NCBI GenBank assembly: GCA_045863235.1
Contig: BTUM01000016.1
Span: 53,527 to 117,526 of the forward strand
DNA: 64,000 nt
Source: Candidatus Xenobia bacterium
GTDB lineage: Bacteria > Vulcanimicrobiota > Xenobia > Xenobiales > QWHO01
Direction of reading: 5' to 3'
Shown: in pieces, positions 1-64,000 of the stretch
Layout: every line of letters begins with the position of its first letter
How positions within the stretch are numbered: position 1 is the first letter of the stretch
Notes under the pieces: generated by a model
What the model saw: the letters and a program-made list of their open reading frames with translations, nothing else
Told to the model about the DNA's origin: nothing
Database searches by the model: none
Position numbers and translations under genes: made by a program

Positions 1-474
1 GCAGGGACGGTCGAAGTCGCCCTGGGCAAATCCCATGCCGGCCAGCACGGTGCGGATGCGAGCGTCGATGGTCTGGGGCTCGGCGTGCTCATACTCGGCC
101 TGGAGGCGGGCGTAGCGATCCATCACCGACTTGAGCTCCGAGCCAGACAGCGTGGCCATCTCGCCCTCCAGAGCTCGCAACTCGGCCTCCATGGCGCGCA
201 CCCGGTCGAAGAGGGCGTTCATCTCCTCGTAGAGGCTCACCTCGGGGCTCAGCTGGCCCTCCTGGCCCAGGTAGCCCACCTCCACCCCGGGCGTGGACGC
301 AACGTGACCGGAGTCCGGCTCGAGCTGGCCGCTCAATATTTTGAGCAGGGTGGTTTTGCCGGTGCCGTTGCGGCCGATCAGGCCGAGCCGCTGCCCGGCC
401 ACCAGGGCCAGGTTGACCTTGCTCAGCACGGTGTGGCCCCCGTACGACTTGCTCACGTCCACCAGCGAGATCAT
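1..474 (-). CDS. ABC-F family ATP-binding protein, N-terminal part (runs off window start)
   Basis: Manual translation from ATG 474: MISLVDVSKSYGGHTVLSKVNLAL..GLIGRNGTGKTTLLKIL (Walker A), VGYLGQE, helical arm, then RIRTVLAGMGF. ATGA overlap with the upstream gene's stop. Confidence 0.85.
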   Translation of the reverse strand, partial: MISLVDVSKSYGGHTVLSKVNLALVAGQRLGLIGRNGTGKTTLLKILSGQLEPDSGHVASTPGVEVGYLGQEGQLSPEVSLYEEMNALFDRVRAMEAELRALEGEMATLSGSELKSVMDRYARLQAEYEHAEPQTIDARIRTVLAGMGFAQGDFDRPC

Positions 475-1229
475 AGAGCTCCGGCCGCCTTCAAGAGCGA
501 GCGCCCCAGCCGGATGCGAAGCTGAAAGAAGTCCGCCGGCACCGGGTGGGGCTGATCCACCAGCACGGCAAAATAGAGCGGGCCCTGCTCGCGCTCCACC
601 CAGCCCACCCACCAGCCATAATCGCGGTCGCGGGTGCGGGCCCAGCCGGTCTTGGCAAAGATCCGATCTTGCTGGAGGTCCATCAGGGCCACCACCGTGT
701 CCCTCGAGCGCTTCGAGACCGGCAGGCGCCCATCGTGCAGGCGTTCCAGGAACTCAACTTGCTCGCGGGGCGAGATGGCCAGGGGCCCGTCCAGCCAGAA
801 CCGGTCCACTCGCTTGCCGACCTGAGCGTTGCCGTAGCCAAGCTTCTCGACCCAGCTCCGCATGCGGTCAAGGCCCACCTGGCGAGCCACCTCCTGGTAG
901 TAGTGCACGGCCGAAACCCGGAATGCGCGGTCGAGGCTCATGTCCTGATTCCAGTTGGCGATCTCGCGCTCGACCCCGTCCCATTCGAGGTCCATGGGGA
1001 GCACGCCGCACTCGAGACCGATCAGCGAATTGGGGATCTTGAAGGTGGAGGCTGGCACGTAACGACGCTGGCAGCGATCAGGGTGAAACTCGCGAAACCC
1101 GTGCTCGCGATCATAGAGCACGGCCGCGCCGTCCACCTTCTCGGCGGCAAAGCAGGTCGCGAAGTCGATTTCACCTGCCACGGCCGGAAGCGCGAGCGTC
1201 AGAACGAGGAACCAGAGCCAGCCTTTCAC
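471..1229 (-). CDS. Class D (OXA-like) beta-lactamase / penicillin-binding family protein
   Basis: Signal peptide; PASTFK (SxxK), SAV (SxV), YGN, FWLDGPL and KTG motifs. Confidence 0.85.
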   Translation of the reverse strand: MKGWLWFLVLTLALPAVAGEIDFATCFAAEKVDGAAVLYDREHGFREFHPDRCQRRYVPASTFKIPNSLIGLECGVLPMDLEWDGVEREIANWNQDMSLDRAFRVSAVHYYQEVARQVGLDRMRSWVEKLGYGNAQVGKRVDRFWLDGPLAISPREQVEFLERLHDGRLPVSKRSRDTVVALMDLQQDRIFAKTGWARTRDRDYGWWVGWVEREQGPLYFAVLVDQPHPVPADFFQLRIRLGRSLLKAAGAL

Positions 1230-1289
1230 GGCGCTGCCTTTCGTCGCCGGGCACAGGAGGCCTGCGCCCCGGCTCGAAGCCCTTCCAGT

Positions 1290-1574
1290 ATGAAGAGAAT
1301 GCTGCTTGCTCTATTGCTGGCGTTGCTGCTCCCCGCTCTGGCAGCGACGTCCGCGGCCACCTTCACCGTCCAGGGCATGTCCTGAGGGGCCACCTGCGCC
1401 AGCCGTGTGCGGGCCATCGTGAGCAAATTGCCCGGAGTGAAGTCGGTGAATGTGAATTTCGGCAAGTCCACTGCCGAGGTGCGCTTCGATGACGCCATAA
1501 CCGACCCCCAGAGACTTTCCCAGGGCCTCAAGGACGCCAGCGGAGGTCGCTACTCGATGCAGGTTCGCCCCTGA
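1290..1574 (+). CDS. Secreted heavy-metal-associated (HMA, MerP/CopZ-like) protein with in-frame TGA at the first metal-binding Cys; candidate selenoprotein
   Basis: MKRMLLALLLALLLPALA-ATSAATFTVQGMS-[TGA 1383-1385]-GATCASRVRAIVSKLPGVKSVNVNFGKSTAEVRFDDAITDPQRLSQGLKDASGGRYSMQVRP. The HMA pattern continues in frame after the TGA. Confidence 0.75.
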
Positions 1575-1713
1575 CCACCCGCGAAACGCGGTTCAGGGGG
1601 TCGACCAGAGCCCGGCCCCACCCTTGGGGGGGAAGGCCGGGGTCCTGGCACAGTATGGTGATCGGCACGTCCTTTCGGCCGCGCCGCCAGCTCACTAGGA
1701 GACCAACCAGCGA

Positions 1714-2592
1714 ATGCCTCCGTTTAGCTCCGGTTTTCAACTGAAGATCATCGAGGGTACGGGCCGCGGACAGGTGTTCCCGCTCGACACCAAGGAGCTG
1801 ACCATCGGGCGGGCTGCCAACCCTGGCGAGCGCGCGCCGGGCTACGTGTTCCTCTACGACGATACGGTTTCTCGCATTCACGCCCAGTTGTTCTGGGATG
1901 ACGAGCAGAACGGCTACATTCTCCATCACCGATCCCAGACCAATCCAACGATGATCAACGCGGCCCCTGCCGAGGAGCCACGCCTGCTCGAGCCGGACGA
2001 CTCCATCACCATCGGCAAGGTGGTCCTGCAAATTCAGCAGATCGAGCGACGCTGGGCCGGTGCTGTGGCACCGATGGTGGCTCCGGGTGCCCCCACCCCA
2101 TCCGCTGAAGCCCCCGCTGGAATCCCGACCCTTCAGAGCAAAAGGCCCCATGTACCCATGCCCACCGAAACCCGCAAAGTGGCCGTGCGCATCACCATGG
2201 GCGGCAACAAAGGGGGCCAGCGCAACGAATTTCGCCTCAAGGTGGTGGAGGGTCCCGATGCCGGGCAGTCCTTCCCCCTCAAGGGCACCATGGCCCTGGG
2301 CCGGGACACGGGGGAAGGGCAGGCCAACGCCGTGTTGCTCCGCGATGAGTTCGTCTGTCCCGACCACGCCGTGCTGCGCTGGAGCGAGCCGGACGGCAAG
2401 TATCAGCTCCTGTCCATCGCAAGTCCCGTGGCCATCCAGCGCACCATGGAAGGGCTGGTCTGGAGCACCGAGGTGCCCACCGAGGGACGGCTCTTGCTCG
2501 AGTCCCAGGACCTTCTCCGACTCGGCAACACGCGCCTGGTGATGGAGATGACGGTGGTCGATGAGGAGGAAGAGACCGCCCGGCTCACGTGA
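1714..2592 (+). CDS. Tandem FHA-domain protein
   Basis: Two FHA-like modules (TIGR..VSRIHA..SQTNPT; ALGR..VCPDHA) joined by a Pro-rich linker; AGGAG RBS. Confidence 0.8.
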   Translation: MPPFSSGFQLKIIEGTGRGQVFPLDTKELTIGRAANPGERAPGYVFLYDDTVSRIHAQLFWDDEQNGYILHHRSQTNPTMINAAPAEEPRLLEPDDSITIGKVVLQIQQIERRWAGAVAPMVAPGAPTPSAEAPAGIPTLQSKRPHVPMPTETRKVAVRITMGGNKGGQRNEFRLKVVEGPDAGQSFPLKGTMALGRDTGEGQANAVLLRDEFVCPDHAVLRWSEPDGKYQLLSIASPVAIQRTMEGLVWSTEVPTEGRLLLESQDLLRLGNTRLVMEMTVVDEEEETARLT

Positions 2593-3767
2593 CCCGCTCG
2601 CTGGAATGCTCAGCCACCTGCGCCTTCGGCCTGGAGGGGGTGGTGGCCCGTGAGCTGGAGGGGATCGGGGTCCAGGGCGTCCGCTCGGACAACGGCAGCG
2701 TGTCCTTTCAGGCCAGCCCTGAGGAAGTGTGCCAGACGAACCTGTGGCTGCGCACCGCCGACCGGGTGTGGGTGGTGGCCGGCCGTTTTCCAGCCCGCAG
2801 CTTCGAGGAGCTGTTCAGCGGTGTGCGCGCCCTGCCCTGGCCCGACCTTCTGCCCCGCCAGGCCGCCTTTCCGGTCGAGGGGATGAGCCACAACTCCCAG
2901 CTCTCCAGCGTGCCAGCCTGTCAGGCGGTGGTCAAGAAGGCCATCGTGGAAAGCCTGAAAGCGCGTTACGCCGTGGAGCGCTTCCCCGAGGACGGCCCTC
3001 TTTTCAAGGTCCGGGTGGCGCTGGTGAAGGACCAGGCGACCATCTCCCTGGACTCGAGCGGGCCGGGCCTGCACCGCCGGGGCTATCGCAAGCTGACCGC
3101 CGAAGCCCCCTTGCGAGAGACGCTGGCCGCCGGATTGGTGCTGCTCAGCTACTACCAGGCCGACCGGGCCCTCTACGACCCGTTCTGCGGGTCGGGCACC
3201 ATCTTGATCGAGGCCGGCTGGATCGCGCTCGACCGGGCTCCCGGGCTGACGCGCAACTTCGCCAGCGAGGGCTGGCCCTGGATCGGGCGAGCCCGCTGGG
3301 AGCGCGCTCGCCGGGAGGCCGAAAGCCGACGCATTCACGGCCGTCGCCTGGCCCTGCTCGGCAGCGACGCCGACCCGCGCGTGCTCAGCCTGGCCCGCTA
3401 CCACGTTCACGCGGCCGGCCTGGGCAAGGTGGGCGTCTCGCTCCTGCGTCGCGAGGTGCGCGACTTTGCGCCCGAGCAAGAGTATTCCGTGATGATCACA
3501 AACCCGCCCTACGGCGAGCGCCAGCAGGACAGACCGGCGGCCCGGGCCCTGGCGGCCGAGCTCGGGCGCGTCACCGAGCGTCTGAAGACCTGGTCGTTGT
3601 ACTGCCTGACCTCCGACAGCGAGTTCGAGCGGGCCTTTGGACGCAAGGCGACGCGCAAGCGCAAGCTCTACAACGGCATGCTGCAGTGCACCTACTACCA
3701 GTATCCGGGACCGCGTCCGCCGGAGGGGTTCGCGGCGATTCCGAGCGTGCTGCCGGACGAGGTCTGA
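2589..3767 (+). CDS. THUMP-domain class I SAM-dependent RNA methyltransferase (RlmL/YpsC-like)
   Basis: FGLEGVVAREL, NLWLRTADRV, LHRRGYR..APLRETLAA, DPFCGSGT, NPPYGER. Confidence 0.9.
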   Translation: MTRSLECSATCAFGLEGVVARELEGIGVQGVRSDNGSVSFQASPEEVCQTNLWLRTADRVWVVAGRFPARSFEELFSGVRALPWPDLLPRQAAFPVEGMSHNSQLSSVPACQAVVKKAIVESLKARYAVERFPEDGPLFKVRVALVKDQATISLDSSGPGLHRRGYRKLTAEAPLRETLAAGLVLLSYYQADRALYDPFCGSGTILIEAGWIALDRAPGLTRNFASEGWPWIGRARWERARREAESRRIHGRRLALLGSDADPRVLSLARYHVHAAGLGKVGVSLLRREVRDFAPEQEYSVMITNPPYGERQQDRPAARALAAELGRVTERLKTWSLYCLTSDSEFERAFGRKATRKRKLYNGMLQCTYYQYPGPRPPEGFAAIPSVLPDEV

Positions 3768-3770
3768 GGC

Positions 3771-4457
3771 TCACCTGAAGAGCAGAGAGACCAGTTTGTC
3801 CACCATCGGGTCGTCCTCATCCTCGAAAACCAGACCCACGTGGAACTTCCGGTCCTGTGGCCGGCTGCGAATCGTCAACACCTGGGCTGGAACCGCCAGG
3901 GCAGGCAAGACGCCGCTCGCCTCTGTGTTCAGTTTGCATCGGGTACCCAGAGACGCTTCCGAGTCCGTCAAGAGCATGGCCCCACCCCTGCCGATGTTGA
4001 GCAAGGTTCCCTCGGCAATCGTCGTGTCGGAGAGATTGGTCAGATAGGCCCGGTGACCCGACCGGACGCGCACCTGGGTCCGCCTCTCCTTGACGTTGTC
4101 CTGGGAAAAACCCGAGCTGACCAGGGTCTCTTTGAGCCAGGAGAGCGACTTGGCCTCTTCCGTGTCGTCAAAGACCAGTCCGGCCCCGAGACGGCTGGCC
4201 CAGACCGTTCGGCACCGCACCAGCCCTTTCTTGGAGGCTGGAACGCTCACGGCCACGTTTGACCGATTCGACAGCCGCTCTACGGGCTCGACACGAATCC
4301 CGGCCACGCTGATCTCGGTGATCGTGGCGGCAAACGAGCTCTTCTCGGTGCGCACCTCGGCCTGAATCTTGCAGGCCAGGCGTCGGACGCGCCTGCGTTC
4401 CTTCGCAGGTGCCCGGTGACCCGGTAGAAATGCCTTGATTTGTCTCCACAGGCTCAA
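3771..4457 (-). CDS. Tandem PilZ-domain (c-di-GMP-binding-like) protein
   Basis: Two RxxxR plus [DEN]-I-[SG]-x-x-G sets: ERRRVRR..EISVAG and ERRTQVR..NIGRGG. Confidence 0.75.
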   Translation of the reverse strand: MSLWRQIKAFLPGHRAPAKERRRVRRLACKIQAEVRTEKSSFAATITEISVAGIRVEPVERLSNRSNVAVSVPASKKGLVRCRTVWASRLGAGLVFDDTEEAKSLSWLKETLVSSGFSQDNVKERRTQVRVRSGHRAYLTNLSDTTIAEGTLLNIGRGGAMLLTDSEASLGTRCKLNTEASGVLPALAVPAQVLTIRSRPQDRKFHVGLVFEDEDDPMVDKLVSLLFR

Positions 4458-4517
4458 GTCTGGTGCTTTCGTTTTGCCGGAAGAAGCATCCTTTCGTCAG
4501 CCGGCTGCCTGGCGAAG

Positions 4518-5018
4518 TTAAGCCTCGCTCTTGGCCCCACTCAGCTTGCTGATGCCCCCCAGCGTGGTGAAGAAGCCACCAAGTCCCATGGCTACGGCGG
4601 TGAGACCGCCGACATGGCCGAAGGCGCCGGCCGCGCTGGCCATGCCGAGCACTCCGCCGGCGCACATCAAAGTGCCGCGCAAGACCCGGTTGTCATCACC
4701 CTGAGCCCACTGGTCGGAAGCACCGCTGAAGGCCAGCAGGCCACAAAAGCGCATGGCGCCGTTGAGCAGCGTGCCGGTAGGCACGGCGGCGATGGCCGGC
4801 AGGCCGAACATGCTGGGGATGCCGATGGAGGCGGCCGCCACCAGGCCGGTGCCGATCACGGCCAGGGCCACGCCGCTGGCGATGTTGCCCTTGCGGGGGG
4901 CCTGATCCTGGCTCAGGGTCACCGTCTCTTGCGGAGACGAAAGGCTGGGGGATGCTTGCTGGGGCGAGGTGGAGCGAAAGGCGCTGATGGCCGGGGTGGT
5001 GGCGGTCTGGATGGTCAC
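4518..5018 (-). CDS. Hypothetical Gly-rich membrane protein with Ser/Thr/Pro-rich N-terminus
   Basis: GTG start at 5018 behind AGGAGG; disordered N-terminus, then about four Gly/Ala-rich hydrophobic segments. Confidence 0.65.
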   Translation of the reverse strand: MTIQTATTPAISAFRSTSPQQASPSLSSPQETVTLSQDQAPRKGNIASGVALAVIGTGLVAAASIGIPSMFGLPAIAAVPTGTLLNGAMRFCGLLAFSGASDQWAQGDDNRVLRGTLMCAGGVLGMASAAGAFGHVGGLTAVAMGLGGFFTTLGGISKLSGAKSEA

Positions 5019-5119
5019 GGAATGGGTTCCTCCTGTTGTCTCTCTCTGGGGCCATTCTGGCACAGGTCCGGCCCGACTCAGGTTAAAGCTCTGTTTCAGC
5101 GAGTTACCGGCGTGTTGCT

Positions 5120-5152
5120 TTTCAGCTCCCTTTCAGCCACCCGGACCATCAT
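5120..5152 (+). promoter_or_regulatory. TTTCAG-N5-TTTCAG promoter element, copy 1
   Basis: TTTCAG ctccc TTTCAG, N10, CATCAT, N6, ATG 5159. Confidence 0.7.
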
Positions 5153-5158
5153 GCATGC

Positions 5159-6424
5159 ATGATCACGTCGGTCTCGGGCAATGCCACGGCCACCTGGCTC
5201 CAGCCCATCCACTGCGCCCAGGTCGAGGGCCAACCCGACCGGTTCGAGCCCAGCGAGCCGGCCCCGCTCAAGATCTGGTTGCTGCACGGCAGCTACACCG
5301 GCGGTCACGCCTCGGCCGCTCGCTCGGTCAAAGAAGCGCTGCAGGAGCAGTGTCCCGAGGCCCAGGTCGAGATCATCAACCACGCCGACCTTTCCAAAAA
5401 CCCGATGCCGTTCTCCACGGCCGCCGAGAAGGCGCTGGAAGGTGGCGCCATCCGCCAGACGGTGCGCAACTGGGGGTTCGAGCGCAACTTCGAAGGCGAC
5501 CCGCTGCAGAAATGGTGCGCCCGCCAGGGCATGAAGGTGGAGGCCTTTCTTACTGACAGCCTGCTCGAGCGCATCCAGAACGAGCAGCCGGACGTGCTGG
5601 TGGCCACCCAGGCGCCGACCGCCGACATGCTGAGCTACTGGAAAGAGAACCAGGAGTTTGCCGCCCCGCTGCACGCTGTTGTAACCGACTTTGGAGCCCA
5701 CCAGATTTGGAGCCAGGAGGGCGTTTCGCGCTACTATGTGGCCGCCGAGAGCACCCGGGGTGATCTGGAGCGCTTTGGCGTCGACACCAGCCAGGTATCT
5801 GTCACCGGAATCCCCATCCGACCAGCCTTCGCTCGCCCTCCTCAGGACCGGGCTGAGATGAAGAAGAAGCTGGGCCTGGACCCTGAAAAGCCGTTCGTGC
5901 TGGTTCTGGGAGGCGCCCTGGGAGCCGTCAACTTCAACAAGACCGTGGGAGCCCTCGATGATCTCCCCTGCGACTTTCAGATCGCGGTGGTGTGTGGCAA
6001 GAACGAAGCGGCGCGCAAGGCACTGGAGGCGGATACCTTCAGCCATCCCGTGCAGGCGCTGGGGTTCGTGGACAACATGGTGGACTACCTGGACGCCTGC
6101 GACCTGATCGTTTCCAAGCCCGGCGGCCTCTCCACCTCGGAGATCCTGGCCCGGGGTCGGGCCATCCTGATCCTCGACCCCATCCCGGGGCTCGAGACGC
6201 AGAACGCCAGGCGCCTCACCCAGGCCGGAGTAGGGCGCTGGGCCAGCGATCTCACGGACATGGGCAAGCACGCCCTGGAGTTGCTCGGGAGCCCGGACAA
6301 GCGGGCCGAGATGGAGAAAGCCGCCCAGGCCATGGGCCGTCCCAACTCGGCCGCCGACGCAGCTTCGCAGATTCTGGCGGCCGGCTGGGAGCACCGCGAG
6401 CGGCTCTCCACCAGCGCCATCTGA
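5159..6424 (+). CDS. MGDG synthase / UgtP-like glycosyltransferase (GT28 C-terminal domain) with N-terminal extension
   Basis: GGHASAA, PDVLVAT, VVTDFGAHQIW, VTGIPIRPAF, GFVDNM, SKPGGLSTSE, PIPGLETQNA. Confidence 0.88.
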   Translation: MITSVSGNATATWLQPIHCAQVEGQPDRFEPSEPAPLKIWLLHGSYTGGHASAARSVKEALQEQCPEAQVEIINHADLSKNPMPFSTAAEKALEGGAIRQTVRNWGFERNFEGDPLQKWCARQGMKVEAFLTDSLLERIQNEQPDVLVATQAPTADMLSYWKENQEFAAPLHAVVTDFGAHQIWSQEGVSRYYVAAESTRGDLERFGVDTSQVSVTGIPIRPAFARPPQDRAEMKKKLGLDPEKPFVLVLGGALGAVNFNKTVGALDDLPCDFQIAVVCGKNEAARKALEADTFSHPVQALGFVDNMVDYLDACDLIVSKPGGLSTSEILARGRAILILDPIPGLETQNARRLTQAGVGRWASDLTDMGKHALELLGSPDKRAEMEKAAQAMGRPNSAADAASQILAAGWEHRERLSTSAI

Positions 6425-6805
6425 TCAACCAGCCGCCAACCGATCGAGATAGACGTGCAACTGCCCCATGACCTCCTGGGCCTGCAAGAAGGTCCGCACG
6501 CAGTTCGCCATGGCTTCCTCGGAGGGATTGGCCACGTATTCCCCCAGCGCATCCACCGCGATCTGGGAGATGTCCAGGGCCGTGCAGGTCATTCTCTGCT
6601 GCTCCTCAAGGGCCTCGCGCACCTCCTCGGGACCGGTGATGGAGGTGACCGCTGCGCGGGACTCGCGCAACTCGGCGGCCAGGGCGTCCTGGTAAGTGAC
6701 CAGGGCGTCGGCCGGCAGGCGCCCCTCGTGGACCTCCTTGAGGGCCGAGAGCAGCGACGCAAAGCTGGGATGCTCGAGATCGACCGGAGCGCTCTGGTAG
6801 CTCAT
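6425..6805 (-). CDS. Small alpha-helical hypothetical protein coupled to the upstream amidase-like gene
   Basis: ATGA overlap with 6802..7593; acidic helical sequence. Confidence 0.6.
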   Translation of the reverse strand: MSYQSAPVDLEHPSFASLLSALKEVHEGRLPADALVTYQDALAAELRESRAAVTSITGPEEVREALEEQQRMTCTALDISQIAVDALGEYVANPSEEAMANCVRTFLQAQEVMGQLHVYLDRLAAG

Positions 6806-7593
6806 TTCGTGTAGTAGATCCCGCTGTTGGGGTCTTTGTTGCGCTCAGAGATCACCTGGTGGCCGGGCCGATCATTGTTGGAGCCGATGGTGCGGGTGCC
6901 GCCGGCGGCGGTAACGAGCTCCACGTGCCCGCGCGAGTGATTCATCCAGACGTCGCCCGGCTTGGCCTGGCTGGCCGGAATCCGGCGCCAGCCCTGCTTG
7001 ATGAGGGCCTGCTCCATCGACTTGACGTTGACGTGATGGCCCTGCAGCTTGCCGGTGTTCTCCAAGAGCGAGCTGACAAAGTCGGCGCAATTGTTGGTCT
7101 GGCCGCCTGCGGCCGTGAATTTGGGCAGCTTGCCCTTGATGTCGATCGAGTTCTGGCCGATGAACTTTCGGCCCAGCTCGACCGCGTCGTTGCCGGAGTT
7201 GCCGCTAGGGGTCACGCTGCCAGCGCTGCCGGTGCTGCCCGAGCTGCCCACGCCCGAAGGAGAGCTCCCCCCACCACCGCCGCCTCCGTTATTGAAGAGG
7301 GGCACGCCGGCCAGGCCGCCGGGAGCGATCCCGCTCTCGGAGGTGGCTCCCCCGCTGCCGCAGTTGGCGCAGCCTCCCCCGCCGCCCATTGCGCCCGACT
7401 GGCCGACCATCAGTCCCATCAGCATCCCGATCAGGTACTGCTGCATGTTGTACTGCTGCATCATAGCGCCATCGAGTCCCATCGGGCCGCCCAGGCGATT
7501 GACCGCCGCCCCCAACCCCATGGGCGCGTAACCGCTCATTTGGCTGAGATCTCCGGGGCCGCCCAGGGCCGTCAGTGCAGTGAGTGGGTCCAT
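6802..7593 (-). CDS. Gly/Met-rich N-terminus fused to a CHAP/NlpC-P60-like (papain-like) amidase domain
   Basis: C-terminal NNCADFVS..AKPGDVW..GHVELV..IGSN pattern (Cys/His dyad); AAGGAGG RBS; no Sec signal. Confidence 0.7.
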   Translation of the reverse strand: MDPLTALTALGGPGDLSQMSGYAPMGLGAAVNRLGGPMGLDGAMMQQYNMQQYLIGMLMGLMVGQSGAMGGGGGCANCGSGGATSESGIAPGGLAGVPLFNNGGGGGGGSSPSGVGSSGSTGSAGSVTPSGNSGNDAVELGRKFIGQNSIDIKGKLPKFTAAGGQTNNCADFVSSLLENTGKLQGHHVNVKSMEQALIKQGWRRIPASQAKPGDVWMNHSRGHVELVTAAGGTRTIGSNNDRPGHQVISERNKDPNSGIYYTK

Positions 7594-7699
7594 CGGTCAA
7601 CCTCCTTGTCGTGTCTGCATCTTACCACCTCGAGCAGGGCTCCCCCAAGTGGGCAGGTTAAGAAAATGAAACCGATGTGAATTGTTTGTATCCGACTTG

Positions 7700-7875
7700 C
7701 GAACAGGGGAGGGCGCCAGTTGGCGAGAAGTGGGCCATGCGTCGGGAGTTCGGGAAGCCGGTGAGAATCCGGCACGGTTGCCGCCACTGTAAGCGAGGAG
7801 TCCGGAAGCGCCACTCTCCCGAGGGGAAGGCCTTCCAGGAGGGCACGGATCCGCGAAGTCAGGAGACCGGCCCGG
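7700..7875 (+). ncRNA. Cobalamin (B12) riboswitch
   Basis: Core elements GGGAA-GCCGGTGAGAATCCGGC-ACGG..GCCACTGTAA, GCCACT..GGGAAGG and the B12 box AGTCAGGAGACCGGCC, directly upstream of a BtuFCD-type transporter. Boundaries approximate. Confidence 0.9.
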
Positions 7876-7953
7876 CGCGCGACCAGCGGCCCCCTCCGGA
7901 CAAGAGGCGGGCAGGGCGCCGCTGAGCCTGGAAGAGAGGCAGGGCGCCCCGAA

Positions 7954-8748
7954 ATGCGGTTCCTGAGCGCGCTGATCGCGCTGACTCTGCTTTGCGGCTG
8001 CGCCTCCCCACCCCGAGCCTCCTCCGGGCCGGCCCAGCGCATCATCAGCCTGGTGCCCAGCCTGACCGAGGTCCTGTTTTCGCTGGGTGCCGGACCGCGC
8101 GTGGTCGGCGTGACGGCCAACGACCACTATCCCCCCGAGGTGGAGGAACTGCCCCGGGTGGGCGACATGGCCCCCGACTACGAGCGCATCCTGGCCCTGC
8201 AACCCGATCTGGTGGTGGCCGACCCGGGCATGCAGCCGCGTGAGATCACCCGCCTGCGCGAGCTCGGGCTGCCGGTCCTGAGCCTGCCCTCCCAGAGCCT
8301 GCAGGGTCTGCAGCGAGCCCTCGTCGAGTTGGGCAAGGCCACCGGCACCGAGGCCCGCAGCCGGGAGCTGCAGAGCCAGCTGGCAGGCCTGAAACCGCCC
8401 ACCGGACCGGGAGTGCGAGTTTTCGTGGAAATCTGGGACAAACCGCTCATGACCACGGGGGGCGGCACGTTCGTGGACGAGCTGATTACCCTGGCCGGAG
8501 GTCGCAACGTCTACGCCGACCGCAAGCAGTACCCCAGCATCAGCGTGGAAGACCTGCTGCTACGCCAGCCCGAGGTGATCGTGCTGACAGTGAGCCGGGT
8601 GGAGGAGGCCCGCTCCCGCCCCGGCTGGGATCGCCTGGCCGCCGTGCAGAGCGGACGGGTGTACCGCATGGAGTCAGACCTCCTGGTGCGGCCCACCCTG
8701 CGGCTCCCACGAGCTGTGGAGCAGTTGGAAGGCTTTCTGAGACCATGA
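7954..8748 (+). CDS. btuF: Cobalamin ABC transporter substrate-binding lipoprotein
   Basis: Lipobox LCGC; RIISLVPSLTEVLFSLG, GGGTFVDELITLAGGRN; downstream of B12 riboswitch. Confidence 0.85.
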   Translation: MRFLSALIALTLLCGCASPPRASSGPAQRIISLVPSLTEVLFSLGAGPRVVGVTANDHYPPEVEELPRVGDMAPDYERILALQPDLVVADPGMQPREITRLRELGLPVLSLPSQSLQGLQRALVELGKATGTEARSRELQSQLAGLKPPTGPGVRVFVEIWDKPLMTTGGGTFVDELITLAGGRNVYADRKQYPSISVEDLLLRQPEVIVLTVSRVEEARSRPGWDRLAAVQSGRVYRMESDLLVRPTLRLPRAVEQLEGFLRP

Positions 8749-9701
8749 TCGCCCGCCTGGGGGGCGTGATGCTGGCTGGATTGCTGGGGCTGGCCGTCTG
8801 CCTGGTACTGGCCGTCTCGCTGGGCAGCGTAAGCATCAACCTGCTCGACCTCAACGACGTGAGCCGGGCCATCCTGCGCGACATCCGCCTGCCGCGAGCG
8901 CTGCTGGGAGCCTGCGTGGGCGCCTGCCTGGCCAGCGCCGGGGTGGCCTTCCAGGCTCTCTTGCGCAACCCGCTGGCCGACCCCTACGTGGTGGGCGCCA
9001 GCTCGGGGGCGGCCCTGGGGGCGGCCCTGGCCATCCTGCTGGGACTCACCGCCGTGCTGCCCCTGGCCGCCTTCGCCGGGGCCGTGGGAGCCATGCTGTT
9101 CATCGTGCGCCTGGCCCGTATCGGAGGCGCCCTGCCGGTGGACACGTTCCTGCTGGCGGGCGTGGTGGTGGGATCGTTCCTCTGGTCGCTGGTGAGCTTC
9201 ATGCTCACCATGGCCCGCCAGGACATGGCCCGCATCGTGTTCTGGCTCATGGGCAGCCTGGCCGATGCGCGCTGGAGCCAGCTGCCGCTCATCCTCCCCT
9301 ACCTGGTTCTGGGCCTGGGCGGGCTCTACTATGCGGCCCTGAGCCTGAACCTGCTGACCCTGGGCGAGGAGGCGGCCATCCCCCTCGGGCTGCCGGCCGA
9401 GCGCGCCAAGCTGTGGGTCTTGCTGGCGGCCACCCTGCTGACCGCGGCGGCCGTCTCGGTGAGCGGGCTGATCGGTTTTCTGGGTCTGATCGTGCCCCAT
9501 CTTTGTCGGGGCCTGGTCGGGCCCGACCATCGCCTGTTGCTGCCTGCGGCCGCCCTTGGGGGGGCCATGTTCCTGGTCTTGTGCGATACCCTGGCACGCA
9601 GCCTGCGCTCCGGCCTGGAGCTGCCGGTGGGCGTGATCACCGCCCTGTTGGGGGCGCCATTCTTCTTCTGGCTGCTCTACAGCCGCCGGAGGCTTACGTG
9701 A
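8745..9701 (+). CDS. btuC: Cobalamin/iron-chelate ABC transporter permease (FecCD family)
   Basis: IRLPR, RNPLADPYVVGASSGA, GLIGFLGLIVPH, ELPVGVITALLGAPFF. Confidence 0.88.
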   Translation: MIARLGGVMLAGLLGLAVCLVLAVSLGSVSINLLDLNDVSRAILRDIRLPRALLGACVGACLASAGVAFQALLRNPLADPYVVGASSGAALGAALAILLGLTAVLPLAAFAGAVGAMLFIVRLARIGGALPVDTFLLAGVVVGSFLWSLVSFMLTMARQDMARIVFWLMGSLADARWSQLPLILPYLVLGLGGLYYAALSLNLLTLGEEAAIPLGLPAERAKLWVLLAATLLTAAAVSVSGLIGFLGLIVPHLCRGLVGPDHRLLLPAAALGGAMFLVLCDTLARSLRSGLELPVGVITALLGAPFFFWLLYSRRRLT

Positions 9702-10489
9702 GCCTGCGCGGCTCGGACCTGACCTGCAGCTACGGCTCCACCCTGGCCCTGAACAAGGTGTCCTTGCAGCTCGAGCCGGGCGAGCTGGTGGGAATTCTGG
9801 GGCCCAACGGCTCGGGCAAGTCCACCCTGCTCAAGGTGCTGGCCGGGGTGCTGCTCCCTGCCAGCGGACAGGTGCTGCTGGAGGAGCGGCCCCTGAGCGA
9901 TTACCGGCGCCGCGAGCTGGCCTGCCGGCTGGCCTACGTCCCTCAGCAGGTGGAGCTGCCCTTTCCCTTTCGCTGCCGTGAGCTGGTCATGATGGGGCGC
10001 TACGCCCGCATGCGCGGCCCGGGACTGCAGGAGGGCGCCCACCTGGAGGCGGTGCGGCAAGCCATGCGGGCAACCGGGGTGGAAGCGCTGGCCGAGCGAC
10101 GCTTCGGCGAGCTTTCGGGGGGAGAGGCCCAGCGCGTGCGCATCGCCCAGGCCCTGGCCCAGGAGGGCCAGACGATGCTGCTCGACGAGCCCACCTCCCA
10201 CCTGGACGTGGCCTTCCAGCTAGAGCTGATGGGACTGCTGTCCTCCCTGGCGGCCCGGGGACAGGCTCTGGCGGCTTCCCTGCACGACCTCAACCTGGCG
10301 GCTCTGTTCTGCCACAGGCTGGTGCTGCTGAAGGCCGGCCAGGTGGTAGCTTCCGGCGTCCCGGCCGAGGTCCTTACGGTGGAGAGGCTCGAGCAGGCCT
10401 TTGGGGTGCGGTTGGAGGTGCAGCCCGGTCCCCCGGTCCGGGTCTTCGCCAGGAATCCGGAGCCGGTTGGGGAAACGCCGGCGCTATGA
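9698..10489 (+). CDS. btuD: Cobalamin/iron-chelate ABC transporter ATPase
   Basis: GTG start overlapping the permease stop; GPNGSGKST, LSGGEAQRV, LLDEPTSHLD, HDLNLA. Confidence 0.88.
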   Translation: MSLRGSDLTCSYGSTLALNKVSLQLEPGELVGILGPNGSGKSTLLKVLAGVLLPASGQVLLEERPLSDYRRRELACRLAYVPQQVELPFPFRCRELVMMGRYARMRGPGLQEGAHLEAVRQAMRATGVEALAERRFGELSGGEAQRVRIAQALAQEGQTMLLDEPTSHLDVAFQLELMGLLSSLAARGQALAASLHDLNLAALFCHRLVLLKAGQVVASGVPAEVLTVERLEQAFGVRLEVQPGPPVRVFARNPEPVGETPAL

Positions 10490-11715
10490 AAATGACTCGC
10501 TATGCCCAGATGCTCTTGCTGCTCCTGCTGACCGCCTTCGTGGTGGCCTGCGGCGACGGCGGCAACAATAACGCCAACAACAACGACGACGACGTTCCCG
10601 AACCGGTCAACTTCTCCACTATCCAGGTGAATTTCGCCCTGGCGCGGGCCGTACCGGCCAACGTGACCTCGTTTCGCTTCAGCGGCCGCAACTCCGTGGG
10701 CACATTGATCTTTGGACCTGAGAACCGGGCCAAGGCCAGCACCATCATCCTGACCGTCCCGGTGGAGATGACCAACCTCCAGATCGAGTATCTCGCCGGC
10801 GATACCGTGGTCGGCACCTACGGCCAGGCCGTGGTGCTGACCCAGGGCCTGACGGTGTTCATCGAGGATCCCAACTTTGCGGACGTGGGCAGCGGCAACG
10901 ACCAGAACCCCGGCAACCAGAGCGCGCTGCAGCGTCTCAACCAGTTGCGCTCGATCGCCGGGGTGGGCGCCGTGACCGAGAGCGGCACCCTGAGCGAGGG
11001 CTGCGGCAACCACGCCATTTACATGGTCAAGAACAACGAGATCACCCACACCGAAGATCCCGCCAAGCAGGCCTTCACCCAGTCGGGCGCGGAGGCGGCC
11101 CAGCAGAGCAACCTGTCGGTGACCACTCAGTTCCAGCGGCCCGTCAACGAGATGATCGACGAGCTGATGGTGGCTCCGTTCCACGGGCTCGGTTTCATCG
11201 ACCCGCGCCTGACCCAGACCGGCATCGGCTACTACACCGAGTCGCGCGGAACGAACGAAATTCAGAGCGCCCTGGCGGTCAACATCCTGGCCGCTCTGAA
11301 CGGCAGCGGGACCTATCCGGTGATCTGGCCCAATAACGGCCAGAGCGTGAACCTGCGTCAGTTCAACGGCAACGAGTCACCCGACCCGCTGACCAGCCTG
11401 CCGGGATTCACCGCTCCCACCGGGCTCCCTATCTACGTGTTGCTCGGCACGGGCGGCATCACGCCGAACGTGACCGACTTCTCGGTGGTGGAAGCGGGCA
11501 CCGGCCCGCTCGAGGTGGGCGAGATCGACGAGACCAACTACGTCAACCCGAACGGCCAGGTGCAGAACCTGGGACGGGCCATCCTGAACGCGCGCGACGC
11601 GGTGATCCTGATCCCGAAGAGCCCGCTGGTGGGTGGCAAGACCTACAACTGCTCGCTGACGGTCAATGGCGTGAACCTGATCTGGAGCTTCTCGGTCAGC
11701 TCGAACGCTCCGTAG
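10486..11715 (+). CDS. Lipoprotein with CAP/SCP-like domain
   Basis: Lipobox VVAC; LNQLRSIAGV..NHAIYM..HTED..SNL..PFH..GIGY pattern; ATGA overlap with btuD. Confidence 0.7.
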   Translation: MKMTRYAQMLLLLLLTAFVVACGDGGNNNANNNDDDVPEPVNFSTIQVNFALARAVPANVTSFRFSGRNSVGTLIFGPENRAKASTIILTVPVEMTNLQIEYLAGDTVVGTYGQAVVLTQGLTVFIEDPNFADVGSGNDQNPGNQSALQRLNQLRSIAGVGAVTESGTLSEGCGNHAIYMVKNNEITHTEDPAKQAFTQSGAEAAQQSNLSVTTQFQRPVNEMIDELMVAPFHGLGFIDPRLTQTGIGYYTESRGTNEIQSALAVNILAALNGSGTYPVIWPNNGQSVNLRQFNGNESPDPLTSLPGFTAPTGLPIYVLLGTGGITPNVTDFSVVEAGTGPLEVGEIDETNYVNPNGQVQNLGRAILNARDAVILIPKSPLVGGKTYNCSLTVNGVNLIWSFSVSSNAP

Positions 11716-11734
11716 GGAGGAGCTGAGACGGGCT

Positions 11735-11772
11735 GAGCACCCGGTGCGCCAGCGCGCCGGGTGCTCTTTTTT
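11735..11772 (+). terminator. Intrinsic terminator
   Basis: GAGCACCCGGTGCGC / GCGCGCCGGGTGCTC stem followed by T6. Confidence 0.85.
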
Positions 11773-11783
11773 CCCGCCCTGAA

Positions 11784-12230
11784 CTACGACTTGTCGCCCT
11801 CATGAGCCAGCAGCCAGCGCTTGATCTCCAGGCCCCCGGCGTAGCCGGTGAGTTGGCCGTCGCTGCCGATGACCCGATGGCAGGGCACCACGATGGCCAG
11901 CGGATTGCGAGCGTTGGCCGCGCCCACGGCCCGCACCGCGCGCGGTCGGCCGATCCGCTGGGCCACCTCGGCGTAGCTGGCGGTCTGGCCGAATGGGATC
12001 CTGATCAGAGCGCTCCAGACCTCCATTTGAAAGGGAGTCCCGCTTGCCCCAAGCGGGAGGTCGAAGGTCCGCCGGCTTCCGGCAAAGTACTCCTCGAGCT
12101 GGCGACGCGCTTCGTGCAGCACCGGTTCGCCGGATTTTCCGTCCGAGGACTCGCCGAACAGGATCTCCACCAGCCGGTTGTGCCGAGCGGTCAGGGTCAG
12201 CGGCCCGAGCGGGCTCTCCATGGTCAACAT
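11784..12230 (-). CDS. ogt: Methylated-DNA--protein-cysteine methyltransferase
   Basis: GTPFQ..VW, AVRAVGAANARNP, PCHRV active site. Confidence 0.92.
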   Translation of the reverse strand: MLTMESPLGPLTLTARHNRLVEILFGESSDGKSGEPVLHEARRQLEEYFAGSRRTFDLPLGASGTPFQMEVWSALIRIPFGQTASYAEVAQRIGRPRAVRAVGAANARNPLAIVVPCHRVIGSDGQLTGYAGGLEIKRWLLAHEGDKS

Positions 12231-13585
12231 CAGGGCAAGGTTCCTTTCGTCCAGAGATGCATGACAGCGTAGGCCCGCCAGGGGCGCCAGCGCTCGGCCA
12301 GCTCGAGGGCTTTCGGGCCCAGCAGCTTGCGAACGCCCAGGTCGGCCTGAGGAAACGCGTCCGGCCAGTGGAGGGCTCGCAGGGCCACGTAATGCGAGGT
12401 CCAGGGCCCAATTCCGGGAAGGCTCTCCAGCTTGCTCAGCGTTTCCTGGAGCGGCTGACTGCCGTCGAGGCGCAGCTCGCCTGCAGCCACCTGGCCGGCC
12501 AGGCCCACCAGACTGCGGGCCCGCGCCGTGGGCAGACCCAAGGAGGCGAGCTCCTCGGGGTCTTCGCCGGCCAGCGACTCCGGGCTGGGGAAGAAGCCTC
12601 CGTAGCGGGCCACCAGGCGCCCCGCCAGCGTAGTGGCGGCGCGCACGCTGACCTGCTGGCCCAACACGGCCCGCAGCGCCATTTCGAACGGGTCGAATGC
12701 CCCCGGCACGCGCAGTCCGGCATCATAGCCCGGCCCCAGCACCAGCGCAATCTCGGCCGGATGGGCGTCCAGGTCGAAGAGGTGGCGCAAGCGGGCGCGC
12801 AAGCTCAGCGTCTGACGGGCCATGGCAAGCGGCAGGCGAGCCACCAGTGCGGGCTTGCCGGGGTGGTGACGGACCAGGATCTCACCCTGCGGGGTCAGAC
12901 GGCGAACCTCATGCTCGCTCACCGACTCCAGGCCGGGCACGGCCCGGGCGCGCAGAAACGCGAGCATCCCGGCCCAATCATAAGGTGGACGGTAGTCCAA
13001 GCGAAGGCTCAGTCCGCTGGTCGGCCCGCATTCTCGGCGCAGCGAGGAAGGGGGCCGACCGAATTGCTCCTGGAACAACGCATTGAAGCGGCGCAGGCTG
13101 CCGAACCCGCAGGCGAACGCGACCTCGGTCAGGCTCAGCTCGGAGTCGCGCAGCAACTGGCGGGCCATCGCCAGACGCCGGGTCTGGGCCAGGCCCACCG
13201 GCGAAACACCCAGCTCGCTCTGCACCGAGCGGCGCAGATGGCGTGCGCTCACACCGAGCCTTCCAGCCAGATCTTCCAGGGACGCCTCATTCAGGAACCC
13301 TTCGTCGATCAGCTTCACGGCCGACCGCACCAGGCGCGAGACCGAGTCCACCGGCGCGTGCCCGGGCGCCAGCTCAGGGCGGCAACGCAGGCAAGCCCGG
13401 TAGCCGGCCCGCTCAGCCTGGGCCGCGCTGGCATAAAACGCGCAGCTCTGGCGGGCCGGGCGACGGGCGGGGCAGATGGGGCGACAGTAGATCCGGGTGC
13501 TGGACACGGCCACGAAGAACTGCCCGTCGAATCGGGGGTCTCGAGCCGACAGAGCCCGGTAGCAAGTCTCGTCATCCAGCGTCAC
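12230..13585 (-). CDS. alkA: Ada Zn-binding/AraC + AlkA DNA-3-methyladenine glycosylase fusion
   Basis: IYCRPIC..ACLRCRP, AraC HTH (CGFGSLRRFN), AlkA_N, VLGQQVS, LPGIGPWT HhH, WRPWRAYA. Confidence 0.9.
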   Translation of the reverse strand: MTLDDETCYRALSARDPRFDGQFFVAVSSTRIYCRPICPARRPARQSCAFYASAAQAERAGYRACLRCRPELAPGHAPVDSVSRLVRSAVKLIDEGFLNEASLEDLAGRLGVSARHLRRSVQSELGVSPVGLAQTRRLAMARQLLRDSELSLTEVAFACGFGSLRRFNALFQEQFGRPPSSLRRECGPTSGLSLRLDYRPPYDWAGMLAFLRARAVPGLESVSEHEVRRLTPQGEILVRHHPGKPALVARLPLAMARQTLSLRARLRHLFDLDAHPAEIALVLGPGYDAGLRVPGAFDPFEMALRAVLGQQVSVRAATTLAGRLVARYGGFFPSPESLAGEDPEELASLGLPTARARSLVGLAGQVAAGELRLDGSQPLQETLSKLESLPGIGPWTSHYVALRALHWPDAFPQADLGVRKLLGPKALELAERWRPWRAYAVMHLWTKGTLP

Positions 13586-13753
13586 CAGGCCACTCTAGCA
13601 CGACCGTGGGAGGGGTGTCTCGCCGTTTTCGGACCTGACAAGAGCTGAGGCGGTGCAGAAGGCTCTGCTCGTTCATCGAATGGCAAATTTCGGGCAATCT
13701 CGCAGCAAGGAACCGGCAACAATCCATTAACCGAGTTCTGCCAAGCTGATCCT

Positions 13754-14605
13754 ATGAAGCTCTACCAACCTCTCCACCTCTATCTACGGAACCTGCGCAC
13801 CCGGGCCGGGCTGAGTCAGCTTCAGCTGGCCATCCTCTCGAGCGTGGATGCAAGGCGGGTCTGCGATTACGAGCAGGGCTTGCGCAAACCATCCCCGGCT
13901 CACCTCGAGCTCATGGCTCCGCATCTTAAGACAGACTTTCCGGCGCTGCTGCTCCACCCCGACCTCTGGCGCAGCCGCTCCACTCGGGACAAATGGTTCC
14001 AGGACAAGCATCATTTCTGGCCTGATATCGAGCGGTTCGGCCACGAGCGATTGAGGTCCGCCGTGGCTGCCTTTGGCCCGGGGATCAGGCGGCTCGTCGA
14101 CAGTTGCTCGGAATCTGGCAAAGCGTTCCTGACCCTGACCCCGAGCGACTCCAGCCCGGAATGGACGTTCCAGTTGAAGCATATCGTGGGGGGAACCGAG
14201 CCATCTCTCGCCTCGCCGCTCGGGATCCAATTCCGTCGCCACTTCGTGACCCACCCGAAGGAGTATCGCTATGTGGGCGACTGCTCGGTGCCCTGCCTGA
14301 TCGGAGCTTGCGCCAACGTGCGCTACATTCTGATCCCCAAAGTGAGCGTGCGCACCTTCGACCATCCCGACTTTCCCATCACGATGGATTTTCTTTGCGG
14401 TGTCCGCGAGCCCCGTCAGCCCATTCACCACCTGAACGTGGAGGTGGACGGCACAGGCCACGATCCTCGTTGGGATGCCAGGCGCCAGAAGGCCCTCGCG
14501 ATGCACACCGTGCGGTTCACGCAGGAGGACATCGGGAGAGCGGACTTCCTGGACCTGTTCCACGGCCGGATCATCCCGTATGCCAATCTCTCGCGAGCAG
14601 CCTGA
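13754..14605 (+). CDS. XRE-family HTH fused to a DUF559/Vsr-like nuclease-fold domain
   Basis: LRTRAGLSQLQLA..YEQGLRKPS at the N-terminus; DF..VEVDGTGH..D.RR..L..VRF at the C-terminus. Confidence 0.65.
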   Translation: MKLYQPLHLYLRNLRTRAGLSQLQLAILSSVDARRVCDYEQGLRKPSPAHLELMAPHLKTDFPALLLHPDLWRSRSTRDKWFQDKHHFWPDIERFGHERLRSAVAAFGPGIRRLVDSCSESGKAFLTLTPSDSSPEWTFQLKHIVGGTEPSLASPLGIQFRRHFVTHPKEYRYVGDCSVPCLIGACANVRYILIPKVSVRTFDHPDFPITMDFLCGVREPRQPIHHLNVEVDGTGHDPRWDARRQKALAMHTVRFTQEDIGRADFLDLFHGRIIPYANLSRAA

Positions 14606-14966
14606 CGATCCCAGATTTTCTGCGGATCCCCCGTCGGGGCGTGGGATATCCCACGCTCAGCATGGGGATCCACACTCTGCCAGGGGATCCCACTTTGGGC
14701 CGGGATCCGGTCCGGAGGCCGGCCGCCTCCACAGAGAAAGGCTCACGAGCACGACCACCCCAAGCTGTTCACAATCCGAGTTGCCACGAGAGAGACGCAG
14801 CAGGGGCGCGTGGCGCATCGGTCCCAGGCCCGAGACGCCCAACAACATCATCCTCCGCGACCGTCCGCACACCCTGTACCACGAGCTGACGCACAACCTG
14901 GATTCCGCGGAAGGACATTGGTACAATCGCTACTGTACGCGTCGTGACAGCATGGTTGCCGGGTGC

Positions 14967-15962
14967 TCAGCAGCGAGCGCCAACCGCTCCCCGCGCTGGG
15001 CGCAACCGGACCATCACTCCGCCCACCTGCACCGCCTGGTCGCCCTCCACGATGCCGCTCCCGGTGCCCTCGATGCTCCACTCGCGGACCTTCTGGGCCT
15101 CCTTGTCGGCCTCTCGGAAGAGCTCCAACTGCGGTTGCCAGCGGTCCAGGATCTCGAGCTGCTTGTCCTGGTCATGGATGATGAGGACGGGCAGGATGGC
15201 CAGTCCGAGCGCCGCGATAGGGAACCCGATGGCCGGGTGGCCCGACCCCGCGATCAGCATCCCGATCCCGAAGGCCCAGGGCGACGCCGAGCCGATGCGA
15301 CCGAGCAGCGCGTCGCGCTGCTTGATCTCGAGGCGCTTGCGCTCCAGGGTCTTGTCGTCGGGACCTTTGAGCCGCTTGAGGTCCTTCTTCAGGAGCTCGC
15401 GCGCCGGTGAGGCTTCGGGCTTGTGCTCCGACTCGAGCACGGTCCGAGTCGCGCGCAGCAGGCTGCGCAGCTGGCCGAGCGTGGCCTCACCACCCAGCGA
15501 GACCGTGGGCGACGCGACCGGGCTCCCGGTGGCCGGCGAGAAGCTCCTGGCGTCGAGCTCCTCCTGCAGGGCTTTGTCCGCCTCCAGAGCCATCTCCCGG
15601 TCCACCTGTTCGACGACGGACCAGAGGCCCACTCCCATGGAGCCTGCGAGACACCCGAAGGAGGCGAGAGTGCCCAGCACCCCGTTCGGCTCTCGCGAGA
15701 TCAGGGTGACCAGCCCGGCCAGGAACGCTCCGCTCAAGAGGAGCTTGCCACCGAGCTTGTAGGTCGCCTTGCGGGCCTGGGAGCGGAGGTGTCGCTGCAC
15801 GTCCTGCACCGTGTCGCCCGGGTTCTTCTCCAGCACGTCGATGCGCTGCTTCACCTGACGGTAGGCGATGTCGGTGGCCGGGTTGGACAGGTGCGGCTCC
15901 AGGCGGGTGGCCCGCTGGCGAAGGTCCTCCAGAAGGTGGGACTTGGCGACCTGCACATGCAT
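14967..15962 (-). CDS. Hypothetical membrane protein with internal duplication and the shared C-terminal motif
   Basis: Start reassigned to ATG 15962 (MHVQVAK) from promoter geometry; two helical + hydrophobic-hairpin units; tail IVEGDQAVQVGGVMVRLR. Confidence 0.7.
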   Translation of the reverse strand: MHVQVAKSHLLEDLRQRATRLEPHLSNPATDIAYRQVKQRIDVLEKNPGDTVQDVQRHLRSQARKATYKLGGKLLLSGAFLAGLVTLISREPNGVLGTLASFGCLAGSMGVGLWSVVEQVDREMALEADKALQEELDARSFSPATGSPVASPTVSLGGEATLGQLRSLLRATRTVLESEHKPEASPARELLKKDLKRLKGPDDKTLERKRLEIKQRDALLGRIGSASPWAFGIGMLIAGSGHPAIGFPIAALGLAILPVLIIHDQDKQLEILDRWQPQLELFREADKEAQKVREWSIEGTGSGIVEGDQAVQVGGVMVRLRPARGAVGARC

Positions 15963-15970
15963 GGCGCCAC

Positions 15971-16003
15971 AGTCTGCACTCCGAGGCTGAAAAAAACCTG
16001 AAA
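15971..16003 (-). promoter_or_regulatory. TTTCAG-N5-TTTCAG promoter element, copy 2
   Basis: TTTCAG gtttt TTTCAG, N10, CAGACT, N8, ATG 15962. Confidence 0.72.
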
Positions 16004-16090
16004 TGGCCTGCCCGCCCACGCCAGAGTCCGACCAGGATCGCGCGAGCGCTGAACAGGACTCCAGCTCCCGCTCCTCCAACCACCACCCTC

Positions 16091-16726
16091 ATGGAAGGTT
16101 ACTACACCGAGCTTCTGGCCGCGTTCGTGCGGGGCAAGCTGGGCCTGGCAGGCGAAGCGGGCCTGGACGATCTCATGCAGCAGGCCCGAGCCCACGAGCT
16201 GCGCACCCACAAGTTCAAACGCTCGGCCGCGCTGCCCCGAGTGCGCAAAGTGTTGGGTGTGCTGCAGCAGCTACGACCGGCCAGCCTGCTCGACTTCGGC
16301 ACCGGGCGCGGGGTGTTCTTGTGGCCGCTGCTCGACGAGTTGCCCGAGCTCGCGGTGACGTGCCTTGACCTGCGCCCGGACCGCATCGAAGACTTGCAGG
16401 CGGTGTCCAGGGGCGGCATCGGACGGTTGACCGCTCGACAGGCTGACCTCGCGCGGCCGCTCGACTTTCCCGACCAGAGCTTCGACGTGGTGACGGCGCT
16501 GGAAGTGCTCGAGCACATGCCTGACCCTCTCCCGGCCGTGCGCGAGGCGGTCCGCGTTGCCCGCCAGGCCGTCATCGTCAGCGTGCCCTCGCAAGAAGAC
16601 GACAATCCCGAGCACTTGCGGCTGTACACGCAAGACTCCCTGCAGAAGCTGCTCTACCAGGGCGGGGCGAGCAAGGTGCGGGTGGAGTACGTGCTCAACC
16701 ACATGGTGGCGGTGGCCCGTGCATAA
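16091..16726 (+). CDS. Class I SAM-dependent methyltransferase
   Basis: LLDFGTGRG, FDVVTALEVLEHM, VIVSVP..PEH. Confidence 0.85.
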   Translation: MEGYYTELLAAFVRGKLGLAGEAGLDDLMQQARAHELRTHKFKRSAALPRVRKVLGVLQQLRPASLLDFGTGRGVFLWPLLDELPELAVTCLDLRPDRIEDLQAVSRGGIGRLTARQADLARPLDFPDQSFDVVTALEVLEHMPDPLPAVREAVRVARQAVIVSVPSQEDDNPEHLRLYTQDSLQKLLYQGGASKVRVEYVLNHMVAVARA

Positions 16727-17495
16727 GTATCCCCGCACCCACCACCTGGAGGGCTCGCGCCGCCAGCCCGGGGACGAAGAGCTCGAGGACGTGCCCTACA
16801 CGGCCGTGAGCGGCCGCCACCTGGTGGTGGAGGAGAAGCTCGACGGCGCCAACTGTGCCCTCAGCTTCGAGCCCGATGGCGAGCTCTTGCTGCAGAGCCG
16901 GGGGCACTACCTGACCGGAGGAGGCCGAGAACGCCATTTCGCCCTGCTGAAGACCTGGGCTGCCTGCCACCAGGCCAGGCTGTTCGAGCGTCTGAGGCAC
17001 CGCTACGTCGTCTACGGAGAGTGGCTCTACGCCAAGCACACCGTCTACTATGACCGCCTCCCCCACTACTTTCTCGAATTCGACGTGCTCGACACCGAGA
17101 CGGGCGTCTTCCTCTCGACGCCGCGTCGGCGCGAGCTGCTTGAGGGGCTGCCCGTCGTGTCGGTGCCGGTGCTGCACGAGGGCCAGGCTCCCTCTCTGAA
17201 ACAACTGATCGCGATGATCCGCCCCTCGCTCTACAAGTCGCCCGGCTGGCTCGAGAGCTTGAGCGAGCAGTGCGCCCAGCACGGGCTCGACCCCGAGCAA
17301 GCCGCTCAGGAGACCGATCCCGAAGACCTGAGCGAGGGGCTCTACCTCAAGGTCGAACAAGAGGGCCAGGTGCAGGCTCGCTACAAGCTGGTGCGGGCCA
17401 GCTTTCTCACCGCCGTGCTCGACTCGGGCAGCCACTGGCTGAGCCGGCCCATCCTGCCCAACCGCCTGGCCGACGGGGTGGATCTCTATGCTTGA
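16719..17495 (+). CDS. ATP-dependent RNA ligase family protein
   Basis: GTG start overlapping the methyltransferase; KYPRT.H, EEKLDGAN (motif I), YGEW, EFDV, EGLYLK, YKLV. Confidence 0.85.
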   Translation: MHKYPRTHHLEGSRRQPGDEELEDVPYTAVSGRHLVVEEKLDGANCALSFEPDGELLLQSRGHYLTGGGRERHFALLKTWAACHQARLFERLRHRYVVYGEWLYAKHTVYYDRLPHYFLEFDVLDTETGVFLSTPRRRELLEGLPVVSVPVLHEGQAPSLKQLIAMIRPSLYKSPGWLESLSEQCAQHGLDPEQAAQETDPEDLSEGLYLKVEQEGQVQARYKLVRASFLTAVLDSGSHWLSRPILPNRLADGVDLYA

Positions 17496-18591
17496 GCCGG
17501 TTCCCCGCCCTCCCCACTGGCAGGTGGACTGGGAAGCGCTGGACCGGGCCTGGCCTTTCCTCTGGCCCATGAAAGAGTGCCCCCAGGCCAGCGAATACCA
17601 CGGCGAGGGCAACGTCTGGATCCACACCCGCATGGTGTGCGAGCAGCTGGCTTCTCTGGCCCGCTGGCGCGAGCTGCCGGAAACCGAGCGCGAGCTGGTC
17701 TGGGCGGCGGCCCTGCTGCACGACGTGGCCAAGCCTGCCTGCACCCGGCCCGGACCGGACGGCCGGCTGACTTCGGCTGGTCACGCCCGCAAAGGGGCGG
17801 TGATGGCCCGCGCGCTCTTGTGGCGGCTGGGGGTGGCCTTCGAGCGGCGCGAGCTGGTGTGCGCGCTGATCCGCCACCATATGGTGCCGTTCTGGATCCT
17901 CGACCGCGACGACAGCCTGCGCCTCTTGCTGGAGGTCAGCCTGACAGCCCGCTGCGACCTGCTCTCGGTACTGGCCGAGGCCGACGCCCGGGGGCGCATC
18001 GCGGCCGACCAGCAGGAGCTGATCGAGGACACCTGGCTGTTTGCCGAGTTCGCCCGAGAGCACGGCTGTCTGAGCCAGCCCTACCCGTTCCCCAGCGAGC
18101 ACACGCGCTATGTCTACTTCCGCTCCCCCCAGCGCTCGCCCGGGATGGAGGCCTTTGAGGACACCCGCAGCCGGGTCACGGTGCTGAGCGGCCTGCCGGG
18201 AGCGGGCAAGGATACCTACGCCCGCAGGCTCTCGTTGCCCCAGGTCTCGCTGGACGCCATCCGGGCCGAACTCGGCGTCAAACCCACCGACGACCAGGGA
18301 CCGGTGGCCGAGCGGGCCCGCGAGCGGGCGCGAGAGTTCCTGCGCCGGGGGGAGCCGTTCGTGTGGAACGCCACCAATCTCAGCCGCGAGCAGCGCGAGC
18401 GCTGCCTGGGCTTGCTGGCTGATTACCGCGCCCGCGTGGAGCTGGTCTATTGCGAAGCCGAGCACGACGAGCTGATGCGCCGCAACGCCGAGCGCGAGCC
18501 GCCCTTCCCGGGAGCGGTTCTGGAGCGGCTCTTGGAGCGCTGGGAGGTGCCCGACCTGAGCGAGGCCCACCGCCTCGAGCTGGCCTTCTAA
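17488..18591 (+). CDS. HD phosphoesterase + P-loop polynucleotide kinase (HD-Pnk-like)
   Basis: YHGEGNVWIHT, LLHDVAK, GHA, HH, AD; then GLPGAGKDT, SLDAIR, WNATN. Confidence 0.85.
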   Translation: MLEPVPRPPHWQVDWEALDRAWPFLWPMKECPQASEYHGEGNVWIHTRMVCEQLASLARWRELPETERELVWAAALLHDVAKPACTRPGPDGRLTSAGHARKGAVMARALLWRLGVAFERRELVCALIRHHMVPFWILDRDDSLRLLLEVSLTARCDLLSVLAEADARGRIAADQQELIEDTWLFAEFAREHGCLSQPYPFPSEHTRYVYFRSPQRSPGMEAFEDTRSRVTVLSGLPGAGKDTYARRLSLPQVSLDAIRAELGVKPTDDQGPVAERARERAREFLRRGEPFVWNATNLSREQRERCLGLLADYRARVELVYCEAEHDELMRRNAEREPPFPGAVLERLLERWEVPDLSEAHRLELAF

Positions 18592-18630
18592 GTCCCGCGA
18601 TGAATTGTTAAAAGGTCAGCGCGGGGCGCC

Positions 18631-21378
18631 TTAAGCCCGGTTCCTGCGCCGCACCAGCGCTCCCCCGAAGGCCACGAAGGAGCTGCTCTCCAGCACTCCC
18701 GAGCCGGCTTGCTCGCTGACCACCCCGTGTTCGCGCAGGGCCTGCTCGACGTCGCCGCTCCCCCGAGCGGTGCGCCAGATCTCTAGTCCGCGCTGAAAGC
18801 GCTCGGCGTCGCTCTTCTCGCGCAAAAGGCCGGCCAGCTCGACCCGGGTCAGAATGCCCTGCAGCGTGTGCCACTGCTCCTCGGGCTGGCCGGCGCCCAC
18901 CAGCTCGGTGAAAGCGGCCATCGCCTCAGAGCGGTGCTGGGGACCGAAGCGCTCCACCAGCTCCCCGCCCCAACCGCTCGCCCCCTCAGCCCAGCTCTCC
19001 ACGACCTCGTCGGAGACATAGCCCTGAGTCTGCTCGATGCGCGCCAGGATCGCGCAGGCTCGCTCGGGCTCGACTCCCTGGCGCAAGCGCTCCCGGTCGA
19101 GCTGCTCGAAGTGGTCGTGGGCATTGCTCCTCACCTGGTAGATCGTCGGCTGGCGCGACTCGGGAGCGGCGAGGGCGCGCAGCCGGTCCTCCAGCTCAGG
19201 GGCCCCCTGGGCCAGAGGCAGGGCCAGCACGAAATCGGCCAGATGCTCGTTGGAGAGCTTCTCCAGTGACTCCTGGCCGGTCAGCCGGCTGCCCAGCCAC
19301 AGTCGCACCCGGGCCCTGTCGGCCTCGCTCAGATCGTTCAGCATCGCCAGAGCGGCCCGCAAAGGGGGAAGCTCGAAGGGGTCGCGCTGCTCCTGGGTAT
19401 TGCCCCGATGCACCGTATGCTGCACGCAGATGGAGGCGGCCGCCAGCCGCTCTTGCAGGTCGCCCGACTGCAGGCCGGCCATGGCCTGCTCGAGCACCCG
19501 GTTGCGAGCCTCTTCGACCAGCGGCTCGAACCAGGCCTGGGAATAAGGGAGGCTGGCCTGGAGCAGCTCCCCCAGGCGGGCTTTCGTCTCCGGGGTGAGC
19601 GGGATGGAGGCCAGCACGGCCAGGTGATTGCGCGTCCGGGCATCGCACTCGATCAGACTTCCCGCCCCCGCAAGACCGGAAGCGATGGGGTCGAGCAGGC
19701 GCTTCTCCAGGGCCGGGTCGGGCTCGGGAGCGAGCAGGGCAAAGCAATCGGCCGACCCCTCCCAGCAATTCTTCGCACCGGGAATGAACGACTGCTCCAC
19801 CTTGTCCGAATCGAGCAGGTGAGCCAGCAAGGCCTCGCGATAGGGAACCAGCTGACCCTTCGGGTCGGCCAGCATCAGCCCGTCCAGGTCCAGGCTGCGG
19901 GCCAGCCTCAGAGCCGGAGCGGTAAAGGTGTAGCGGGTCAGGTTCAGCTCGCCCTGTTTGGCCCCCTGCGGCACCATCCAGCTGGTCAGCCAGTCCTTTT
20001 GCAGGGGGTCGGGCTTCCAGCCGGCCTTCAGGGCCGACTCGAAGATGGCGAAGTGGGCCGTATCGGGGTAGCTCGTCTGGCGCTGCCTCAACGTCTCGGC
20101 CGCGATCGCCGGGGCCAGTTGGGGCTGTTTCCTCATCAGGGTGAGCAGGTTGCGCACGCCCCAATTGAGCCCGTCGTAGCTGGTGTTGTTGAGGATCGCG
20201 CCCACCTGGGCTGTCACCTGCTCGGGGTTGGGGGGCGAAATCTCCCACAGGGCCGAGCAGAAGTCCAGGATGCCGCGGCCCTCGATGCCCAGTGCCTCGG
20301 CCCGGTCGGGCACCTGCTCGAGGGCCTGGCGGTGGGGCTGAAACAGCTGGTCCAGCCGAGGACTCTTGCGCGAATCAGAGATAAGCCGCGCCATGGCCGA
20401 CAGGTCCTCGTCGGAGGGGCGTCCGGCGGTAAGCTCCTCGACCAGCGCACGAGCGACCTCAGCGGCCTGCTCGGGCATCGTTTCGGCCAGCACCTCCAGC
20501 CGCTTGACTCCCTTGCGCTCGTTGAGAAGGGGGATCTGCTCGAGGATCTGGCGAGCCGCGGTCCTGACCTCGGCCGACGTGGAGGGCGGCGCTGCCTCGA
20601 GCTCGAGCCGAAGACCCCGCACCGGGACGGGGCCCTCGAGCAGGGTAGCCTCAAGCTCTCCCTCGACCTGACCGTAGCGGCGCAGGAGGTCGCAAGCCCG
20701 GGCGGCCAGGGAGAGATCCAGCTCGACCGGCTCCTTCTCGCGTAGGTCAGGAGCAAGCTCTTCCCGGCTGCGTCGCAGGTGCTTATGGGCCAGCAGCATC
20801 AGGCTGCGCAGGGCCGCCGGCGTGGCGGGCTCCTTCTGCAAAGCGCTTTCGAGCCGATCCAGGGTCAGCTGGACGCGCTCGGCGTCAAAGCCCGAGATGC
20901 GGGCCTCCCAATCGATTCGCTGGCTCGCTCCCTCGACCGGTCCGTAGAACACGCACAGCTCCTCCAACCGGTTGCCCCCGTGGACATTGGACAGGGTCCG
21001 CCGGGCCAGGTAGCGGGTGACCGGGTCGGGGCTTTCGGCCCACTTGTGCGCCCCGGTGCCGCTGACGATCTCGGGCATGGCGCTGGCTCGCTCGGCCAGC
21101 CGCAGCTTGAGGGGCCAGAGGTCGGCGGGGGGTTGCTCGGGGGGCAGGGGCTGTTCAGCTTGCGAGGCTGGGGGCTCGGCAGTGGGGAGAGGAGCGGGTG
21201 CGGAGGGCCCCGGACGCGGGCCTCCCAGTTCGGTCTGGTCCAGCGGGTCGGCCTCGAAAGCCTGGCCAGGCCGGGCGGCCGTCTGGGGACGGGCGGCGGC
21301 AAAGTTTGAGCTCAAGGCACGCAGCTCGGGGGTCACTGTCAGGGGAGTTCTGCCCGGGGCGGGTTGTTTCCCCTCCAA
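18631..21378 (-). CDS. Large helical hypothetical protein with Pro-rich N-terminus and the shared C-terminal motif
   Basis: 915 aa ORF 18 nt downstream of the propeller gene; tail VLESSSFVAFGGALVRRR. Start uncertain. Confidence 0.7.
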   Translation of the reverse strand: MEGKQPAPGRTPLTVTPELRALSSNFAAARPQTAARPGQAFEADPLDQTELGGPRPGPSAPAPLPTAEPPASQAEQPLPPEQPPADLWPLKLRLAERASAMPEIVSGTGAHKWAESPDPVTRYLARRTLSNVHGGNRLEELCVFYGPVEGASQRIDWEARISGFDAERVQLTLDRLESALQKEPATPAALRSLMLLAHKHLRRSREELAPDLREKEPVELDLSLAARACDLLRRYGQVEGELEATLLEGPVPVRGLRLELEAAPPSTSAEVRTAARQILEQIPLLNERKGVKRLEVLAETMPEQAAEVARALVEELTAGRPSDEDLSAMARLISDSRKSPRLDQLFQPHRQALEQVPDRAEALGIEGRGILDFCSALWEISPPNPEQVTAQVGAILNNTSYDGLNWGVRNLLTLMRKQPQLAPAIAAETLRQRQTSYPDTAHFAIFESALKAGWKPDPLQKDWLTSWMVPQGAKQGELNLTRYTFTAPALRLARSLDLDGLMLADPKGQLVPYREALLAHLLDSDKVEQSFIPGAKNCWEGSADCFALLAPEPDPALEKRLLDPIASGLAGAGSLIECDARTRNHLAVLASIPLTPETKARLGELLQASLPYSQAWFEPLVEEARNRVLEQAMAGLQSGDLQERLAAASICVQHTVHRGNTQEQRDPFELPPLRAALAMLNDLSEADRARVRLWLGSRLTGQESLEKLSNEHLADFVLALPLAQGAPELEDRLRALAAPESRQPTIYQVRSNAHDHFEQLDRERLRQGVEPERACAILARIEQTQGYVSDEVVESWAEGASGWGGELVERFGPQHRSEAMAAFTELVGAGQPEEQWHTLQGILTRVELAGLLREKSDAERFQRGLEIWRTARGSGDVEQALREHGVVSEQAGSGVLESSSFVAFGGALVRRRNRA

Positions 21379-21396
21379 CCCGAGTTCGCGCCTCGG

Positions 21397-22530
21397 TCAG
21401 CCGGGTGCGAGCCTCTTCTTGAGTCGTACCGAGCCGAAGCGGACGCTGCCAGCATCCTCGGTCACGGCCGAGGAGGAGTCCTCGGGAACCACTCGCAGCT
21501 CGAGGCGGCTCACGTCCCCGTTGCGCCGGGTGACGTAGAGCCAGCCCTCGGGCCCCCGGGCGGCGCCCACGATGTCCGAGGGAACCTCCAGCTCCTCGCC
21601 CAGGCAGATCAGGCGCGGCGCGCTCTTGCTCCCGGTGATCAGAGCTCCGTCCGACCCCATCGTGTTGACCTCCAGAGTGGGATCCACCGGCAGCTTCTCC
21701 ACCAGGCCCGGCAGCACGCCCCGCTCGCTCCCATTCGCATCGAAGAGGTGGACCGCGCCTCCAGCCAGTGCCAGAGCGATCGAGCCGGGAAGGCCCAGCC
21801 CCGGCTGGCCGGGCAGACTGAACTCGCCCAGGGCAACGTCCATCTCCACGCGACCCGTGGCCGGCTGGAGAGCCACCAGGTGGTGGCGCATCCCCGGCTC
21901 CATGGTGATGAAGTAGTAACGCCCATCGGGACCGAGCCGGGGAGGACGCCCGGCGATTCCGGGCAGATCTTTCAAGCGCTTGCTCTTGAAGAGCAGGGAG
22001 GTAGGGTCGTAGCGCACCACGCGCCCCTGGTTACCGACCAGCAGCACCGACTTGCCCGGTCCCGGGAGCACGAAGAAACTGTGAGGGGTTCCCAGCGCGT
22101 CGTGAATCCTGGCCTTCTCATTGCCGTCGGGGTCGAAGGCCAGCAGCATGCATCCTCGGGTCGAGACGTAGATGCGCTCGCCCTGCACCACCGGCGCGTT
22201 CATCGGCTCAAGGAGAGGTCGGGCCCAGAGCAGCTTACCCTCGGGGCTGATCCGGTGCAGGTTGCGACCGCCCAGGACGTAGACCGAGCCGTCGGGCGCA
22301 GGCGTCGGGGGGTGCTCGAGCGGGCCTTTCAGCCGGCAGCTCCACACCGGTGCTCCGCTCGCATCCAGGGCCTGCAGGTTGCCCGAGCGGTCGCCCGCGT
22401 AGACCCGGTCGGCCGCCAGGACGGGAGGCAGATCCACCGGCTCGTCCGCCAGCCGGGCCAGGGTGGTCAGCACGGGCCGGGGGGTCCCAAACAGGGTCGC
22501 AGCCGCAGTGCTCGAGGAGACGGTTGCCAT
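21397..22530 (-). CDS. PQQ-like (BamB-type) beta-propeller protein with the shared C-terminal motif
   Basis: Start reassigned to ATG 22530 (MATVSS); repeats VYAG..G.L.ALD..G...W and P.PAPDGSVYV; tail VTEDAGSVRFGSVRLKKR. Confidence 0.75.
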   Translation of the reverse strand: MATVSSSTAAATLFGTPRPVLTTLARLADEPVDLPPVLAADRVYAGDRSGNLQALDASGAPVWSCRLKGPLEHPPTPAPDGSVYVLGGRNLHRISPEGKLLWARPLLEPMNAPVVQGERIYVSTRGCMLLAFDPDGNEKARIHDALGTPHSFFVLPGPGKSVLLVGNQGRVVRYDPTSLLFKSKRLKDLPGIAGRPPRLGPDGRYYFITMEPGMRHHLVALQPATGRVEMDVALGEFSLPGQPGLGLPGSIALALAGGAVHLFDANGSERGVLPGLVEKLPVDPTLEVNTMGSDGALITGSKSAPRLICLGEELEVPSDIVGAARGPEGWLYVTRRNGDVSRLELRVVPEDSSSAVTEDAGSVRFGSVRLKKRLAPG

Positions 22531-22538
22531 ACTCCACC

Positions 22539-22571
22539 AGTATGCGCGGGCCCGCTGAAGAGAAGCTGAAC
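22539..22571 (-). promoter_or_regulatory. TTTCAG-N5-TTTCAG promoter element, copy 3
   Basis: GTTCAG cttct CTTCAG, N10, CATACT, N8, ATG 22530. Confidence 0.68.
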
Positions 22572-22613
22572 CCCGCCCGCACCGGCTTCTCCACCTGCGG
22601 CCAACGAGGGAAT

Positions 22614-23708
22614 TCAGCGCCTGTGGTGTCGCTCGAGCCAGCCCTCGAGGTCGAAGTAGCCGGGTAAGGTGGCGGCGAACCGCCGGACGTCGGGCTCCTC
22701 GTCCTCCAGGTCGGTGGGGCCGAAGAGCTGCGCGGTCACCCAGTCCACCCAGGCCACCGGGATGGGCGCGAAGCGGCGGAAGTAGGACTCGAGCTGCTCG
22801 GTGGACTGTGATTCCTGCCAGCGATACCAGACGAGCATGAAGCCTTGTCCGGGCCCCATGCGCCAGCCGATCGAGGAGCGCGAGATTTCTGGGAAGCGCA
22901 GCCAGGGAGGGGGCAAGACTCCGTCCGAAGTGAGAGCAAGCTCCCTGGCCAGACACTCTTCGTCGATCTGGCGGACTCTGCGCTGGTGCTCCTCACACTC
23001 GGGGCCCAGTGAATCTCGAATCAGCTGGCCCCGCCTCGGCCCGGCGCGCACGGAAAGCACGCCCTCCGGCCGCCAGATGCTGGAGCGCCCGGCGGCCCGG
23101 TCATAGCCTTCCCCGGTGGACCCGGCGAAACTGGCCACGGCCACCCAGACCTGATGCTCGGTCGCGATGCGGCGGGCACGCTCATCCTGCAGCTCGGCTT
23201 GCTCCGGGTGCTTGAGCGTGGCGGCCAGGTAGGCGTCGCAGCCCCTCGCCGCAGTGTCGGAGGCGTGCTGCGCGATGCTGGTATCCTTGCAGATAGCCAG
23301 GCCGAGCCGCCAGCCGTCCACCTCCAGCACTTCGGGCTGCGTGCCGGGGGAAAATCTCCTGGCCTCCGACTCGGATAGCCAGATCTTGCGATAGGCCACC
23401 CTGACCCCGCTGCCCTGGACGGCCAGCATGGCGATGTGGCAGCGCCCCTCCTCGCCCTGCACGGGGGCGCCCACCAGTGCCAGCGAGCCCTCCCGGCCGC
23501 ACGCCGTCACCAGCTTCTCCAGGCGCGGATCGTCGGGCGTGATGGCCGGCGCGTCCAGATGGTAGCCCGTCAGGGACATCTCGGGGAAGAGCACGACGCG
23601 AGAGGGACACCCACGTTTCACCGTGGCGGCATGGATGGCCGCGTTCTCGGCCACGTCATAGGGAACGCAGTGGGGCTGCGCCACGGTGATCGAGAGCGGC
23701 TCCGGCAT
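22614..23708 (-). CDS. Carbon-nitrogen hydrolase (nitrilase superfamily) with Trp-rich C-terminal domain
   Basis: Start ATG 23708; catalytic triad FPEMSLTGY / YRK / ICKD; C-terminal PPPWLRFP..SIGWRMGPG..W..W. Confidence 0.8.
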   Translation of the reverse strand: MPEPLSITVAQPHCVPYDVAENAAIHAATVKRGCPSRVVLFPEMSLTGYHLDAPAITPDDPRLEKLVTACGREGSLALVGAPVQGEEGRCHIAMLAVQGSGVRVAYRKIWLSESEARRFSPGTQPEVLEVDGWRLGLAICKDTSIAQHASDTAARGCDAYLAATLKHPEQAELQDERARRIATEHQVWVAVASFAGSTGEGYDRAAGRSSIWRPEGVLSVRAGPRRGQLIRDSLGPECEEHQRRVRQIDEECLARELALTSDGVLPPPWLRFPEISRSSIGWRMGPGQGFMLVWYRWQESQSTEQLESYFRRFAPIPVAWVDWVTAQLFGPTDLEDEEPDVRRFAATLPGYFDLEGWLERHHRR

Positions 23709-23823
23709 GAAGGGACGGTTCGAGATGTTGGCCGCACATCTTCCTTTGATTCGATGAGCCAGAGTCTCCGGGCCCACTCGCTGGTTGTCCGAGCCCACTC
23801 ACTCGGCTTACGACTAGATTCTG

Positions 23824-23845
23824 TGCTATAATATTTCAGATTATA
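23824..23845 (+). promoter_or_regulatory. Extended -10 promoter overlapped by an inverted repeat
   Basis: TGC-TATAAT, with TATAAT-N7-ATTATA forming a palindrome in an AT-rich patch; AGGAAGGAG RBS follows. Confidence 0.55.
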
Positions 23846-23867
23846 AACCAGGAAGGAGCCCGGCCCG

Positions 23868-25277
23868 ATGTTCCTGGATCGGGATCGCGAGTTGGAGGGG
23901 CTGAACGAGCGCTTTCGAGAGGAAAGCGCCGAGCTGTTCGTTGTCTACGGACGGCGACGCATCGGAAAATCGGCCCTGCTGAATGAGTTCGGTCGAGGCA
24001 AACCGCACGTATACTTTCTAGCTTCCCAGGTGCGCGAGGGCGACAACCTGGAGCAGTTTCGCCAGGCCCTGTCTCTCGCCCGCACCGACCCGCTGCTGGA
24101 CTCTCTGCGATTTCATTCATGGGAGACGGCGCTGGCCTACCTGGGCCGGGCCGGGGAGAGCGAACGCTTCCTGGTCGTGCTCGACGAGTTTCCCTATCTG
24201 TGCCAGGAGAATCCGGCTCTCCCGTCCGTGCTCCAAAAATGGTGGGACACTCAAGGCTGCAATAGCAAGCTGTTCCTGATTCTCTGTGGCTCTCAGGTCA
24301 GCTTCATGGAGGGAGAGCTCCTGGCCGAGCGCTCGCCTCTATACGGTCGACGCACGGGCCAGCAGCGCCTGGGGCCCTTGCTTCCGTGGGATGCGGCTCG
24401 GTTCTTCCCCAATTACTCGGTGCGGGACCGCCTGGCGACCTACGGCATCCTGGGGGGGGTGCCGGCCTACCTGGAACGATTTCGCCCGGGGCAGTCGCTC
24501 AAGGCGAATCTCCTGAGAGAAGCACTCAACCCTCAGGGCTTCTTGTATGACGAGGTCCACTTTCTGCTTCGCACCGAGCTGACGCAGATCGCCACCTATC
24601 TCACCGTTCTAAAAGCTGTTGCTGGCGGTGCCACTCGAATCTCGGAGATTGCCGATCGGGCCGGACTGCCTGTGACAGGAGTCTCCTCGTACCTGGGGAC
24701 CCTGCGCGAGTTGGGTCTCATCCGGCGGGAAGTCCCCTTCTTGGAGCCCATTCCCGAAAAGAGCAAGCGCGGGGTCTACCGTGTGGCCGACCCCTTTATC
24801 GCGTTCTGGTGCCGGTTCATCCTGCCCTACCAGAGTCTGATCCAGGCCGGTCAGGGCGAGCTCGCGTGGCGCGAGCTCATCAGCCCTTTCCTGGACACCC
24901 ACCTGGGGCAGGTGTTCGAGGAGGTATGCCGGCTCTTTGTCCAGCACCGATGGGCCGAGCTGGGTTCAGCTGTGCCCTTGCGGGTAGGCAGCCAGTGGTC
25001 CGGCGACCATGACCTGGATGTCGTGGCCGAGCTCGCTGACGGAGAGAAGCGCGAGCTCCTGGTGGGGGAGTGCAAGTGGTGGAAGGGTCCGGTGGGCCGA
25101 AACGTGCTTGAGGCAGTGAGAGCCCGGGCGCAATCGCTCCGAAGCCCGTCCCGACTGGCCCTGTTCTCACTCAACGGCTTCACTGAGGACCTGCGGGAGA
25201 CCGCTGAACGAGAGGACATCGCGTTGATCGACGGTGAGAAGCTGGTTTCCAGCCTGGACAGCCCGACATCGCGCTGA
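23868..25277 (+). CDS. AAA ATPase (ATPase_2 type) with wHTH and DUF234 / PD-(D/E)XK C-terminus
   Basis: FLDRDREL, YGRRRIGKS, LDEFPYL, LCGS, PLYGRRT, GGVPAYL, DPF..FW.RF, DLDVV..GECKW. Confidence 0.85.
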   Translation: MFLDRDRELEGLNERFREESAELFVVYGRRRIGKSALLNEFGRGKPHVYFLASQVREGDNLEQFRQALSLARTDPLLDSLRFHSWETALAYLGRAGESERFLVVLDEFPYLCQENPALPSVLQKWWDTQGCNSKLFLILCGSQVSFMEGELLAERSPLYGRRTGQQRLGPLLPWDAARFFPNYSVRDRLATYGILGGVPAYLERFRPGQSLKANLLREALNPQGFLYDEVHFLLRTELTQIATYLTVLKAVAGGATRISEIADRAGLPVTGVSSYLGTLRELGLIRREVPFLEPIPEKSKRGVYRVADPFIAFWCRFILPYQSLIQAGQGELAWRELISPFLDTHLGQVFEEVCRLFVQHRWAELGSAVPLRVGSQWSGDHDLDVVAELADGEKRELLVGECKWWKGPVGRNVLEAVRARAQSLRSPSRLALFSLNGFTEDLRETAEREDIALIDGEKLVSSLDSPTSR

Positions 25278-25627
25278 CCAGGCCGTGCAGGTTGCCGTGT
25301 TGATACTTCACCGATGCGGAGGACAGCAACGTGGTCAAGTCAACAATCCGTTTCAGCGTCAAGACGACCGGACCTGACGCAACCGCCGGAGGGAGAGCAA
25401 TTTGCTCACTCTGCCCAGGAACGCGTTACCGTCCCAAGGATTGACGATGGTCAAGGGTCATGAATGGCTTTCCCTTTCGAGCGCTCTCGAACCGGACGGT
25501 CAGTTGAGGTCCTCGTCTCGATCTCAATCGGGCCTTGCAGAGGCTTCCTGCAGAGGCTCAGACCCGTCCCAAACTCAAGGCACTACCGGAATCTGGAGCA
25601 GGACGAACGCGCCCGCAAGTGTTTTCC

Positions 25628-27385
25628 TTACCCTGCCACGAGCTCTCCGGCCAGCCAGGCGCGCAAAGCGGCCGGGTACCAGTCCCAGGTCCCCTCGAAG
25701 CGGGCCGCCAGCGACTGAAGGCCATGCTCGCGCAACTCGCCAGCCAGCTCGGCGCGGCGCTCGGCAAAGCCGCTGGAGAGCTGCTCGGTGCCAAAGTGCA
25801 CGCTCTCCTCGCACAATCCCCAGGCTTTGCGCACCAGGGCCGCCAGCGGGTCGGCCGGGGGGTCCAGGGCGATCAGGGGTAGATCCCAATCGGGGGCGGG
25901 CTCCTCCAGATCGGGCACCACCACGCGGTCGGGGGTGCGGAAGGCGACCGGCTCGAGCACCAGGTCGCCCGCCTCGTGGCGCAGAAAGCCGCTCACCTGG
26001 ACGGCCGACGGCAAGCCCCGGGCCAGCGCGTCCAGAGCGCCGGGCACGGCCCCCTCGTAGGCTCGCGCGATGCGCACCTCCTCCCCCTCCGGCAGGACGG
26101 CGCTGGCCACGATCTCCTGCTCGCCCGGGGCGTAGGCTACCTCCACCTCGGCCAGGCTCAGCACCACGAAGTCCTCGGCCAGAACCAGGGGGCGCAGCAG
26201 GCGCGGCGGGCGGGGAGGAAACTCGAGCGACTGCAGCGACTCGGGCAGCGACTCCCAGGCCTGGCCCAGGGGCATCACCGAGTGCTTGCTCTTCTCGCGC
26301 CTCAGAGTCAGGCTGCGGTTGGCGTGGCGGCGCACGCCCTGGCTGACCAGCTGGCCCCGGGCCAGGTCGCGCAGGCGCACGTCGCCGGCCAGAGTGACTC
26401 CCGGACCGGTGTAGGCGCGCTCGAGAACCAGCACCTGGCCGGCCGGGTCGGCCAGGTAGAGCCGTACCCGATCACCCTGAATGCGGGCGCCCAGCGAGAT
26501 CAGTCGCAGGTGGTCGAGTTCGGTCTCGGGCGCGGTGTCCTGGCCCAGCACGTAGGTAGCCGACAGCTCGCTCACACCGGCCAGGCGGGTCCGCAGGCTG
26601 AGCAGGGCAAAGGCCGCCTCGCCCACCTTGTAGCGACCCGAGCTGGCTTTGTAAAGCGCGAGCTGCTCTTGCAGGCTGTCGAGCAAGACCAGCGGCCAGG
26701 TCATGCCCGCCAGCTGCCGGCGAGCTCTCTCGAACTGGGCCTCCAGGCCTTCGGCGTGGACGACCCCTTCGCGCAACAAACGCTCGCTCAGGGCCTCTAC
26801 GGCCGAAAGCTCGTGGCGGCGGGATCGGGTGGCGCCGAACTCGACCGTCTGCTGACCCTGGCGGGCAGCCCAGACGGCCAGGGCCAGGTGCGCGCAGGCT
26901 CCCTTGTCAGCGCAGTCGCAGCGAGCCATGGAAAGCTCGCGGGGCACAAGAAAGCGCACCGAGCAGGTGGGCAGGCGCACGGCGGCGCCCTCCACCTGGG
27001 CCCGAAAGCCCTTCGCCAGCAAGGCCCGGGCTTTCTCCAGCAGGCGCTTGCCCAGAAAGCGCTCCAGCTCCTCGTCGCCGATCTCACCCGGACTCCAGGG
27101 CACTTCGTCCGGGGCCTCGCCTCGCGGGTAAGCCAGGGCCACCGCCACCCGGTGGCGGCAGACGGTGGTGGCGAGGCAGGTGCAGTTGCCCTGAGCCAGG
27201 CTCTTGCCGGGCGGCAGCGTGGCCACCACGCCGTCCTCGAAGATTCCCCGCACGGTGCCGTCGGGGTCTTCTTCCAGGCGCGGGCCCCTGCCCTCCTCAA
27301 TCTCGCGGGTGGCCCGCTTGACCAGCCCCATGTTGGACAGAGCCGCGATCGCCTCCGGGGTCAGGGCGGCCAGGTCGCTGCGCAT
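25628..27385 (-). CDS. SWIM zinc-finger protein (YehQ-like)
   Basis: Two CxC-x4-CxH motifs (CTCLATTVCRH, CDCADKGACAH); ALSNMGLVKRA N-terminus. Confidence 0.75.
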   Translation of the reverse strand: MRSDLAALTPEAIAALSNMGLVKRATREIEEGRGPRLEEDPDGTVRGIFEDGVVATLPPGKSLAQGNCTCLATTVCRHRVAVALAYPRGEAPDEVPWSPGEIGDEELERFLGKRLLEKARALLAKGFRAQVEGAAVRLPTCSVRFLVPRELSMARCDCADKGACAHLALAVWAARQGQQTVEFGATRSRRHELSAVEALSERLLREGVVHAEGLEAQFERARRQLAGMTWPLVLLDSLQEQLALYKASSGRYKVGEAAFALLSLRTRLAGVSELSATYVLGQDTAPETELDHLRLISLGARIQGDRVRLYLADPAGQVLVLERAYTGPGVTLAGDVRLRDLARGQLVSQGVRRHANRSLTLRREKSKHSVMPLGQAWESLPESLQSLEFPPRPPRLLRPLVLAEDFVVLSLAEVEVAYAPGEQEIVASAVLPEGEEVRIARAYEGAVPGALDALARGLPSAVQVSGFLRHEAGDLVLEPVAFRTPDRVVVPDLEEPAPDWDLPLIALDPPADPLAALVRKAWGLCEESVHFGTEQLSSGFAERRAELAGELREHGLQSLAARFEGTWDWYPAALRAWLAGELVAG

Positions 27386-28515
27386 CAAGCCGAGACCCGC
27401 TCGCCGATCCAGGCGGCCAGCTGGCCCGGCGTCATGGCGCCCACATGGGCGCCCACGTCCACCAGCCGGCCGGCCAGCTCCTTGTCATAGATCGGCTCGG
27501 CTCCCTCGTCCAGGGCGGCCAGCCCCAGCACCGTGGTACCCTGCTCGCACAGGCCTTTGACGGTGCGCACCAGGCGCTGGGCGTCTCCCCCCTCGAAGAA
27601 GTCGGTGATGAGCGCGATGATGGTGCGACGAGGGTTCTCCACCAGGCCGGCAGCAAAGTCCACCGCTTTGGCGATGTCGGTGCCCCCGCCCAGCTGCACC
27701 CGCATCAACAGCTCGACCGGGTCGGTGCAGTCGGCTGTCAGATCCACCACCTCGGTGGAGAAGACCGCCAGGTGCGTCTTCAGCATCGGCACCGACCAGA
27801 AGCAGGCGGCCGTGATGGCCGAGTGGATCACCGAGCCCAGCATGCTGCCCGACTGATCCACCAGCAGGATCAGCTGCCAGGCGGCCCGGTGGCGACGGCT
27901 GCGCTGGAAGAAGTAGGCCTTCTCGAGGTAGAGCTTGCGCGTCTCGGGGTCGTAATGCTTGAGGTTGGCCCGCACCGTGCGCTCGAGGTCGAGGTCGCGG
28001 GAGAACTTGAAGGGGGACGAGCGGGCGTTGCGACGCGGGCCCGAGAAGCTTTTTTGCACTTCGCGGGCCAGCTTCTCCATCAGCTCCTCGACCACTTTGC
28101 GCACCAGCTCGCGGGCCAGCTCGAGCACCTCGGGGTTCATCAGGTGGCGGGTCTTGAGCACCGCCTGCAGCAGCGTCTGGTTGGGCTGGACCCGCTTCAA
28201 GACCTCGGGATTGGTCACCACCTCGTCGATCTGGAAGCGCTCCACGGCGTCCTTCTCCAGCCGCTCGATCGTCTCGCGGGGAAACAGCGTGTGGACCTGG
28301 TTGATCCAGTCGGCCACCGAGAGCTGGGGCGCCTCCTGACCGCCCTTGCGCCCCGCCATGATGTCCCGCGACTTCAGGCCCGGGTCGCGGTTATAGAGCC
28401 AGGACAGAGCCGCATCGCAGGCCCCCTCCTCGCCCTGCAGGCAGCAACCGAGCTGGGGCTGGGAGGCCTCGCCCAGCACCAGGCGCCAGCGTACCAGGCC
28501 GTCCTCATAAGCCAT
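27385..28515 (-). CDS. VWA (CoxE-like) domain protein (YehP-like)
   Basis: Start ATG 28515 (MAYEDGLVRWRLVLG); MIDAS DQSGSM, GGGTDI, ITDFFEG. Confidence 0.85.
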   Translation of the reverse strand: MAYEDGLVRWRLVLGEASQPQLGCCLQGEEGACDAALSWLYNRDPGLKSRDIMAGRKGGQEAPQLSVADWINQVHTLFPRETIERLEKDAVERFQIDEVVTNPEVLKRVQPNQTLLQAVLKTRHLMNPEVLELARELVRKVVEELMEKLAREVQKSFSGPRRNARSSPFKFSRDLDLERTVRANLKHYDPETRKLYLEKAYFFQRSRRHRAAWQLILLVDQSGSMLGSVIHSAITAACFWSVPMLKTHLAVFSTEVVDLTADCTDPVELLMRVQLGGGTDIAKAVDFAAGLVENPRRTIIALITDFFEGGDAQRLVRTVKGLCEQGTTVLGLAALDEGAEPIYDKELAGRLVDVGAHVGAMTPGQLAAWIGERVSA

Positions 28516-30652
28516 AGCGCTCGATGGTCCTTTCCAACTCGGCGTCGAGCTGCATGCCGGCCGCCACCAGGGCGGGGTCCACCGCGTTGCGCAACAGCTC
28601 GAAGTTGGACTCCAGCCCGTAGAGCCGGGCCACGATGGCGGCCACGGCCTGGCGTTCGCGGGGAGGGAAGGCGGAAAAGGCCAGGCGCAGGCCCGGCAGG
28701 GCGCGCAGAAAGTCGGTTCGGTCCAGCCCCCTGAGCAGCTGATCGACCAGCCTGAGCAGACCCTCGGCCCGCTGCACCTCCTCGCGGGCCAGGGCAAAGA
28801 GGCCGGCCAGGAAGTCTCCCAGGGCCTCGGGGGGATGCAGGGCGCGCACGGCTTGCTCGGCCTCCTCCTCGCCGGGAACCAGCTCGAGCGACCAGAGGTA
28901 GCCCAGAGCGGCGCCCTGGCACACTCGGGGTGCGTCCTTGAGCCGCCTTCGCATGACCCCTTCAGCCAGCTCGCGCGCAAGCTCGAGCTCGCGGCCCAGC
29001 TTGTGCATGTCGCGCAGGGTGACCACCGCCTTGACGATGCCGGCGGTGGCGCCGTCCAGACCTTCGAAGAGCCACAGCCCGCGGGCGAAACCGGCCTGGA
29101 GGATGACTGGAAAGTCGGGTCCCAACTTCTGACGGTAGAGCCCGAAGAGGGTGCTCAGGGCACCGCCCAGGAGCTCCAGGTCGACCTCTGCCCCCAGCGC
29201 CCGGGCCACCTCCTGCACCAGCTCCCGGCCCAGCTCGGTGAGGCCGGCCCTCACGGCCAGGGCCAGGCAGGCCGCCAGGCCGACCGCATCCGTCTCGCCC
29301 GAGAGGGCCTGGCGCAGCACCCCGATGGCCGCCTGCTCGAGGTCGGAGCCGTAGGCCGAGGCCTCCACCAGGGCCGCCTCCAGGTCGAGGCTCTCCTGCA
29401 GCACCCAGGTCTCCTCCACCAGCTCCTCTGCCTTCAGGTGAAAGCCCGGCAGCCGCAGCAGGGCCAGGCGGCGCAGAAAGTAGCTTCTCTCCGTGCCCAC
29501 CTCGACCGTCACCTGGCGGGCCGGCCGGGTGGGCTTCAGCTCGAGCGCCTCCAGGGCGGCCAGCACCTCGTCCACCAGCGGCGGACGGGGCGTGCCGCCG
29601 GCCAGCTTGCCCACCCGCTTGCCCGAGAAGGCTGCCACCAGCTCCACCAGCACCGGGTCGGTGCCCGCCCCGAGTGTCCCCCGCCGGCTCCAGGGCAGCT
29701 CGCTCTGCAGGGCCTCCTTGACCAGAGCGCCCACCAGGCCGTCCAGCAGATCGGTGCGCATCGGGAAGTCGTGACCACGCAGCCGGGCCAGGCCGTGGGC
29801 CAGCGTGCTGGCCGCCACCAGGTCGGCTGAGGAGAGGGCCAGCTTCTTGTCGCGCAGGCGGTGGGTCACGTCGTGCAGGGCCCGGCGGGCGGCCTCGCCG
29901 GCCCCCGCCTCCCAGACGTGCTGGTAGTAGCCGGGCGAGGGCATACCGGCGTCGTAGCCCTGAAAACTGTCCAGCCGGTGGAAGCTGAAAGGCACCAGAT
30001 AGCTGCCGGTATCGCTGGCCGGCTCGAGCTCGGGCCACTCGGATCGGGGAAGGGCCTCTTCCAAGAAGGGCGCGTGGTAGCCTCCGCACACGGCCACCAC
30101 GCGGTCTTCATAGGTATGCCGGGCCCAGCCCAGGCAGGCGGCCATGTAGGCCTCGCGCTCGGCATCCTCGGGGCTGACGCTGGTGCGAATGGTTTGAAAA
30201 TAGCGCCGGAGGCGGTCTTCCAGGTCGTCTCCAGGATGTTCGAAGAGGTGGTCCCAGAGGCTGTCCGGGTCGTCGAAGCCCAGCTCGCGAGCCAGCTCGT
30301 CCTGGCCGGGCTCGCGTCGGTCGGCGTAACGGTTGGTGCGCTCGCGCATGGATTTGTGCCAGGCCGGCAGGTCCATGAAGCGCACATCGGCCCCCAGCTC
30401 GCGTCCCACCGTCAGGGCCACCCACTCGGGCGAGTAGGCGCAGAACGGCGTCCAGGCAGCGCACTCGCCCTTCTGGAAGCTGAACACGGCCAGGGGTAGT
30501 TGGTGGCCCAGGTGCAGCTCGTCCAGGCGGCCGTTGAAGTCGGACGGCCCTTCGATCAGCACGCAGGCCGGTCTGACCGCGCGCAGCACCCGCTCGACCA
30601 GACGGGCGCAGGCGGGGCTGTGATGGCGGATACCGAGGACCCTGGTCGCCAT
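28505..30652 (-). CDS. DUF5682 / YehM-like protein
   Basis: GIRHHSPACA, LIEGP.D, PFCAYSPEWVA, REAYMA, VCGGYH, GYDAGMPSPGYY. Confidence 0.8.
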   Translation of the reverse strand: MATRVLGIRHHSPACARLVERVLRAVRPACVLIEGPSDFNGRLDELHLGHQLPLAVFSFQKGECAAWTPFCAYSPEWVALTVGRELGADVRFMDLPAWHKSMRERTNRYADRREPGQDELARELGFDDPDSLWDHLFEHPGDDLEDRLRRYFQTIRTSVSPEDAEREAYMAACLGWARHTYEDRVVAVCGGYHAPFLEEALPRSEWPELEPASDTGSYLVPFSFHRLDSFQGYDAGMPSPGYYQHVWEAGAGEAARRALHDVTHRLRDKKLALSSADLVAASTLAHGLARLRGHDFPMRTDLLDGLVGALVKEALQSELPWSRRGTLGAGTDPVLVELVAAFSGKRVGKLAGGTPRPPLVDEVLAALEALELKPTRPARQVTVEVGTERSYFLRRLALLRLPGFHLKAEELVEETWVLQESLDLEAALVEASAYGSDLEQAAIGVLRQALSGETDAVGLAACLALAVRAGLTELGRELVQEVARALGAEVDLELLGGALSTLFGLYRQKLGPDFPVILQAGFARGLWLFEGLDGATAGIVKAVVTLRDMHKLGRELELARELAEGVMRRRLKDAPRVCQGAALGYLWSLELVPGEEEAEQAVRALHPPEALGDFLAGLFALAREEVQRAEGLLRLVDQLLRGLDRTDFLRALPGLRLAFSAFPPRERQAVAAIVARLYGLESNFELLRNAVDPALVAAGMQLDAELERTIERYGL

Positions 30653-30712
30653 CGTGGCGCCTAGAGGCCCGGCCGGAAAGGCCGGGCCGATCTACATCTT
30701 GTGGCTAGGAGC

Positions 30713-30788
30713 CGGCCGCCTACACAACATCTTGTGGAGACGGAGGTTTCCTCCGACTCCACAAGGGGGTTTGCGGCCGGACTCCTAG
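30713..30788. repeat. Left copy of ~70-bp hairpin element containing an NrdR-box-like 16-mer
   Basis: ACACAACATCTTGTGG at 30722-30737; stem CTTGTGGAG-A-CGGAGG-TTT-CCTCCG-A-CTCCACAAG; inverted homologue at 32861-32928. Confidence 0.7.
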
Positions 30789-32824
30789 TCGCCATCCCGG
30801 GGCCGGAACCAGAAGCTCAAGGCGTAGAGAGCCAGCGCGGTGAGATAGAGCGAGCGAAGTCCGAAAGCCATGGAGGTGTATTCCAGAGCGCCCCCGACCA
30901 TCGCCCCCAGCATGTTGCAGGCCAGCGCGCTGGTGGCTCGTTTGGTCCTGGAGAAGGAGACGCCGAAGATGATGGCCGCGAACAACAGGGGCACCGAGAT
31001 ACCGGCCACCGCCCCCATCTTGGCGAGCACCGAGGCGCCCACGCTCAGCTCGCGCAGGGGCACCAGGTAGAGCAGCACCACCACCCCCAGCAAGAGGGCG
31101 TAGGGCAGCTCCAGAGCGGGTTTCTTCTCGCGCCCGAGCAGCCACACGTTGGCCAGGAAGATCATGGTCAGAATGCTGGCGATCACGATGGAGTTGACGA
31201 TCCAGGTGGAGCCGAACATCAGCCCCAGCTCGGTGATGCTCTTGGTCTCGATGAGCATGAAACCGGCCCCCAGGAAGAACATCTGGGGCTGGAACTGAAA
31301 GCCCGTGCCGCGCACCGTGGTGGAGATGAGCAGGGTGGAGATGAGCAGCAGAATGCCCAGCGCGATCAGATATTCCTTGGGGATGGTCTTGTTGTTGAGA
31401 TAAAGCTGGGGCCAGTCGTCGGTGGCCTGGATCAGGGCTCCGGGCATGTTGGCTCGGGCATTCTCGACGTTGACGTTGAGGCGCACCTCGCCCTCGACGT
31501 TGACCTGCTGGGTGATGGGAGCTTCCTGGCAGATGTACTGCGAGTACTGCTGGTTATAGATGAAGAAGGCAGGGTCCTTGCCAAACACGTCGCGCAGGGT
31601 GACGAAGAGACGAATGGGCACGAACTCACCCATGTAGCCCACGTTCACGTACATCACGCCGTCCTTGGCCAAAAGCCTGCGTGCCTCTTCGAAAGACTGG
31701 CGGGTGTAGACGTAGTTCTCGATCTTGATGCTGGACATCTGTGAGAACAACCCGTGCGAGTCGAGCGTGCCGAAGATGATCAGGTCGTACTTCTCGGTGG
31801 CCCGGCGCAGATAGGAGCGAGCGTCGTCGTTGATGAGATGCACCCGCGAGTCCAGATAGGCCTTCATGGGGTGCCGCTCGCGCCCGAGGCGGGCCACAAT
31901 GGGATCGATCTCGACCGCGTCCACCTGCTCGGCGCCCTGCAGCAGAGCCATGGCCACGTCGTTGCCCATGCCGCCACCCAGGATGAGCACTTTCTTGGGG
32001 TGGGGCTTGAAGATGTAAGGGAAAGCATAGAATCGACGGAAGAACTCGCTCCCCTTCTCGGGCGAGAGGTCCAGGCCGGTCAACAGGCAGCTGTTGCCGA
32101 TCTGGATGTAGACGTTGCCGTTGGGCTCGGTGTGAAAGCGGATGTTGTAGTAGGGAGACCAGTACTTCTCGTAGTTCTTGCTCTTCTCCAGGTGGCCCTC
32201 GAAACCGTAGAGCCCCATTCCAAGGAAGACGGCAAAGAGGACAAAGGCTGCCTTGCGGTGGGTGAAGGGCAGCAAGAGGAGCATCCCCACGGTGACCCAC
32301 ACGGCCGGGCCGGTGCAGAGGAACGAGAGGATGGAAAAGCCCGCGATCCCGAGCAGGCTGGCCAGGATGTTGACGGTGTAGGCATAAAGCGGCGGAAACT
32401 TGTCGAAGTAGCGCTGCAACAGCTGTCCGAGCGGCACGAACGTCATGGCCACCAGGGTGGTGAACAGGGCCAGCGTGAGGTACATGTCGATGTGGCCTTC
32501 GCGGTTACCGATGTACGCATCGTCATTGAAAAAGACCCCCTCGTTGGGAGGCCGCACCTCGATCTCGAACTTGAGGAAGACCGCGAAAAGAGCCATCTGC
32601 ACCAGGCAGAACAGCACGAAGCGCGTCAGCAGCGCGTCGTCGGTGTCGCGCTCCTTGAGCGGGCGGGCCAGGCCGATGCCCAGGCCCAGAAAACACGAGA
32701 GCAGAACGAAGTTCGAGAAGAACCCGAAGAAATGAATCGCGTCCGGCAGCCAGCGGATGAAGAGTAGCTCGAAGAACAGTACCAGAAAGCTGGCTAGAAA
32801 CAGCTTGATTTTGTGGTCACGCAT
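30785..32824 (-). CDS. Multi-pass membrane protein with central spermidine-synthase-like SAM-binding domain
   Basis: About 7 N-terminal and 6 C-terminal hydrophobic segments; WSPYY, VLILGGGMGNDV, VDAVEID, DDARSYL, YDLI, ATDDWP. Confidence 0.8.
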   Translation of the reverse strand: MRDHKIKLFLASFLVLFFELLFIRWLPDAIHFFGFFSNFVLLSCFLGLGIGLARPLKERDTDDALLTRFVLFCLVQMALFAVFLKFEIEVRPPNEGVFFNDDAYIGNREGHIDMYLTLALFTTLVAMTFVPLGQLLQRYFDKFPPLYAYTVNILASLLGIAGFSILSFLCTGPAVWVTVGMLLLLPFTHRKAAFVLFAVFLGMGLYGFEGHLEKSKNYEKYWSPYYNIRFHTEPNGNVYIQIGNSCLLTGLDLSPEKGSEFFRRFYAFPYIFKPHPKKVLILGGGMGNDVAMALLQGAEQVDAVEIDPIVARLGRERHPMKAYLDSRVHLINDDARSYLRRATEKYDLIIFGTLDSHGLFSQMSSIKIENYVYTRQSFEEARRLLAKDGVMYVNVGYMGEFVPIRLFVTLRDVFGKDPAFFIYNQQYSQYICQEAPITQQVNVEGEVRLNVNVENARANMPGALIQATDDWPQLYLNNKTIPKEYLIALGILLLISTLLISTTVRGTGFQFQPQMFFLGAGFMLIETKSITELGLMFGSTWIVNSIVIASILTMIFLANVWLLGREKKPALELPYALLLGVVVLLYLVPLRELSVGASVLAKMGAVAGISVPLLFAAIIFGVSFSRTKRATSALACNMLGAMVGGALEYTSMAFGLRSLYLTALALYALSFWFRPRDGD

Positions 32825-32860
32825 CCCGGGATGCCTTCCTCGGGGGCCGGTCCAGCCCTG

Positions 32861-32928
32861 CTAGAGGTCGTACCGCAAACCCCTTGTGGGGAGGGAACCT
32901 CCGCCACCACAAGATGTTGTAGGCGGCC
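32861..32928. repeat. Right, inverted copy of the ~70-bp hairpin element
   Basis: Reverse complement GGCCGCCTACAACATCTTGTGG..GGAGGTTCCCTCC..CCACAAGGGGTTTGCGG..CTAG aligns with 30713-30788. Confidence 0.7.
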
Positions 32929-33102
32929 CGACTTCTCTGGATTATGCTTCACAGCCAACTGCGCGCGACTGAAGGGGGAAACGGTCGGAATCGCCAAAGG
33001 AGTTCGCCACGCCTTCGGGCAGACGGGGGGTGCTCAGTGAAAATCTTCTTCATCCCGGGCGGGGCTCCAGGAGCGCTGACGCTCTGAGATCAGGGCGCGG
33101 GG

Positions 33103-33942
33103 TCAGCCACCCCGCCGCTTGAGCACCACGCCTCCCACCGCCACACCGCGACCGAGCTGGCCGATCGAGCTGCCCTGGGGCTCATGCTGCTCTTTCAGGG
33201 CCAGCACCTCCTGGAGCGAGCGCATCGCCCCCCCTGCAATCATGGTGTTGAGCTGGTTGCCCCCTTCGTGCTCTTCCCAGAAATTGTAGTTCGAGAACCC
33301 TTTGGTGAGGAAGTCGAGGCTCTTGCGGGTGCAGTCGAGCTGCTGCTCGGGGTCAAAGCGCGCCACCAGGTTGGCCAGTGCCCGGACGTGGGCGAAGCCA
33401 GGCTGCTCGGGGTGCCACTGGTCCGACTCCACCGAGGCGGCCATGGTCCGACCCAGCTGTACCAGCTGGCTGGGGGCGAGGTCCTGGTCCAGAGCCTCCA
33501 TGGCCAGGTCCACCGGACGACCGGCGCAGTAACGGGCCTGGGTCTGCTCGCGGCTCTGGCGCACCAGGCAGGGCCCCTCGGTCTGGGGCAATTGCGACTC
33601 ATCGCCCAGGATCGCCAGGGCCAGAGAAGCCACCGGTCGGTCCTGCAGGGCACCAAACAGAAGGTTGGCCGCCTGCAGGCGAAGCTCCGGCTCGTGGGCG
33701 GGGATCTGCCTCACCAACTCGCGCCCCCGCGTCAGCATGGCCTCGCCCGACATGGTCTTCAGTTCTTCCACCGCCGCCAGGTTGCGGGCTCGTTCGGCCC
33801 GCTGGGCAGCGATGTAGGCCTGCGCCTCGGCCAGCGCCTTGTCGTAGTCCGACTGCCCGGACCGGTAGGAATCGCCCGAGGAGCTGGCCCGGGCGGGCAG
33901 ACTGAGCTGGTTGTGAGTGAAGACATGGGCGCCGATCCGCAT
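33103..33942 (-). CDS. Hypothetical helical protein with the shared C-terminal motif
   Basis: MRIG.. low-complexity N-terminus; tail IGQLGRGVAVGGVVLKRR. Confidence 0.7.
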   Translation of the reverse strand: MRIGAHVFTHNQLSLPARASSSGDSYRSGQSDYDKALAEAQAYIAAQRAERARNLAAVEELKTMSGEAMLTRGRELVRQIPAHEPELRLQAANLLFGALQDRPVASLALAILGDESQLPQTEGPCLVRQSREQTQARYCAGRPVDLAMEALDQDLAPSQLVQLGRTMAASVESDQWHPEQPGFAHVRALANLVARFDPEQQLDCTRKSLDFLTKGFSNYNFWEEHEGGNQLNTMIAGGAMRSLQEVLALKEQHEPQGSSIGQLGRGVAVGGVVLKRRGG

Positions 33943-33948
33943 GACTTG

Positions 33949-33981
33949 TGCTTAGCAGTGGACCCTGAAAGAAAGCTGATC
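33949..33981 (-). promoter_or_regulatory. TTTCAG-N5-TTTCAG promoter element, copy 4
   Basis: GATCAG ctttc TTTCAG, N10, TAAGCA, N6, ATG 33942. Confidence 0.62.
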
Positions 33982-33992
33982 GGCTGTTCTGA

Positions 33993-34043
33993 AATGGGGC
34001 GCCCATTCAGGGCGGGTCCGTGTCCTGAATAGGGCGCCCCATT
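33993..34043. repeat. Long intergenic palindrome (REP-like or terminator-like)
   Basis: AATGGGGCGCCC-ATTCAGG..CCTGAAT-A-GGGCGCCCCATT. Confidence 0.6.
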
Positions 34044-34076
34044 CGGGCGCGTCCGTGGGCTTGCCTGAAGCCAGAC

Positions 34077-35903
34077 CTACCGACGGTAGCGGGCTACGAA
34101 CTCCTCGGCGGCGGCGCGGTCGGGGAGCACGATCACTCCCACGTCGTCGAACCGTGCTGCCGAGTCGGTGGGCGAGGTGCTTCCGCTGGCCTGGTTGAGG
34201 AAGACGCGGATCCGCGTGGTCGAGGGCTTGAGGTCGTAGATCCCCCAGACCGGCACGACCTGGTCCCGGGCGGTCGCGGCCGAGCGCATGCTGTCGCCCT
34301 GGAGGTAGTCGCTGATCTGCTCTTCGCTCTCCATCAGGTAGCCGTAGAGGTAGGGCAGCCCGGTGATGTCGCCGTCCGGGTTGACGCGCTCGGAGGAGAC
34401 CCGGGCCACCAGCACCACCACCCCGCTGCGCAGCGTGGGCGGCAGCACCACGTCTTGCCAGAACGAGCCCCCGTGACGGACCGTGAAGCGTCCCTCCTCC
34501 ACGCTGGCCTCCCCATCCTTACGCCAACGGGCGGCGCCCTGGTTGGCCTTCGGGTTGCGCAGCAGGTTGCGCTGGCCAAGGATCTGCCCTTCCTCCGGGT
34601 CCACCGTGGCCGCCGGCGCCGCGGTTACGGCCTCAGGGCGGGGGGCCACCGGGGTGGCTCCGGGGCGCCAGACGATCACGCTGCGGTCCTCCGAGCCCGA
34701 GATCAGGGCCTGCCCCGCCAGGGTCAGCGAACGGACGCCGTCGCGGTGACCCTTCAGCTGACCGGCGCGGCCCCCCCGGGAAACGGACCAGAGGTAGATG
34801 TCCCCGTTGTTGCCCGCCGTCGCCAGCGTGTCGCCGTCGGAAAGGAAGCAGACATCCCACATCGCCACGTCGCTCACGTAGTTGTTGAGCAGCTCCTTGC
34901 CACTGCTCGAGTCGAGCACCACCACGCTGGTGTCCAGCATGGCCACGGCCAGCTTCGAGCCGTCGCCGCTGAAGGCCACGCCCCCGGCGTCACACTCGGC
35001 CGAGACCTTCTTGAGCCGAATCTTCCGTTTGGACCAGTCGGAGGTGCTCCAGAGGACAACTTCGTTGCCGCGGCCGGCGCCGGCCAGGTAGCGTCCGGTC
35101 GGGTCGAAGGCCAGCTGGCGCACCCAGACCTCTCCCAGATCGCGACCGTTCACCACGACCGGCTGGTCGAAGCTGGTCGTGGCCAGCAGCTTGCCATCGG
35201 GGCTGAGGGCCAGGCACTCCCCTCGAGCGTCGACCGGGGCTCCGGTCCCGAGGGTCCCCTCGCTCAGGGGAAGGGCGTTGACGCTGTCCTTGTCGGCCAC
35301 CAGCACGCGGGACTCGCTCTCAAAGCTCCAGTCCTCCTTCTCGAGCTTCCAGTGGCCGCTCTCCAAGAGCATGGTCGCCTGGCCCTTGCCGCGAACAGCG
35401 TCGTCGACCACGAGGCCGGTTGGGCGGCTCGGGAGAGTGCTCTGACTCACCTGATGGCCGGTTTCCAGAGACCAGACGCGGACGCTGTAGTCCCCGTTGC
35501 TGGAGGTCACCAGGAACCGGCCGTCGCTGGTGCAGGCGAGTTGATCGACCGCATCCTGGTGGCCCTTCAGAACCTGGGCCGGGGCCAGATTCTCCATCGC
35601 CTTCGTGGCCTTCGCCGGCTCGGGAGGGATGGAGAGCTCGAGGATGGCGCGAGCGCCATCCACCTTCACCTGCTCGATCTTGACGCTGGGCGGAAGCATC
35701 TTCCTGATCAGCTCGAGCTTCTTCGGATCCTTCAGCTCTTGAGCATGCTTTCCGGTGAGCCTCTGCTGGATCGCCTGGGCGTCACCGGAGCGCAAGGCGT
35801 CCTGGTAGGCCTGGTAGCTCTGCATGGCCTCCCGGCTCGGGCTCGCGCAGCCCGACATCACCAGGAAACCGACGGCGAGACACAATCTGCGTGTGCTGTG
35901 CAT
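34077..35903 (-). CDS. WD40-repeat lipoprotein with NTF2-like N-terminal part and C-terminal beta-sandwich domain
   Basis: Start ATG 35903; lipobox MSGC; LKGH..V..L..DG..L...S.D..VRVW repeats; C-terminal NLLRNP..W..QDV..RFDDV. Confidence 0.75.
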   Translation of the reverse strand: MHSTRRLCLAVGFLVMSGCASPSREAMQSYQAYQDALRSGDAQAIQQRLTGKHAQELKDPKKLELIRKMLPPSVKIEQVKVDGARAILELSIPPEPAKATKAMENLAPAQVLKGHQDAVDQLACTSDGRFLVTSSNGDYSVRVWSLETGHQVSQSTLPSRPTGLVVDDAVRGKGQATMLLESGHWKLEKEDWSFESESRVLVADKDSVNALPLSEGTLGTGAPVDARGECLALSPDGKLLATTSFDQPVVVNGRDLGEVWVRQLAFDPTGRYLAGAGRGNEVVLWSTSDWSKRKIRLKKVSAECDAGGVAFSGDGSKLAVAMLDTSVVVLDSSSGKELLNNYVSDVAMWDVCFLSDGDTLATAGNNGDIYLWSVSRGGRAGQLKGHRDGVRSLTLAGQALISGSEDRSVIVWRPGATPVAPRPEAVTAAPAATVDPEEGQILGQRNLLRNPKANQGAARWRKDGEASVEEGRFTVRHGGSFWQDVVLPPTLRSGVVVLVARVSSERVNPDGDITGLPYLYGYLMESEEQISDYLQGDSMRSAATARDQVVPVWGIYDLKPSTTRIRVFLNQASGSTSPTDSAARFDDVGVIVLPDRAAAEEFVARYRR

Positions 35904-36039
35904 TGTTTCCCCCTTCTGTTTGTTGCTGCAAGGATCATACGATAGAGCAGCGTCCGCCTGGCACATTCAGGCGAGCGGGGTTGAGTGCCGCCTGGGAAGC
36001 GGGGCGAGGGAGATTACCAGGCAGATCAATTGATCTAAT

Positions 36040-37125
36040 TCAGGGCAGGGCGTGCCGGGCGTCGAAGAACGCCTTCCAGAGCGGCCCGCGGCGCTTGGAA
36101 ATACGCTGCTCGAGGTAGCGCCGCAGGCGCTTGACGTCCTCGGCGTTGTCCTTGATGGCCGTTCCCAGGATGCACTCCATCAGGTCCTCGGGGTTGGCGG
36201 ACCGGCCGCCCAGGTAGTGGGCCCGGATGCCCACGGCGTGGGCCACCGAGACCGCCTCGGCGGTGGACATGGCGGTGCTGAGGCGCTCCAGAGCGTCGCC
36301 CTCGGGGGTCTTGCCTTCGCGCAACTCGCGGAACGTGGTCACCAGGATTTCCAGCAGGTCGCGCGGGGGTGCCTGGGGCACCCCCGAGCGCTGCAGGAGC
36401 TGAGCCGTCTCGCGCTCGACCAGCTCCAGCTCCACCTCACGGTCTGCGATGGGGAACACGGTTTCGAAGTTGAAGCGGCGCTTGAGAGCGGCGCTCATCT
36501 CGTTGGTGCCCCGGTCGCGGGTGTTGGCCGTGGCCAGCAGGTTGAAGCCCTCGCGGGCGTAGAGCCGGGTTTCCTCGCCCTCGAGCTCGGGCAGGAACAG
36601 CACCCGGTCGGACAACACCGAAAGCAGCGAATCCTGAATCTCGCTCGGGCAGCGAGTGATCTCCTCGAAGCGCACCACTTTGCCGTGCAGCATGCCGAGA
36701 TAGAGCGGAGCCGGCACCAGCGCCTTGCGGCTGGGCCCCTCGGCCAGCAGCAGGGCGTAGTTCCAGCCGTACTTGATCTGGTCTTCGGTGGTGGCGGCGC
36801 TGCCCTGGATGGTCAGGGTGGACTCGCCGCTGACGGCCGCGGCCAGAAGCTCGGACAAGAACGACTTGGCCGTGCCCGGCTCGCCCACGAGCAAGAGCCC
36901 GCGGTTGGTGGCCAGGGCCACCATGGCCCGATCCACCAGCGAGGGGTTGCCCACGAACTTGGGCCGGATCTTCTGTTTGGGATCGCCCAGAATGAAGCTG
37001 CGCACCGCCCGGGGCGAGAGGGCCCAACCGGGCGGGCGCGGGTCTTTGTCGCTCTTTCTCAGCCGGGCCAGCTCGTCGGCGTAGACCAGCTCGGCCGGAG
37101 GGCGCTGCAGGCTATCGGTGGACAC
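36040..37125 (-). CDS. MoxR-like AAA+ ATPase (YehL-like, AAA_5)
   Basis: Probable GTG start at 37125; GEPGTAKS, YGWNYALLLA, RFEEITR, TANTRDRGTNEMSAALKRRFNF. Confidence 0.85.
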   Translation of the reverse strand: MSTDSLQRPPAELVYADELARLRKSDKDPRPPGWALSPRAVRSFILGDPKQKIRPKFVGNPSLVDRAMVALATNRGLLLVGEPGTAKSFLSELLAAAVSGESTLTIQGSAATTEDQIKYGWNYALLLAEGPSRKALVPAPLYLGMLHGKVVRFEEITRCPSEIQDSLLSVLSDRVLFLPELEGEETRLYAREGFNLLATANTRDRGTNEMSAALKRRFNFETVFPIADREVELELVERETAQLLQRSGVPQAPPRDLLEILVTTFRELREGKTPEGDALERLSTAMSTAEAVSVAHAVGIRAHYLGGRSANPEDLMECILGTAIKDNAEDVKRLRRYLEQRISKRRGPLWKAFFDARHALP

Positions 37126-37164
37126 GAGGGCCGCGTTCGACCGCCCGGGGTGGGTTCCCTGGGT

Positions 37165-37197
37165 TGTCAGGCTCCTTTCAGCCGTCGGGCTTACACT
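37165..37197 (+). promoter_or_regulatory. TTTCAG-N5-TTTCAG promoter element, copy 5
   Basis: TGTCAG gctcc TTTCAG, N10, TACACT, N7, ATG 37205. Confidence 0.7.
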
Positions 37198-37204
37198 GTT
37201 CCCT

Positions 37205-38356
37205 ATGCTGCGACCCGTGTACGCCGCCTCGGCCAACCCGCTCTACGCGCTGCAATCTCGGCGCGAGAACGAGGTGGTGGCCTGGCGCGAGAAGTTTGAG
37301 GGCGACTCCTGCCGCCACCCCTCTGGCTCGGTGGTGGTGAGCGACGGCCAGCGCCTGATCAAGCTCTCCGAGACGGGCCATAGCGAGTGGAAGGTGGACA
37401 ACGGCAAGTGGACTCCTTTCCGCCCGGCCGCCTTGCCCAACGGCGGCGCGGTCTGGTCGCCCGGCGGGAAGGGCATCACTTTCTACACACCCGGGGGCGC
37501 GGTGCAGAAAGTTTGGGGGGGCGAGCACCAGACCCAGACCACCGTCCCCACCGTGGCCCCCGATGGCACCGCTTACGTCTGCCTGCGCACCGAGGACGGC
37601 TCGGTGCTGGCCGCCCTGCGAAGTGACCAGGACGAGCCTGTGTGGGTAGCCAGACTCCCCTTCTTCGGCTCCGGGCCGTGCCTGCCGGATGGGCAGGGCG
37701 GCGTGATCTTCCGCACCGACGACGACCGGGTGCTCTCCCTCGATAAGGACGGCCAGGAGCGCTGGTGCCAGAAGCTGCCCGTGCGGGTCGACGGCCAGCT
37801 GGCTCTGGGCCCGAAGGGCGAGATCTACATCGGCTCGGAGAAGGGCCAGGTCTACCGTCTGGCCCCCGAGGACGGCGCTGTCACCCCCTTCTTCAAAGCC
37901 CGCAAGGCGGTCAGGGCGGCGCCCACGGTGACCGAGGAGGGCCGGGTCTACCTCACCAGCTTCGACCACAACCTCTACGCCGTCAGCCCCGAGGGCAAGG
38001 AGTTGTGGCACCACGACTGCGAGGACCTGGTGGACAGCTCGCCGGCCGTGCTCGATGACGAGACCGTGGTGGTAGGCAGCAACGCTGGCAAGGTCTGGGG
38101 CCTGTCTCCCGAGGGCGAGGAGCGCTGGTCGCAGGAAGTCGATTTCTGGGTCGAGGGCGCCATCCTGAGCGACGGACGCACGGCCTACGTGGCCGGCAAG
38201 GACGAGGTGGTGGCTCTGCGCCCGGGTGGCATCGCGGCCGACCTGGACGACTTTGCGATCGCGCCCGCCAACCAGGTCGGCGAGCACGGGGGCAAGGTGG
38301 TGGTGGGCGGGGTGCGTCTGCCACGCTGCACCCGGCGTGGAACAGGCTGCGACTGA
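37205..38356 (+). CDS. PQQ-like beta-propeller protein with the shared C-terminal motif
   Basis: Start reassigned to ATG 37205; repeats PTVAPDGTAYV, IYIGSEKGQVY, VYLTSFDHNLYAV..G.E.W; tail VGEHGGKVVVGGVRLPRC. Confidence 0.8.
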   Translation: MLRPVYAASANPLYALQSRRENEVVAWREKFEGDSCRHPSGSVVVSDGQRLIKLSETGHSEWKVDNGKWTPFRPAALPNGGAVWSPGGKGITFYTPGGAVQKVWGGEHQTQTTVPTVAPDGTAYVCLRTEDGSVLAALRSDQDEPVWVARLPFFGSGPCLPDGQGGVIFRTDDDRVLSLDKDGQERWCQKLPVRVDGQLALGPKGEIYIGSEKGQVYRLAPEDGAVTPFFKARKAVRAAPTVTEEGRVYLTSFDHNLYAVSPEGKELWHHDCEDLVDSSPAVLDDETVVVGSNAGKVWGLSPEGEERWSQEVDFWVEGAILSDGRTAYVAGKDEVVALRPGGIAADLDDFAIAPANQVGEHGGKVVVGGVRLPRCTRRGTGCD

Positions 38357-38367
38357 TTCGCTGGGCG

Positions 38368-39813
38368 TCATCGTGGGCGGATGAGGGGTTCCAAAGCGGT
38401 GGTCTCGACCCACAATCGCTCCAACTCGCGGGGCTCGCGCTCGAGGTACGGGAAAGCTTGCAGCGTTCGCCGCGTGGCCTGGTGCTCGCGGGCCGCGGCC
38501 AGCTTGTCCCCTCGCTCCCACAGCGTGCGGATCAGCACATAGCGAGCCTCCAGCTTGAGGGGAGCTCTCGCAAGCACTTTGCGCAGCAGGCGCAGCTGCG
38601 CCTTCGGCTTTGCTCTCATGCGCAGAGCCAGCTGCCAGTAACCCTCGGCCGGCTGGGCCAGGGCTCGGATTGCCTGACGCGCCATCCGGTGGGCGAAAGG
38701 CGGGCAGTGCTCGGCCAGGAGCAACCAGGCTTTCCAGAGCACAAGCCGCTCGCGTTGGGTGGGATAGCGCTGCCAGCGGAGTCGGAACTGGTTGCCCACC
38801 CGGGGATAGAACTCGATAGGAACGAAGGCCTGATCTTCTTGCACGACCTCGGTCAGCAGCGTGACGGCCTCTTCGGGTTGGTGGCGGCGAAGATGCAGCT
38901 GGGCCAGGTTCAGGTAGGCCATCCTGCCCAGTCCGATAGCCTTCTCGAAGCACGCCCGGGCTTCGTCGCGCAGGGCACCCTGGCGCTCCTCATCGGGCTC
39001 GAAGTCGGCCCGGGTGGCCAGCAGGCAGCCCAGCAGGTTGGCTCGGCGCGGCGTGGTGGGCCGCAGGGCCGCACATGCTTTTTCCAGGTTCGTGCGCCGC
39101 TCGGAGCAATAGACCTGACGCTCCCACCAGCAAGGACTGACGCGTCGACTTCGGGCGGGGAGGTCTTGCAGCGCTTGCTCCCAGGCCTGGCGCCAGGTCT
39201 GGTTGCTCGATTGCCTCCTGGCCACCTCGGCCCGACGAGCCGGCTCATCGTGCAGAAACCTTGCCTCGATCCGGCTCAGGGGCAACGAGCCGCACGCCAG
39301 GGCCTGGGAGGTCAGCTCGGGATCGTGTGTCAGGGTGATGCGGGTGCGGCGCAGGAAGTCGGCCTTCTGGATCTCATCCAGACCGGCCTGAAACTGAGCG
39401 GTCGACAGCTCGGCCCCCTGGCAGAGCAAGCGCAGGTCGTCCGGGGGCGGCCCGGGGTGGCCGAAGTCGCGCTCGAACTGAGGCTCGTCCAGGGGGTAGT
39501 GCAGCTCCGAATCGTAGCCCGCCGGAACAGCCTTGATCGCATCCACGGGCAGGCTGCTGGCGACCCGGGCGCGCTCGCGGTCAGGGACGAAGAGGACCGT
39601 GGGACAGGGCACCCGGGGCAGATTGCGGGGAAGTTGCCCGAGCTGGGCGGGAAACAGCAGCATCAGATCGGGGTTGTCCAGGGGTTGCTCGAGCGGCCAG
39701 AGCTGGTGGCTCGCCAGAGCCTCGCGCGCCTGGCGGCCGAGCCGGGTGGGACCGGGATCACCCAGCCAGATGTGCAGGGGCCGAGGCTCGGGAACAGAAG
39801 CTTGGCTGGCCAT
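38368..39813 (-). CDS. Hypothetical protein with degenerate glycosyltransferase-like N-terminus and TPR-like C-terminus
   Basis: VPAGYDSELHYP, QALACGS and TW..AW resemble GT-B motifs; AYLNLAQL..A..LL is TPR-like. Start uncertain. Confidence 0.5.
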   Translation of the reverse strand: MASQASVPEPRPLHIWLGDPGPTRLGRQAREALASHQLWPLEQPLDNPDLMLLFPAQLGQLPRNLPRVPCPTVLFVPDRERARVASSLPVDAIKAVPAGYDSELHYPLDEPQFERDFGHPGPPPDDLRLLCQGAELSTAQFQAGLDEIQKADFLRRTRITLTHDPELTSQALACGSLPLSRIEARFLHDEPARRAEVARRQSSNQTWRQAWEQALQDLPARSRRVSPCWWERQVYCSERRTNLEKACAALRPTTPRRANLLGCLLATRADFEPDEERQGALRDEARACFEKAIGLGRMAYLNLAQLHLRRHQPEEAVTLLTEVVQEDQAFVPIEFYPRVGNQFRLRWQRYPTQRERLVLWKAWLLLAEHCPPFAHRMARQAIRALAQPAEGYWQLALRMRAKPKAQLRLLRKVLARAPLKLEARYVLIRTLWERGDKLAAAREHQATRRTLQAFPYLEREPRELERLWVETTALEPLIRPR

Positions 39814-40204
39814 GAGAAAGGTTCTTTCGCTTCTGCTGGTCTGGGCCTGCCTGGTGGGCACTCTGGCCGCCCAGCCCACCGACCAGGGCCCCGAGTCCTT
39901 TGTGGACTACTACCTGAAGGCCTGGTCCAGGGGCGACTTTCAGAGCACCTACGCCTGCCTGAGCAGCCGCATGAAGAAGGCGCTCAGCTTCGAGAAGCAC
40001 GTCAAGTCGTTGTCGTTCTCGGTACAGACCCCGGAGCAAAAGGAGAACCTGGCCGGCGCGGAGGTGCTCGAGGTTGCTCCGGTGCAGGGCAAGAACGGGG
40101 TGGATCCCATGCGCAAACGCGTACGCGTGCGCTACAAGGACGGCACCGAGGCGATGTTCATGCTGCTCTCCGAGAGCGGCCACTGGAAGCTGGACGGCCC
40201 CTGA
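39812..40204 (+). CDS. Secreted NTF2-like (DUF4878/DUF4864-type) small protein
   Basis: Signal peptide MRKVLSLLLVWACLVGTLAA; YLKAWSRGDFQSTYACLS..LLSESGHWKLD. Confidence 0.7.
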   Translation: MRKVLSLLLVWACLVGTLAAQPTDQGPESFVDYYLKAWSRGDFQSTYACLSSRMKKALSFEKHVKSLSFSVQTPEQKENLAGAEVLEVAPVQGKNGVDPMRKRVRVRYKDGTEAMFMLLSESGHWKLDGP

Positions 40205-40638
40205 AGTACGCCCGCCTCGAGTTGGAGCGGCGCTGGCTGGTTCCCTCGCCCCCGCCCGGGTGGACCCCGGAATCTCCTCACCGCGTGCTGGAAGACCGTT
40301 ATCTGGAAGGCACCCGGCTGCGCCTGCGCAAGTCGACTTGCTCTGCTTCCGGGGACGTCGTCTACAAGCTGGGTCAGAAACTGCCCTGCGGACCTGCCAC
40401 CCACCGGAAGTTGACCAACCTGTATCTCTCACAGGGGGAGCATCGTCTGCTGGCCAACCTCCCCGCCCGCGCTCTGTGCAAGCGACGCTACCGCATCGGG
40501 GAGCTGGTGCTGGACGTGCTCGAGTCGGGCCTGATGCTGGCCGAGGCCGAGTTCGCCTCGGAGGAAGAGATGGCTGACTTCGTTCCGCCTGTGTGGGTGG
40601 GCGAGGAAGTGAGCCTGATGCCTGAGTGGCCCCTATGA
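40201..40638 (+). CDS. CYTH-like domain protein
   Basis: KYARLELERRWLV, DRYLEGTRLRLRK, KRRY, LAEAEF; apparent CTG start overlapping the upstream TGA. Confidence 0.7.
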   Translation: MKYARLELERRWLVPSPPPGWTPESPHRVLEDRYLEGTRLRLRKSTCSASGDVVYKLGQKLPCGPATHRKLTNLYLSQGEHRLLANLPARALCKRRYRIGELVLDVLESGLMLAEAEFASEEEMADFVPPVWVGEEVSLMPEWPL

Positions 40639-41967
40639 GGGCCGGGCGGCCAGGGCTTTGCGGGCTTCCCCGGAGACGTAGCTGTTGCCCGACTCGACCA
40701 GCTCCTCCAGCTGCGGCACCAGAGGGGACCAGTCGTGCTCTTTGGCCTGCAAGGCAAGCTCGCTGGCGCAGGGCCCGGGATGGGCCCGCATCAGACGGCT
40801 CAGCTCCGCCCAGTCTTCCCTCGCTGTCCAGTACGCGGTCAGGGCGGCCGCGGCGTAGTCTCGCGCCAACTCATTCTTACCATTGAGCACCTGGCGCAGG
40901 CACTCGAGAGCCGGAGCCAGGTCGTGACCCGCCCGCGCAGCCGCGGCCAGGCGGGCGGAGAAGTCGCTGGACGTCCGGGGCCGGGTGGCCATGATGCCCA
41001 GGCTGGCGATCACCTCGGGCGCGACCGGGCCTCGATCCATTTCGTGCTTCAAGATCCATGAGGCGGCTCGCAGGTCAAGGCATTGACCGGCCTCGAGCAG
41101 AGTGCACAGCGGAGCCAGCACGAAGGGCAGAGCGGCCCCCTTGCGCGAGAGAGCCTCCAGCCCGCGCAGCAGGGGCAGCGACAGCTCACGGTCGTTCAAA
41201 CGAGCAGCCGCCTCCGGAGCCAGCTCGGCCACCGGCCGGCCTTCCCCGGCCAGGTAGGACCAGAGGCGAGCGGCCGGAGGGGTCCAGAGCTCACGGATGG
41301 CCTGCAGCGTCGCGGCCACCTCTCCGGTCCGCATCAGCAGAGCCACCGCCCGGTCAGCGGCGGGCCCCTTGAGGAGCTCGCGGGCCAGACCCGCAAAGGG
41401 GCTGAGGGCTTCCGGCGGCAGGCAGATGAGCAGCTCGCCCTGCTCGATGGGGCCGAGCCGGTCGAGCAGGGTCTGGAGCTTCTCCGGATTGCTCGCGTGG
41501 TGGTGGGCCAGCAGCGTCAGGGAGCGGGGGACGTCCAGGTTCTCCTCCAGCGGCTCGACGACTTCGGGGGCCAGCGGCTCGGTGAGGGCCAGCACCGCCT
41601 CGCGCCGAACGTGAGCCTGCGGATGGCGCAGCATCTCGGCCAGCTCCTCCCAGCGCGCCTGCTCGGCCAGGGCACCGCACACCCCCCAGGCGGCCTCGGT
41701 GCGCACGAAACGGTCCGGGTGCTCGAGCCGGGTGGGATCGCTCGCGGGACGCAGGCGCTCGAGTCGGTACTCCTCGTCGAGCGTCATGTCGTCGTACTCG
41801 CGGGTATAGCTGTAGAGGTAGCGGTTGCCGCACTCAGGACAGGTTGCCGATGCCGACTCGGCCTCGGGATCGATCCCCAGCCGTTTCAGCTCAGGCGGGA
41901 CGGAGCTCACGTGGGAGACGTGGACCACCCGCTCGAGCTTGCTGCAGATCGAGCAAGGCTCAGCCAC
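40633..41967 (-). CDS. Hypothetical protein with N-terminal Zn-ribbon and HEAT-like repeats
   Basis: CSIC..CPECG; LEHPDRFVRTEAAW, LRHPQAHVRREAV, YVSGEARKAL. Confidence 0.65.
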   Translation of the reverse strand: MAEPCSICSKLERVVHVSHVSSVPPELKRLGIDPEAESASATCPECGNRYLYSYTREYDDMTLDEEYRLERLRPASDPTRLEHPDRFVRTEAAWGVCGALAEQARWEELAEMLRHPQAHVRREAVLALTEPLAPEVVEPLEENLDVPRSLTLLAHHHASNPEKLQTLLDRLGPIEQGELLICLPPEALSPFAGLARELLKGPAADRAVALLMRTGEVAATLQAIRELWTPPAARLWSYLAGEGRPVAELAPEAAARLNDRELSLPLLRGLEALSRKGAALPFVLAPLCTLLEAGQCLDLRAASWILKHEMDRGPVAPEVIASLGIMATRPRTSSDFSARLAAAARAGHDLAPALECLRQVLNGKNELARDYAAAALTAYWTAREDWAELSRLMRAHPGPCASELALQAKEHDWSPLVPQLEELVESGNSYVSGEARKALAARPS

Positions 41968-42673
41968 GGATGTTCTGGCGCAGGTGCTCGACGCGCTCGG
42001 CGGGAGGCCCGTGGGCGTCGTCTTCCTCGTCCCAACTGCTCAGGACCTGCAGGGCGGCCTCGGCCGGATAGCCAGCCTGGCCCATCAGCTCCACCGCCCG
42101 GCGGTCGGCGGAGTATTCCTCGGCGCGCTGCAGCTTGACCCACTCCTGCTCGAGCCGGACGGTATCCTCGCCCGCGCTGCGTAGCAGCGAGACGAGCGTT
42201 TTCTGGCCCCGCTGCACCACCTGCGCCCGGTTCTCGAGGTGGGCCATCTCGTGAGCCAGGATGAAGGCCAGCTGGGCCTCCATCGGAAAGGCCTGCAGAA
42301 TACCCCGGGTGGCGTAGATGTAGCCCCCGTAGATCGATTGAGCCTGCTGCTCCTCGCTCTCCACCACCGAAAAACGCCAGTCCAGCGGGCGGTTGGCATG
42401 CCGGGAGAGCTTTTCCCCCACCGCCTCCAGCCGGCCATCGGGACGCTCGGCCAGGGCAAAGCCGTTCTCGTAGCGCTGGTGCACTTGCGCCCCCATACGC
42501 GCCTCACTGGCCGGGTCGATCTGCTCGCTGGCGATCTCCCCGGCCAGGACCAGAGCCTCACGCGGCTCGAGCGCGAGCCCGGCCAGTGCTGGACCGCAGT
42601 CCTCCAGTTCTTTGATCTCGGCTTTGCGGTTGCAGCGCTCGAGCATGGCCCGGGTAAAGCGGATGGCGTCCAT
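41960..42673 (-). CDS. M48-family metallopeptidase without signal peptide
   Basis: GGYIYATRG, LAFILAHEMAH, EYSAD..A..LM..AGY, HGPPAERV. Confidence 0.8.
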   Translation of the reverse strand: MDAIRFTRAMLERCNRKAEIKELEDCGPALAGLALEPREALVLAGEIASEQIDPASEARMGAQVHQRYENGFALAERPDGRLEAVGEKLSRHANRPLDWRFSVVESEEQQAQSIYGGYIYATRGILQAFPMEAQLAFILAHEMAHLENRAQVVQRGQKTLVSLLRSAGEDTVRLEQEWVKLQRAEEYSADRRAVELMGQAGYPAEAALQVLSSWDEEDDAHGPPAERVEHLRQNIRG

Positions 42674-42682
42674 ACCCTGTGG

Positions 42683-42715
42683 TGGATATCAGCTCAAGCT
42701 GAAAGAAAGCTGAAA
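42683..42715 (-). promoter_or_regulatory. TTTCAG-N5-TTTCAG promoter element, copy 6
   Basis: TTTCAG ctttc TTTCAG, N10, TATCCA, N9, ATG 42673; fills almost the whole intergenic gap. Confidence 0.7.
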
Positions 42716-42717
42716 GC

Positions 42718-44136
42718 TCACCAATCGGTAGGCATGTAGTCCTTGAGGAACTTGCCCCACACGTGCTCGCCGGTGTTGAAGCCCGCGATGATGGGGTCCA
42801 CGATGCGGGCCGCGCCGTCCACGATGTCGAGCGGAGGGTGGAAGCGGTGCTCTGAGCGCTTGCGCTCGGTGATCTCGTGCGGGTCCTCGTCGGTCACCCA
42901 GCCCGTGTCCACGCTGTTCATGTGGATGCCATCCTGCACGTAGTCGGCGGCGGCCGTGCGGGTCATCATGTTGAGCGCGGCCTTGGCCATGTTGGTGTGG
43001 GGATGGCGCGTGGTCTTGAAGGTCTTGTAGAACTGCCCCTCCACCGCGGACACGTTGACGATGTGCTTGTCTTTCTCGGGAGTGCGCAGCATCAGCGGCT
43101 TGAGGCGGGCGTTGAAGACGAAGGGGGCCACGGCGTTGACCAGTTGCACCTCCAGCAGCTCCACGGTGGGCACCTCGGCCAGCAGGAGCCTCCAGGAATT
43201 GCGGCCACGCAGGTCCACCTGCTGGCGGTCCTGGTCGAGCAGGCCCTCCGGGAAGAGGTGCTTCTGGCCCTGCAGATCCTCAGGCAAGAGCTGTAGCTGG
43301 GTCAGCTCGGGCGCGCTGTGGGGCGTGTCCCCCACCAGGCGGCGCAGCTTCTCGGGGGCCGCCCGCTCGGTCTCGAGCATGTGGGCGTAGAACTCGGGGG
43401 GACGGCGCACCGTCTGGCAGGCGTTGTTGATGATGAAGTCCAGCCGGGGGAGCGTCTCGAGCAGGTGGCGGCAGAGGGCTTCCACGCTGGGCGTGTGGCG
43501 CAGGTCCAGGCCGTGGATCTCGAGCCGATCCTCCCACTCGGCAAAGTCCTGCTCTTCGGCGTAGCGCGCGGCGCAGTCGCGCGGGAAGCGGGTGGTCACG
43601 ATCAACCGCGCGCCCGAGCGCAGCAGCTTGATGCCCGCCTGGTAGCCGATCTTCACCCGCCCACCGGTCAACAGAGCCACCCGACCCCGCAGGTCGGCCA
43701 GCTCTCCGCGCTTGCGGTAATTCAACTCGGCACACTCGGGGCAGAGCTGATCGTAGAAGTGGTGGAGCAGGTCGTAGTCCTTCTTGCAGACATAGCAGTT
43801 ACGGCCCTCGCGAGCCTGAAGAATGGGCCCCTCCTCGGGCGGCGGAAAGACGTTGGGAGTGGTGAACACCGGGCGGCGTCGCAGCGTGCGAATACCCGTG
43901 GAGTCGAGCAGCTCGTCCTGGGCCTGTCGCTTCTCGGCCAACCGCTGACGGCGAGCGGCCTTGCGGCGCTCGCGTCGGGTATCGCGGTCGGGACAGTGCA
44001 GGCGGGCGATCGCCTGCTTGAGGCGCTGCCAATCTTCCTCGGGCACGCGGCTGGAGAGCAGCCCGTTGCCGGCAAACGCCTCCAGCAGCTCGCATGCAGA
44101 GCGGACGCGCTGGAGCAGGTCTTCTTCGGGTTCCAA
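42718..44136 (-). CDS. SDR-family oxidoreductase with N-terminal CxxC..CxxC module
   Basis: [47 protein letters not shown]. Confidence 0.85.
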
Positions 44137-44229
44137 AACGCCAGGCTCTTCGACCCTTGACAGAGGGGTCCCGCTGGGCTGAGCGCACGGGCTCGCACTC
44201 TGGCTTTGCCCAACCTGACGAACGGCGCC

Positions 44230-44263
44230 AAAAAAAACAAAAAGCCCCCTCCTGCGAGGGGGC
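44230..44263 (-). terminator. Intrinsic terminator
   Basis: On the minus strand GCCCCCTC-GCAG-GAGGGGGC then TTTTTGTTTTTTTT. Confidence 0.85.
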
Positions 44264-44278
44264 GCACGAGCCTGGTGA

Positions 44279-45316
44279 CTACGGGGTCGTGGCCACCTTG
44301 CCGCTGGTCAAGGTATCCAGCATCAGCTGCTTGAGACCGATGACCGCCGCTTTCACCGTGAGCGTGTTGCCCGAAGGCGTGATCGAGACGTCCACGACCT
44401 TGGTGGCGTCCAGGCTCGCCTTGCCCTCTTCGAACATGGCCGCGGCATCGGCCACGGCCGAGGGGTCCATGGTCAGCACGGCCGTGAACTCGGCGCGGTC
44501 ATCGCTGACGATGTCGATCTGCCAGACGCCGCTCTGAGTGGCGGCCACCGCCTTCTCGAGGCGGTCCGAGCCGACCTTGTCGCGCACCTTCTGGATGTGC
44601 TCGTTGTTCATCGACTTGAGCAGAGCCGAGAAGGCGCCCTTCTGGTTGATCAGCACGCCATAGGCGTCGGAGGTCTTGGGCAGGGCCTGGTAGGCGGTCA
44701 GCAGCGGACCGGCCTGCGGGGTGGGGTTGGTGTTCTCCTTGGGCATCAGGCGATCCACAATCGCCTTGGCTGTGTCGGCCGTGGGGGCGAAGACGAACGA
44801 GCCGTTGACCCGGCACAGATTGCCGGGACTGGTGGGATCGTTGGCCGTGGGGCGCGAGATGAGGTCGGTGCGCCGGTAGGTCACGGCCGGATAGGCCTTG
44901 CCATCGGCGCTGGCGGTCAGGCCGTTGTATATCTGCACCTGCAGCCCGCGCCACCCCGACAGGGTCGAGACGTAGAGGGGGGAGGTCTGGCCCGAGGGCA
45001 GCATGCGGTCGACCCGCACGGCCTGATAAGGCAGACCAGCGATCAGCAGGTCGGCGCGGTTGTTGCGAGAGAGGTAATCGCCCGCCTCGGCCATTTCGGG
45101 CGGCAGCTTGGCTTCTCCCGTGGCGATGCTGTTCAGGGCGTCCTTGAGCAGGTTCTGAATGGGCACATCGTCGGGGCGGAGCTGGATGACGGCGATCGAG
45201 AAGCTGTCTGACTCCAGGAGGAGCTGGGGGTCGGGAATGGGATTCCGGGACGCCGGCTCGGCCGCGAAAGCGACCCACGTCAGCGTCACGAGGATCAAGA
45301 GTAAACGTGCAATCAT
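44279..45316 (-). CDS. Secreted hypothetical protein
   Basis: Signal peptide ending VAFA; TATAGT 6 nt before the ATG. Confidence 0.7.
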
Positions 45317-45351
45317 CGCAATACTATAGTCCCTCTCTCAGGTTGGGTCAA

Positions 45352-47595
45352 TCAGGGGTCGAGCCGCCCCTGGAAAAGCAACTCGGCTGGAGTCGCGGTG
45401 CCTTTGAGGGCGGTGGGCACCAGGGCGGCCCGCGGGCTGAGAGCCGGGATGGCCAGCTTCTCGGTGACCTCGAGCTCCCAGTTGCGGTCCTGCAGGGTGG
45501 ACAAAAGCTCGTCCTTGATCTTCTTCTGCTCGTCGGCCGGCATTTCCGTGATCCGGGTGGAGAGGAAGTCCATCTGGTCAACCTTCAGCTTGGCGGTCAC
45601 CTTGAACGGCTCGCCACCTCCCGCCAGGAGCGCCGAGCCCTTGAGACGCACCCCCGGCTCGACGCCGCTGAAGATACCGTATCTCCAGTGCACGTTGATG
45701 ACGCAGGTGTTGATCAGCACGGTCCCCGCCGAATAGGCCAGGTCGAGCTCAGGGATCTCGACCTGGACCAGCTTGACGCCGCCCTGATCCTGCAGGTCCT
45801 CGGGGATGTCGCGCAAGATGGGCAGCAGCTCGGGGATCTTCTTCTTCAGAGCGGCATTGATGGTCTCGTCGGTCAGCGCCACGGCGAACTCGCCCGGATT
45901 CTGAATGCGCGACAGCAGGACGTTGGCCGCGGTGGTGGGGCCGGCCGCCGGGGCGGCCAGGGCCAGAAGCCCGAGTCGACGGTCCTGGGCAGGAGCCGTG
46001 AAGAGCTGCATCTGGTCGATCTGGGTGCCATCCAGGATGCCAGCCTTGGTCAGCTTGTCGCGGAAGTCTTGAGGCAGGGCCACGCTGCTGCCCTGGATGT
46101 ACTCGTTGCCCATGATCTTCTCCAGCGTGGCCATCCAGTTGGAGGGCGCCACGGCGTGGACCGGGTACGTGGCCCGCAGCACCAGGCTGCCCGGCACGGG
46201 CTTGATCTGGAAATTGTCCTTGACCAGCGCAACCTGGGCCACAGCCTCGAAGTCACCCTGCAGGACGGTCAGGCCGCTGTGTGCCAGGCTGGCCTGGCCG
46301 CACAGGCGCACCTGGCCGGGCTGGCAGCCTTGCATGGTGACCCCGATCTGATCCACCTTGAAACTGATGTCCCGGCTCGAGCCGCTGAACTTGTCCGGGT
46401 GACTGTCGAGATACTCGTCGGCCGCGTGCTGCAAGAACTCCTCTGAGGCCTGGAGCAGCGCGCTCATCTGGAAGGGCGCCTGGGGAGCCTCCCAGGGGAA
46501 GAACTTGAGGTCGGAGAGAGTGGTCTTGTCCCCGAACACCATGCAGGTTCCCTCGACCAGGAACGGCGCACTGGCGTACTTGGCAAACTCAGCCTGACCG
46601 TTGCCGCTGAAGTCGAGCTCGGCGGTGATGGTCTGTCCCCGGCCGAGATCGAGCTCCACGGTGGGAGGCGAGGTGCTGACCACTCGAGCCGGCAACCGCC
46701 CGCGCCAGATGGTGCCTCCACCGCTCAGGGCCATCACCGGAGGGGGGCCCAGCAGCTTGGTATCCGCGACCTTGAGCACATCGCCTTCGTAGCTGCCAAG
46801 GATGCGCACCGGGTAACCGGACTCGTTGGAGACCGCGGCCAGCACGGCGGGGTTACCGCCCTCCACGCGATAGCGGTGAGGAAGGCGATCGACGAAGATG
46901 TAGCTGGGATCGGTCTCGGCATAGATGTCACCCAGGCTGGTGCGCTTGAGGTAGACCAGGCGTCGCTCGATCGCGGAGGTGCTGGGCGCCTCGGCGACCG
47001 GAGTCAGGACTCCGGCGCTGGTGGAAGGCTTGGCCAGGTCCAGGAAGGGCTGCAGAAACTTGCGCTGGGAATCGATCAGGCTGGCGCTGAGGTCGTTGGA
47101 GGCCTGATAGGCCGCCTGCCCTTCCGGCGTGTTGGCGGCCTGGGCCAGGATGTCCTTGAGCCGCTCGACCTGCTGGGCCGAGGGCGGTAGCTCGAGCAAA
47201 ACGTCAAACTGGTCCGAGCCCAGGATGTCCTCGAACCGGGGCTGGATCTTACGGCGAAACTCTTTCCAGGCCTCGTCGGTCAGCTCGCCCTCGGGCATGT
47301 TGTCCTGGGCGACCTTGATCAGGTCCATCGCCTGGCTGGGGCTGATGCGCAAGCTCTGGATGGCCTGCTCTTGCTCGGGCGTGGCCACTTCGAGCAAGCG
47401 ATCCACCACCCCGTAGCGCTCTTCCACGATCTGTAACCGCGTGCCGTAGCGTAAGAGGAGATCGCTCTGCTTAGAAAGTTGTGACCGGGTCAGTGCCGGA
47501 GAAGCAGAGGGAGATTGAGTGCTCGTGTCCTGAGCGCGCGTGGTGCCCACCGAGCAGAGCAAAATAAGGAGAAGAAGGCAGAGTTTCCGAAGCAT
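45352..47595 (-). CDS. Large secreted hypothetical protein with two similar C-terminal beta-rich domains
   Basis: Signal peptide ending TRA; ASEEFLQHAA and LTDETINAAL helices each followed by long beta strands. Confidence 0.7.
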   Translation of the reverse strand: MLRKLCLLLLILLCSVGTTRAQDTSTQSPSASPALTRSQLSKQSDLLLRYGTRLQIVEERYGVVDRLLEVATPEQEQAIQSLRISPSQAMDLIKVAQDNMPEGELTDEAWKEFRRKIQPRFEDILGSDQFDVLLELPPSAQQVERLKDILAQAANTPEGQAAYQASNDLSASLIDSQRKFLQPFLDLAKPSTSAGVLTPVAEAPSTSAIERRLVYLKRTSLGDIYAETDPSYIFVDRLPHRYRVEGGNPAVLAAVSNESGYPVRILGSYEGDVLKVADTKLLGPPPVMALSGGGTIWRGRLPARVVSTSPPTVELDLGRGQTITAELDFSGNGQAEFAKYASAPFLVEGTCMVFGDKTTLSDLKFFPWEAPQAPFQMSALLQASEEFLQHAADEYLDSHPDKFSGSSRDISFKVDQIGVTMQGCQPGQVRLCGQASLAHSGLTVLQGDFEAVAQVALVKDNFQIKPVPGSLVLRATYPVHAVAPSNWMATLEKIMGNEYIQGSSVALPQDFRDKLTKAGILDGTQIDQMQLFTAPAQDRRLGLLALAAPAAGPTTAANVLLSRIQNPGEFAVALTDETINAALKKKIPELLPILRDIPEDLQDQGGVKLVQVEIPELDLAYSAGTVLINTCVINVHWRYGIFSGVEPGVRLKGSALLAGGGEPFKVTAKLKVDQMDFLSTRITEMPADEQKKIKDELLSTLQDRNWELEVTEKLAIPALSPRAALVPTALKGTATPAELLFQGRLDP

Positions 47596-47721
47596 CGCGG
47601 CCCTTTCGCCCCGAGGGCGAACGCTCCTCTTGGCAGGACCTTTGCCACGTCAGAAACGACAGAGCCCGATCGCAGACTGACAAACCCGGGATCCGCGGTC
47701 TTAAGCATCCGCTTGAACGTC

Positions 47722-47749
47722 AGGCGCCCGGTTTCGGAACCGGGCGCTT
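47722..47749. terminator. Stable hairpin, probable terminator of the upstream minus-strand unit
   Basis: GCGCCCGGTT-TCGG-AACCGGGCGC; no clear U tract. Confidence 0.5.
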
Positions 47750-47787
47750 CACGGTATGCTTCGCTCGTGGTCCAGAGTGCGAGCGCG

Positions 47788-48150
47788 CTAAAAGGAGCTG
47801 AGCGAGTTGGCCTTAGCGCTCCGCTTGTTGCCAGCCGAGAAGGCGGCCTGGGGCTGCACCTGGCTCTTCAGGACGTTGCCTGAGGATGCGGTGAAGTCGC
47901 TCAACCTGTGCACCGGAGCTCCCAGCGCCGGGTTCTCGAGGTAGCTCGGCACCTGCATGTTCTGGGCCAGCTTGCGACCCTGGACAGTGCCGCCCAGCTT
48001 GCGGGCGGCGGGGATGTCGGGCAGCCGGTTGACGGCCGAGCCGGGCTGAAAAGCCTCGCTCGAGGTGGTGCGGCCGGGCTCGGCCATACCCGGCAGCGCC
48101 AGGCAGCCCAGAAGGACCGTGCTCAAAATCAGTTTTCGCATGCTCATCAA
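47788..48150 (-). CDS. Small secreted hypothetical protein
   Basis: GGAGG RBS; signal peptide MRKLILSTVLLGCLALPGMA. Confidence 0.6.
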   Translation of the reverse strand: MMSMRKLILSTVLLGCLALPGMAEPGRTTSSEAFQPGSAVNRLPDIPAARKLGGTVQGRKLAQNMQVPSYLENPALGAPVHRLSDFTASSGNVLKSQVQPQAAFSAGNKRSAKANSLSSF

Positions 48151-48166
48151 CCTCCGGAACTCAATT

Positions 48167-48658
48167 CTACCCTTCCTCCAGGAAGGGTTGCAAGGTCTTC
48201 TTCATCTGGTTGCGCTGGATGTGGGCCAGCACCAGCTCCTGGATGACCAGCTCGGCGCTGGCGTTCTGAAGCCACATGGAAGAGCTGTAAAAGACGCCCG
48301 CGTCGCCCGCCAGACTGACCTTGCCCACGAAGATGGTGTCGTTGATCTCGGCCATTTTCTTGAGCATCTGGGGAGGCATGGCGCCCCCTTTGGGCACCTC
48401 CATCACCAGGGTGTAAAAGTGCAGCAGCTTCAAGGACTCCACCGTTCCGTCCCCGATAGCCGCTTCTTTGGCGATGACCACCACCGTCTCGTTGTCGAGC
48501 GTGACGGGGATCTTGAACTCGCCCCCCTCGATGGCCGTGTACTCGATCTCGGCCTCCTTGAGCAGGGACTCCAGGGTCTTCTTGGCCTGCGCCTGAGCGC
48601 CCTGAGTGAGCAGAGCCAGGGCCAGCATCATCGATACGAATATGCGCAACGTCTCCAA
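48167..48658 (-). CDS. Secreted YbjN / type III chaperone-fold-like protein
   Basis: Signal peptide ending AQA; LESLLKEAEIEY..LLHFYT..MLKKMAEINDTIFVGKVSL..FYSSSM pattern. Confidence 0.55.
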   Translation of the reverse strand: METLRIFVSMMLALALLTQGAQAQAKKTLESLLKEAEIEYTAIEGGEFKIPVTLDNETVVVIAKEAAIGDGTVESLKLLHFYTLVMEVPKGGAMPPQMLKKMAEINDTIFVGKVSLAGDAGVFYSSSMWLQNASAELVIQELVLAHIQRNQMKKTLQPFLEEG

Positions 48659-48665
48659 TCCTTCC

Positions 48666-50483
48666 TTACATCTCGGCGGGCAACTGGACCACCATCAGCT
48701 CGGCCACCACGCCCTGCTTGACCAGCACGGCCAGTCCAAGGTTCCGGTAGAAGCGGTAGTTTACCTCCGGGCTGTCCAACTGACGAAAGTCGTAGGTTTG
48801 CTCGGCCAGAGCCTTCTCCAGGTCTTGCTTGCTCATCCCCACCCGCAGGGCTGTCTCGCGGCTGCCCAGGCCCGATTCGCGCAGGCTCAACGGGGGAGCC
48901 TCGACGCCGCTCAGGCGGATGCCCATCACTTTGTCGGTGGCCAGCATGTCCACCCCCGGCAGGTGGTAAGCGGCCAGGTTGGCCGGCCCGGCCACCGGCA
49001 CCTTGCGGGCATCCTTGGGCACCTTCTCGACCGGATCGGCCAGGGTCACCAGCGTGCCTGGCTTCACCTCGACGCTGGTCAGGGGGCGGTAGCGCACCAG
49101 CGCCTGAGGGCCCTTCGGCTGCTTGGGGTTCAGCTTCTGAGCCTGGCAAAGGGCGAGATACTGCTCTTGAGCCAGCTTCCACCAGGCCGAGCTCTGGTTG
49201 GCCCGGTCGAGGTACTGCTCGAACAGTTTGGCCGCTTCCCCGGGTTTCCCGCCCCTGGCCAGCGCCTGAGCGCGGTTGTACAGCAGAGCGGTGATGAGCG
49301 CTTCAGAGGGGGCCAGGTTGGCGCTGCCAGCGAAGGAGCGTCCCAGCGCCTCGGCCCGGTCCAGCCGGGCGACGCTGTTGCTGACCTTCCCCCCGGCCAG
49401 GTCGGCCACGCCGGCGTTCACCAGGACGCTGGCCAGAGCCAGGTCGTCCAGGCTCTTGTCCTGCTCGGCCGTCTTGGCGGCTTCGAGCAAGTACTGACTG
49501 GCTTTGTCCAGCTTAGGGCCGCTGGGATCGACCAGCCACGCGATTCCCAGGTTGGCCCGCGCCAGAGTGAGCTTGGGATTGAGCGCCACGGCCTTCTCCA
49601 GGCACTCGACCGCCTCCATCCACAGCTCCTCGTCGCCCCCTCGCAGGGCCGTCTCCAGAGTGGCGGACCGGCGATAGAAGCCTCCGCAGACAATCTGCCC
49701 CACGTTCAGCTTGCGCAGCTCGTCAGCCTGGAGGCCGTCGCAGTACTGCATCAAGAGAGCATAGCCCAGGTTGGACCAGGCCTCGGCGCAATTGGGGAAC
49801 TGGCCGGTCACCTCGTAGTAGCAGCTGGCCGCCGGTCGGTACTGCTCGATGAGCAAGAAGACGGCTCCGTTCTCGAAGGCACTCATGGCCTTCCAGAGCT
49901 CGGACTGCTTGGGGTCGAGGAAGACCATGCGCTCCTTCCAACTGGGATGGTCGGCCGACAGCCCCTCGAAGCTGGAGTAGGAGCTGCCCACCTCGAGCAT
50001 CCGGCCCACGCTGCCCAGGGCCGCCTGGTAATTGAAGCCGGCCTTGAGGGCCAGCTCCATGCCCAGCTTGTCGGCCGCCAGCTCCTGGTCGCGGGTGTAG
50101 ACCACCTCCAGAAAGGCCGTCTTGGCCTGGTTGTTCTCGGGTTTGCAGTGACCAAGCAAAAGGTGGGAGAGCTCGTGGCCCCCGATGAAGGCCAGCCGGT
50201 CGGCCTTGTTCTCGATCACCTTGTTGAGCAGGCCGCGGTAGAAAACGATGTGCGGCACGGGCGGCTTGCCGCCATCCTGGGTCTTGAGGGTGGCGTAGGC
50301 ATTCACCACGTCTTCCTCGCGCACTTCCAGCACGGGCGGCCAGGCCACCCCGGCCGGGGGCTTGGAGACGGCCATCAGGCGCAGCATGACACCCTCCACC
50401 AGGGGGCGGTCCTTCTCAGGAACATCGGCCGAGGCGACGCTGACGCTCAGGGCCAGGGCCAGTATCCAGTGTTTCAGATTCAA
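48666..50483 (-). CDS. Secreted M48 metallopeptidase with TPR repeats
   Basis: Signal peptide; VNAYA, HELSH, QELAAD, DHPSWKER; AWSNLGYA and ARANLGIA TPRs. Confidence 0.85.
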   Translation of the reverse strand: MNLKHWILALALSVSVASADVPEKDRPLVEGVMLRLMAVSKPPAGVAWPPVLEVREEDVVNAYATLKTQDGGKPPVPHIVFYRGLLNKVIENKADRLAFIGGHELSHLLLGHCKPENNQAKTAFLEVVYTRDQELAADKLGMELALKAGFNYQAALGSVGRMLEVGSSYSSFEGLSADHPSWKERMVFLDPKQSELWKAMSAFENGAVFLLIEQYRPAASCYYEVTGQFPNCAEAWSNLGYALLMQYCDGLQADELRKLNVGQIVCGGFYRRSATLETALRGGDEELWMEAVECLEKAVALNPKLTLARANLGIAWLVDPSGPKLDKASQYLLEAAKTAEQDKSLDDLALASVLVNAGVADLAGGKVSNSVARLDRAEALGRSFAGSANLAPSEALITALLYNRAQALARGGKPGEAAKLFEQYLDRANQSSAWWKLAQEQYLALCQAQKLNPKQPKGPQALVRYRPLTSVEVKPGTLVTLADPVEKVPKDARKVPVAGPANLAAYHLPGVDMLATDKVMGIRLSGVEAPPLSLRESGLGSRETALRVGMSKQDLEKALAEQTYDFRQLDSPEVNYRFYRNLGLAVLVKQGVVAELMVVQLPAEM

Positions 50484-50528
50484 ATGCGCTACTCCTCGAA
50501 TGGCTTACGGTTTGCCGCAGAGGATTCC

Positions 50529-51470
50529 ATGTCTTCCCCGGCGATGCCTGCCGCAAGATCCGAACGCCAGGCCGTCGAACCAGGCCAGGTGCGTCGGCGC
50601 TATCTCGAACTGTTGAAGTCGGCCCTCGGAGACCGGCTCTACCCGAGAGCCGAGGACGCCGAGGTGACCCTGGCCGAGCTGTCCCGGGCCGAGGGCCTGA
50701 GCGCCCAGGTGCGACAACTCCTCAGCCTGCCGGCCATCCCGCAGGAGCAGCGCTCCCTGCTCGAGCGGTTGTCTACCACGGACAATGAGACCATGGCAAG
50801 ATTTCTGCGCGACAACACCCCCCGCGCCCACACCCTCGTGAGCCGGGCTGCCCTCGACAACGTGGAAGACTGCGTGGCCACGGCACTGGCGCAGGGCGTG
50901 ACCGGCGATCTGATGGAATGCGGCGTGTGGCAGGGCGGGGTGACCATCCTCATGCGCGCCCTGCTCGAGGCCTACGCTGACCCCGACCGCCAGGTATGGG
51001 TGGCCGACTCGTTTCAGGGCTTGCCCCGGCCTGACCCGTCCGTGGACGTGCTGGACGCGGCCCTGCATACCTTTCTCCATGCGGTGGGAGGCCTGGCCGT
51101 CTCTCTGGAGGCCGTGCAGGAGAACTTTCGCCGCTACGATCTGCTCGACGAGCGGGTGCGCTTTCTGCCGGGCTGGTTCGCCGACACGCTCCCCGGCGCG
51201 CCCATCGAGAGACTGGCCGTGCTGCGCCTGGATGGTGACTGGTACGAATCCACCCGCACCGCGCTCGAATGCCTCTATCCCAGGGTTTCCCCCGGCGGAT
51301 TCGTGATCATCGACGACTATGCCGAGCTCTTCGGGGCCCAGCGGGCGGTGGACGAGTATCGGAAAAGCCACGCAATCGCGTCACCGCTCATCCAGGTGAA
51401 CGACCAGGTCCACTACTGGCGCAAGCCCTACCCGACCGCGACGATCATCTCCGAGTCGCGCAGAGCCTGA
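50529..51470 (+). CDS. TylF/MycF/NovP-family O-methyltransferase
   Basis: ATG 50529; GDLMECGVWQGG, VADSFQGLP, GWFADTLP, LRLDGDWYEST, IIDDY. Confidence 0.9.
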   Translation: MSSPAMPAARSERQAVEPGQVRRRYLELLKSALGDRLYPRAEDAEVTLAELSRAEGLSAQVRQLLSLPAIPQEQRSLLERLSTTDNETMARFLRDNTPRAHTLVSRAALDNVEDCVATALAQGVTGDLMECGVWQGGVTILMRALLEAYADPDRQVWVADSFQGLPRPDPSVDVLDAALHTFLHAVGGLAVSLEAVQENFRRYDLLDERVRFLPGWFADTLPGAPIERLAVLRLDGDWYESTRTALECLYPRVSPGGFVIIDDYAELFGAQRAVDEYRKSHAIASPLIQVNDQVHYWRKPYPTATIISESRRA

Positions 51471-51622
51471 ACCACCAGCCGTCCGGGCCCCTCCAGGCGC
51501 TCTCCCGGTCGCAGGAGATAGTCGTTGCGATCGCCCGCGCGCGTGACCCAGAGCAGCCCTCGCTGGCAGCTCACCGACGTAGACACCGACATCACTGCAT
51601 TTCTTCTCAGATCAACGCTCAT
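51428..51622 (-). CDS. DUF2917-like small cupin-type protein
   Basis: MSVDLRRN..SCQRGLLWVTRAGDRNDYLLRPGE..VVQAL; divergent from a MocR regulator. Confidence 0.75.
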   Translation of the reverse strand: MSVDLRRNAVMSVSTSVSCQRGLLWVTRAGDRNDYLLRPGERLEGPGRLVVQALRDSEMIVAVG

Positions 51623-51670
51623 AACTTGACGATGCCATACTCTTCGCTGTAAGAACAGAGACAGAAAACG

Positions 51671-51709
51671 CAAACTGTGTCGGTAACAGTTTGGCAACAA
51701 ATCAACTGT
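51671..51709. promoter_or_regulatory. Probable MocR-type operator
   Basis: Palindrome CAAACTGT-N7-ACAGTTTG plus a further AACTGT half-site in the divergent intergenic region. Confidence 0.6.
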
Positions 51710-51739
51710 ACCGGCTCTGCCGGGGAGGGAATAGGACGG

Positions 51740-53173
51740 ATGTCCCCAACCACCGAGCGCGAGCGGCTCTACGAGCAGGTCGCCCACAATATCGAGCACC
51801 TGGTCCAGACTGGCACCTTCAAGAGCGGCGAGCGCATCCCGTCGGTGCGGGTGCTGAGCAAGCAGATGGAGGTCAGCGTGACCACCGTGCTCGAGGCCTA
51901 CCGCATGCTCGAGGACCGGGGCCTGATCGAAGCCCGACCCCAGTCGGGCTACTACGTGCGGGCCGCCCGGCCCGAGCCGCCCGCCCCTCCCGAGCCGGAC
52001 GTTCCCCTGGAAGGCCCGCGCGAGGTCACGGTGGGAGAGCTGATCATGCGCTTTATCCGCGACCACCGGGACCGTTCCCGGCTGGCCCTGGGCGCGGCCG
52101 CCCCCAACCCCGAGCTGATGCCCACCCAGCGTCTGAACCGTTGCCTGGCCACGGTGGCCCGCAACCGGCCGCTGGATACGACCATGTACGAGTTTGCGCC
52201 CGGCTCGGAGGAGCTGCGCGTGCAGATCGCCCGCCGCATGCTCGACGCGGGCTGCGTGCTGAGCCCGGACGACATCGTGGTCACCAACGGCTGCCAGGAG
52301 GCCCTGGTGCTGGCGCTGCAGGCCACCTGCCACGCCGGGGAGGCGGTGGCGGTGGAGTCGCCCGCCTTCTACGGGCACTTCAAAGCCATCGAGATGCTGG
52401 GGCTCAAAGCCATCGAGATCCCCACCCACCCCGACACGGGGATCAGCCTGGACGCGCTGGAGTTCGCCATGAACCAGCACCCCATCAAGGCCGTGCTGTG
52501 TACTCCCTGCCACTCCAATCCGCTGGGCAGCCGCATGCCCGAAGAGTCCAAGGTCCGCCTGGTGGAGATGGCCACCGAGCGCGACATTCCGGTCATCGAG
52601 GACGACGTCTACGGGGATCTGTGCTTCGACCACCACCGCCCGCATGCCCTGAAGGCCTTCGAAAAGCAGCCCGGGCACGTCTTGCTCTGCTCGTCCTTCA
52701 GCAAGACCCTGGCCCCCGGCTATCGCATCGGCTGGGTGGTCACAGGGGAGCGCTTCCGCGATCGGGTGGAGCTGAGCAAGACCTTCACCAACCTGGCCAG
52801 CCCGGCTGCCACCCAGCTGGCCGTGGCCGAGTTCCTGGCCAACGGCGGCTACGACCAGCACCTGCGCCGGGTGCGCCGCATCTATGCCAGCCAGACCGCC
52901 CGGGTGGCCGACGCGGTGGGGCGGCTCTTTCCGGCTGGCACCCGCTGCACCCACCCGACCGGGGGCTTCGTGCTCTGGATCGAGATGCCGCGCCACGTGG
53001 ACGCGCTGGAGGTCTACTCGAAAGCCCTGCAGGAAGGCATCACCCTGGCTCCGGGCCACCTGTTCAGCACCAGTCCGCGTTTCAAGCACTTCATCCGGCT
53101 CAACACGGCCTACTGGTCCCCCCGGGTGGAGAGAGCCATCGAAACCATCGCCGGCATCGTGCACAAGGGCTGA
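51740..53173 (+). CDS. GntR/MocR-family PLP-dependent transcriptional regulator
   Basis: ATG 51740; [51 protein letters not shown]. Confidence 0.92.
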
Positions 53174-53220
53174 CCTGCGCACCCGGGAACTTTTCCTCCC
53201 GACGCGCTGTTGACCACAGC

Positions 53221-53691
53221 ATGAAGCAGACAATCGCATTTCTGGCTCTCACCGTGGCGCTGGTCGGGGCGACCATGGCCGAGCCCAGGTTCCCCGTCCA
53301 GAAGACCGACGCCGAGTGGAAAAAGCAGCTCACCCCCGAGCAGTACCGCATCCTGCGGGGCAAGGGGACCGAGATGTCCTGCCAGACCAACCCCATGATC
53401 TTGAGCAAGGAGCCTGGCCAGTTCCTGTGCGTGGGCTGCGGTCAGGTGCTGTTCGAGACGAAGGCCAAGTTTCAGTCCGGGACGGGCTGGCCCAGTTTCT
53501 ACCAGCCCTTCAAACCGGGCAGCGTGGTCAATGTGACCGACACCAGCCACGGCATGGTCCGCGTGGAGGTGCTCTGCTCGCGCTGCGGCGGGCACCTGGG
53601 CCACGTCTTTGAGGACGGCCCTCCGCCCACCGGGCTTCGCTACTGCATCAACTCGGTGTGCCTCAAGTTCGTGCCTGCCAAGAAGCCCTGA
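53221..53691 (+). CDS. msrB: Peptide-methionine (R)-S-oxide reductase with signal peptide
   Basis: [45 protein letters not shown]. Confidence 0.92.
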
Positions 53692-53766
53692 GTCGGTTGA
53701 GCCAACCCGTCCTGATTCGGCCCTTGAGGGAATGAGCTGCCCGACGCGGAATGCGCCAGGGCAAGC

Positions 53767-54897
53767 ATGGTCGTGACCCCCCACCCCGAGCTCGATGACT
53801 TTCCCCGCCTGACGGGCCAGGAGGCCCTCTGGCCCTACCTGCTGGCGTCAGCCTTGCTGTTCGTGCTGGGGCTCTACCTGATCATCACGCCGGGCACGAC
53901 CGGGCCGCAGGCTGCGCGAGATCGAGCCCCGATCGAACGACTCGGGCTGAACGCTCCCCAGCCTCGGGCGAAGGGCAAAAGGACGCTTCGCCTCGGCTTT
54001 CTGCCCGGAGCCACCTTCGAGCGCACGCTGCAAGAGCTGGCGGCCGACCTCGAGCAGCGCACCGAGGGGCGCATCGAGTTGCTCCCCATGCCAGGCTTCA
54101 GCCTGGAGGGACGCACGCTGGGCGAGCTCGAGCTGGTCAACCTGGTCTCGCTGGGCCGCCTCGAGATGGCGCTGTGCACCACCGCCCCCCTGTCGAATTA
54201 CAACTCTCGTTTCGAGGTGCTGGAGCTGCCCTTCTTGCTGGAGACCTACGAGCAGGCCGATCGTCTGCTTGACGGTCCCGTGGCCGAGCGCCTCAACCAG
54301 GGCCTTGAGCGCCACCAGCTCAGAGGACTGGGCTATCTTGAGATCGGCTTTCGCATCATCTCCAGCCGGGTTCCCATGCCCGGCGTGGACGACTTTCGCG
54401 GCCAGCGGTTGCGCGTGATGGAAAGCCGGACCAGCCTGCACCTGGCCCGCGCCCTGGGAGCCGAGGGAGTCGCCTGTCCGCCCGACAGGGTCTACGCCAT
54501 GAGCCGGGACAAGACCATCGAGGGCTCGGATCGAACCCTGCCCAGCTACTGGGCCTCCAAGCTGTATGAGGTGCAGCCCTACATCACCGAGACCCGGCAC
54601 ATGTACTCGGCCAAGGCCATCCTGATCAACGAGCTGGCCTATGACAGCCTCTCGCCCGAGGACCAGCAGGCCCTGTCGCAGGCCGTGGAGCGGGCCGAAA
54701 GAGGCCATCGCCAGCGGCAGCGAGCCGAGGAAGAGGAGGTCCGACGACGCTGCCAGGAGCGCGGCATCACCCTGTTCACCCTCAGCCCGGCCGAGCGCGA
54801 GAAGTTCCGAAAGTTGTGCCAGCCCCTCTACGAGGAGTTCGAGCAGAGCGGCGAGACCGGACTGCTGCAAGAGATCCGAACGCTCACCCGGCCCTGA
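53767..54897 (+). CDS. TRAP transporter substrate-binding protein (DctP-like) with N-terminal TM anchor
   Basis: LEQRTEGRI, LELPFL, GFRII, DFRGQRLRV, KLYEVQPYITETRH, YDSLSPEDQ. Confidence 0.8.
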   Translation: MVVTPHPELDDFPRLTGQEALWPYLLASALLFVLGLYLIITPGTTGPQAARDRAPIERLGLNAPQPRAKGKRTLRLGFLPGATFERTLQELAADLEQRTEGRIELLPMPGFSLEGRTLGELELVNLVSLGRLEMALCTTAPLSNYNSRFEVLELPFLLETYEQADRLLDGPVAERLNQGLERHQLRGLGYLEIGFRIISSRVPMPGVDDFRGQRLRVMESRTSLHLARALGAEGVACPPDRVYAMSRDKTIEGSDRTLPSYWASKLYEVQPYITETRHMYSAKAILINELAYDSLSPEDQQALSQAVERAERGHRQRQRAEEEEVRRRCQERGITLFTLSPAEREKFRKLCQPLYEEFEQSGETGLLQEIRTLTRP

Positions 54898-55117
54898 GAG
54901 CGTTCATCACGGAACGATCCGGCGGGGTCGCTCATGATCAGAGTCGAAAACCACACGAGGAGGGCAGTTACGCCATCGAGCTCTTCGGCCAGCTCGGCAC
55001 GGTGGCGGTCTGCGTGATCCACTTCCAGCTCGCCCCGCTCGATCCGGTCGCCGGGGTCGATCCCGTTGGCCTGAGCCCGTCAGCCCCTTGAGCTTCGTCG
55101 CATGGATGCGACGAAAC

Positions 55118-56353
55118 TCAAGGCGTCTTCTGGGCCTGCAGGTAGGGGCAGTTCCGGTTGGCGCCCGCCGTGCGGTAAGCGGCCAGCCGGGCCCGGTTGA
55201 GCTCGCCCCAGGGCCGCAGGACTTCGCGGTCGGCGGCCTGGCTGTGGGGCTCCTTGTTCTTCCAGACCGAAAAGCGAGTCTGCTCGGCCAGGTCGGCCTG
55301 CCGCCTGGCCTCGGCTGAATCGCTCTGGCGGGGGATCACGATCTCGCCCGCCGTCACCCAGGGCCCGCTCCAGCTCTCGCGGGCGTCGTAGGGGTCGTCC
55401 CCGGGCTGCATGAACTGAAGCTCCAGGCGCCAGCGCGTGTCTTTCTGGCTGGCCCGCTGCTCCATCTCGCTGGCCTGCCGCTCGGAAGAGGTGGCCCCCC
55501 TGCTCGCAAGGGGCGTGGCATCCCCTTCGGGGACTGCCCGCAGCTTGACCAGGTATTCCTTGCCATCCTTGCCCTGCAGGGCAAAGGGGGCCCGGCTCCA
55601 GGCCGTGAGGCCGGCCAGGCTGTCGAGCTCGGTGCGCATGCGCTTGACATCCATCAGCATCTTGACCCCGCTCAACGGGCCCACCTCGCTGGCGATCCGA
55701 CCCAGGCCGACCAGCTTGTTGGGATGGTTGATCATGTTGAACAACGCCAGCTGGGCCTCGGCGTCGCGGGCCTGGGAAACCTCGGTGAGCGGGCTGCCTC
55801 CGGTCAGCAGGATGTCGGTGGCCTGCCCGTCCGTCCCGTAGAGCTCGAGCGCCATGCCGAACATGCTGGCCCCGTCCGGGCCCGGCTCGTTGCTGGCGTC
55901 GGAGAAGCGGATCAAGCCCTCCTGCCGGTCCTCACTGAAGAACTGAAAGCGATTCTTGAGAGCGGGATTCCAGTGCACCTCGACCCCACTGCCAAAGAGC
56001 TGCTGGCGGTGCACCGGCCGGCTCATTCCGGGAGTCCCCTCGACCTCGGCCTGGCGGTGCTGCAGCCCGGTGATCTCGCGCCGGGTCTGATCGTCGAACA
56101 GCACCGCCTCCTGCCCGCTGCGGCTGTTCTCGGGCACGTCTGTGACGGCGGTGGCCAGCACCGGAGCGAGATCCCCCCAGACCAGGGTAGGCTGGCTGAC
56201 CGGCAAGCTCAGGACCGGCTTCGCAGAGAGCTGGCGACGGGGCTCTGTCGCGTAGCGCTCTACCTGCTGCAGGGCGTCCAGCTCGGCGGGCGCGCTGGGA
56301 ACCGGGCCCAGGCCGCGAAATGATGTGGACGGGGGAAACAGGTTGACTTGCAT
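55118..56353 (-). CDS. Catalase-related heme protein (hydroperoxide-metabolising type) with N-terminal extension
   Basis: Start ATG 56353; RPVH distal His, IRFSDAS, GMALEL, LELQF, RPWGELNRARLAAY proximal Tyr. Confidence 0.7.
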   Translation of the reverse strand: MQVNLFPPSTSFRGLGPVPSAPAELDALQQVERYATEPRRQLSAKPVLSLPVSQPTLVWGDLAPVLATAVTDVPENSRSGQEAVLFDDQTRREITGLQHRQAEVEGTPGMSRPVHRQQLFGSGVEVHWNPALKNRFQFFSEDRQEGLIRFSDASNEPGPDGASMFGMALELYGTDGQATDILLTGGSPLTEVSQARDAEAQLALFNMINHPNKLVGLGRIASEVGPLSGVKMLMDVKRMRTELDSLAGLTAWSRAPFALQGKDGKEYLVKLRAVPEGDATPLASRGATSSERQASEMEQRASQKDTRWRLELQFMQPGDDPYDARESWSGPWVTAGEIVIPRQSDSAEARRQADLAEQTRFSVWKNKEPHSQAADREVLRPWGELNRARLAAYRTAGANRNCPYLQAQKTP

Positions 56354-56362
56354 GGCGCCCTC

Positions 56363-56395
56363 ATCCAAGCTTTGCCCCCTGAAAGAACTCTGAAA
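56363..56395 (-). promoter_or_regulatory. TTTCAG-N5-TTTCAG promoter element, copy 7
   Basis: TTTCAG agttc TTTCAG, N10, TTGGAT, N9, ATG 56353. Confidence 0.68.
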
Positions 56396-56401
56396 GGCGC
56401 T

Positions 56402-56435
56402 TTTCAGAGATCTTTCAGGTTCCCCAGATTACCTT
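56402..56435 (+). promoter_or_regulatory. TTTCAG-N5-TTTCAG promoter element, copy 8 (back to back with copy 7)
   Basis: TTTCAG agatc TTTCAG, N11, TACCTT; AAAGGA RBS and ATG 56469. Confidence 0.68.
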
Positions 56436-56468
56436 CCGTCCGCTCAAGCAAGAAAGGACTCTCCTCCC

Positions 56469-58925
56469 ATGGTCATCACTGCCGCCCAGCCAATTCTCTC
56501 TCGCTCTCATAAGGCGCCGCGCGTTGAACACTTCAGGAATTGGCGCGGCGCCGTTCAACAGATTGTCCACACTCCCGCGCGTTCCAATTCTGAACAGGTT
56601 AACGCGCGGGAGTGTAGCCCGGAAGACACCCTTCAGACCGCCCGCCGACTGCTCGAGCAGAACCAGGTCGAGCAGGCCATCGCCTTGCTCGAGGCCTCCC
56701 CCGGAGCCGCGTCCTCCCCCGTGCTGCAGGCCATGCTGGGAGCCGCCTACTTCCGCAAGGAAGATTACCAGGCCGCCATCACGCACTATGAGAAAGCCCA
56801 CCAGCTCGAGCCCGAGAACCCCGAGTATCGCGAGCGCCTCGAGCAGGCCGTGGCCAACCAGCTCAGCGACGTGAGCTACGACCCCGGCAAGCATCCCTTC
56901 GACAAGGAGGTGCTGCTCGGCCCTCCCCGCCCCGGCGAGGTCAACGAGCAGGGGGCCAACCACACCCCCGAGCGCGGCAGCCTGGCCCGCCGCCTGGCCA
57001 TCGGCAGCCTGAAGGTGGCCGGCTATGCCGCCGGCGCCCTGATCGGGGGCGGGCTCGGCCTGTTGGCCCGGGCTTTCGGCCAGCGTGAGAAGGACGAAGT
57101 CTGGACCACCTGGTCGCGCAAGAACTACGTCCAGGGCCTGCTGACCCTGGCCCAGATGCGCTATGAGCTCGACCACAACAACCTGCATGACAGCTACCAG
57201 GCTCAGGGGCAGCTGGTGGGCTTCGTGCAGCCCGGCATGAAGGCTCCCGAGTGGACCACCTGGGCCCGCACCGCCGACGGCAGCTGGAACAACCCCGACA
57301 ATCCCAAGGAGGGGGCGGCCGGCACGCGCTTCGGGCGCAACGTGCAGCCCTCCGCCACGGTGGTGGATCCGGCCACGCTGCTCGACCCCAATCCGCGTGA
57401 GATCAGCCGGGTGCTCCTGACCCGCGATCAGGGCTACAAGGCCGTGCCCTTCCTGAACCTGATGGCCGCATCGTGGATCCAGTTCATGGTGCATGACTGG
57501 GTCAGCCACGGCGAGAACCGTGGGGCCGACGCGGGCTTCTACGAGATCCCGCTGGGCGAGGACGACCCGGTGCGCCAGAAAAACCACATGACCCACATGT
57601 TCGTGCCCAGGACGGCCGAGGACCCGACTCGCCGGCCCGAGGAAGCCGGCACGCCTCCCACCCACGTCAACGAGGTGACCCACTGGTGGGACGGCTCGCA
57701 GATCTATGGCAGCGATCTGGCGACCCAGAATAAGCTGCGCTCGGGGCAAGACGGCAAGATGCGCCTGGACGCCCGCGGCAACCTGCCGCTCGGCTCGGAC
57801 GGCGTCGAGGAGACGGGCTTTCGGCGCAACTGGTGGCTGGGCTTGAGCATGCTGCACACCCTGTTCGTGCGCGAGCACAACGACATCTGCGACATGCTGA
57901 AAAAGCAGCACCCCGACTGGACCGACGAGCGATTGTTCCAGGTCGCCCGGCTGATCAACGCCGCCCAGATGGCCAAGATCCACACTGTCGAGTGGACCCC
58001 CGCCATCCTGCCCAATCGCCTCCTCAACGACGCTATGAACGCCAACTGGTCGGGGGCCGTCAGTCACCAGCTGGTGAACCGAAAAGACCGCAAGACGGAT
58101 GCCCCCTGGGAGCCGACCGACCACATCCTGGGCGGCATCGTGGGCCACCACACCGACAAGTTTGGCATCCCCTTCAGCCTGACCGAGGAGTTCACCGCCG
58201 TCTACCGCCTGCACTCGCTTCTGCCCGACAGCCTGCAGCTACGCAAGATCGGCGACAGCGACGGGGTGGAGGTGCCCCTGGGCCAGACCCGGGCCAAGGC
58301 CTCGCATCGCCTCACCGATTCGCTCTCGATGGCCGACCTGTTCAGCTCGTTCGGCACCATGCAGCCGGGCCAGCTGGTGCTGAACAACTACCCCAAGACC
58401 CTGCAAGACCTGAGCATCCCGGGCTTTGCCGCCTACGACCTGGCCGCCATCGACATCCTGCGGGACCGCGAGCGGGGGGTGCCTCGCTACAACGAGTTCC
58501 GCCGCCAGCTGCAGCTCAATCCCATCACCAGGTTCGAGGACCTGAGCGACGATGCGAAGGTGGTCAGCGAGCTGAAACGGCTCTACCACAACGACATCGA
58601 GAAGATCGACCTGCTGGTTGGCACGCTGGCCGAGAGCCACCGGCCCCAGGGCTTTGGCTTCGGCGAGACCATGTTCCAGGTCTTCATCCTGAACGCCAGC
58701 CGCCGCCTGCAGGCCGACCGCTTCTTCACCACCAGCTACAACGCCGAGACCTACACGCCCGAGGGCCTCAAGCGCATCGACCAGTGCACCATGAAGGGCC
58801 TGCTCTTGCGCCACTACCCGGACCTGGCCGCCACCGGGCTGGGCAACGTGGAGAACGCGTTCGAGCCGTGGGACCAGGGAGCCCTGGACCCGGCCCGTCA
58901 TCCGCTTGCCAATCTGCGGGCCTGA
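56469..58925 (+). CDS. TPR + heme peroxidase-cyclooxygenase superfamily enzyme (fatty-acid dioxygenase-like)
   Basis: TPR LGAAYFRKEDYQAAITHYEKA; RTADGSWN, WIQFMVHDW, THWWDGSQIYG, EEFTAVYRLH, RDRERGVPRYNEFRR. Confidence 0.88.
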   Translation: MVITAAQPILSRSHKAPRVEHFRNWRGAVQQIVHTPARSNSEQVNARECSPEDTLQTARRLLEQNQVEQAIALLEASPGAASSPVLQAMLGAAYFRKEDYQAAITHYEKAHQLEPENPEYRERLEQAVANQLSDVSYDPGKHPFDKEVLLGPPRPGEVNEQGANHTPERGSLARRLAIGSLKVAGYAAGALIGGGLGLLARAFGQREKDEVWTTWSRKNYVQGLLTLAQMRYELDHNNLHDSYQAQGQLVGFVQPGMKAPEWTTWARTADGSWNNPDNPKEGAAGTRFGRNVQPSATVVDPATLLDPNPREISRVLLTRDQGYKAVPFLNLMAASWIQFMVHDWVSHGENRGADAGFYEIPLGEDDPVRQKNHMTHMFVPRTAEDPTRRPEEAGTPPTHVNEVTHWWDGSQIYGSDLATQNKLRSGQDGKMRLDARGNLPLGSDGVEETGFRRNWWLGLSMLHTLFVREHNDICDMLKKQHPDWTDERLFQVARLINAAQMAKIHTVEWTPAILPNRLLNDAMNANWSGAVSHQLVNRKDRKTDAPWEPTDHILGGIVGHHTDKFGIPFSLTEEFTAVYRLHSLLPDSLQLRKIGDSDGVEVPLGQTRAKASHRLTDSLSMADLFSSFGTMQPGQLVLNNYPKTLQDLSIPGFAAYDLAAIDILRDRERGVPRYNEFRRQLQLNPITRFEDLSDDAKVVSELKRLYHNDIEKIDLLVGTLAESHRPQGFGFGETMFQVFILNASRRLQADRFFTTSYNAETYTPEGLKRIDQCTMKGLLLRHYPDLAATGLGNVENAFEPWDQGALDPARHPLANLRA

Positions 58926-59009
58926 GGGGTCACATTCTGGCAAACTTCATCCCCCTCATGGGACGCTGGATCAACGGGACGCTCGACGGGTTGGCCTCAA
59001 AATGCCGGT

Positions 59010-60953
59010 ATGCGAATCGATACCATTTCTTCCTTCGTGCCCACCCATCGCGCGACCCGGGCCACCCCCGCGGCCGTGGCGGCGCCTCCCGCCGACACGG
59101 TGGAGCTCTCCAGCGCCCCCCTCCCCACCCGCTCCTGGTTGTGGTCCTCGCTGGCCTCGGCCGGGCTGCTGACCGCCGAGCTGGTGCAGGGTCCCATCGC
59201 AGCTCGCCTGAGCGTGCTGCAGACGCTGGGCCTGGAAGAGGTCCTGCGGGCCTTCCAGGAGCAGGGCGGCAGGCTGCTGGGTGACAACAACCTGCTTGGC
59301 CTGGTGCTGACCCTGGGCAAAGAGAAGCGCGAGCTGACCAGCGAGCAAGCCCTGACCACGCTGGTGAAGGGGGATCGTCTCTGGGTCCAGCCCCCGGGAC
59401 AGGAAGACCCGACCCGGGTGGAACGGCTGGATACCCTGGCGGCGGTCGATGCGCTGCTGCTGGGAGCTCGCCCCGAGGTGACCTCGGCCCCCCACCGCAT
59501 CCATGCGTTGAAGAACCTCAGCCAGGCCGGATACCAGTTCCCGGGCGGTCTGGTGCAGGCTTACACCGACGCCCGGGTCGAGACCGTGCGACCCTCGGGC
59601 GGCGCATGCACCAATCTGAGCCAGGCCAGACTGGGTGCGGAGGACTACTTCCGGATCAGTCACGACCCGAACGCGCTCGAGCACCCCGATTTCGCGGTGG
59701 AGCTGGAAGCCAATCGCGACGCTTTCGAGGAGCCCCTGGAGGGGATCTATGCCGACGCTCATGATCGCCACTGGGGCGCGGAGCTGAAGCACCGGGGGCT
59801 GACGCTCACCGAGCTCAAGGAGCCGACCGTCTCCGAAGCCAGCCTGGCTGCCGAGCGAATGCGCACCGGCCGGCGGGTGCTCGAGCAGGTCTTCGCAGAG
59901 AACGCCAACTACACTGCCGGGCAGATCACGCGGGCGGTGGTGCACCGCTCCGGTGGAGTGGACCCGGTGGCCGCCGCCACGGTGCTCGACCGCATCCAGC
60001 GCGCCGATCCCAATCACGCTTTTCGCTGCGACGTGAACGATCTCTACGCTCGCGAGCTCAAGAACGGACACCGCGGCCCCGAGCTGCTGCAAAGACTGGA
60101 GATGATGGCCGGGCTGATCCACGCGACCACCATGGCAGACGTGGAGGAGTCAACCAACTACCTGCAGGGCCGCGGCCCCATCCCGCAGTATGCGGCCCTG
60201 GCCAGGGTGACCGGGGGCGAGAAGGCACGGGAGTTGCTGGCCCAGGCCGAGTTGGTGGACCAGCCCGACCTGGACATGCTGGTGCGCCTGGCCACGGCCC
60301 AGGCCCTGACCGGCAAGGAGGTCGACTGCAACCTGCTCTCCCGCGACTTCGGGCTGCTCTCCCAGCCGGGGGGCAGCGAGGCGGTGCGGCAGGCCTTCGA
60401 GCAGGGTCTGCAGGACGGCCACCACGACCTGACCGCCCTGCGGGCCCTGGCGGCCCTGCGCCAGGTCTCCCCGGAAGAGCTCGAGCGCCTGAGCCGCCTG
60501 GTGCCAGAGCCCCGCGTGGACCTGCCTGCCGTCTTGACCGGCCAGCAACCCGGTGAGAGCGCCCAGCAGGCATTTGCTCGCTATACGAGCCTGCAAGAAA
60601 GCCAGGCCGGGCCGGCCGTGGCCGCACGGGTCTTTCCCTGGCTCGGGCCGCACCAGGAGGAGCTGATGACGCTGGTCGAGTGCCTGGGTCGGCTGCGACG
60701 CGCCCCGGAGGCCGGCGAGGTCTTCCTGCGTCTCAAGAAGCTGGCCGGGGACGACCTTGCTCCCGCGGTGGACCGGTTCGTGCAGAACTTCCTGCTCAGC
60801 GACGACATCGAGCAGGCTCTGAGCGGAGTGGATCACACCCGCCAGGGAGCGGCCGTCGCCGTTGAGGAGAACGTGGTCCGCATCGGGGGCGCATCGCTCA
60901 AGATGCGCGCCGGGTCAGGCTCAGGCAAGGTAGGTCAGCGCCCTTCCGTGTGA
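59010..60953 (+). CDS. Hypothetical helical protein with low-complexity N-terminus and the shared C-terminal motif
   Basis: MRIDTISSF..PADTVELSS; tail VAVEENVVRIGGASLKMR. Confidence 0.7.
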   Translation: MRIDTISSFVPTHRATRATPAAVAAPPADTVELSSAPLPTRSWLWSSLASAGLLTAELVQGPIAARLSVLQTLGLEEVLRAFQEQGGRLLGDNNLLGLVLTLGKEKRELTSEQALTTLVKGDRLWVQPPGQEDPTRVERLDTLAAVDALLLGARPEVTSAPHRIHALKNLSQAGYQFPGGLVQAYTDARVETVRPSGGACTNLSQARLGAEDYFRISHDPNALEHPDFAVELEANRDAFEEPLEGIYADAHDRHWGAELKHRGLTLTELKEPTVSEASLAAERMRTGRRVLEQVFAENANYTAGQITRAVVHRSGGVDPVAAATVLDRIQRADPNHAFRCDVNDLYARELKNGHRGPELLQRLEMMAGLIHATTMADVEESTNYLQGRGPIPQYAALARVTGGEKARELLAQAELVDQPDLDMLVRLATAQALTGKEVDCNLLSRDFGLLSQPGGSEAVRQAFEQGLQDGHHDLTALRALAALRQVSPEELERLSRLVPEPRVDLPAVLTGQQPGESAQQAFARYTSLQESQAGPAVAARVFPWLGPHQEELMTLVECLGRLRRAPEAGEVFLRLKKLAGDDLAPAVDRFVQNFLLSDDIEQALSGVDHTRQGAAVAVEENVVRIGGASLKMRAGSGSGKVGQRPSV

Positions 60954-61017
60954 TACAGTCACTGCGGGGCATTGCTCGGATCGGGCGCATCACCAGCGTG
61001 TCGGGCTCGCGGGCGGA

Positions 61018-62361
61018 TCATGATCCGGTTCCGGGACGGATCACGGACTCGGGGAGGAGCGGGCTCGTCCTTGAGAGCGCGGTGAGGGCGATGCGAACAT
61101 CCTGCAGGTCGGGGAACCTCTGCTCGGGGTCCTTGGCCAGCATCCGCAGCACCACCGACTCGAGCTCGGCGGGCAGGTCGGCCCGGAAGGACCGGGGAGC
61201 CGGCACCTCCTCGGACACGTGCTTCCAGATGACCGACAGGTCGTTCTCGAGGAAGGGGCGGCGGCCGCACAGCAGCTCGTAGAGCACGATCCCCATGGCG
61301 TACTGATCCGAGCGCTTGTCCAGACGGCCCATGATCTGCTCGGGAGCCATATAGGCGGGCGTGCCCAGGGCGGCTCCGGTGGCGGTCAGAGGCGGGGAGT
61401 CGGGCGACTTGGCCAGGCCGAAGTCCATCAGCACGACCCGACCGGAATCCTCCACCAGGATGTTGGACGGCTTCAGGTCGCGGTGCACGATGTCGGCTTT
61501 GTGAGCCTGCTCGAGGGCCTCCAGGGCGGGCAAGAAGAGCGCCAGGGCGGCGCTGGCCTCAAGACCGCCGGCCGGGATGAGCTCGTTGAGGTCGCGGCCT
61601 GAGATGAGCTCCATGGCGTAGTAGAGCAGTCCGTCCTGCTGATCGCAGGAGTAGACCTTGACGATGCCGCGATGGTTGAGCTTGCCAGCCAGGCGGATCT
61701 CGCGCCAGAAGCGGTCGCGGAACTCGCCCTGATCGCTGAGCTCGGGGCGGATGACCTTGAGAGCCACCTCGCCATCGGGGCCCGAGGCCCGGTAAACGCA
61801 GCCCATTCCGCCCACTCCCAGACGGCGGGTGAGCACGAACGGACCGAACTGCTTCCCCAGGTAAGGATCTCCCGCGTCGGCCTGGAGCCCGGCCTGCAGG
61901 CTTTGCAGGGCGTTGAGCTCGGAAGCGGCTGCCTGGCCGCGGCGACGGGCCTCGACTGCGAGCCAGCGCAGGCCGGTCGCCGCGGCCAGGGGGAAAAGAC
62001 CGAGCCAGAGCAGCTGGGGATGGACCCGCACCCGGTCGCGCAGGCCAACCCACCAGGAGGTCGGGGTCAACCTGCTCTCCAGCCCCGAAGCCAGCTGCTC
62101 CCAGCTCACCACCACGGTCTGGTCGCGATAGCCGGGAGCCCGCACGACGAGGCTCAGGTTGCCGAGGCGACCCTGCGAATCGAGGAACCAGTCGCGCTCA
62201 AACAGCACCGGTTGGTCACTCGTGCCCACCAGGGCCAGCCCTCCGGGAGCGTCGGCGACGCGGTAGACAGACACATGGGGAGGAAACGAGCGCACGGTGA
62301 CCTCTCTGGACTCGGCTACAGCCCATCCCGTCAGCAGGAGCACCAGCAACAGGGCTCTCAT
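61018..62361 (-). CDS. Membrane Hanks-type Ser/Thr protein kinase with extracellular N-terminal domain
   Basis: Start ATG 62361 with signal peptide and TM; LGVGGMGCVY, VALK, HRDLKPSN, DFG, GTPAYMAPE. Confidence 0.9.
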   Translation of the reverse strand: MRALLLVLLLTGWAVAESREVTVRSFPPHVSVYRVADAPGGLALVGTSDQPVLFERDWFLDSQGRLGNLSLVVRAPGYRDQTVVVSWEQLASGLESRLTPTSWWVGLRDRVRVHPQLLWLGLFPLAAATGLRWLAVEARRRGQAAASELNALQSLQAGLQADAGDPYLGKQFGPFVLTRRLGVGGMGCVYRASGPDGEVALKVIRPELSDQGEFRDRFWREIRLAGKLNHRGIVKVYSCDQQDGLLYYAMELISGRDLNELIPAGGLEASAALALFLPALEALEQAHKADIVHRDLKPSNILVEDSGRVVLMDFGLAKSPDSPPLTATGAALGTPAYMAPEQIMGRLDKRSDQYAMGIVLYELLCGRRPFLENDLSVIWKHVSEEVPAPRSFRADLPAELESVVLRMLAKDPEQRFPDLQDVRIALTALSRTSPLLPESVIRPGTGS

Positions 62362-62912
62362 GGGCTCACCCGCAGATTGATGCTGGTCTGGAACTGCTGG
62401 CGTCCTGCCCGAGCGCGGTGGGGGATTCGGTAGTCGGTGGTCAGCTCCAGGCTGAAGGTGCGGCCCTCCAGGCGGGGGCTGAACGAGGATACCTGGTCCA
62501 TCAAGGCAACGGGCTGGGAGGGGGCCAGCAGCCGCAGTTGCTCGGAGGTCAGCCGCACGGGCCGGTTCGTGCTGACCGATCGGATGGTGCTGCGGGTGAC
62601 GCGAGCGTTGGCGAACGTGTACACGACCAGCGAGTCGTCCCAGACCTGCTGGCCGGAGCTGGTGAGGTCTTTCAGGCGATGGATGGCGATGCTTGCCTGC
62701 CCTACGCTGACTCCCTCGGCGCAACTCCTGCGCAGGTCGGTCCGCAGGCGCTTCATGACCAGGCTCCCGAGTTGGAAGCGCTGATTCTCCACCGACTGGG
62801 CGGCGTAGACGCGCATTCCCCAGCTCACCAGAGCGGTCAGGAGGGTGAGCACGAGACCGGCAAGTCCGAGCGCGACCAGAAGCTCGGGCAGCGAGAACGC
62901 TTTACGTTTCAT
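62358..62912 (-). CDS. Prepilin-type N-terminal cleavage/methylation domain protein
   Basis: MKRKA-FSLPELLVALGLAGLVL with Glu at +5. Confidence 0.75.
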   Translation of the reverse strand: MKRKAFSLPELLVALGLAGLVLTLLTALVSWGMRVYAAQSVENQRFQLGSLVMKRLRTDLRRSCAEGVSVGQASIAIHRLKDLTSSGQQVWDDSLVVYTFANARVTRSTIRSVSTNRPVRLTSEQLRLLAPSQPVALMDQVSSFSPRLEGRTFSLELTTDYRIPHRARAGRQQFQTSINLRVSP

Positions 62913-63285
62913 CGTTGGCCACCCGGACTTCCCGGGACAGCCGGCGCAGCCGCCCCATCTCGCGCCATTGCAGCTCGACCCGAACGGTCTTGAGCAGGCT
63001 GGCGTCGTAGCCTTCGACCGGCACGACTTCGACCCGGGCCAGGAACTGGTGGCCGTCTACCGACTGACTCAACCGCACTGAGCCTCTCAGCTCGGAGAAG
63101 GGCAGGCCCTGACGCTGCTCGAGCAGGCTCTGCGCGAGCGCTGCCGCCCGGTAGGAGTCACGCGCCTTGTGGTTGGCCAGAAGGGCGCCCGGCACCACCG
63201 TGGTGAGCGCCGTGACCAGCAGGCTGGCAATGGAGAGGCTGATGACCGACTCCATCAAACCGTATCCGCGTCTTTTGCTTCTCAT
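62902..63285 (-). CDS. Minor pilin / pseudopilin (PilV-like)
   Basis: AGGAGG RBS; MRSKRRG-YGLMESVISL; A..LAQSLLE; VRVELQW. Confidence 0.75.
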   Translation of the reverse strand: MRSKRRGYGLMESVISLSIASLLVTALTTVVPGALLANHKARDSYRAAALAQSLLEQRQGLPFSELRGSVRLSQSVDGHQFLARVEVVPVEGYDASLLKTVRVELQWREMGRLRRLSREVRVANDET

Positions 63286-63828
63286 TTGGCTCACCTCCTG
63301 GTCCAAGCATAAGCTCGATTGGAGAAGCGCTCAGTAACGAGTCAACGGGGGGATCGGTGATCTTGATCACACTGCGAAGGGAGTTCTTTGCACCTGTCAA
63401 GGGACACCAAAGTACCCGCACTTGGGGGACACGAAAGTACCGGGGCCAGTGGTCAACTTGGGCATGAGACCCTCCAATTTTCTGACTCTGCAACTCTTCC
63501 CATCGATCTGCACGACGTGGTCTAGGGTGGCGGTGGCTAGAACCTCGTCGGAGAGGCTTCAATGCACCGACCAGCTTCAATATTAAGAAACCTTAACAAC
63601 TCGAACTCCAGTTCCGGGACACCTGGAGAGTCGGCCTGGAACGCCTCCATACGACCCCTCAGTGCCCCACTCCAGGCCATTGAATCGACTTCAGGCAGTT
63701 TGCCCCTCCCACCCCCTCCAGAGCCTCCTGGAACCCACTTCAAACGCGTCACTTTTCCCGCATAACCAGGCCGTTTTTTACGCTCGCCCGTTTTGACTCC
63801 ACAAGTCGGATTCGTGTAATCTTATGCC

Positions 63829-64000
63829 ATGCACGATAGCTGCCTGAATAAAGCGGATCGCCTGGAGGCCCTGGTCCGGCTGGACGAGGAGTGCCAGCGT
63901 CTGATGGGCCTCGAGAGTGCGGCCCGGCTGCGTTTGGGATGGGTCTGCCTGGAGCTGCGCAAGCCCTACCTGGAGGGCACCGCCATCGAGCAGCTGGGGT
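63829..64000 (+). CDS. Hypothetical protein, N-terminal fragment (runs off window end)
   Basis: TTGACT-N18-TAATCT then ATG 6 nt later; open frame MHDSCLNKADRLEALVRLDEEC..IEQLG. Confidence 0.5.
   Translation, partial: MHDSCLNKADRLEALVRLDEECQRLMGLESAARLRLGWVCLELRKPYLEGTAIEQLG

Follow-up and report, generated by a model that had tools for sequence, protein, structure and literature searches.

What does an HMA-domain reading frame with an in-frame TGA at its metal motif encode? In the 64,000-nucleotide stretch of Candidatus Xenobia bacterium DNA analysed here (the window), a frame opens with ATG at 1290 on the + strand, meets a TGA at 1383-1385 and continues to a final TGA at 1572-1574. The internal TGA could mark a broken gene or a base-call error, or it could specify selenocysteine (Sec) in an intact gene that had gone unannotated. 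Our analysis indicates that it is very probably the latter, and suggests that the product handles soft metals outside the cytoplasm.

The frame continues beyond the TGA as an HMA domain

A preliminary description of this DNA held that the frame runs past the TGA as a complete HMA fold to 1574, and both Pfam and AlphaFold agree. The translation around the codon reads MKRMLLALLLALLLPALAATSAATFTVQGMS*GATCASRV...MQVRP. The read-through protein scores 52.1 bits against Pfam HMA (PF00403; cut-off 24.8), its AlphaFold model has the order beta-alpha-beta-beta-alpha-beta with a pLDDT of 88.9, and its top Foldseek match is MerP (1afi, 1osd; E 4.5e-7, rmsd 1.3-2.2), with MerP and Cu-ATPase domains as the nearest structural neighbours. 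Alignment to solved HMA domains places the TGA on the first Cys of GMxCxxC, as had been proposed, with one residue inserted ahead of the second Cys; the ligand spacing is U-x3-C and departs from the canonical CxxC. The second ligand codon is TGC at 1395-1397, so the motif contains a single TGA. In the secondary structure of the model, Sec32 is predicted to lie on the loop that leads into helix 1, with Cys36 in that helix's first turn. The features of the locus are as follows.

1290..1574, + strand: coding sequence of 94 aa with the TGA as Sec, comprising a signal peptide and a single HMA domain (sequence, Pfam, AlphaFold; TGA kept in congeners G004, 95%, and G001, 90%)
1290..1343, + strand: predicted Sec-pathway signal peptide with MKR, a Leu-rich core and P-A-L-A, cleavage near residue 18/19 (pattern by eye and hydrophobicity score)
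1359..1565, + strand: HMA (ferredoxin-like) domain, residues ~24-92, with a conserved C-terminal G-R-Y (Pfam PF00403 at residues 24-82, AlphaFold, Foldseek)
1374..1397, + strand: putative metal or redox motif G-M-S-U-G-A-T-C (U-x3-C) (sequence; invariant ligands in alignments)
1383..1385, + strand: in-frame TGA, probable Sec codon (conservation in congeners, contigs and homologues)
1398..1416, + strand: likeliest core hairpin of the SECIS, placed 18 nt behind the TGA, with CGUGU at 1404-1408 as its apical loop and an extended fold at 1389-1424 (-10.5 kcal/mol, published model, covariation in 12 hand-picked genes; weak for the single gene)

We saw no clear Shine-Dalgarno sequence ahead of the ATG at 1290, and a search for a sigma-70 promoter and an intrinsic terminator at this gene found neither. 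TGA ends 2332 of the 3540 long ORFs of the genome and is its commonest stop codon, which extends the earlier remark that TGA is an ordinary stop elsewhere and shows that there is neither genome-wide recoding nor an altered genetic code.

The genome encodes Sec machinery and the gene appears intact

If the TGA were a nonsense mutation or a base-call error, one might expect a genome without Sec machinery and homologues that all carry TGC or TGT. Neither is the case. The genome (8.36 Mb, 97.6% complete) encodes selA, selB, selD and a tRNA-Sec (anticodon TCA), all on one contig (C23), and homologues of the HMA gene carry both TGA and Cys at the ligand position. SelD of the same genome has a TGA at its own Sec site, as does FdhA, whose codon precedes a clean hairpin of 7 bp (loop GGUCU).

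The gene is present in two of four congeneric genomes, both of which retain the TGA (95% identity in G004, 90% in G001). Sequencing error, a concern raised in the preliminary description, is answered in part by assembled contigs: those of runs X2 and X3 and of the RNA run X10, which belong to three studies, span the codon and show no other letter there, but the contigs of X1, the probable source, have a hole over 1377-1385. The RNA evidence likewise consists of assembled contigs, and no contig of run X9 was placed on the gene. Downstream of the TGA, pN is 0.03-0.05 and pS 0.11-0.18, with similar values upstream (three sequences, small counts), a pattern indicating that the part after the TGA is under apparent purifying selection.

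TGA-bearing members occur in several phyla

Within the class Xenobia, 44 genomes yielded 23 genes of the family: in 19 of them, spread over 15 genomes, the first ligand is encoded by TGA, and in four it is Cys. Each of the four Cys genes lies in a genome with a TGA copy as well. The window genome is one of these; its Cys paralogue lies at C109:14943-15209 (L010, L061) and reads GMTC-REY-C. All 15 TGA-bearing class genomes are selA-positive and no member was found in the 14 selA-less class genomes; lineage confounds this absence, since the five selA-positive genomes of their taxonomic family have no member either. A search of 401 genomes of the phylum returned no TGA-bearing full-length member outside the class among the matches listed (all but 71).

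A DNA pattern scan across GTDB gave 55 loci. Eight were dropped as chance matches, seven were class genes already known, and 40 were real (41 domains, 37 genomes), with titles naming Planctomycetota, Verrucomicrobiota, Poribacteria, Myxococcota, Binatia and Bdellovibrionales. We found selA in 36 of these 37 genomes and in five of the eight genomes with chance loci. Altogether 51 of 52 genomes with a TGA gene carry selA (15 from the class and 37 others, among which kin are not independent). An even sample of Planctomycetota, in which 187 of 251 genomes have selA, contains at least 29 genomes with a checked TGA at the ligand position, all selA-positive, judged from the best 150 of 230 matches. 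Three of the 29 were already in the search model, and seven further TGA rows were left out of the count; three rows (G664, G636:C38 and G446:C50) were dropped because their TGA lies upstream of an ordinary CopA domain.

The 160 distinct HMA domains collected comprise 78 with U-x3-C (one a chance row), 10 with U-x3-U, 11 with U-x2-C, one with U-x2-U, 12 with C-x3-C and 48 with C-x2-C, counts that do not amount to a census because the searches were seeded with U-first motifs; no C-x-U form occurs among them. G29, U/C32 and C/U36 are invariant (alignments A2 and A3), and in the class alignment R87 and Y88 are at least 90% conserved and GM[ST] and an aromatic residue in loop 5 are kept. By hydrophobicity score, 63 of 64 family genes have a hydrophobic N-terminus, the remaining one (L058) having an N-gap there, and the N-termini are of signal or lipoprotein type. 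The product of the window gene is predicted, with high confidence, to be exported and its signal cleaved.

A tree of the 160 domains is poorly resolved. All real Sec domains but one fall in a weak cluster (SH-aLRT 84) with Cys domains mixed in; the tree was built from 72 columns by a quick method, with one chance row (L095) left in. Gene callers miss the U-x3-C HMA family: a search of 5.8 billion protein clusters (51-165 aa) returned only one 55-residue fragment, which starts after the TGA. A profile search of protein representatives gave only multi-HMA proteins among the best 150, which carries no information on this family.

Several members are larger. HMA domains are fused to thioredoxin (L120, L292) or DUF3179 (L130) domains, and tandem HMA repeats with a TGA each were seen three times over in L303:4000-4800 (G571) and twice over in L304 (G556) and L315 (G585). 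In L120:2-1252 (- strand), a single ORF at the contig end of a single MAG encodes two HMA domains, U-x3-U and U-x2-U, whose four ligand positions are all TGA, followed by thioredoxin and PDZ domains. Four Sec in one chain would exceed the two to three per bacterial protein stated in a 2026 review (PMC13188914).

A hairpin signal is strong across the family and weak in the single gene

The preliminary description had drawn a possible SECIS-like hairpin with loop CAGCCGT behind the codon. The bases that it listed are present, but they fold no better than chance and the register is probably wrong. With loop CAGCCGU at 1400-1406, all five windows tested are less stable than their shuffles on average (z +1.3 to +2.3), and the first two loop positions lack the G that the bacterial SECIS model requires (PMC13188914). 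The upper helix in this register shows no two-sided changes, and its covariation is reached by 78 of 500 shuffles of the 12 rows described below.

A loop CGUGU at 1404-1408 probably fits better. We applied the published limits (loop of 3-9 nt, a G within its first two bases, 16-37 nt after the UGA, at most -7.5 kcal/mol), and this hairpin lies within them at 18 nt and -10.5 kcal/mol; so do hairpins at 151 of 300 random TGAs of this GC-rich genome, and all four Cys genes pass the strict model as well. The strict filter has no discriminating power in this genome. Among 12 genes that share the CGUGU register, changes on both sides occur in four of the six pairs, and none of 500 shuffles attains the covariation score; this is no more than suggestive, because the genes were hand-picked for that register.

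For the family as a whole, each gene's best-scoring hairpin whose loop has G within its first two bases was set against those of synonymous recodings that encode an identical peptide. Native sequences score above the mean of their recodings in every TGA gene, 19 of 19 from the class and 41 of 41 from elsewhere, or 60 of 60 (kin not independent). Control windows downstream gave 9/19 and 5/19 in the class and 22/41 and 21/41 outside it, and the Cys genes gave 2/4. The window gene alone gave p=0.084. The signal is therefore strong at the level of the family and weak for the single gene.

Together, the Sec machinery, the TGA shared across phyla, the Cys homologues and the family-level hairpin signal support the earlier proposal of Sec insertion into an exported protein of HMA fold; its putative metal binding is read from fold and motif.

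The U-x3-C protein resembles known HMA proteins and belongs to none of their families

HMA selenoproteins are already known and the recoding mechanism here is ordinary; the U-x3-C spacing is new. Catalogued HMA or metal-related selenoproteins include a UxxU metal-binding protein, a cation-transporting ATPase E1-E2 (UxxC) and a putative mercuric transport protein (PMC13188914, PMC9312934). The U-x3-C family is absent from Table 1 of PMC13188914, and a literature search, with supplements outside its scope, found no paper describing it. A table of the GOS survey lists two "MerP" selenoprotein sequences (PMC2398784), and these may belong to the same family.

The UxxU metal-binding family (NF041115) likewise combines a short domain of HMA type with a Sec in its metal motif, and weak matches to it come from all 22 proteins in the class alignment (best E 1.7e-19). 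However, its motif is UxxU with two Sec, whereas the window protein has U-x3-C with one and scores 38.8 bits where the cut-off is 95. That level is also missed by all of 34 further members, of which the best among the matches listed scores 62.8. A metagenome scan for GM[ST]-U-xx-U produced one HMA match in 118 loci (L180), which could be assigned to no NCBIfam family at 1e-8; the tree therefore lacks a genuine NF041115 member.

Like MerP (TIGR02052), the window protein combines a signal peptide, predicted here, with a single HMA domain. It differs from MerP in score (53.9 bits against a cut-off of 92.55), in having Sec and x3 spacing where MerP has CxxC, and in context, since the merT, merA and merR surroundings are absent at this locus and the genome has no merT. 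It shares a stand-alone HMA domain with GMxC with CopZ/Atx1, yet misses the three NCBIfam cut-offs (NF033794, NF033795 and NF047957; 51.1/95, 43.2/91 and 31.1/85 bits). CopZ is cytoplasmic, in contrast to the window protein with its predicted signal peptide and its Sec. Heavy-metal transporters with Sec at a heavy-metal-binding Cys position have also been described (PMC13188914); those are membrane proteins or fusions, unlike this small, soluble and predicted exported protein, which scores 24.7 bits against the 375 of NF045683 (MerT_CopZ_Se). The window protein thus resembles MerP and CopZ in its predicted working but belongs to neither, nor to NF041115 or NF045683.

The gene is not tied to its neighbours

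The HMA gene is flanked by an FHA gene and a class D beta-lactamase-like gene. In G001, all that is left of the latter, which lies upstream, is its first 29 codons, and the HMA gene is kept; in the congener G002 (97% complete), the same flanking genes are present and the HMA gene is cleanly absent. Absence from this syntenic locus indicates that the gene is dispensable, and the two cases together suggest that it is not tied to its neighbours. The beta-lactamase-like gene of the window (471-1229, - strand) is divergent, separated from the HMA gene by a 60-bp gap, and scores 228.5 bits against a cut-off of 250. Farther along, at about 7597-7925, an untranslated-looking stretch precedes a run of ABC substrate-binding, permease and ATPase genes (7954 onward) and appears to resemble a cobalamin riboswitch in sequence.

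None of 101 flanking ORFs around the first 64 family genes encodes a Mer or Cop protein, and no conserved partner gene was found among them. The window genome (97.6% complete) has no MerT match and no MerA above cut-off. Two metal-related contexts did emerge, both in the roughly 29 Planctomycetota genomes collected later. In G515 (L292/L297), the genes directly ahead of a member encode a MerR-family regulator and a fusion of CopZ, MerT and HMA, and in G556 a member sits within a cluster of CusA/CzcA, ArsR/SmtB and adaptor genes. The G515 run consists of the regulator, the fusion, a U-x3-U HMA-thioredoxin lipoprotein and a small thioredoxin, with no MerA among the ORFs scanned.

The favoured reading is an exported soft-metal carrier or buffer

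In CopZ and MerP, Cu(I) or Hg(II) is bound by a pair of ligands placed in this way, on the HMA loop and in helix 1. A selenolate is more acidic and softer than a thiolate. By analogy with those proteins, we infer from the fold and motif that Sec32 and Cys36 would bind a soft metal. We favor, at a probability of roughly 0.6, a stand-alone exported carrier or buffer of Cu(I), Hg(II) or Ag(I), bound between Sec and the nearby Cys, because the fold is nearest to MerP and Cu-ATPase domains and because of the metal contexts in G515 and G556. In such a scheme, SelB and Sec-tRNA would decode the UGA through the hairpin 18 nt downstream, the exported HMA chain would lose its signal peptide near residue 18/19, Sec32 and Cys36 of the mature domain would serve as a pair of soft-metal ligands, and the protein would carry or buffer metal outside the cytoplasm.

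The same exported selenoprotein might instead use its U-x3-C pair mainly as a redox couple, cycling between selenenyl-sulfide and selenol-thiol in envelope thiol chemistry. This is the most serious competitor, if a somewhat unlikely one. Most other candidate selenoproteins of the genome are thioredoxin-like or have signal-like N-termini, the fusions to thioredoxin and DUF3179 point the same way, the 101 flanking ORFs contain no metal-transport neighbour, and MerP itself has a solved oxidised form (title of 1osd). However, the fold is HMA and not thioredoxin, GM[ST] and the loop-5 aromatic residue are retained, and two members sit in mer-like or cus-like clusters. We consider it improbable that the selenoprotein has some other job, such as the transport or storage of selenium or an organometal, or a role as chaperone for the cofactor of an exported enzyme; the tandem and multi-Sec forms (three U-x3-C domains in L303, four ligand TGAs in L120) and the dispensability of the gene, absent in G002, would suit such a role, but a conserved partner gene was not found.

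Still more improbable is that the TGA is a true stop, in a pseudogene or by base-call error, or is read through as Trp or Cys in place of Sec. The weak hairpin of the window gene, the X1 hole over the codon and the Cys paralogue on C109 all lean toward it. They are set against the same TGA in three species, three independent studies and several phyla, the apparent purifying selection downstream, a TGA that always falls at a ligand position and nearly always in selA-positive genomes, and the use of TGA otherwise as the main stop codon.

Returning to the carrier reading, a bolder extension is possible, although we hold it only tentatively: the proteins may form a widespread, uncatalogued family of exported U-x3-C/U-x3-U HMA selenoproteins that scavenge Hg or Cu outside the cell with a selenolate site and a widened loop, independently of mer and cop operons, and with tandem forms of three or four Sec per chain. 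Such a family would range over 15 of 44 Xenobia and at least 29 of 251 Planctomycetota genomes, and would extend to Verrucomicrobiota, Poribacteria, Myxococcota and Binatia. In any case the gene adds a widespread, predicted exported selenoprotein to sludge, marine and soil lineages. Because one genome has both Sec and Cys paralogues, it provides a very small natural test pair, a way to ask what selenium contributes at an HMA metal site and whether selenols buffer mercury or copper outside the cytoplasm.

Other candidate selenoproteins in the same genome

The window genome (G000) contains further candidates. Four carry UxxC (C4:132404-132958, C86:9884-10576, C45:13992-14672 and C14:16733-17263; L318-L321); three of these are thioredoxin-like by NCBIfam, two of them with clear signal-like N-termini, and one is peroxiredoxin-like by eye. 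Three signal-peptide proteins at C51:52573-53580, C13:63873-64409 and C70:2790-3506 (L322, L324 and L325) are candidates with an in-frame TGA in RWC-U, TCPV-U and SPT-U-KVC, respectively, and have no NCBIfam match at 1e-6. In another signal-peptide protein, at C56:24729-25379 (L323), which likewise matches no NCBIfam family at 1e-6, two closely spaced TGAs (S-U-P-G-U-P) directly follow the signal peptide; this could be a double selenoprotein not described before.

Follow-up and report, generated by a model that had tools for sequence, protein, structure and literature searches.

A direct repeat of the form TTTCAG-N5-TTTCAG, noticed at eight places in a 64,000-nucleotide window (the whole stretch of DNA analysed here) from the uncultured class Xenobia (Vulcanimicrobiota), belongs to a genome-wide set of about 350-370 predicted promoters and not to an eight-gene regulon. 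Judged from their sequences, the products of the genes behind these boxes are likely to be the cargo of a flagellum-derived type III export machine, and the reading that we favour as probable is that the box defines an activator-controlled cargo regulon of that exporter.

Promoter architecture in the window and the genome

All eight copies described in the earlier note were recovered, five of them exact and three with mismatches (Table 1), where 0.00 exact matches were expected (0/100 shuffles). Each lies between genes, as had been claimed, and scores 25-34 bits on the genome position weight matrix; the sole further match in the window, at 10.3 bits, lies inside a gene. The previously listed hexamers stand at exactly 10 nt from seven of the boxes, but the eighth hexamer at this distance is TTACCT, the TACCTT given before belonging to an 11-nt register. 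In seven cases the ATG follows the repeat by 22, 24, 24, 22, 23, 25 and 25 nt, within the 22-25 nt first proposed, and in the eighth by 50 nt. The proposal that this geometry corrects four start codons also held, moving longest-ORF starts from 16079, 22956, 37118 and 56368 to 15962, 22530, 37205 and 56353, the same four starts that were chosen by a codon model given no information on the motif. The start at 56469 was set from the box geometry, the codon model having picked 56733. RNA contigs from four runs cover both divergent genes at the back-to-back boxes piecewise, without the power to show starts, and one contig spans both promoters.

Table 1. Boxes and downstream genes in the window; box coordinates run from the repeat to the -10 hexamer, which lies 10 nt 3' of the repeat
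Feature	Coordinates	Strand	Repeat (position)	-10	Score (bits)	Remarks
Box	5120..5152	+	TTTCAG-N5-TTTCAG, exact (5120)	CATCAT	28.1
Leaderless gene	5159..6424	+				MGDG-synthase-like glycosyltransferase; Pfam domain from residue 50; 38-aa extension versus paralog
Box	15971..16003	-	exact (15987)	CAGACT	34.3
Near-leaderless gene	14967..15962	-				331 aa; no Pfam family
Box	22539..22571	-	GTTCAG-N5-CTTCAG, two mismatches (22555)	CATACT	25.0
Near-leaderless gene	21397..22530	-				PQQ-type beta-propeller from residue 49
Box	33949..33981	-	GATCAG-N5-TTTCAG, two mismatches (33965)	TAAGCA	25.5
Leaderless gene	33103..33942	-				279 aa; no family in Pfam or ESM Atlas
Box	37165..37197	+	TGTCAG-N5-TTTCAG, one mismatch (37165)	TACACT	28.9
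Leaderless gene	37205..38356	+				PQQ-type beta-propeller
Box	42683..42715	-	exact (42699)	TATCCA	28.8
Near-leaderless gene	41960..42673	-				M48 peptidase domain from residue 77
Box	56363..56395	-	exact (56379)	TTGGAT	28.3	back to back with 56402..56434
Near-leaderless gene	55118..56353	-				411 aa; no Pfam family
Box	56402..56434	+	exact (56402)	TTACCT	29.1
Leadered gene	56469..58925	+				TPR and animal-type haem peroxidase; Shine-Dalgarno-like site

Exact pairs number 56 across the genome, all at a spacing of 11, and any other spacing up to 40 gives no more than 3. Noncoding sites of at least 14 bits number 371, compared with 12 in reversed sequence. A -10-like hexamer of the type TAnnCT is offset by exactly 10 nt in 255 of 409 box-only sites, with 1-14 sites at each of the other offsets. 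These counts bear out the activator-type geometry suggested previously, in which 11-bp direct repeats at a fixed distance from the -10 replace the -35 element. Bias of strand and position, named beforehand as the test of the motif, is evident genome-wide, with a start on the same strand within 150 nt of 306 of the 351 strong sites. Box promoters are mostly leaderless, again as anticipated, and Shine-Dalgarno-like sites precede 15 of 249 leaderless box genes versus 60 of 93 leadered ones. For a class without cultured members the box provides a promoter code, by which hundreds of start codons are fixed.

N-terminal signature of the box-gene products

Box-gene products typically start with M-[QIN]-[IV] and are rich in Ser, Pro and Ala. 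Often an otherwise ordinary enzyme is preceded by 40-100 extra residues, a trait of type III substrates. In a dereplicated comparison of 218 box genes with 200 box-less leaderless genes, isoleucine or valine occupied residue 3 in 105 versus 36, a [DE]x[VF]x[LI]S motif was present in 19 versus 2, and a Sec-like helix, by a crude hydrophobicity test, in 13 (6%) versus 50 (25%). All three P. syringae type III rules were matched by 23 versus 6 genes of this sample, and in a further count by 38/246 versus 6/232 (p 8e-7), a minority of 11-15% of box genes; according to their source paper, the rules are not strict requirements. A classifier reached a cross-validated AUC of 0.82 on residues 1-40 versus 0.59 on residues 41-80. 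Extensions of at least 25 aa over paralogs were found in 14 of 33 box genes versus 11 of 73 comparison genes, and an internal hydrophobic helix in 129 of 324 non-Sec box proteins versus 23% and 19% in controls. No Pfam family was found for 91 of the 132 box proteins scanned (92 + 40 of 342). The link between box and N-terminus recurs in a second genome (G013), and of 23 ORFs taken from G015, G040, G030 and G039, 14 show it; the G015 homologue of the 55118..56353 product is 51% identical and its gene is likewise preceded by a box.

Because most box products have type III-like first residues, the box likely switches on a cargo set. The same N-terminus occurs in 164-387 box-less genes, some with another motif, and no more than roughly half of the putative cargo therefore lies behind the box. 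Of the earlier proposal that eight scattered genes share one control, a single controller stays as a prediction from sequence, while the scatter gives way to a set of about 350 genes that is not random and in which a type III-like N-terminus is common.

The strongest alternative is that an OmpR or SARP activator governs a global lifestyle regulon, for attack phase, surface or stress, unconnected to type III export, with N-termini that are old 5' leaders made coding when leaderless promoters arose. The export operon of genome G000 is itself without a box, ordinary genes (MFS, FKBP, PilZ and carD) are found among the members, and GC-rich random frames would also be rich in Ala, Pro and Arg. Such an origin does not fit with the signature being absent from box-less leaderless genes, with its presence in leadered box genes, 46 of 92 of which scored above 0.7 when held out (background 6.4%), or with the coding-like GC3 of codons 6-30 (0.80 versus 0.81), and the near-absence of Sec signals is unexpected for a general regulon. 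The few sites in other classes, which precede ordinary exported proteins or nothing, would also suit a lifestyle regulon; we read 20 such loci, of which 14 are without an ORF and 0/6 ORFs are T3-like, and rejected these hits, taking them as mostly chance. We consider the lifestyle explanation unlikely, though it deserves to be taken seriously.

Several families within the class have conserved the box. Box arrays are found at carD in G000, G004, G013 and G025 only, and carD was rejected as a core member or box binder with no arrays at 18 of 20 other carD loci.

Export machine and pilin-like protein

A conserved operon, flgBC fliEFGHIJ ... fliMNOPQR flhBA, encodes an export core, MS/C ring and rod. 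Flagellin, FlgK/L, FliD, MotA/B and the P/L-ring proteins FlgA/H/I were not detected in G000 (assembly 97.6% complete), where a fragment with flgF/G/J and partial fliA stops at a contig edge. FlhA is 64-100% identical in most relatives, and the 8 flagellin-bearing genomes have a second, separate FlhA (43-48%). FlhA, FlhB, FliP/Q/R, FliI and FliF pass flagellar cut-offs and fall below the Sct ones (FlhA 814.6 against 772; SctV 616.5 against 692). There is no secretin in the cluster, three being located on other contigs, and CesT-type chaperones gave 0 matches in G000 and weak ones in 2/41 genomes, with no match in the control genomes either. Among export-machine proteins the classifier scores high only for a FlgJ-like (0.93) and a FliK-like (0.78) protein, and the rod proteins FlgB/C/F/G and FliE score 0.00-0.15. 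The machine is present in 10/10 small-genome relatives of genus g3, which have only 0-2 exact boxes; like the box-less export operon and the low rod-protein scores, this counts against the cargo reading. Annotation files this conserved, pilin-bearing exporter as 'flagellar'.

Behind the operon lies a gene for an 81-aa helical protein resembling the HrpA/HrpE pilin. Its ESM features for HrpA/HrpE-type pilin are 0.91/0.90/0.88, and the HrpA_pilin HMM matches 14 of 40 family members, the best at E 4e-4 and below the Pfam threshold; its model is one long helix that matched no fold and no solved structure. Of 151 genomes from the phylum, 43 carry the family, which is multicopy. A box lies at only 1/8 pilin-like paralogs, the third copy being box-controlled by position in all four locus-holding genomes of the genus, and outside the genus no pilin-like locus has a box score above 14.2 bits. 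One homologue, in a genome labelled Bryobacterales, is flanked by unrelated genes.

Basal bodies can serve as exporters, as in Buchnera, and the cargo assignment might be right for a machine that secretes only to the periplasm or medium, without pilus-mediated delivery. The missing L/P ring and cluster secretin would suit such an arrangement, as would the lack of the pilin family in genus g4 (0/5), although a different 68-aa protein occupies that position. We regard it as improbable given the multicopy, conserved pilin-like family, the many cargo enzymes that act on cytoplasmic substrates, and the frequency of internal hydrophobic helices.

Under the favoured cargo-regulon reading, the unstructured N-termini would be export signals, the machine would build an Hrp-like pilus and not a flagellum, and prey or surroundings would receive hydrolases, enzymes of nucleotides and lipids, and proteins that insert into membranes. 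The box would then be a search key for a very large set of type III-like substrates, to our knowledge the largest known in one genome. More tentatively, a flagellar basal body may have become an injection device for a second time in Xenobia, independently of the known injectisomes, and have acquired an Hrp-like pilus; large-genome lineages would arm it with several hundred effectors, about half under the TTTCAG box. The predation that has been suggested for Xenobia would then have a molecular explanation, together with a readable effector catalogue. The exporter is relevant to the origin of injectisomes from flagella. It is also relevant to Ca. Eudoremicrobiaceae, for which a predatory lifestyle has been proposed and in which TXSScan left the cluster undecided.

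Candidate regulators and comparison with known systems

The repeat is a predicted site for a tandem winged-helix activator of OmpR or SARP type over the -35 region. With the modal ATG counted as +1, two protomers would sit on the hexamers near -39..-34 and -28..-23. Taking over the role of a -35 element, they would bring in housekeeping-sigma RNA polymerase, switching on the cargo genes mostly as leaderless mRNAs. Profile searches gave two candidates. The CiaR-like OmpR protein C4:32828 is the one we would name first, without confidence; the conserved SARP-type C19:72632 is a possible but doubtful choice, as is some other protein. C19:72632 has wHTH and BTAD domains, matches AfsR (8hvr) at E 2.4e-4, and carries its SARP module C-terminally, behind REC, HD and TPR. 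An FHA-SARP, C115:2270, keeps AfsR-like T/R residues and was rejected, being present in only 5/41 genomes. No strong autoregulatory box lies upstream of OmpR, SARP-like or sigma genes in G000; group-B OmpR genes have a weak pair there, and in 2/26 of their loci boxes on the opposite strand coincide with the gene start. A canonical RpoD motif was not found in the assembly, so some genes are missing from it, perhaps the activator too.

The earlier note had left the choice between an activator and an alternative sigma factor, of which the activator fits the geometry. A sigma factor reading the repeat itself is very improbable: there is a group-2-like sigma with altered region 4.2 (C30:52185), besides the unfound RpoD motif, but the -10 resembles that of box-less leaderless promoters, which makes an activator likelier. 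TTG at -35 is kept by 35/232 box-less versus 0/351 box promoters, partly by construction with the box occupying that place, and two direct repeats one helical turn apart are the OmpR/SARP site form in the available portions of PMC10936776 and PMC3091779. An ordinary Pho regulon would share the 11-bp period, the genome has a PhoB-like regulator that is nearly invariant and lies next to a PAS kinase, and some box genes act on phosphate compounds (GDPD, PPK2, CHAD). This reading is nevertheless hardly credible, since the suggested pst/pho check found neither PhoU nor PstS families in G000 (0/1 genome, 97.6% complete; controls 13/14) and most targets are unrelated to phosphate.

The Salmonella HilA box, TTTCAT-N5-TTTCAT, controls type III genes and lies further upstream; it is one base away from the TTTCAG box. 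SARPs mostly control antibiotic clusters, unlike the Xenobia box set, and TtsI is an OmpR-family protein. In geometry the box equals three known ones, those of CiaR, of SARP activators (afs) and of rhizobial TtsI (tts). The CiaR box, TTTAAG-N5-TTTAAG placed 10 nt before the -10, differs by one base per half-site, and the CiaR recognition helix VVEVYVSKVRKKL resembles VVEVHISSLRQKL of C4:32828, although the 15 streptococcal promoters described in the available part of PMC3091779 serve envelope and competence genes and not secretion cargo. The afs box, in the accessible text of PMC10936776, has two 11-bp repeats at -40..-19, with TTCAGC at -38..-33 and a -10 of CACTGT, in a register identical to that of the Xenobia box; by our reading of the helix, the base-contacting T88 and R92 of AfsR are A and H in C19:72632. 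The tts-box consensus in the sections available of PMC9320238 parses as CGTCAG-N5-CGAAAG-N10-TA, alike in spacing, first half-site and T-rich spacer, and places type III genes and scattered effectors under one box, whereas the Xenobia half-sites are near-identical, the sites number about 350, and the export operon is box-less and flagellar in type.

The exporter itself is most like Hrp-pilus type III systems and the Myxococcales intermediate (Abby and Rocha 2012), sharing an export core without motor or filament, a pilin-like subunit, and a single promoter motif in front of scattered effector-like genes. It differs from non-flagellar type III systems in its flagellar-scoring components and in having no secretin in the cluster, and it keeps FlgB/C, FliE and FliG, which the Myxococcales systems lack in the part of PMC3459982 available.

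The TTTCAG repeat and the genes behind it

The window carries eight copies of the direct repeat TTTCAG-N5-TTTCAG (hereafter the box), in agreement with the earlier note: five are exact, against 0.00 expected, one has a single mismatch and two have two. All eight are intergenic and face a gene, as had been described, and a -10-like hexamer follows every one of them, at exactly 10 nt rather than the 10-11 nt first given. The start codon lies 22-25 nt after the box in seven of the eight cases, also as claimed, and 50 nt after it in the other, and at the four genes whose start codons the note had corrected, a codon model whose training left out the motif chooses the identical shortened starts.

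Across the 8.36-Mb source assembly (66% GC), 56 TTTCAG pairs have a spacing of 11, 54 of them noncoding, and every other spacing up to 40 has at most three. Noncoding sites were searched genome-wide with a 33-bp position weight matrix and with reversed sequence as the control, giving 371 versus 12 sites at 14 bits or more and 351 versus 4 at 16 bits or more. With a box-only matrix, YAnnnT is found at offset 10 in 255 of 409 sites and at any other offset in 1-14. The start codon falls at offset 22 in 118 of 342 assigned genes and at 20-26 in 246, and a Shine-Dalgarno-like site precedes 15 of the 249 leaderless box genes versus 60 of the 93 leadered ones. Box, spacing and start positions are direct observations, and the repeat set is real and extends well beyond the window. 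The repeat is very probably the box of an activator. If offset 22 is +1, the hexamers would occupy -39..-34 and -28..-23, where two winged-helix protomers could bind head-to-tail and replace -35 recognition, and leaderless translation would start at the first bases of the transcript.

Exact pairs are present in 32 of 41 relatives (0-2 in reversed controls), with 25-60 per genome in the genus, 4-49 in family f2, 7 in f4 and 0-6 in the small-genome family f3. The box plus -10 pattern has matches in 43 of 151 phylum genomes, with counts above 7 confined to the class; 20 out-of-class loci were inspected as possible boxes and looked mostly chance-like.

N-termini of the box-gene products

The products begin M-[QIN]-[IV]-x-P; residues 5-25 are rich in Ser, Pro and Ala and poor in Leu, and D-x-[VF] often follows. 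With families collapsed, we compared 218 box genes with 200 leaderless genes lacking a box. Isoleucine or valine occupies residue 3 in 105/218 versus 36/200, [DE]x[VF]x[LI]S is found in 19/218 versus 2/200, and all three P. syringae substrate rules (PMC3338616) hold for 23/218 versus 6/200, whereas a Sec-like helix is rarer in box genes (13/218 versus 50/200). An N-terminal classifier reached an AUC of 0.82 on residues 1-40 versus 0.59 on residues 41-80, and scored 46 of 92 leadered box genes, which were outside its training, above 0.7, versus 6.4% of other genes. Extensions of at least 25 aa over a paralog occur in 14/33 box and 11/73 control genes.

Pfam was searched with 132 of the 342 box proteins, and 91 of these received no family at 1e-5. 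Among the others are beta-propellers, proteases, a nuclease, acyltransferases, GDPD, adenosine and cytidine deaminases, PPK2 and DeoC, and in many the domain begins at residue 50-120. The link between box and N-terminus is also seen in the relative G013 and in 14 of 23 ORFs from four other genomes (out of 30 loci, 7 of which gave no ORF call). N-terminal bias and gene content are likewise observed directly.

Candidate activators

The set is not a Pho regulon, as which the earlier note would have recast it had pst/pho genes carried the same box: the PhoU and PstS families were not found in the source genome (G000), with 13 of 14 controls positive. No firm autoregulatory box was found at the OmpR, SARP-like and sigma genes of this genome. 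The first candidate, OmpR-type C4:32828, has the helix VVEVHISSLRQKL, close to the CiaR helix VVEVYVSKVRKKL, and the CiaR box is TTTAAG-N5-TTTAAG-N10 (PMC3091779). Its relatives were found in 8/8 and 5/5 genomes tested, frequently as multiple paralogs, and in G006, which is without the motif, the only form is a YVC variant. The second, SARP-type C19:72632 (REC-HD-TPR-wHTH-BTAD), is single-copy, with an identical helix in 19 of 20 loci; the SARP afs box has the same register as the TTTCAG box (PMC10936776). It is present in 16/16 f2 genomes and 5/5 from g8/g9 and f4, and was not found in 14/14 genomes of genera g3, g6 and g7, nor in the motif-rich G001 and G003 (90% and 64% complete). These profiles are leads, because the genomes compared share ancestry and regulators are often lost when genomes are small. 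The source genome encodes about 20 SARP-like (wHTH-BTAD) regulators, many with a REC domain in front.

Locations of the export operon and of further features in the window, the source genome and its relatives
Feature	Location	Description
Export operon, first part	contig C27	flgB flgC fliE fliF fliG fliH fliI fliJ slt, then rod/hook-like gene
Export operon, second part	contig C27	fliM fliN fliN fliO fliP fliQ fliQ fliR flhB flhA
Further flagellar-type genes	G000:C74:1-3983	flgF, flgG, flgJ-like, fliK-like, FlhB-like, partial fliA; contig end, separate from main operon
FHIPEP proteins	C80, C3, C1, C106, C107	five G000 proteins whose match is limited to the cytoplasmic portion of FlhA/SctV; away from export operon
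Stand-alone FlhA	L218:11640-13700 (G007)	extra copy in genus g4, 62-68% identity; also G017, G023, G035
68-aa protein	L217:17522-17728 (G007)	at pilin position in genus g4; by HMM unrelated to 81-aa family; no Pfam match
Second motif	e.g. C27:57050-57100, C27:79250-79700	GTAACA/TTAACA/TTCACA, some with 11-bp period; G000 noncoding regions
Sigma factor	G000:C30:52185-53195	group-2-like, altered region 4.2
CarD paralog	G000:C30:67126-67620; L213:11355-11846	upstream arrays of 2-6 half-sites; G000, G004, G013, G025
Box-less gene	window 4518-5018 (-)	divergent from box 5120; strong T3-like N-terminus; no Pfam match
Cobalamin riboswitch	window 7751-7869 (+)	upstream of periplasmic-binding/FecCD/ABC operon
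MoxR-VWA chaperone-like set	window 25628-30652 and 36040-37125 (-)	MoxR-type AAA, DUF5682, VWA-CoxE and SWIM genes, interrupted by other genes
Hairpin element	window 56510-56619	~110 bp, two inverted hairpins, in 5' part of peroxidase frame; REP-like; 30 near-full, 50 partial-or-full genomic copies

The export machine and its likely cargo

The C27 export core scores above flagellar cut-offs and not above Sct cut-offs. Neither flagellin (8/41 genomes) nor FlgI (7/41) was found in G000, and tblastn with G013 FliC, FliD, FlgK/L, MotA/B and FlgA/H/I gave no match there. Of 41 relatives, 39 have a match to the C27 FlhA, in most cases at 75-95% identity. The flagellin-bearing genomes carry a separate FlhA, 43-48% identical to that of C27. 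The machine is therefore a second system and not a decayed flagellum. That it is an independent injectisome is a tentative suggestion, and we rather doubt it. An 81-aa helical protein is encoded three times behind the operon. Its language-model features are similar to those of HrpA/HrpE pilins, and HrpA_pilin is matched by 14 of 40 members of its family (best E 4e-4). Of 151 phylum genomes, 43 contain this family, with none in 81 of family f14 or 6 of genus g4. In the genus, four genomes have the locus of the third copy, and in all four this copy carries a box.

On balance, we favor the reading that the box genes form a regulon of cargo for this machine. Their products would be exported through the C27 apparatus and an Hrp-like pilus and might be used against prey, which fits the predatory lifestyle proposed in PMC9259500. 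Several findings count against this reading, however. The export operon has no box, only one of eight pilin-like paralogs has one, and genus g3 retains the machine without the motif. In addition, the same N-terminus is found in 164-387 box-less genes enriched for GTAACA/TTCACA, rod subunits score low on the N-terminal classifier, some box genes are ordinary, no secretin linked to the export cluster was found, and the canonical RpoD motif was not found in the assembly. Therefore, in large-genome lineages the box labels some of the likely cargo, and not the machine. The second motif, which is enriched ahead of box-less genes whose N-termini are T3-like and also lies close to flgB and to the first pilin-like copy, is possibly a second tier of control.

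In the literature covered, mostly outside subscription journals, we saw neither the motif nor the cargo set described, nor such a reading of the cluster. In the Eudoremicrobium supplement (PMC9259500), TXSScan labels the FlhA of one scaffold T3SS_sctV and leaves 'no_decision'; the scaffold also carries flgB, flgC and fliE, and because of this gene content we take it to be the same cluster. The regulatory logic of the TTTCAG set is of a known kind, as in the tts box (PMC9320238), and what is new by comparison is the scale of the regulon, its leaderless form and its likely coupling to a flagellum-derived exporter.

Follow-up and report, generated by a model that had tools for sequence, protein, structure and literature searches.

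A promoter box and a C-terminal tag mark candidate substrates of a flagellum-related export system in Candidatus Xenobia

Why do scattered genes of one bacterial genome share a promoter box, and why do many of their products carry the same short tag? The original prediction, drawn from a single stretch of 64,000 nucleotides (the window), answered with an effector-like arsenal of membrane, lipid and protein modifiers, induced together and delivered by a Sec-independent route. The organism is a Candidatus Xenobia bacterium (Vulcanimicrobiota), whose genome measures 8.4 Mb and is 97.6% complete. The window genes that bear the tag, the box or both are listed below and named after the position at which they start.

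14967..15962, minus strand: tagged protein of 331 aa outside any known family, with helical linkers and a pair of hydrophobic stretches (tag 14997..15056)
21397..22530, minus strand: tagged PQQ-type beta-propeller, 377 aa (PQQ_2, E 4e-12; tag 21409-21468)
18631..21378, minus strand: tagged protein of 915 aa without a recognised family, start codon uncertain, beginning 18 nt after gene 22530 ends (tag 18640-18699)
33103..33942, minus strand: tagged protein of 279 aa without a recognised family (tag 33109-33168)
37205..38356, plus strand: tagged PQQ-type beta-propeller, 383 aa (PQQ_2, E 7e-33; tag 38273-38332)
59010..60953, plus strand: tagged 647-aa protein without box A (tag 60852-60911)
5159..6424, plus strand: boxed, untagged MGDG-synthase-like glycosyltransferase, domain from residue 50 (Pfam MGDG_synth)
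41960..42673, minus strand: boxed, untagged M48 peptidase, domain from residue 77 (Pfam Peptidase_M48)
55118..56353, minus strand: boxed, untagged protein of 411 aa with no match in Pfam, NCBIfam or PDB sequences
56469..58925, plus strand: boxed, untagged TPR and fatty-acid alpha-dioxygenase-like haem enzyme, 818 aa (Pfam An_peroxidase; PDB alpha-dioxygenase, E 5e-111)

The Pfam and PDB matches bear out the glycosyltransferase, M48 protease and fatty-acid dioxygenase labels that these genes had been given; the catalase-like label of 56353 found no confirmation.

All six tagged genes (15962, 22530, 21378 and 33942 on the minus strand, 37205 and 59010 on the plus strand) have the C-terminal motif V.E...V.VGGV.V.+R, which occurs at the C-terminus of 177 proteins; it lies far from the end in 5 proteins, and some carry two copies. 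Its predicted fold is a three-strand beta-meander following a helix. The tag has no match in Pfam, and its best match among PDB sequences reaches E 0.84 for so short a query; a fold search gave a best Z of 3.9 and Foldseek nothing at E 0.001, at a length too short for exclusion.

The box, here called box A, is the promoter motif TTTCAG-N5-TTTCAG-N10-TAnnCT, with about 400 sites genome-wide, mostly 6-9 nt ahead of the start codon; some 370 scattered genes have it in common. TTTCAG pairs at a spacing of 11 occur 56 times in the genome, against at most 3 at every other spacing from 5 to 60, and the lone hexamer is found 41 times in the window where 17.6 are expected. A model trained with no use of the tags places eight sites in the window at a cut-off of at least 11 bits, upstream of 15962, 22530, 33942, 37205, 5159, 42673, 56353 and 56469, and none at any other window gene.

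15987..16003, minus strand: box A of 15962, 35.6 bits; -10 element CAGACT 10 nt downstream, then ATG after 8 nt
22555..22571, minus strand: box A serving the 22530 and 21378 pair, 25.9 bits
33965..33981, minus strand: box A serving 33942, 25.4 bits
37165..37181, plus strand: box A serving 37205, 29.7 bits
5120..5136, plus strand: box A serving the MGDG-synthase-like glycosyltransferase, 28.5 bits
42699..42715, minus strand: box A serving the M48 peptidase, 31.1 bits
56379-56395, minus strand, and 56402-56418, plus strand: back-to-back pair serving the divergent genes 56353 and 56469, 30.6 and 29.8 bits

Four of the five tagged transcription units in the window thus start at the box, as had been claimed; 59010 lacks it and has CAAAAT 6 nt ahead of its ATG. 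Does this association extend beyond the window? Genome-wide, 119 of the 177 tagged genes have the box, compared with 255 of 6651 others (odds ratio 51, p 4e-113); counted as transcription units, the figures are 123 of 171 and 250 of 3542 (odds ratio 34). Tagged genes are spread across 83 contigs, 80 of them have no paralogue in the genome, and 60 of 80 tagged singletons lie inside boxed units. In relatives, the box stands before 14 of 25 tag-bearing ORFs and before none in reversed controls, and it is kept before both tag-bearing ORFs of another family at 23-28% identity.

What could read such a box? OmpR/PhoB- and SARP-type activators bind direct repeats of the same geometry: a pair of hexamers spaced by 11 bp, with 10 bp between its end and the -10 element, takes the place of the -35 element. 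Box A differs in its TTTCAG sequence and in a regulon of nearly 400 sites. The genome holds 26 winged-helix regulator candidates, none of them boxed. PhoU of the Pho regulon has no match in the genome, and none of the 257 boxed or tagged proteins examined by Pfam is a phosphate transporter.

The boxed set falls into two classes. Enzyme families are found in none of 106 tagged proteins, compared with 51 of 177 boxed, untagged ones. The tagged class is non-enzymatic and includes membrane hairpins, beta-propellers and MAM/CUB modules. A central hydrophobic hairpin, bilobed with polar flanks as in chlamydial Inc proteins, occurs in 39 of the 57 small tagged proteins (100-350 aa), versus 106 of 1806 others and 9 of 119 longer tagged proteins. 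The untagged class includes many lipid, sugar and nucleotide enzymes; acyltransferases, an ADP-dependent kinase, P450, AdoMet decarboxylase and deaminases are among the boxed enzymes. Of the proposed tagged arsenal of modifiers, the dispersed regulon survives, but only about one in three boxed genes has the tag, and those genes encode the non-enzymatic class.

By a crude hydropathy rule applied to home-made gene starts, signal peptides are absent from all 119 boxed and tagged proteins (886 of 3700 others have one), in line with the prediction, and signal-peptide-like starts are seen in 19 of 255 untagged boxed proteins. Using N-terminal patterns of Pseudomonas syringae type III substrates, as given in the sections of PMC3338616 drawn on here, 68 of 374 boxed genes satisfy all patterns compared with 136 of 3318 others, and 177 of 374 satisfy two compared with 22 of 98 unboxed leaderless genes (p 6e-6); boxed-gene starts were chosen by another rule than those of controls, which can bias such N-terminal comparisons. 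The boxed set thus combines lack of a Sec signal with an N-terminal compositional signal, as type III substrates do. A classifier that learned the N-termini of boxed genes without the tag picks out 41 tagged, unboxed genes as well (AUC 0.81); of the two, the N-terminus is a likelier common export feature than the tag. The signature is not simply that of a type III substrate, because FlgB, FlgC and short FlgE of the machine itself score under the classifier's threshold. The extra N-terminal segments noted in the window hold for several boxed enzymes, which carry 38-75 more residues than their housekeeping duplicates, but fail as a blanket test (median +1 in 67 paralogue pairs versus 0 in 181). 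Some boxed genes are clearly not cargo: a sigma factor, MFS and citrate transporters, and PilZ proteins.

Is there a machine to export these proteins? As the prediction supposed, a candidate Sec-independent route lies outside the window. The genome has a single type III export apparatus, of flagellar type, with Pfam FlhA, FlhB, FliPQR, FliF, FliH-I-J and C-ring all present at one locus (C27:60720-79219); FlgB/C/F/G, FliE/G/M/N/O/K, FlgJ and FliA are retained. It passes the flagellar cut-offs for FlhA (809 vs 772), FlhB (387 vs 349), FliP (254 vs 217), FliI clade 2 (647 vs 630) and FliF (160 vs 130), and misses those for SctV (609 vs 692), SctN (595 vs 605), SctJ (61 vs 162) and SctU (351 vs 358); the SctR equivalog is missed (189 vs 209) and the broader EscR subfamily model passed (204 vs 179). 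Flagellin, filament cap, hook cap, hook-filament junction proteins, motor and L/P rings were not found: flagellin PF00669 has no match in the genome (control positive in 4 of 14), and tblastn with relatives' FliC, FliD (part), FlgD, FlgK, FlgL, FlgM, FliW, FlgA, MotA, FlgH and FlgI gave none, in a genome that is 97.6% complete, yet whose contig C74 stops within fliA. The sole MotA_ExbB match adjoins ExbD/TonB-like genes, and relatives' MotB finds only a partial OmpA-type region. The three secretin matches belong to type II, type IV pilus and unrelated contexts, none at the locus, and a CesT chaperone has no match in the genome (control silent).

Next to the apparatus lies a repeated gene for an 81-aa pilin-like protein, in three tandem copies of which one has box A; it is located behind flhA throughout the class. 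The protein has no match in Pfam, NCBIfam or PDB and is modelled as a single long helix with no needle hairpin; its Atlas neighbours include HrpA_pilin (23-24% of members) and HrpE-like clusters at 0.88-0.91, which we treat as a lead. The expectation that the apparatus would share the box was not borne out: apart from that one pilin-like copy its operons lack box A, and they carry a second motif, box B, of the type GTTAACA-N4-GTTAAC (563 sites of at least 13 bits, compared with 105 in the reversed control). One weak match stands before 59010 and may be due to chance:

58928..58945, plus strand: box B match, 13.5 bits, near noise level

Among 24 good genomes of the class, FliP and FliF occur in 24 and flagellin in 6, and a second full FlhB is found in 5 of 5 flagellated genomes tested. 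The flagellin-less FliPs form their own clade (support 100/98) in a tree of Xenobia-related sequences only. Relatives with true flagella have the flagellin-less system as a distinct second set that is passed on vertically. Beyond the class, 3 of 10 genomes that have the 81-aa gene contain the tag, against 0 of 10 lacking a clear copy. More than 100 tags per genome are confined to this genus, and 16 genomes of one other family have 0-1 marginal tag matches, though box and machine are present.

Our favoured reading, which we consider probable, is that box A is the promoter of some 370 genes whose products are substrates of the flagellum-derived type III apparatus, the tag marking a non-enzymatic membrane and scaffold subclass. 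A winged-helix activator would bind the 11-bp-spaced repeats at the -35 place and switch on the set, mostly as leaderless mRNAs; box B would drive the apparatus operons earlier. Ser/Pro/Ala-rich, signal-peptide-free N-termini would deliver the proteins to the FlhA/FlhB/FliPQR gate, and exit would be via the rod and a filament built from the 81-aa subunit, the probable destination being a cell that touches or encloses the bacterium. There, untagged enzymes would mobilise lipids, storage sugars and nucleotides, and the hairpins and propellers that bear the tag would reshape the interface at the membrane. Against this reading, neither an L/P ring nor a locus-linked secretin accounts for passage through the outer membrane, and the analysis identified no translocon, chaperone or regulator. 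After export, the tag might serve in assembly or anchoring, a role nearly as likely as the leading candidate, the docking described below.

Could the same regulon and machine instead release cargo to the cell's own surface or medium, as digestive enzymes, adhesins or a sheath, with the tag anchoring or polymerising? Tagged beta-propellers and MAM/CUB modules are typical surface-protein parts, no translocon or tip complex was identified, and the internal and doubled tags indicate that no free C-terminus is needed. We nevertheless regard this as unlikely, since many boxed enzymes require cytoplasmic substrates or cofactors and the hairpin-plus-coiled-coil proteins resemble chlamydial Incs, which enter host-derived membrane (PMC3048545, in the part cited). 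Less likely again is an internal developmental or stress programme of storage-lipid and membrane remodelling or resting cells, in which the proteins stay inside, the tag docks internally and the N-terminal signature is a by-product of leaderless translation and fast evolution. The presence of regulators, transporters and enzymes of lipid-droplet type (caleosin, for example) in the boxed set, the null extension test and an apparatus outside box A control would fit it; against it stand the rarity of the N-terminal pattern in unboxed leaderless genes, the extended duplicates of housekeeping enzymes, the 80 tagged genes without paralogue, as in an arms-race arsenal, and a conserved flagellin-less machine that needs substrates. 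Another exit (type I or II, vesicles or an undescribed tag-reading system), the machine serving otherwise, is improbable: tag and machine differ in range and a type II system is present in the genome, but type II requires signal peptides, the single markers searched for T6SS (VipB, 0 of 44 genomes), eCIS (gp19 tube, 1 of 44, not in this genome; control silent), T4SS (VirB4, 0) and Tad (RcpC, 0) were not found, no clear tag was found in any genome lacking the 81-aa gene, and untagged boxed proteins share the N-terminal signature.

To our knowledge, the transition from flagellum to injectisome is thought to have occurred once, and we know of no cargo of the filament-less basal bodies of endosymbionts. 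Here an entire uncultured lineage retains a filament-less flagellar export system beside, or in place of, its flagellum; if export by this apparatus is real, a flagellum would have been turned into a device for protein delivery a second time, separately from the first. One box and one tag yield a list of several hundred candidate substrates, and with it a direct test of whether another delivery machine arose independently. The list is also a catalogue of uncharacterised proteins with membrane hairpins or propellers; it may contain a new signal for C-terminal sorting, and it offers a first approach to the mechanism behind the predatory or host-associated lifestyle that has been proposed for Xenobia. 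More speculatively, though a serious possibility, the system could be a second injectisome from a duplicated flagellum, with rod kept, filament and motor lost, its own pilin, a two-tier regulon, hundreds of effectors and a sorting tag; it would deliver into prey or host, the beta-meander acting as a flagellar-style handle for Inc-like membrane effectors.

How does this compare with known systems? Hrp systems have a HrpA pilus and an effector regulon defined by the hrp/PIP promoter box. Injectisomes of this kind share with Xenobia the type III gate, the ATPase, a candidate small helical pilin-like subunit, and dispersed signal-peptide-free proteins under one box with P. syringae-type N-terminal patterns. 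In contrast, the Xenobia core is flagellar by cut-offs, with rod and C-ring genes retained and no locus-linked secretin, and no injectisome counterpart to the C-terminal tag was found. NF-T3SSs are monophyletic according to Abby and Rocha (PMC3459982, as excerpted), and the Xenobia system looks like a separate derivation. The portion of PMC3459982 used here also describes the secretin-less T3SS of Myxococcales, large-genome and possibly predatory bacteria; that system belongs to the NF-T3SS lineage, whereas the Xenobia one is flagellar by sequence, with rod genes. Flagellar chaperones suggest a role for the tag: FlgN, FliS and FliT recognise substrate C-termini and dock on FlhA-C (PMC8527033, in the extract cited), and since they bind substrate C-termini the tag may, on this analogy, be a handle on which a chaperone or the export gate docks. 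These chaperones are helical and bind disordered C-termini, whereas the Xenobia tag is predicted to be beta. Chlamydial Incs comprise numerous type III substrates that are unrelated to one another yet all combine coiled coils with a hydrophobic hairpin of two helices, and the cited part of PMC3048545 describes no common C-terminal tag; the small tagged proteins resemble them in hairpin and coiled coil, with no sequence family match. A flagellar gate and basal body without filament are also kept by Buchnera aphidicola and Candidatus Sneabacter namystus, for which protein secretion has been proposed (PMC8109811; 10.1101/719211). Theirs are tiny endosymbiont genomes holding the remnant of a sole flagellum, with no known substrates; Xenobia, in contrast, has an 8.4 Mb genome, a complete flagellum alongside in relatives, a repeated subunit that is new, and candidate substrates numbering in the hundreds.

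The window lies at positions 53527-117526 of contig C16 in an 8.36-Mb Xenobia genome (completeness 97.6%), to which Eremiobacterota/Vulcanimicrobiota records such as Ca. Xenobia and Ca. Bruticola are the closest that carry a name. Pairs of TTTCAG in this genome occur 56 times at 11-bp spacing and at most three times at any other. The resulting motif, box A, is the strongest direct repeat of the non-coding DNA. A TAnnCT element lies 10 bp downstream of the repeats, and the ATG follows 6–9 nt beyond TAnnCT. A model of box A trained blind to the C-terminal tags yields 400 sites at a threshold of at least 17 bits, and at 20 bits or above 335 of 362 sites are non-coding; the reversed control, run on 4.8 of 16.7 Mb, gave a single site at the latter threshold. 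The ATG is found no more than 10 nt from the -10 element in 250 of the 374 boxed genes and, among those that are also tagged, in 111 of 119; this short distance points to leaderless mRNAs. The geometry of box A matches that of OmpR/PhoB and SARP activator boxes. Every count depends on a set of 7211 genes called by a dicodon model, in which start codons are uncertain.

Does the co-occurrence of box and tag in the original prediction hold genome-wide? Box A at 16 bits precedes 119 of 177 tagged genes versus 255 of 6651 others (odds ratio 51, p = 4e-113), a significant association that upholds the claim. Counted by transcription unit, leaving out the 83 of 3796 units at contig edges, 123 of 171 tagged units are boxed versus 250 of 3542 others (odds ratio 34). 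The association persists across cut-offs from 12 to 20 bits and among first-in-unit genes free of signal peptides (boxed: 119 of 160 tagged versus 203 of 2352 untagged). Inflation by paralogues is ruled out as its source: with one gene per family (110 families) 74% are boxed, as are 60 of 80 singletons. In relatives, 24 loci picked by hand supplied 25 ORFs with the tag, and box A stands before 14 of these (reversed controls, 0); the ORFs are mostly orthologues from a congener, with two rows that end at the locus edge. Both loci of genus g9 lack box A, and both ORFs of family f5 are boxed despite 23–28% identity. Four public runs offer contigs only; boxed and unboxed genes are covered alike by three RNA runs (30, 30 and 21 of 30 bins).

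The tag profile was seeded by six proteins of the window and converged on G.GV.E...V.VGGV.V.+R, preceded by a helix and a linker. At E<0.01 it identifies 177 proteins with the match no more than 40 residues from the end; a 30-column core profile, with a threshold of 10 bits, also gives 177 matches, of which 172 lie inside the same distance, and none in reversed proteins. Five core matches in this genome are internal, and two proteins from outside it carry the tag twice, so that a free C-terminus is not needed. The AlphaFold2 model (64-row alignment, pLDDT 85) combines a helix with three short strands, and no relatives were detected by Pfam, PDB, Atlas or fold comparison. Against 1.84 billion proteins the profile returned eight matches, of which seven are proteins of this kind and the eighth is an artefact of leucine-rich repeats. 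At C67:10508-11226 (C denotes contigs of the genome) a tagged gene is directly followed by a 40-codon ORF that is nearly all tag and may be a remnant of tag shuffling.

Pfam was scanned with 112 of 177 tagged and 181 of 255 boxed, untagged proteins at cut-offs of 1e-2, 1e-6 and 1e-8. The 112 tagged proteins comprise 23 beta-propellers, three MAM/CUB proteins, 86 proteins without a family and no enzyme. Enzymes were recognized in 51 of 177 of the boxed, untagged proteins scanned. They include acyltransferases, glycerophosphodiesterases, lipid desaturases, caleosin, P450, amylases, trehalase, nucleases, deaminases, peptidases and phosphatases; a few other proteins of the untagged set are regulators or transporters. 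A central hydrophobic hairpin is present in 39 of 57 tagged proteins of 100–350 aa, versus 32 of 139 boxed-only proteins and 106 of 1806 others, a layout as in the chlamydial Inc proteins described in the accessible text of PMC3048545. Signal-peptide-like starts are seen in none of 119 boxed and tagged proteins, 19 of 255 boxed, untagged ones and 886 of 3700 others, in agreement with the Sec-independent route of the original prediction.

Ser, Pro and Ala abound in boxed N-termini, together with Ile or Val at position 3. An N-terminus classifier trained on untagged boxed genes reaches a cross-validated AUC of 0.83; applied to tagged genes, it gives 0.88 for boxed and 0.81 for unboxed ones. Three P. 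syringae substrate patterns, taken from the available part of PMC3338616 and scored with Ile/Leu/Val only, are jointly present in 68 of 374 boxed genes versus 136 of 3318 others. Two results count against a type III signature. The classifier scores low for the rod proteins FlgB and FlgC and for the short FlgE, and a comparison of boxed enzymes with their paralogues for N-terminal extensions was null. The latter test is confounded, since these N-termini are shared by many paralogues that lack the box; as a blanket rule, the extra N-terminal segments once ascribed to boxed enzymes find no support in it.

Several further genes of the window and genome deserve description. Window positions 55118-58925 hold a divergent boxed pair, an alpha-dioxygenase-like enzyme and a 411-aa protein without a family; the catalase-like identity proposed for the product of 56353 is unsupported by family and PDB sequence comparison. 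Pairs of a dioxygenase and a catalase-related partner occur in cyanobacteria. SWIM, VWA_CoxE, DUF5682 and MoxR-type AAA genes at 25628-30652 and 36040-37125 are a MoxR-VWA system split by inserted genes, two boxed cargo genes among these. Overlapping methyltransferase, RNA ligase and HD + AAA_33 kinase genes at 16091-18591 form an RNA-repair-like operon. Elsewhere, C7:90747-93224 and four paralogues make up a five-member boxed family that includes YidD-like domains, one member being fused to a C11 peptidase. PhoU, present in 13 of 14 control genomes, has no match in this genome at its 97.6% completeness.

Which machine could export such proteins? No T6SS, eCIS, T4SS or Tad markers were found in the genome; type II and type IV pilus secretins are present, and both routes need signal peptides. 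There is one full export gate, whose core proteins pass flagellar cut-offs and miss the Sct equivalog cut-offs. The genome has no flagellin, and FliD, FlgD, FlgK, FlgL, FlgM, FliW, FlgA, MotA, FlgH and FlgI of relatives, used as queries, gave no match in it.

Features of the export system and its associated genes (contig:positions).
C27:60720-79219, full export gate; order flgB flgC fliE fliF fliG fliG fliH fliI fliJ, lytic transglycosylase, fliK, then 271-aa FlgE/G-like gene, fliM fliN fliN fliO fliP fliQ fliQ fliR flhB flhA
C74, flgF, flgG, flgJ, fliA and a short flhB-like gene
C27:55986-57051, three identical tandem copies of the 81-aa gene; promoters differ (box B, neither, box A)
C69:19357, C78:33076, C3:179378, C74:12551, C27:54348-55769, five further, scattered 81-aa paralogues, one being the C-terminal domain of a 473-aa protein
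C80:28012-29436, C3:26973-28175, C1:377631-378854, C106:14866-16857, C107:13658-15829, five proteins with the FlhA cytoplasmic domain only
C27:69615-69631, 79436-79452, 57128-57144, box B sites; these and about 450 others precede the operons of the export apparatus and many genes whose N-termini are cargo-like

Downstream of flhA are a conserved 104-aa gene and the three 81-aa copies, Gln/Met-rich, in an order kept class-wide. The 81-aa protein, a candidate pilin-like subunit, is modeled as a single helix; its nearest Atlas clusters having a family are HrpA-pilin and HrpE-like, which we regard as a lead only. Among the 44 genomes of the class, 38 encode it; for the phylum the count is 41 of 151, three of these marginal. 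Relatives of the gene also occur in two records labelled Acidobacteriota (L046:10001-10198 and L050:10001-10135; Bryobacterales, Blastocatellia), and in neither does an export gene lie within 10 kb. A chaperone search with CesT gave no match and its control was equally silent, and no small partner recurs among genes co-transcribed with tagged genes. One of the five FlhA-C-only proteins is fused to a FliG-like N-terminus. Extra FlhA-C matches were found in 36 of 36 class genomes searched, up to 19 per genome; free FlhA-C proteins, possible soluble sorting adaptors, occur class-wide in a manner that does not track the tag. A stand-alone second FliF/YscJ-like gene with box B upstream (C9:5642-7024) lies far from the export locus, and many relatives have similar extra copies.

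An apparatus operon under box A, a check raised by the original prediction, was not found: one 81-aa copy is the sole boxed apparatus gene. At a threshold of 13 bits, the second motif, box B (GTTAACA-N4-GTTAAC, 11-bp-spaced), has 563 sites and its reversed control 105. Box B precedes flgB, the short flgE, the first 81-aa copy and the 473-aa paralogue. In relatives it stands before the short flgE in 9 of 10 cases at no less than 15 bits, with one reversed control equally high. The N-terminal signature is present in 77 of 243 box B genes versus 251 of 3037 others, and box B precedes 0 of 124 boxed and tagged units. This distribution suggests two tiers, in which box B would serve the apparatus and early cargo and box A late cargo. 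The box B core, TTAA-N7-TTAAC, is reminiscent of the CtrA box. None of 26 winged-helix genes is preceded by box A, and no single regulator stood out in a class-wide survey.

Could the machine simply be what remains of a flagellum? Among 24 good class genomes, FliP and FliF are universal and flagellin is found in six. Incomplete assembly is an unlikely cause of its absence from the other 18, all of which retain FliP. A second FlhB is present in 5 of 5 flagellated relatives tested. Flagellated relatives also have second copies of FliF and FlhA, and their FlgE, FliC and Mot genes lie in separate loci. These second copies rule out a basal body shared by a flagellum and a new filament and, with the universal FliP and FliF, lead us to reject a decayed sole flagellum. 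In a FliP tree of 41 rows, 37 rows of flagellin-less type form one clade (100/98) that largely follows families; outside it fall three flagellar-locus FliPs and one unassigned copy from a relative (G004). Long branches meet at this split, and the root is midpoint only. Two relatives of genus g3, a genus in which no 81-aa gene was found, have orphan, fast-evolving FliPs outside flagellar loci (L149:9895-10686 in G010, L154:10058-10876 in G009); both FliPs fall inside the flagellin-less clade.

Compared with its control, the exact box A pair is over-represented in families f1, f2 and f5; in family f3, which has small genomes, the pair is scarce. Among the best 150 scored per genome, tag matches exceed 100 in each of five genomes of the source genus; elsewhere in the class they number 16 and 28 in two f5 genomes, 3–6 in four f3 genomes and at most one, marginal, in 16 f2 genomes. 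Beyond the class, 20 genomes were selected by hand; of the 10 that have the 81-aa gene three contain the tag, and of the 10 that lack a clear copy of this gene none does. Given these ranges across families and beyond the class, the machine and box A are old, and the tag is old yet expanded in the source genus.

We consider it probable that the boxed cargo is exported by the flagellin-less machine and delivered into or against another cell; export by the same machine followed by release to the surface or medium appears unlikely. Our leading guess for the tag, a tentative one, is a sorting handle, since flagellar chaperones bind the C-termini of substrates and dock on FlhA-C (PMC8527033, as far as accessible). 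An assembly or anchoring module that would act after export comes second, and we hold it possible. As to a target cell, caleosin, alpha-dioxygenase, trehalase and the Inc-like hairpins lean toward a microbial eukaryote, and bacterial prey would suit a lytic transglycosylase and salvage enzymes of bacterial type. In the available text of PMC9259500, the related Ca. Eudoremicrobiaceae were proposed as predators that are enriched in eukaryote fractions.

No description of the system, box or tag was found in the literature within reach, which mostly excludes subscription journals. The phylum is not named, by term search, in the main text of a 2026 flagellar survey (PMC13277936), and secretion goes unmentioned in the accessible part of a paper on Xenobia (PMC11484240). 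Buchnera (PMC8109811) and Sneabacter (10.1101/719211) have basal bodies that lack a filament and for which no cargo has been identified. Abby and Rocha, in the portion accessible, conclude that injectisomes arose once and that the exaptation of flagellar systems for secretion happened on several occasions (PMC3459982). We file the present system as a form of type III secretion and do not place it in the injectisome family.

What the first reader, a model, noticed from the sequence alone, without database searches (positions are those of the whole stretch)
14967..60953. Shared C-terminal tag on six unrelated, signal-peptide-less proteins: candidate undescribed secretion or sorting signal
Seen: gap-free alignment of IVEGDQAVQVGGVMVRLR (15000-15053, -), VLESSSFVAFGGALVRRR (18643-18696, -), VTEDAGSVRFGSVRLKKR (21412-21465, -), IGQLGRGVAVGGVVLKRR (33112-33165, -), VGEHGGKVVVGGVRLPRC (38276-38329, +) and VAVEENVVRIGGASLKMR (60855-60908, +). 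Consensus [VI]-x-[EQV]-x4-V-x-[VFI]-G-[GS]-[VA]-x-[VL]-[RKP]-x-R (last residue C in one copy). Each lies 2-14 residues from the stop, after a short Gly/Ser/Ala linker. The carriers have different bodies (two beta-propellers, one membrane protein, three helical proteins) and none has a Sec or lipoprotein signal, while no signal-peptide protein in the window has the tag. It does not match LPXTG, PEP-CTERM, GlyGly-CTERM (no TM helix), T9SS CTD or ssrA as I know them. Inference: a small beta-hairpin with a basic end, read by an export machine, chaperone or scaffold.
Basis: partly seen in the sequence, partly recalled or inferred. Interest (0 to 1): 0.92.

Follow-up and report, generated by a model that had tools for sequence, protein, structure and literature searches.

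The report
Shared tail tag on putative effectors
More than a hundred unrelated proteins of this uncultured bacterium end in the same small three-stranded tail, which matches no catalogued family and most likely labels them as cargo for a secretion machine built from flagellar parts.

Summary
The six tails are real and belong to a much larger set. A profile built from them hits 116 called genes in this genome, 109 within 20 residues of the stop (6.6% expected). Four genus relatives hold 85-145 copies; five other families of the phylum hold up to 22. AlphaFold makes the tail a three-stranded beta-meander outside the carrier's own fold. One genus has an acidic variant, so the basic end is not essential. 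Pfam, NCBIfam and PDB have no matching family.

The genome lacks detectable T6SS, contractile sheath, VirB4 and encapsulin. It has a flagellar export apparatus with no flagellin or P-ring, followed by three identical genes for an 81-residue HrpA-pilin-like protein. Every tag-rich genome has this subunit; many genomes with it lack the tag.

Best reading: a docking label on a subset of cargo for a flagellum-derived type III secretion system (about 55%). No reader was identified and export is not shown. The scan had not noted this before.

The parts
15000..15053 (-). tag 1, 10 residues before the stop of a 331-aa protein (gene 14967-15962, no Pfam match; N-terminus not S/T/P-rich)
18643..18696 (-). 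tag 2, 3 residues before the stop of a ~901-aa protein (gene 18631-21336, no Pfam match; low-complexity N-terminus)
21412..21465 (-). tag 3, 4 residues before the stop of a PQQ-type beta-propeller (gene 21397 to probably 22530, where an ATG opens an S/T/A/P-rich N-terminus)
33112..33165 (-). tag 4, 2 residues before the stop of a 279-aa protein (gene 33103-33942, no Pfam match)
38276..38329 (+). tag 5, 8 residues before the stop of a PQQ-type beta-propeller (gene 37205-38356)
60855..60908 (+). tag 6, 14 residues before the stop of a 647-aa protein (gene 59010-60953; S/T/P/A-rich N-terminus with a D-x-V-x-L-S motif). Three paralogs or homologs read also end in the tag, one in its acidic form.
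14967..15962 (-). carrier gene 1
18631..21336 (-). carrier gene 2
21397..22530 (-). carrier gene 3 (start inferred)
33103..33942 (-). carrier gene 4
37205..38356 (+). carrier gene 5
59010..60953 (+). carrier gene 6

Best explanation
The tail is a portable ~18-residue three-stranded beta-meander, appended through a flexible linker to many unrelated proteins. It works as a shared docking label. SHOWN: conservation and terminal position. PREDICTED: the fold, separate from the carrier. INFERRED: (1) the carriers are substrates of a flagellum-derived, non-motile type III secretion system with an HrpA-like filament, entering by low-complexity N-termini as type III substrates do; (2) the hydrophobic face of the meander (V/I at positions 1, 8, 10, 13, 15, read from the consensus) binds one shared partner, a general chaperone or gate-associated adaptor, that holds this subset of cargo and delivers it to the gate, as FlgN, FliS and FliT do for the C-terminal regions of flagellar substrates; (3) the charge of the last strand changed with that partner, basic in most lineages and acidic in one genus. 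The partner is unidentified.
For: Terminal position: 109 of 116 in the genome; 6 of 6 hits read in other families; 8 of 8 acidic-variant hits read; 18 of 19 hits among 1.84 billion proteins, several of them seeds or near seeds. Fold: three strands at pLDDT 76-83; in a full propeller carrier the strands (349-364) follow a helix and linker, at pLDDT 67-76 against about 90 for the propeller. Machine: one cluster with flgB, flgC, fliE, fliF, two fliG, fliH, fliI, fliJ, fliK, a 271-aa FlgE/F/G-like gene, fliM, two fliN, fliO, fliP, two fliQ, fliR, flhB, flhA. No flagellin/FlgL in this genome or in 16 of 21 genomes; the 5 that have it also have a second full-length FlhA. No FlgI P-ring here. Three identical 81-aa genes lie downstream, resembling HrpA pilin clusters by language-model features (0.91, 180 of 256; PF09589 on 23% of members). 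Every genome with several tags has this subunit, while 0 of 45 genomes of the large family f15 have it and f15 gives only one or two weak tag hits per genome. Other machines not found in 5 of 5 genomes each: contractile sheath, TssC, encapsulin, VirB4/TraG. About 45 of 109 carrier N-termini begin M-x-I/V with an early proline (by eye; no background rate). Precedent: flagellar chaperones bind substrate C-termini and dock them on FlhA (PMC8527033, passages).
Against: The secretion system is much more widespread than the tag. Genera g2, g3, g6 and g7 have the filament subunit but at most one weak tag hit per genome, and seven small-genome families have none, so the tag is not needed for export in general. 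The tag tracks the PQQ-propeller carriers more closely than it tracks the machine. Carriers are scattered and none is shown next to the cluster. Some carriers, such as window 14967-15962, lack a low-complexity N-terminus. Known flagellar chaperone sites are disordered regions bound by helical chaperones, not folded beta modules. The genome also has 23 PilB/PilT-family ATPases and 3 secretin hits, so another export route is open. Kin are not independent, so co-occurrence is weak evidence. No secretion, expression or binding data.
Confidence: 0.55

Rival explanations
1. The carriers are type III cargo, but the tail acts after export: it docks the protein on the filament, on the cell's own surface, or on a molecule of the target cell.
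For: The tag is dispensable for the machine in many lineages. It leaves the channel last and could refold by itself. Three proteins carry a further repeat region behind it.
Against: The switch from basic to acidic across about 20 proteins of one genus fits one co-evolving partner of the producer better than a fixed foreign target (inference).
Confidence: 0.17
2. The tail is an intracellular assembly module (self-association, or binding to a scaffold or to the propeller proteins) and has nothing to do with export.
For: The tag co-occurs closely with PQQ-propeller carriers in 44 class genomes. Its first two strands resemble the start of a PQQ blade (by eye). One hydrophobic face needs a partner (inference).
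Against: Does not explain the lack of signal peptides or the low-complexity N-termini. In the model the tail lies outside the propeller. All-acidic tails would self-associate poorly (inference).
Confidence: 0.12
3. The tail is read by the type IV filament machinery (PilB/PilT-type ATPases, secretins) for a contact-dependent, Sec-independent export.
For: 23, 26, 32 and 38 ATPase matches in four tag-rich genomes, against 12 in a small tagless one; secretins present; one carrier lies beside a pilT pair.
Against: Type II and type IV pilus cargo normally has Sec or Tat signals (established knowledge). ATPase number follows genome size, and the pilT adjacency was seen once.
Confidence: 0.08
4. The tail is a degron or unfolding handle for a protease or AAA+ unfoldase.
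For: Terminal position after a flexible linker; basic C-terminal tags are known ClpX signals (recalled).
Against: 0-25 variable residues follow the motif, four copies are internal, the charge flips between genera, and the module is folded.
Confidence: 0.07
5. Compositional artefact of GC-rich frames.
For: G, V and R are common in GC-rich frames; single chance hits occur.
Against: 109 of 116 terminal against 6.6% expected, few hits in 10.7 million non-gene residues, near absence in 14 large genomes of genera g2 and g4, and presence in Lys/Asn-rich carriers.
Confidence: 0.01

Closest known systems
C-terminal chaperone-binding regions of flagellar export substrates (FlgK/FlgL-FlgN, FliC-FliS, FliD-FliT; PMC8527033)
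   Same: C-terminal region of a signal-peptide-less protein, in a cell with a flagellar-type export gate
   Different: Those regions are disordered, substrate-specific and on structural subunits. This one is a shared, predicted folded beta module on more than 100 unrelated proteins, and no cognate chaperone is known.
T9SS CTD and Xanthomonas T4SS XVIPCD (recalled)
   Same: A folded C-terminal label appended to many unrelated cargo proteins
   Different: About 18 residues against about 80-120. No Pfam or NCBIfam match. No VirB4 found. T9SS cargo has Sec signals.
Tripartite CTERM sorting signals (LPXTG, PEP-CTERM, GlyGly-CTERM, MYXO-CTERM; bioRxiv 10.1101/2023.06.07.544157)
   Same: Short terminal domain on 20 or more otherwise unrelated proteins per genome, often with a basic end
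   Different: No transmembrane helix, no visible N-terminal signal peptides on carriers, and the basic end is not universal.
Non-flagellar T3SS, including the Myxococcales intermediate (PMC3459982) and Hrp pilus systems
   Same: Export apparatus derived from the flagellum, without flagellin, with a short helical filament subunit like HrpA
   Different: This cluster keeps FlgB, FlgC, FliE, FliG, FliM, FliO and a FliF-type ring, most of which the paper lists as missing from Myxo systems. It looks like a separate re-use of the flagellum; no tree was built.
Family 1 encapsulin cargo-loading peptide (recalled)
   Same: Terminal peptide with hydrophobic-x-hydrophobic-Gly and basic residues after a flexible linker
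   Different: No encapsulin shell gene in 5 of 5 genomes; carriers reach 1,634 residues.

Membership tests
Any curated Pfam/NCBIfam tail domain | Tail matches a curated model | tested here: not met
   44 tails against Pfam: 4 single-member hits, best E 0.021. 30 tails against NCBIfam: 1 single-member hit, E 0.055. Whole carriers.
Tripartite CTERM sorting signals | Motif, then transmembrane helix, then basic cluster | tested here: not met
   Alignments A2, A3 and A6 show alternating beta pattern with charged residues; three short strands in models.
Tripartite CTERM sorting signals | N-terminal signal peptide on carriers | tested here: not met
   None seen by eye in the 109 N-termini; no predictor run.
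Encapsulin cargo peptide | Encapsulin shell gene in the genome | tested here: not met
   PF04454 in 0 of 5 genomes, control rang in 3 of 14. Other encapsulin families not searched.
T4SS C-terminal signal | VirB4/TraG ATPase in the genome | tested here: not met
   PF19044 in 0 of 5 tag-bearing genomes, control rang in 7 of 14. VirD4 not searched.
T6SS or eCIS cargo signal | TssC or contractile sheath gene | tested here: not met
   0 of 5 genomes for PF05943 and PF04984; controls rang.
T9SS CTD | ~80-residue beta-sandwich, Sec signal and Por/Gld genes | tested here: inconclusive
   Size, lack of a Pfam match and lack of visible signal peptides disagree; Por/Gld genes not searched.
Type III secretion substrate | Complete export apparatus in the genome | tested here: met
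   FlhA, FlhB, FliP, FliQ, FliR, FliI, FliH, FliJ, FliF, FliG, FliM, FliN in one cluster.
Type III secretion substrate | Disordered N-terminal export signal, no cleaved signal peptide | tested here: inconclusive
   About 45 of 109 by eye, with crude start calls and no background control.
Type III secretion substrate | Export depends on the apparatus | not testable with these tools
   Needs culture or proteomics.
Motile flagellum | Flagellin/FlgL, P-ring, stator | tested here: not met
   No PF00669 and no PF02119 in this 97.6% complete genome. One MotA/ExbB-family hit on another contig, not examined.
Canonical injectisome | SctC secretin, SctD, translocon and CesT-type chaperones at the locus | tested here: inconclusive
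   None among the 47 ORFs scanned in 38 kb around flhA; the last ~5 kb of the contig were not read. Secretin hits lie on other contigs. The CesT search was uninformative, as no control rang.

The most novel reading that the evidence does not exclude
This branch of Eremiobacterota turned the flagellum into a protein-delivery machine independently of known injectisomes. It kept the flagellar basal body, replaced flagellin with an HrpA-like filament, and marks a repertoire of more than 100 effectors with two labels: a type III N-terminal signal and a universal C-terminal beta-meander read by a new class of receptor whose charge co-evolves with the tag.
Probability: 0.35. Interest if true: 0.92.

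Novelty: new variant of a known kind. Interest (0 to 1): 0.8.

Why it matters
The tag gives a ready list of more than 100 candidate delivered proteins, most with no known family (18 of 22 sampled), in a lineage whose relatives are proposed predators (bioRxiv 10.1101/2021.03.24.436479, passages). A shared C-terminal folded label has not, to my knowledge, been described for any type III system. The flagellin-less apparatus with an HrpA-like filament would be another natural case of the flagellum-to-secretion transition.

Tried and rejected
Complex prediction of the tail with the FlhA cytoplasmic domain and a YbjN-like protein together: score 0.00, verdict 'no answer', which says nothing either way. 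Fold search of the 41-residue model against 48,161 PDB chains: no match at Z 2 or more, uninformative for so small a model. PDB sequence search: only a 10-residue stretch of cytochrome P450 DoxA, E 0.8. ESM Atlas with the tail region: no usable hit. CesT search: uninformative. YbjN-like proteins as dedicated reader: 7 in this genome but none found in tag-bearing G049 and one each in two tagless genomes. Neighbourhoods of carriers in low-copy genomes showed no shared machine gene (5 of the 10 regions were read, each in part). My first reading that family f2 lacks the tag was wrong for genus g5, which has the acidic variant; for g2 and g4 it is still not found with either profile. A basic 'NLS-like or T4SS-like' signal was rejected because of that variant. 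The 16S check of taxonomy did not complete. Protein search with the 41-residue profile added little: 22 hits among 8,000 scored candidates.
Full report
OBSERVATION. The six stretches are present as described, 2-14 residues from their stops. The genome (G000, 8.36 Mb, 166 contigs, 65.8% GC, 97.6% complete) was cut into 108,809 six-frame segments, and 7,041 genes were called with a crude codon model. An HMM of the six tails hit 116 called genes at 8 bits or more, 109 of them within 20 residues of the stop, where 6.6% is expected by position. Non-gene segments, with 4.5 times more residues, gave 16 hits. The consensus is a Gly/Ser/Pro/Ala linker, then [VI]-x-E-x4-[VI]-x-[VI]-G-G-V-x-[VL]-x-[KR]-R. 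The script machine was then lost, so the shuffle control and a full census were not run; 109 is a lower bound.

EXCEPTIONS. One protein carries two tags, one internal and one terminal. Three carry the tag before a ~200-residue beta-repeat region. The module therefore behaves as a movable domain end and does not need a free carboxyl group (inference).

ORGANISM. Earlier AI notes on this genome call it Candidatus Xenobia, phylum Eremiobacterota (unchecked). Three of five named tagged proteins are labelled Candidatus Eremiobacteraeota; one is labelled Armatimonadetes and one has a protein name only. Labels also include Firmicutes and Proteobacteria MAGs, which I could not verify. My own 16S check did not complete.

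RANGE. With profile A3 over all 44 class genomes (at most 150 candidates scored each): this genome 125; four genus relatives 85-145; family f4 17, 22 and 0; genera g8/g9 5-6 in 4 of 5; f5 one; f2 one weak hit in 16 genomes; g3/g6/g7 one weak hit in 14. Outside the class, 3 of 20 chosen genomes have it (12, 15 and 18 copies). In 401 phylum genomes the large family f15 gave one or two weak hits in 45 of 297; the one I read is internal and looks like chance. Six hits read in families f3, f4, f11 and f19 were all terminal (7 of 20 fetched loci were read this way). Among 1.84 billion representatives, 19 passed E 0.001. Eighteen end 1-17 residues from the C-terminus; the other is a low-complexity repeat protein. 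Several of the 18 are seeds or close to seeds.

ACIDIC VARIANT. Homologs of carriers in genus g5 (family f2) end in an acidic form with a Gly-Asp turn and no basic end. A profile of five such tails gave 19 matches in G013, three of them seeds. I read the best 8 of the other 16 and all were terminal. The enlarged profile found 19 in G013 (11 seeds) and 18 in G090 (1 seed), and 0-1 weak hits in g2, g3, g4, g6 and g7. The two profiles align at 90% probability, E 1.4e-6. The conserved feature is thus the hydrophobic beta pattern and the turn glycine, not the charge.

FOLD. AlphaFold on the tail alignment gives three strands at pLDDT 76-83. In a whole propeller carrier the three strands follow a short helix and linker, with lower confidence than the propeller. 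Both are predictions.

CARRIERS. Of 22 further carriers from this genome, 4 are PQQ-type propellers and 18 have no Pfam match. Of 17 database hits scanned, 8 are PQQ propellers. Propeller homologs at E 1e-15 occur in 13 of 44 class genomes, nearly the same set as the tag: G086 lacks both, G053 has tags without such a hit, G019 has a hit without clear tags; the query included its own tail. Many carriers open with M-x-I/V and an S/T/P/A-rich stretch, often with a D-x-[VF]-x-x-S motif. This resembles type III substrates (recalled) but was counted by eye only, about 45 of 109, with no control.

MACHINE. Contractile sheath, TssC, encapsulin and VirB4/TraG were each found in 0 of 5 genomes, with controls ringing. 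The genome has a compact flagellar-type export and basal-body cluster but no flagellin/FlgL or FlgI. Relatives that have flagellin also have a second FlhA, so this cluster is distinct from their motile flagellum. About 4-6 kb downstream lie three identical 81-aa genes and a 533-aa gene whose end is 41% identical to them. The 81-aa protein resembles HrpA/HrpE pilins by language-model features (a lead, not a family match). It occurs in 38 of 44 class genomes and 53 of 121 phylum genomes, including every tag-rich one. Five stand-alone FlhA-C-domain proteins exist, two fused to FliG-N. Against this reading, the machine is far commoner than the tag, and 23 PilB/PilT ATPases and 3 secretin hits offer another route.

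MECHANISM. Most likely the tail is a shared docking label on a subset of type III cargo, bound by one partner before export (55%). The next most likely readings are action after export (17%), an intracellular assembly module (12%), type IV filament export (8%) and a degron (7%). No reader was identified.

LITERATURE. Searches (open-access PMC and bioRxiv only) listed no paper whose title or abstract start describes this tail or this apparatus; one search returned nothing. I saw passages only of PMC9259500, PMC11484240, PMC3459982, PMC8527033, bioRxiv 10.1101/2023.06.07.544157 (131) and bioRxiv 10.1101/2021.03.24.436479 (138). The two Eudoremicrobiaceae papers mention 'secretion systems' annotated or expressed in that family, without types in the passages seen. 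T9SS CTD, XVIPCD, encapsulin peptides and ClpX tags are recalled, not read.

VERDICT. A real, uncatalogued C-terminal module, filed under no known family. It works most likely like a cargo label of a known kind, attached to an apparently undescribed flagellum-derived secretion system. Interest 0.8.

Noticed in passing
G000:C27 about 54,300-79,400 (L025, L026): Flagellar-type export and basal-body cluster without flagellin or P-ring, followed by three identical tandem genes for an 81-aa HrpA-pilin-like protein and a 533-aa protein ending in a homologous segment; nine matches to the subunit in the genome. Deserves its own study.
   Followed up: partly
L027:6013-7437, L028:5974-7257, L029:5632-6897, L030:5867-7858, L031:4659-6911: Five stand-alone FlhA cytoplasmic-domain proteins, two fused to a FliG N-terminal domain; similar stand-alone copies occur in all 21 genomes.
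   Followed up: partly
G000, G049, G013, G053: Large expansion of PilB/PilT-family ATPases, 23-38 matches per genome.
   Followed up: no
L002, L003, L004 (G000:C135, C32, C3): A ~200-residue region of [YF]-N-P-x-x-G-x-V-E-[FW] repeats with no Pfam match, placed directly after an internal tag.
   Followed up: no
L120:430-1800: A tyrosine-phosphatase-like ORF (HCxxGxGR motif, by eye) directly upstream of a conserved 153-aa cytoplasmic YbjN-like protein of the type III chaperone fold family.
   Followed up: partly
window 25628-30652 (-) and 36040-37236 (-): SWIM, VWA-CoxE and DUF5682 genes in a row, with a MoxR-like AAA_5 ATPase 5 kb away; looks like a split YehL/M/P/Q-type module (name recalled).
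   Followed up: no
window 16091-18591 (+): Three-gene run: unknown 211-aa ORF, a probable RNA-ligase-like ORF (by eye) and an HD plus AAA_33 kinase protein; possible RNA repair module.
   Followed up: no
window 4518-5018, 5159-6424, 55118-56368: Proteins with the same S/T/P-rich N-terminal style but no tag, suggesting that the candidate export set is larger than the tagged set.
   Followed up: no
window 56469-58925 (+): TPR-fused animal-type haem peroxidase next to carrier 6.
   Followed up: no
window 48167-48658 (-): YbjN-family match on a protein with an apparent signal peptide.
   Followed up: no
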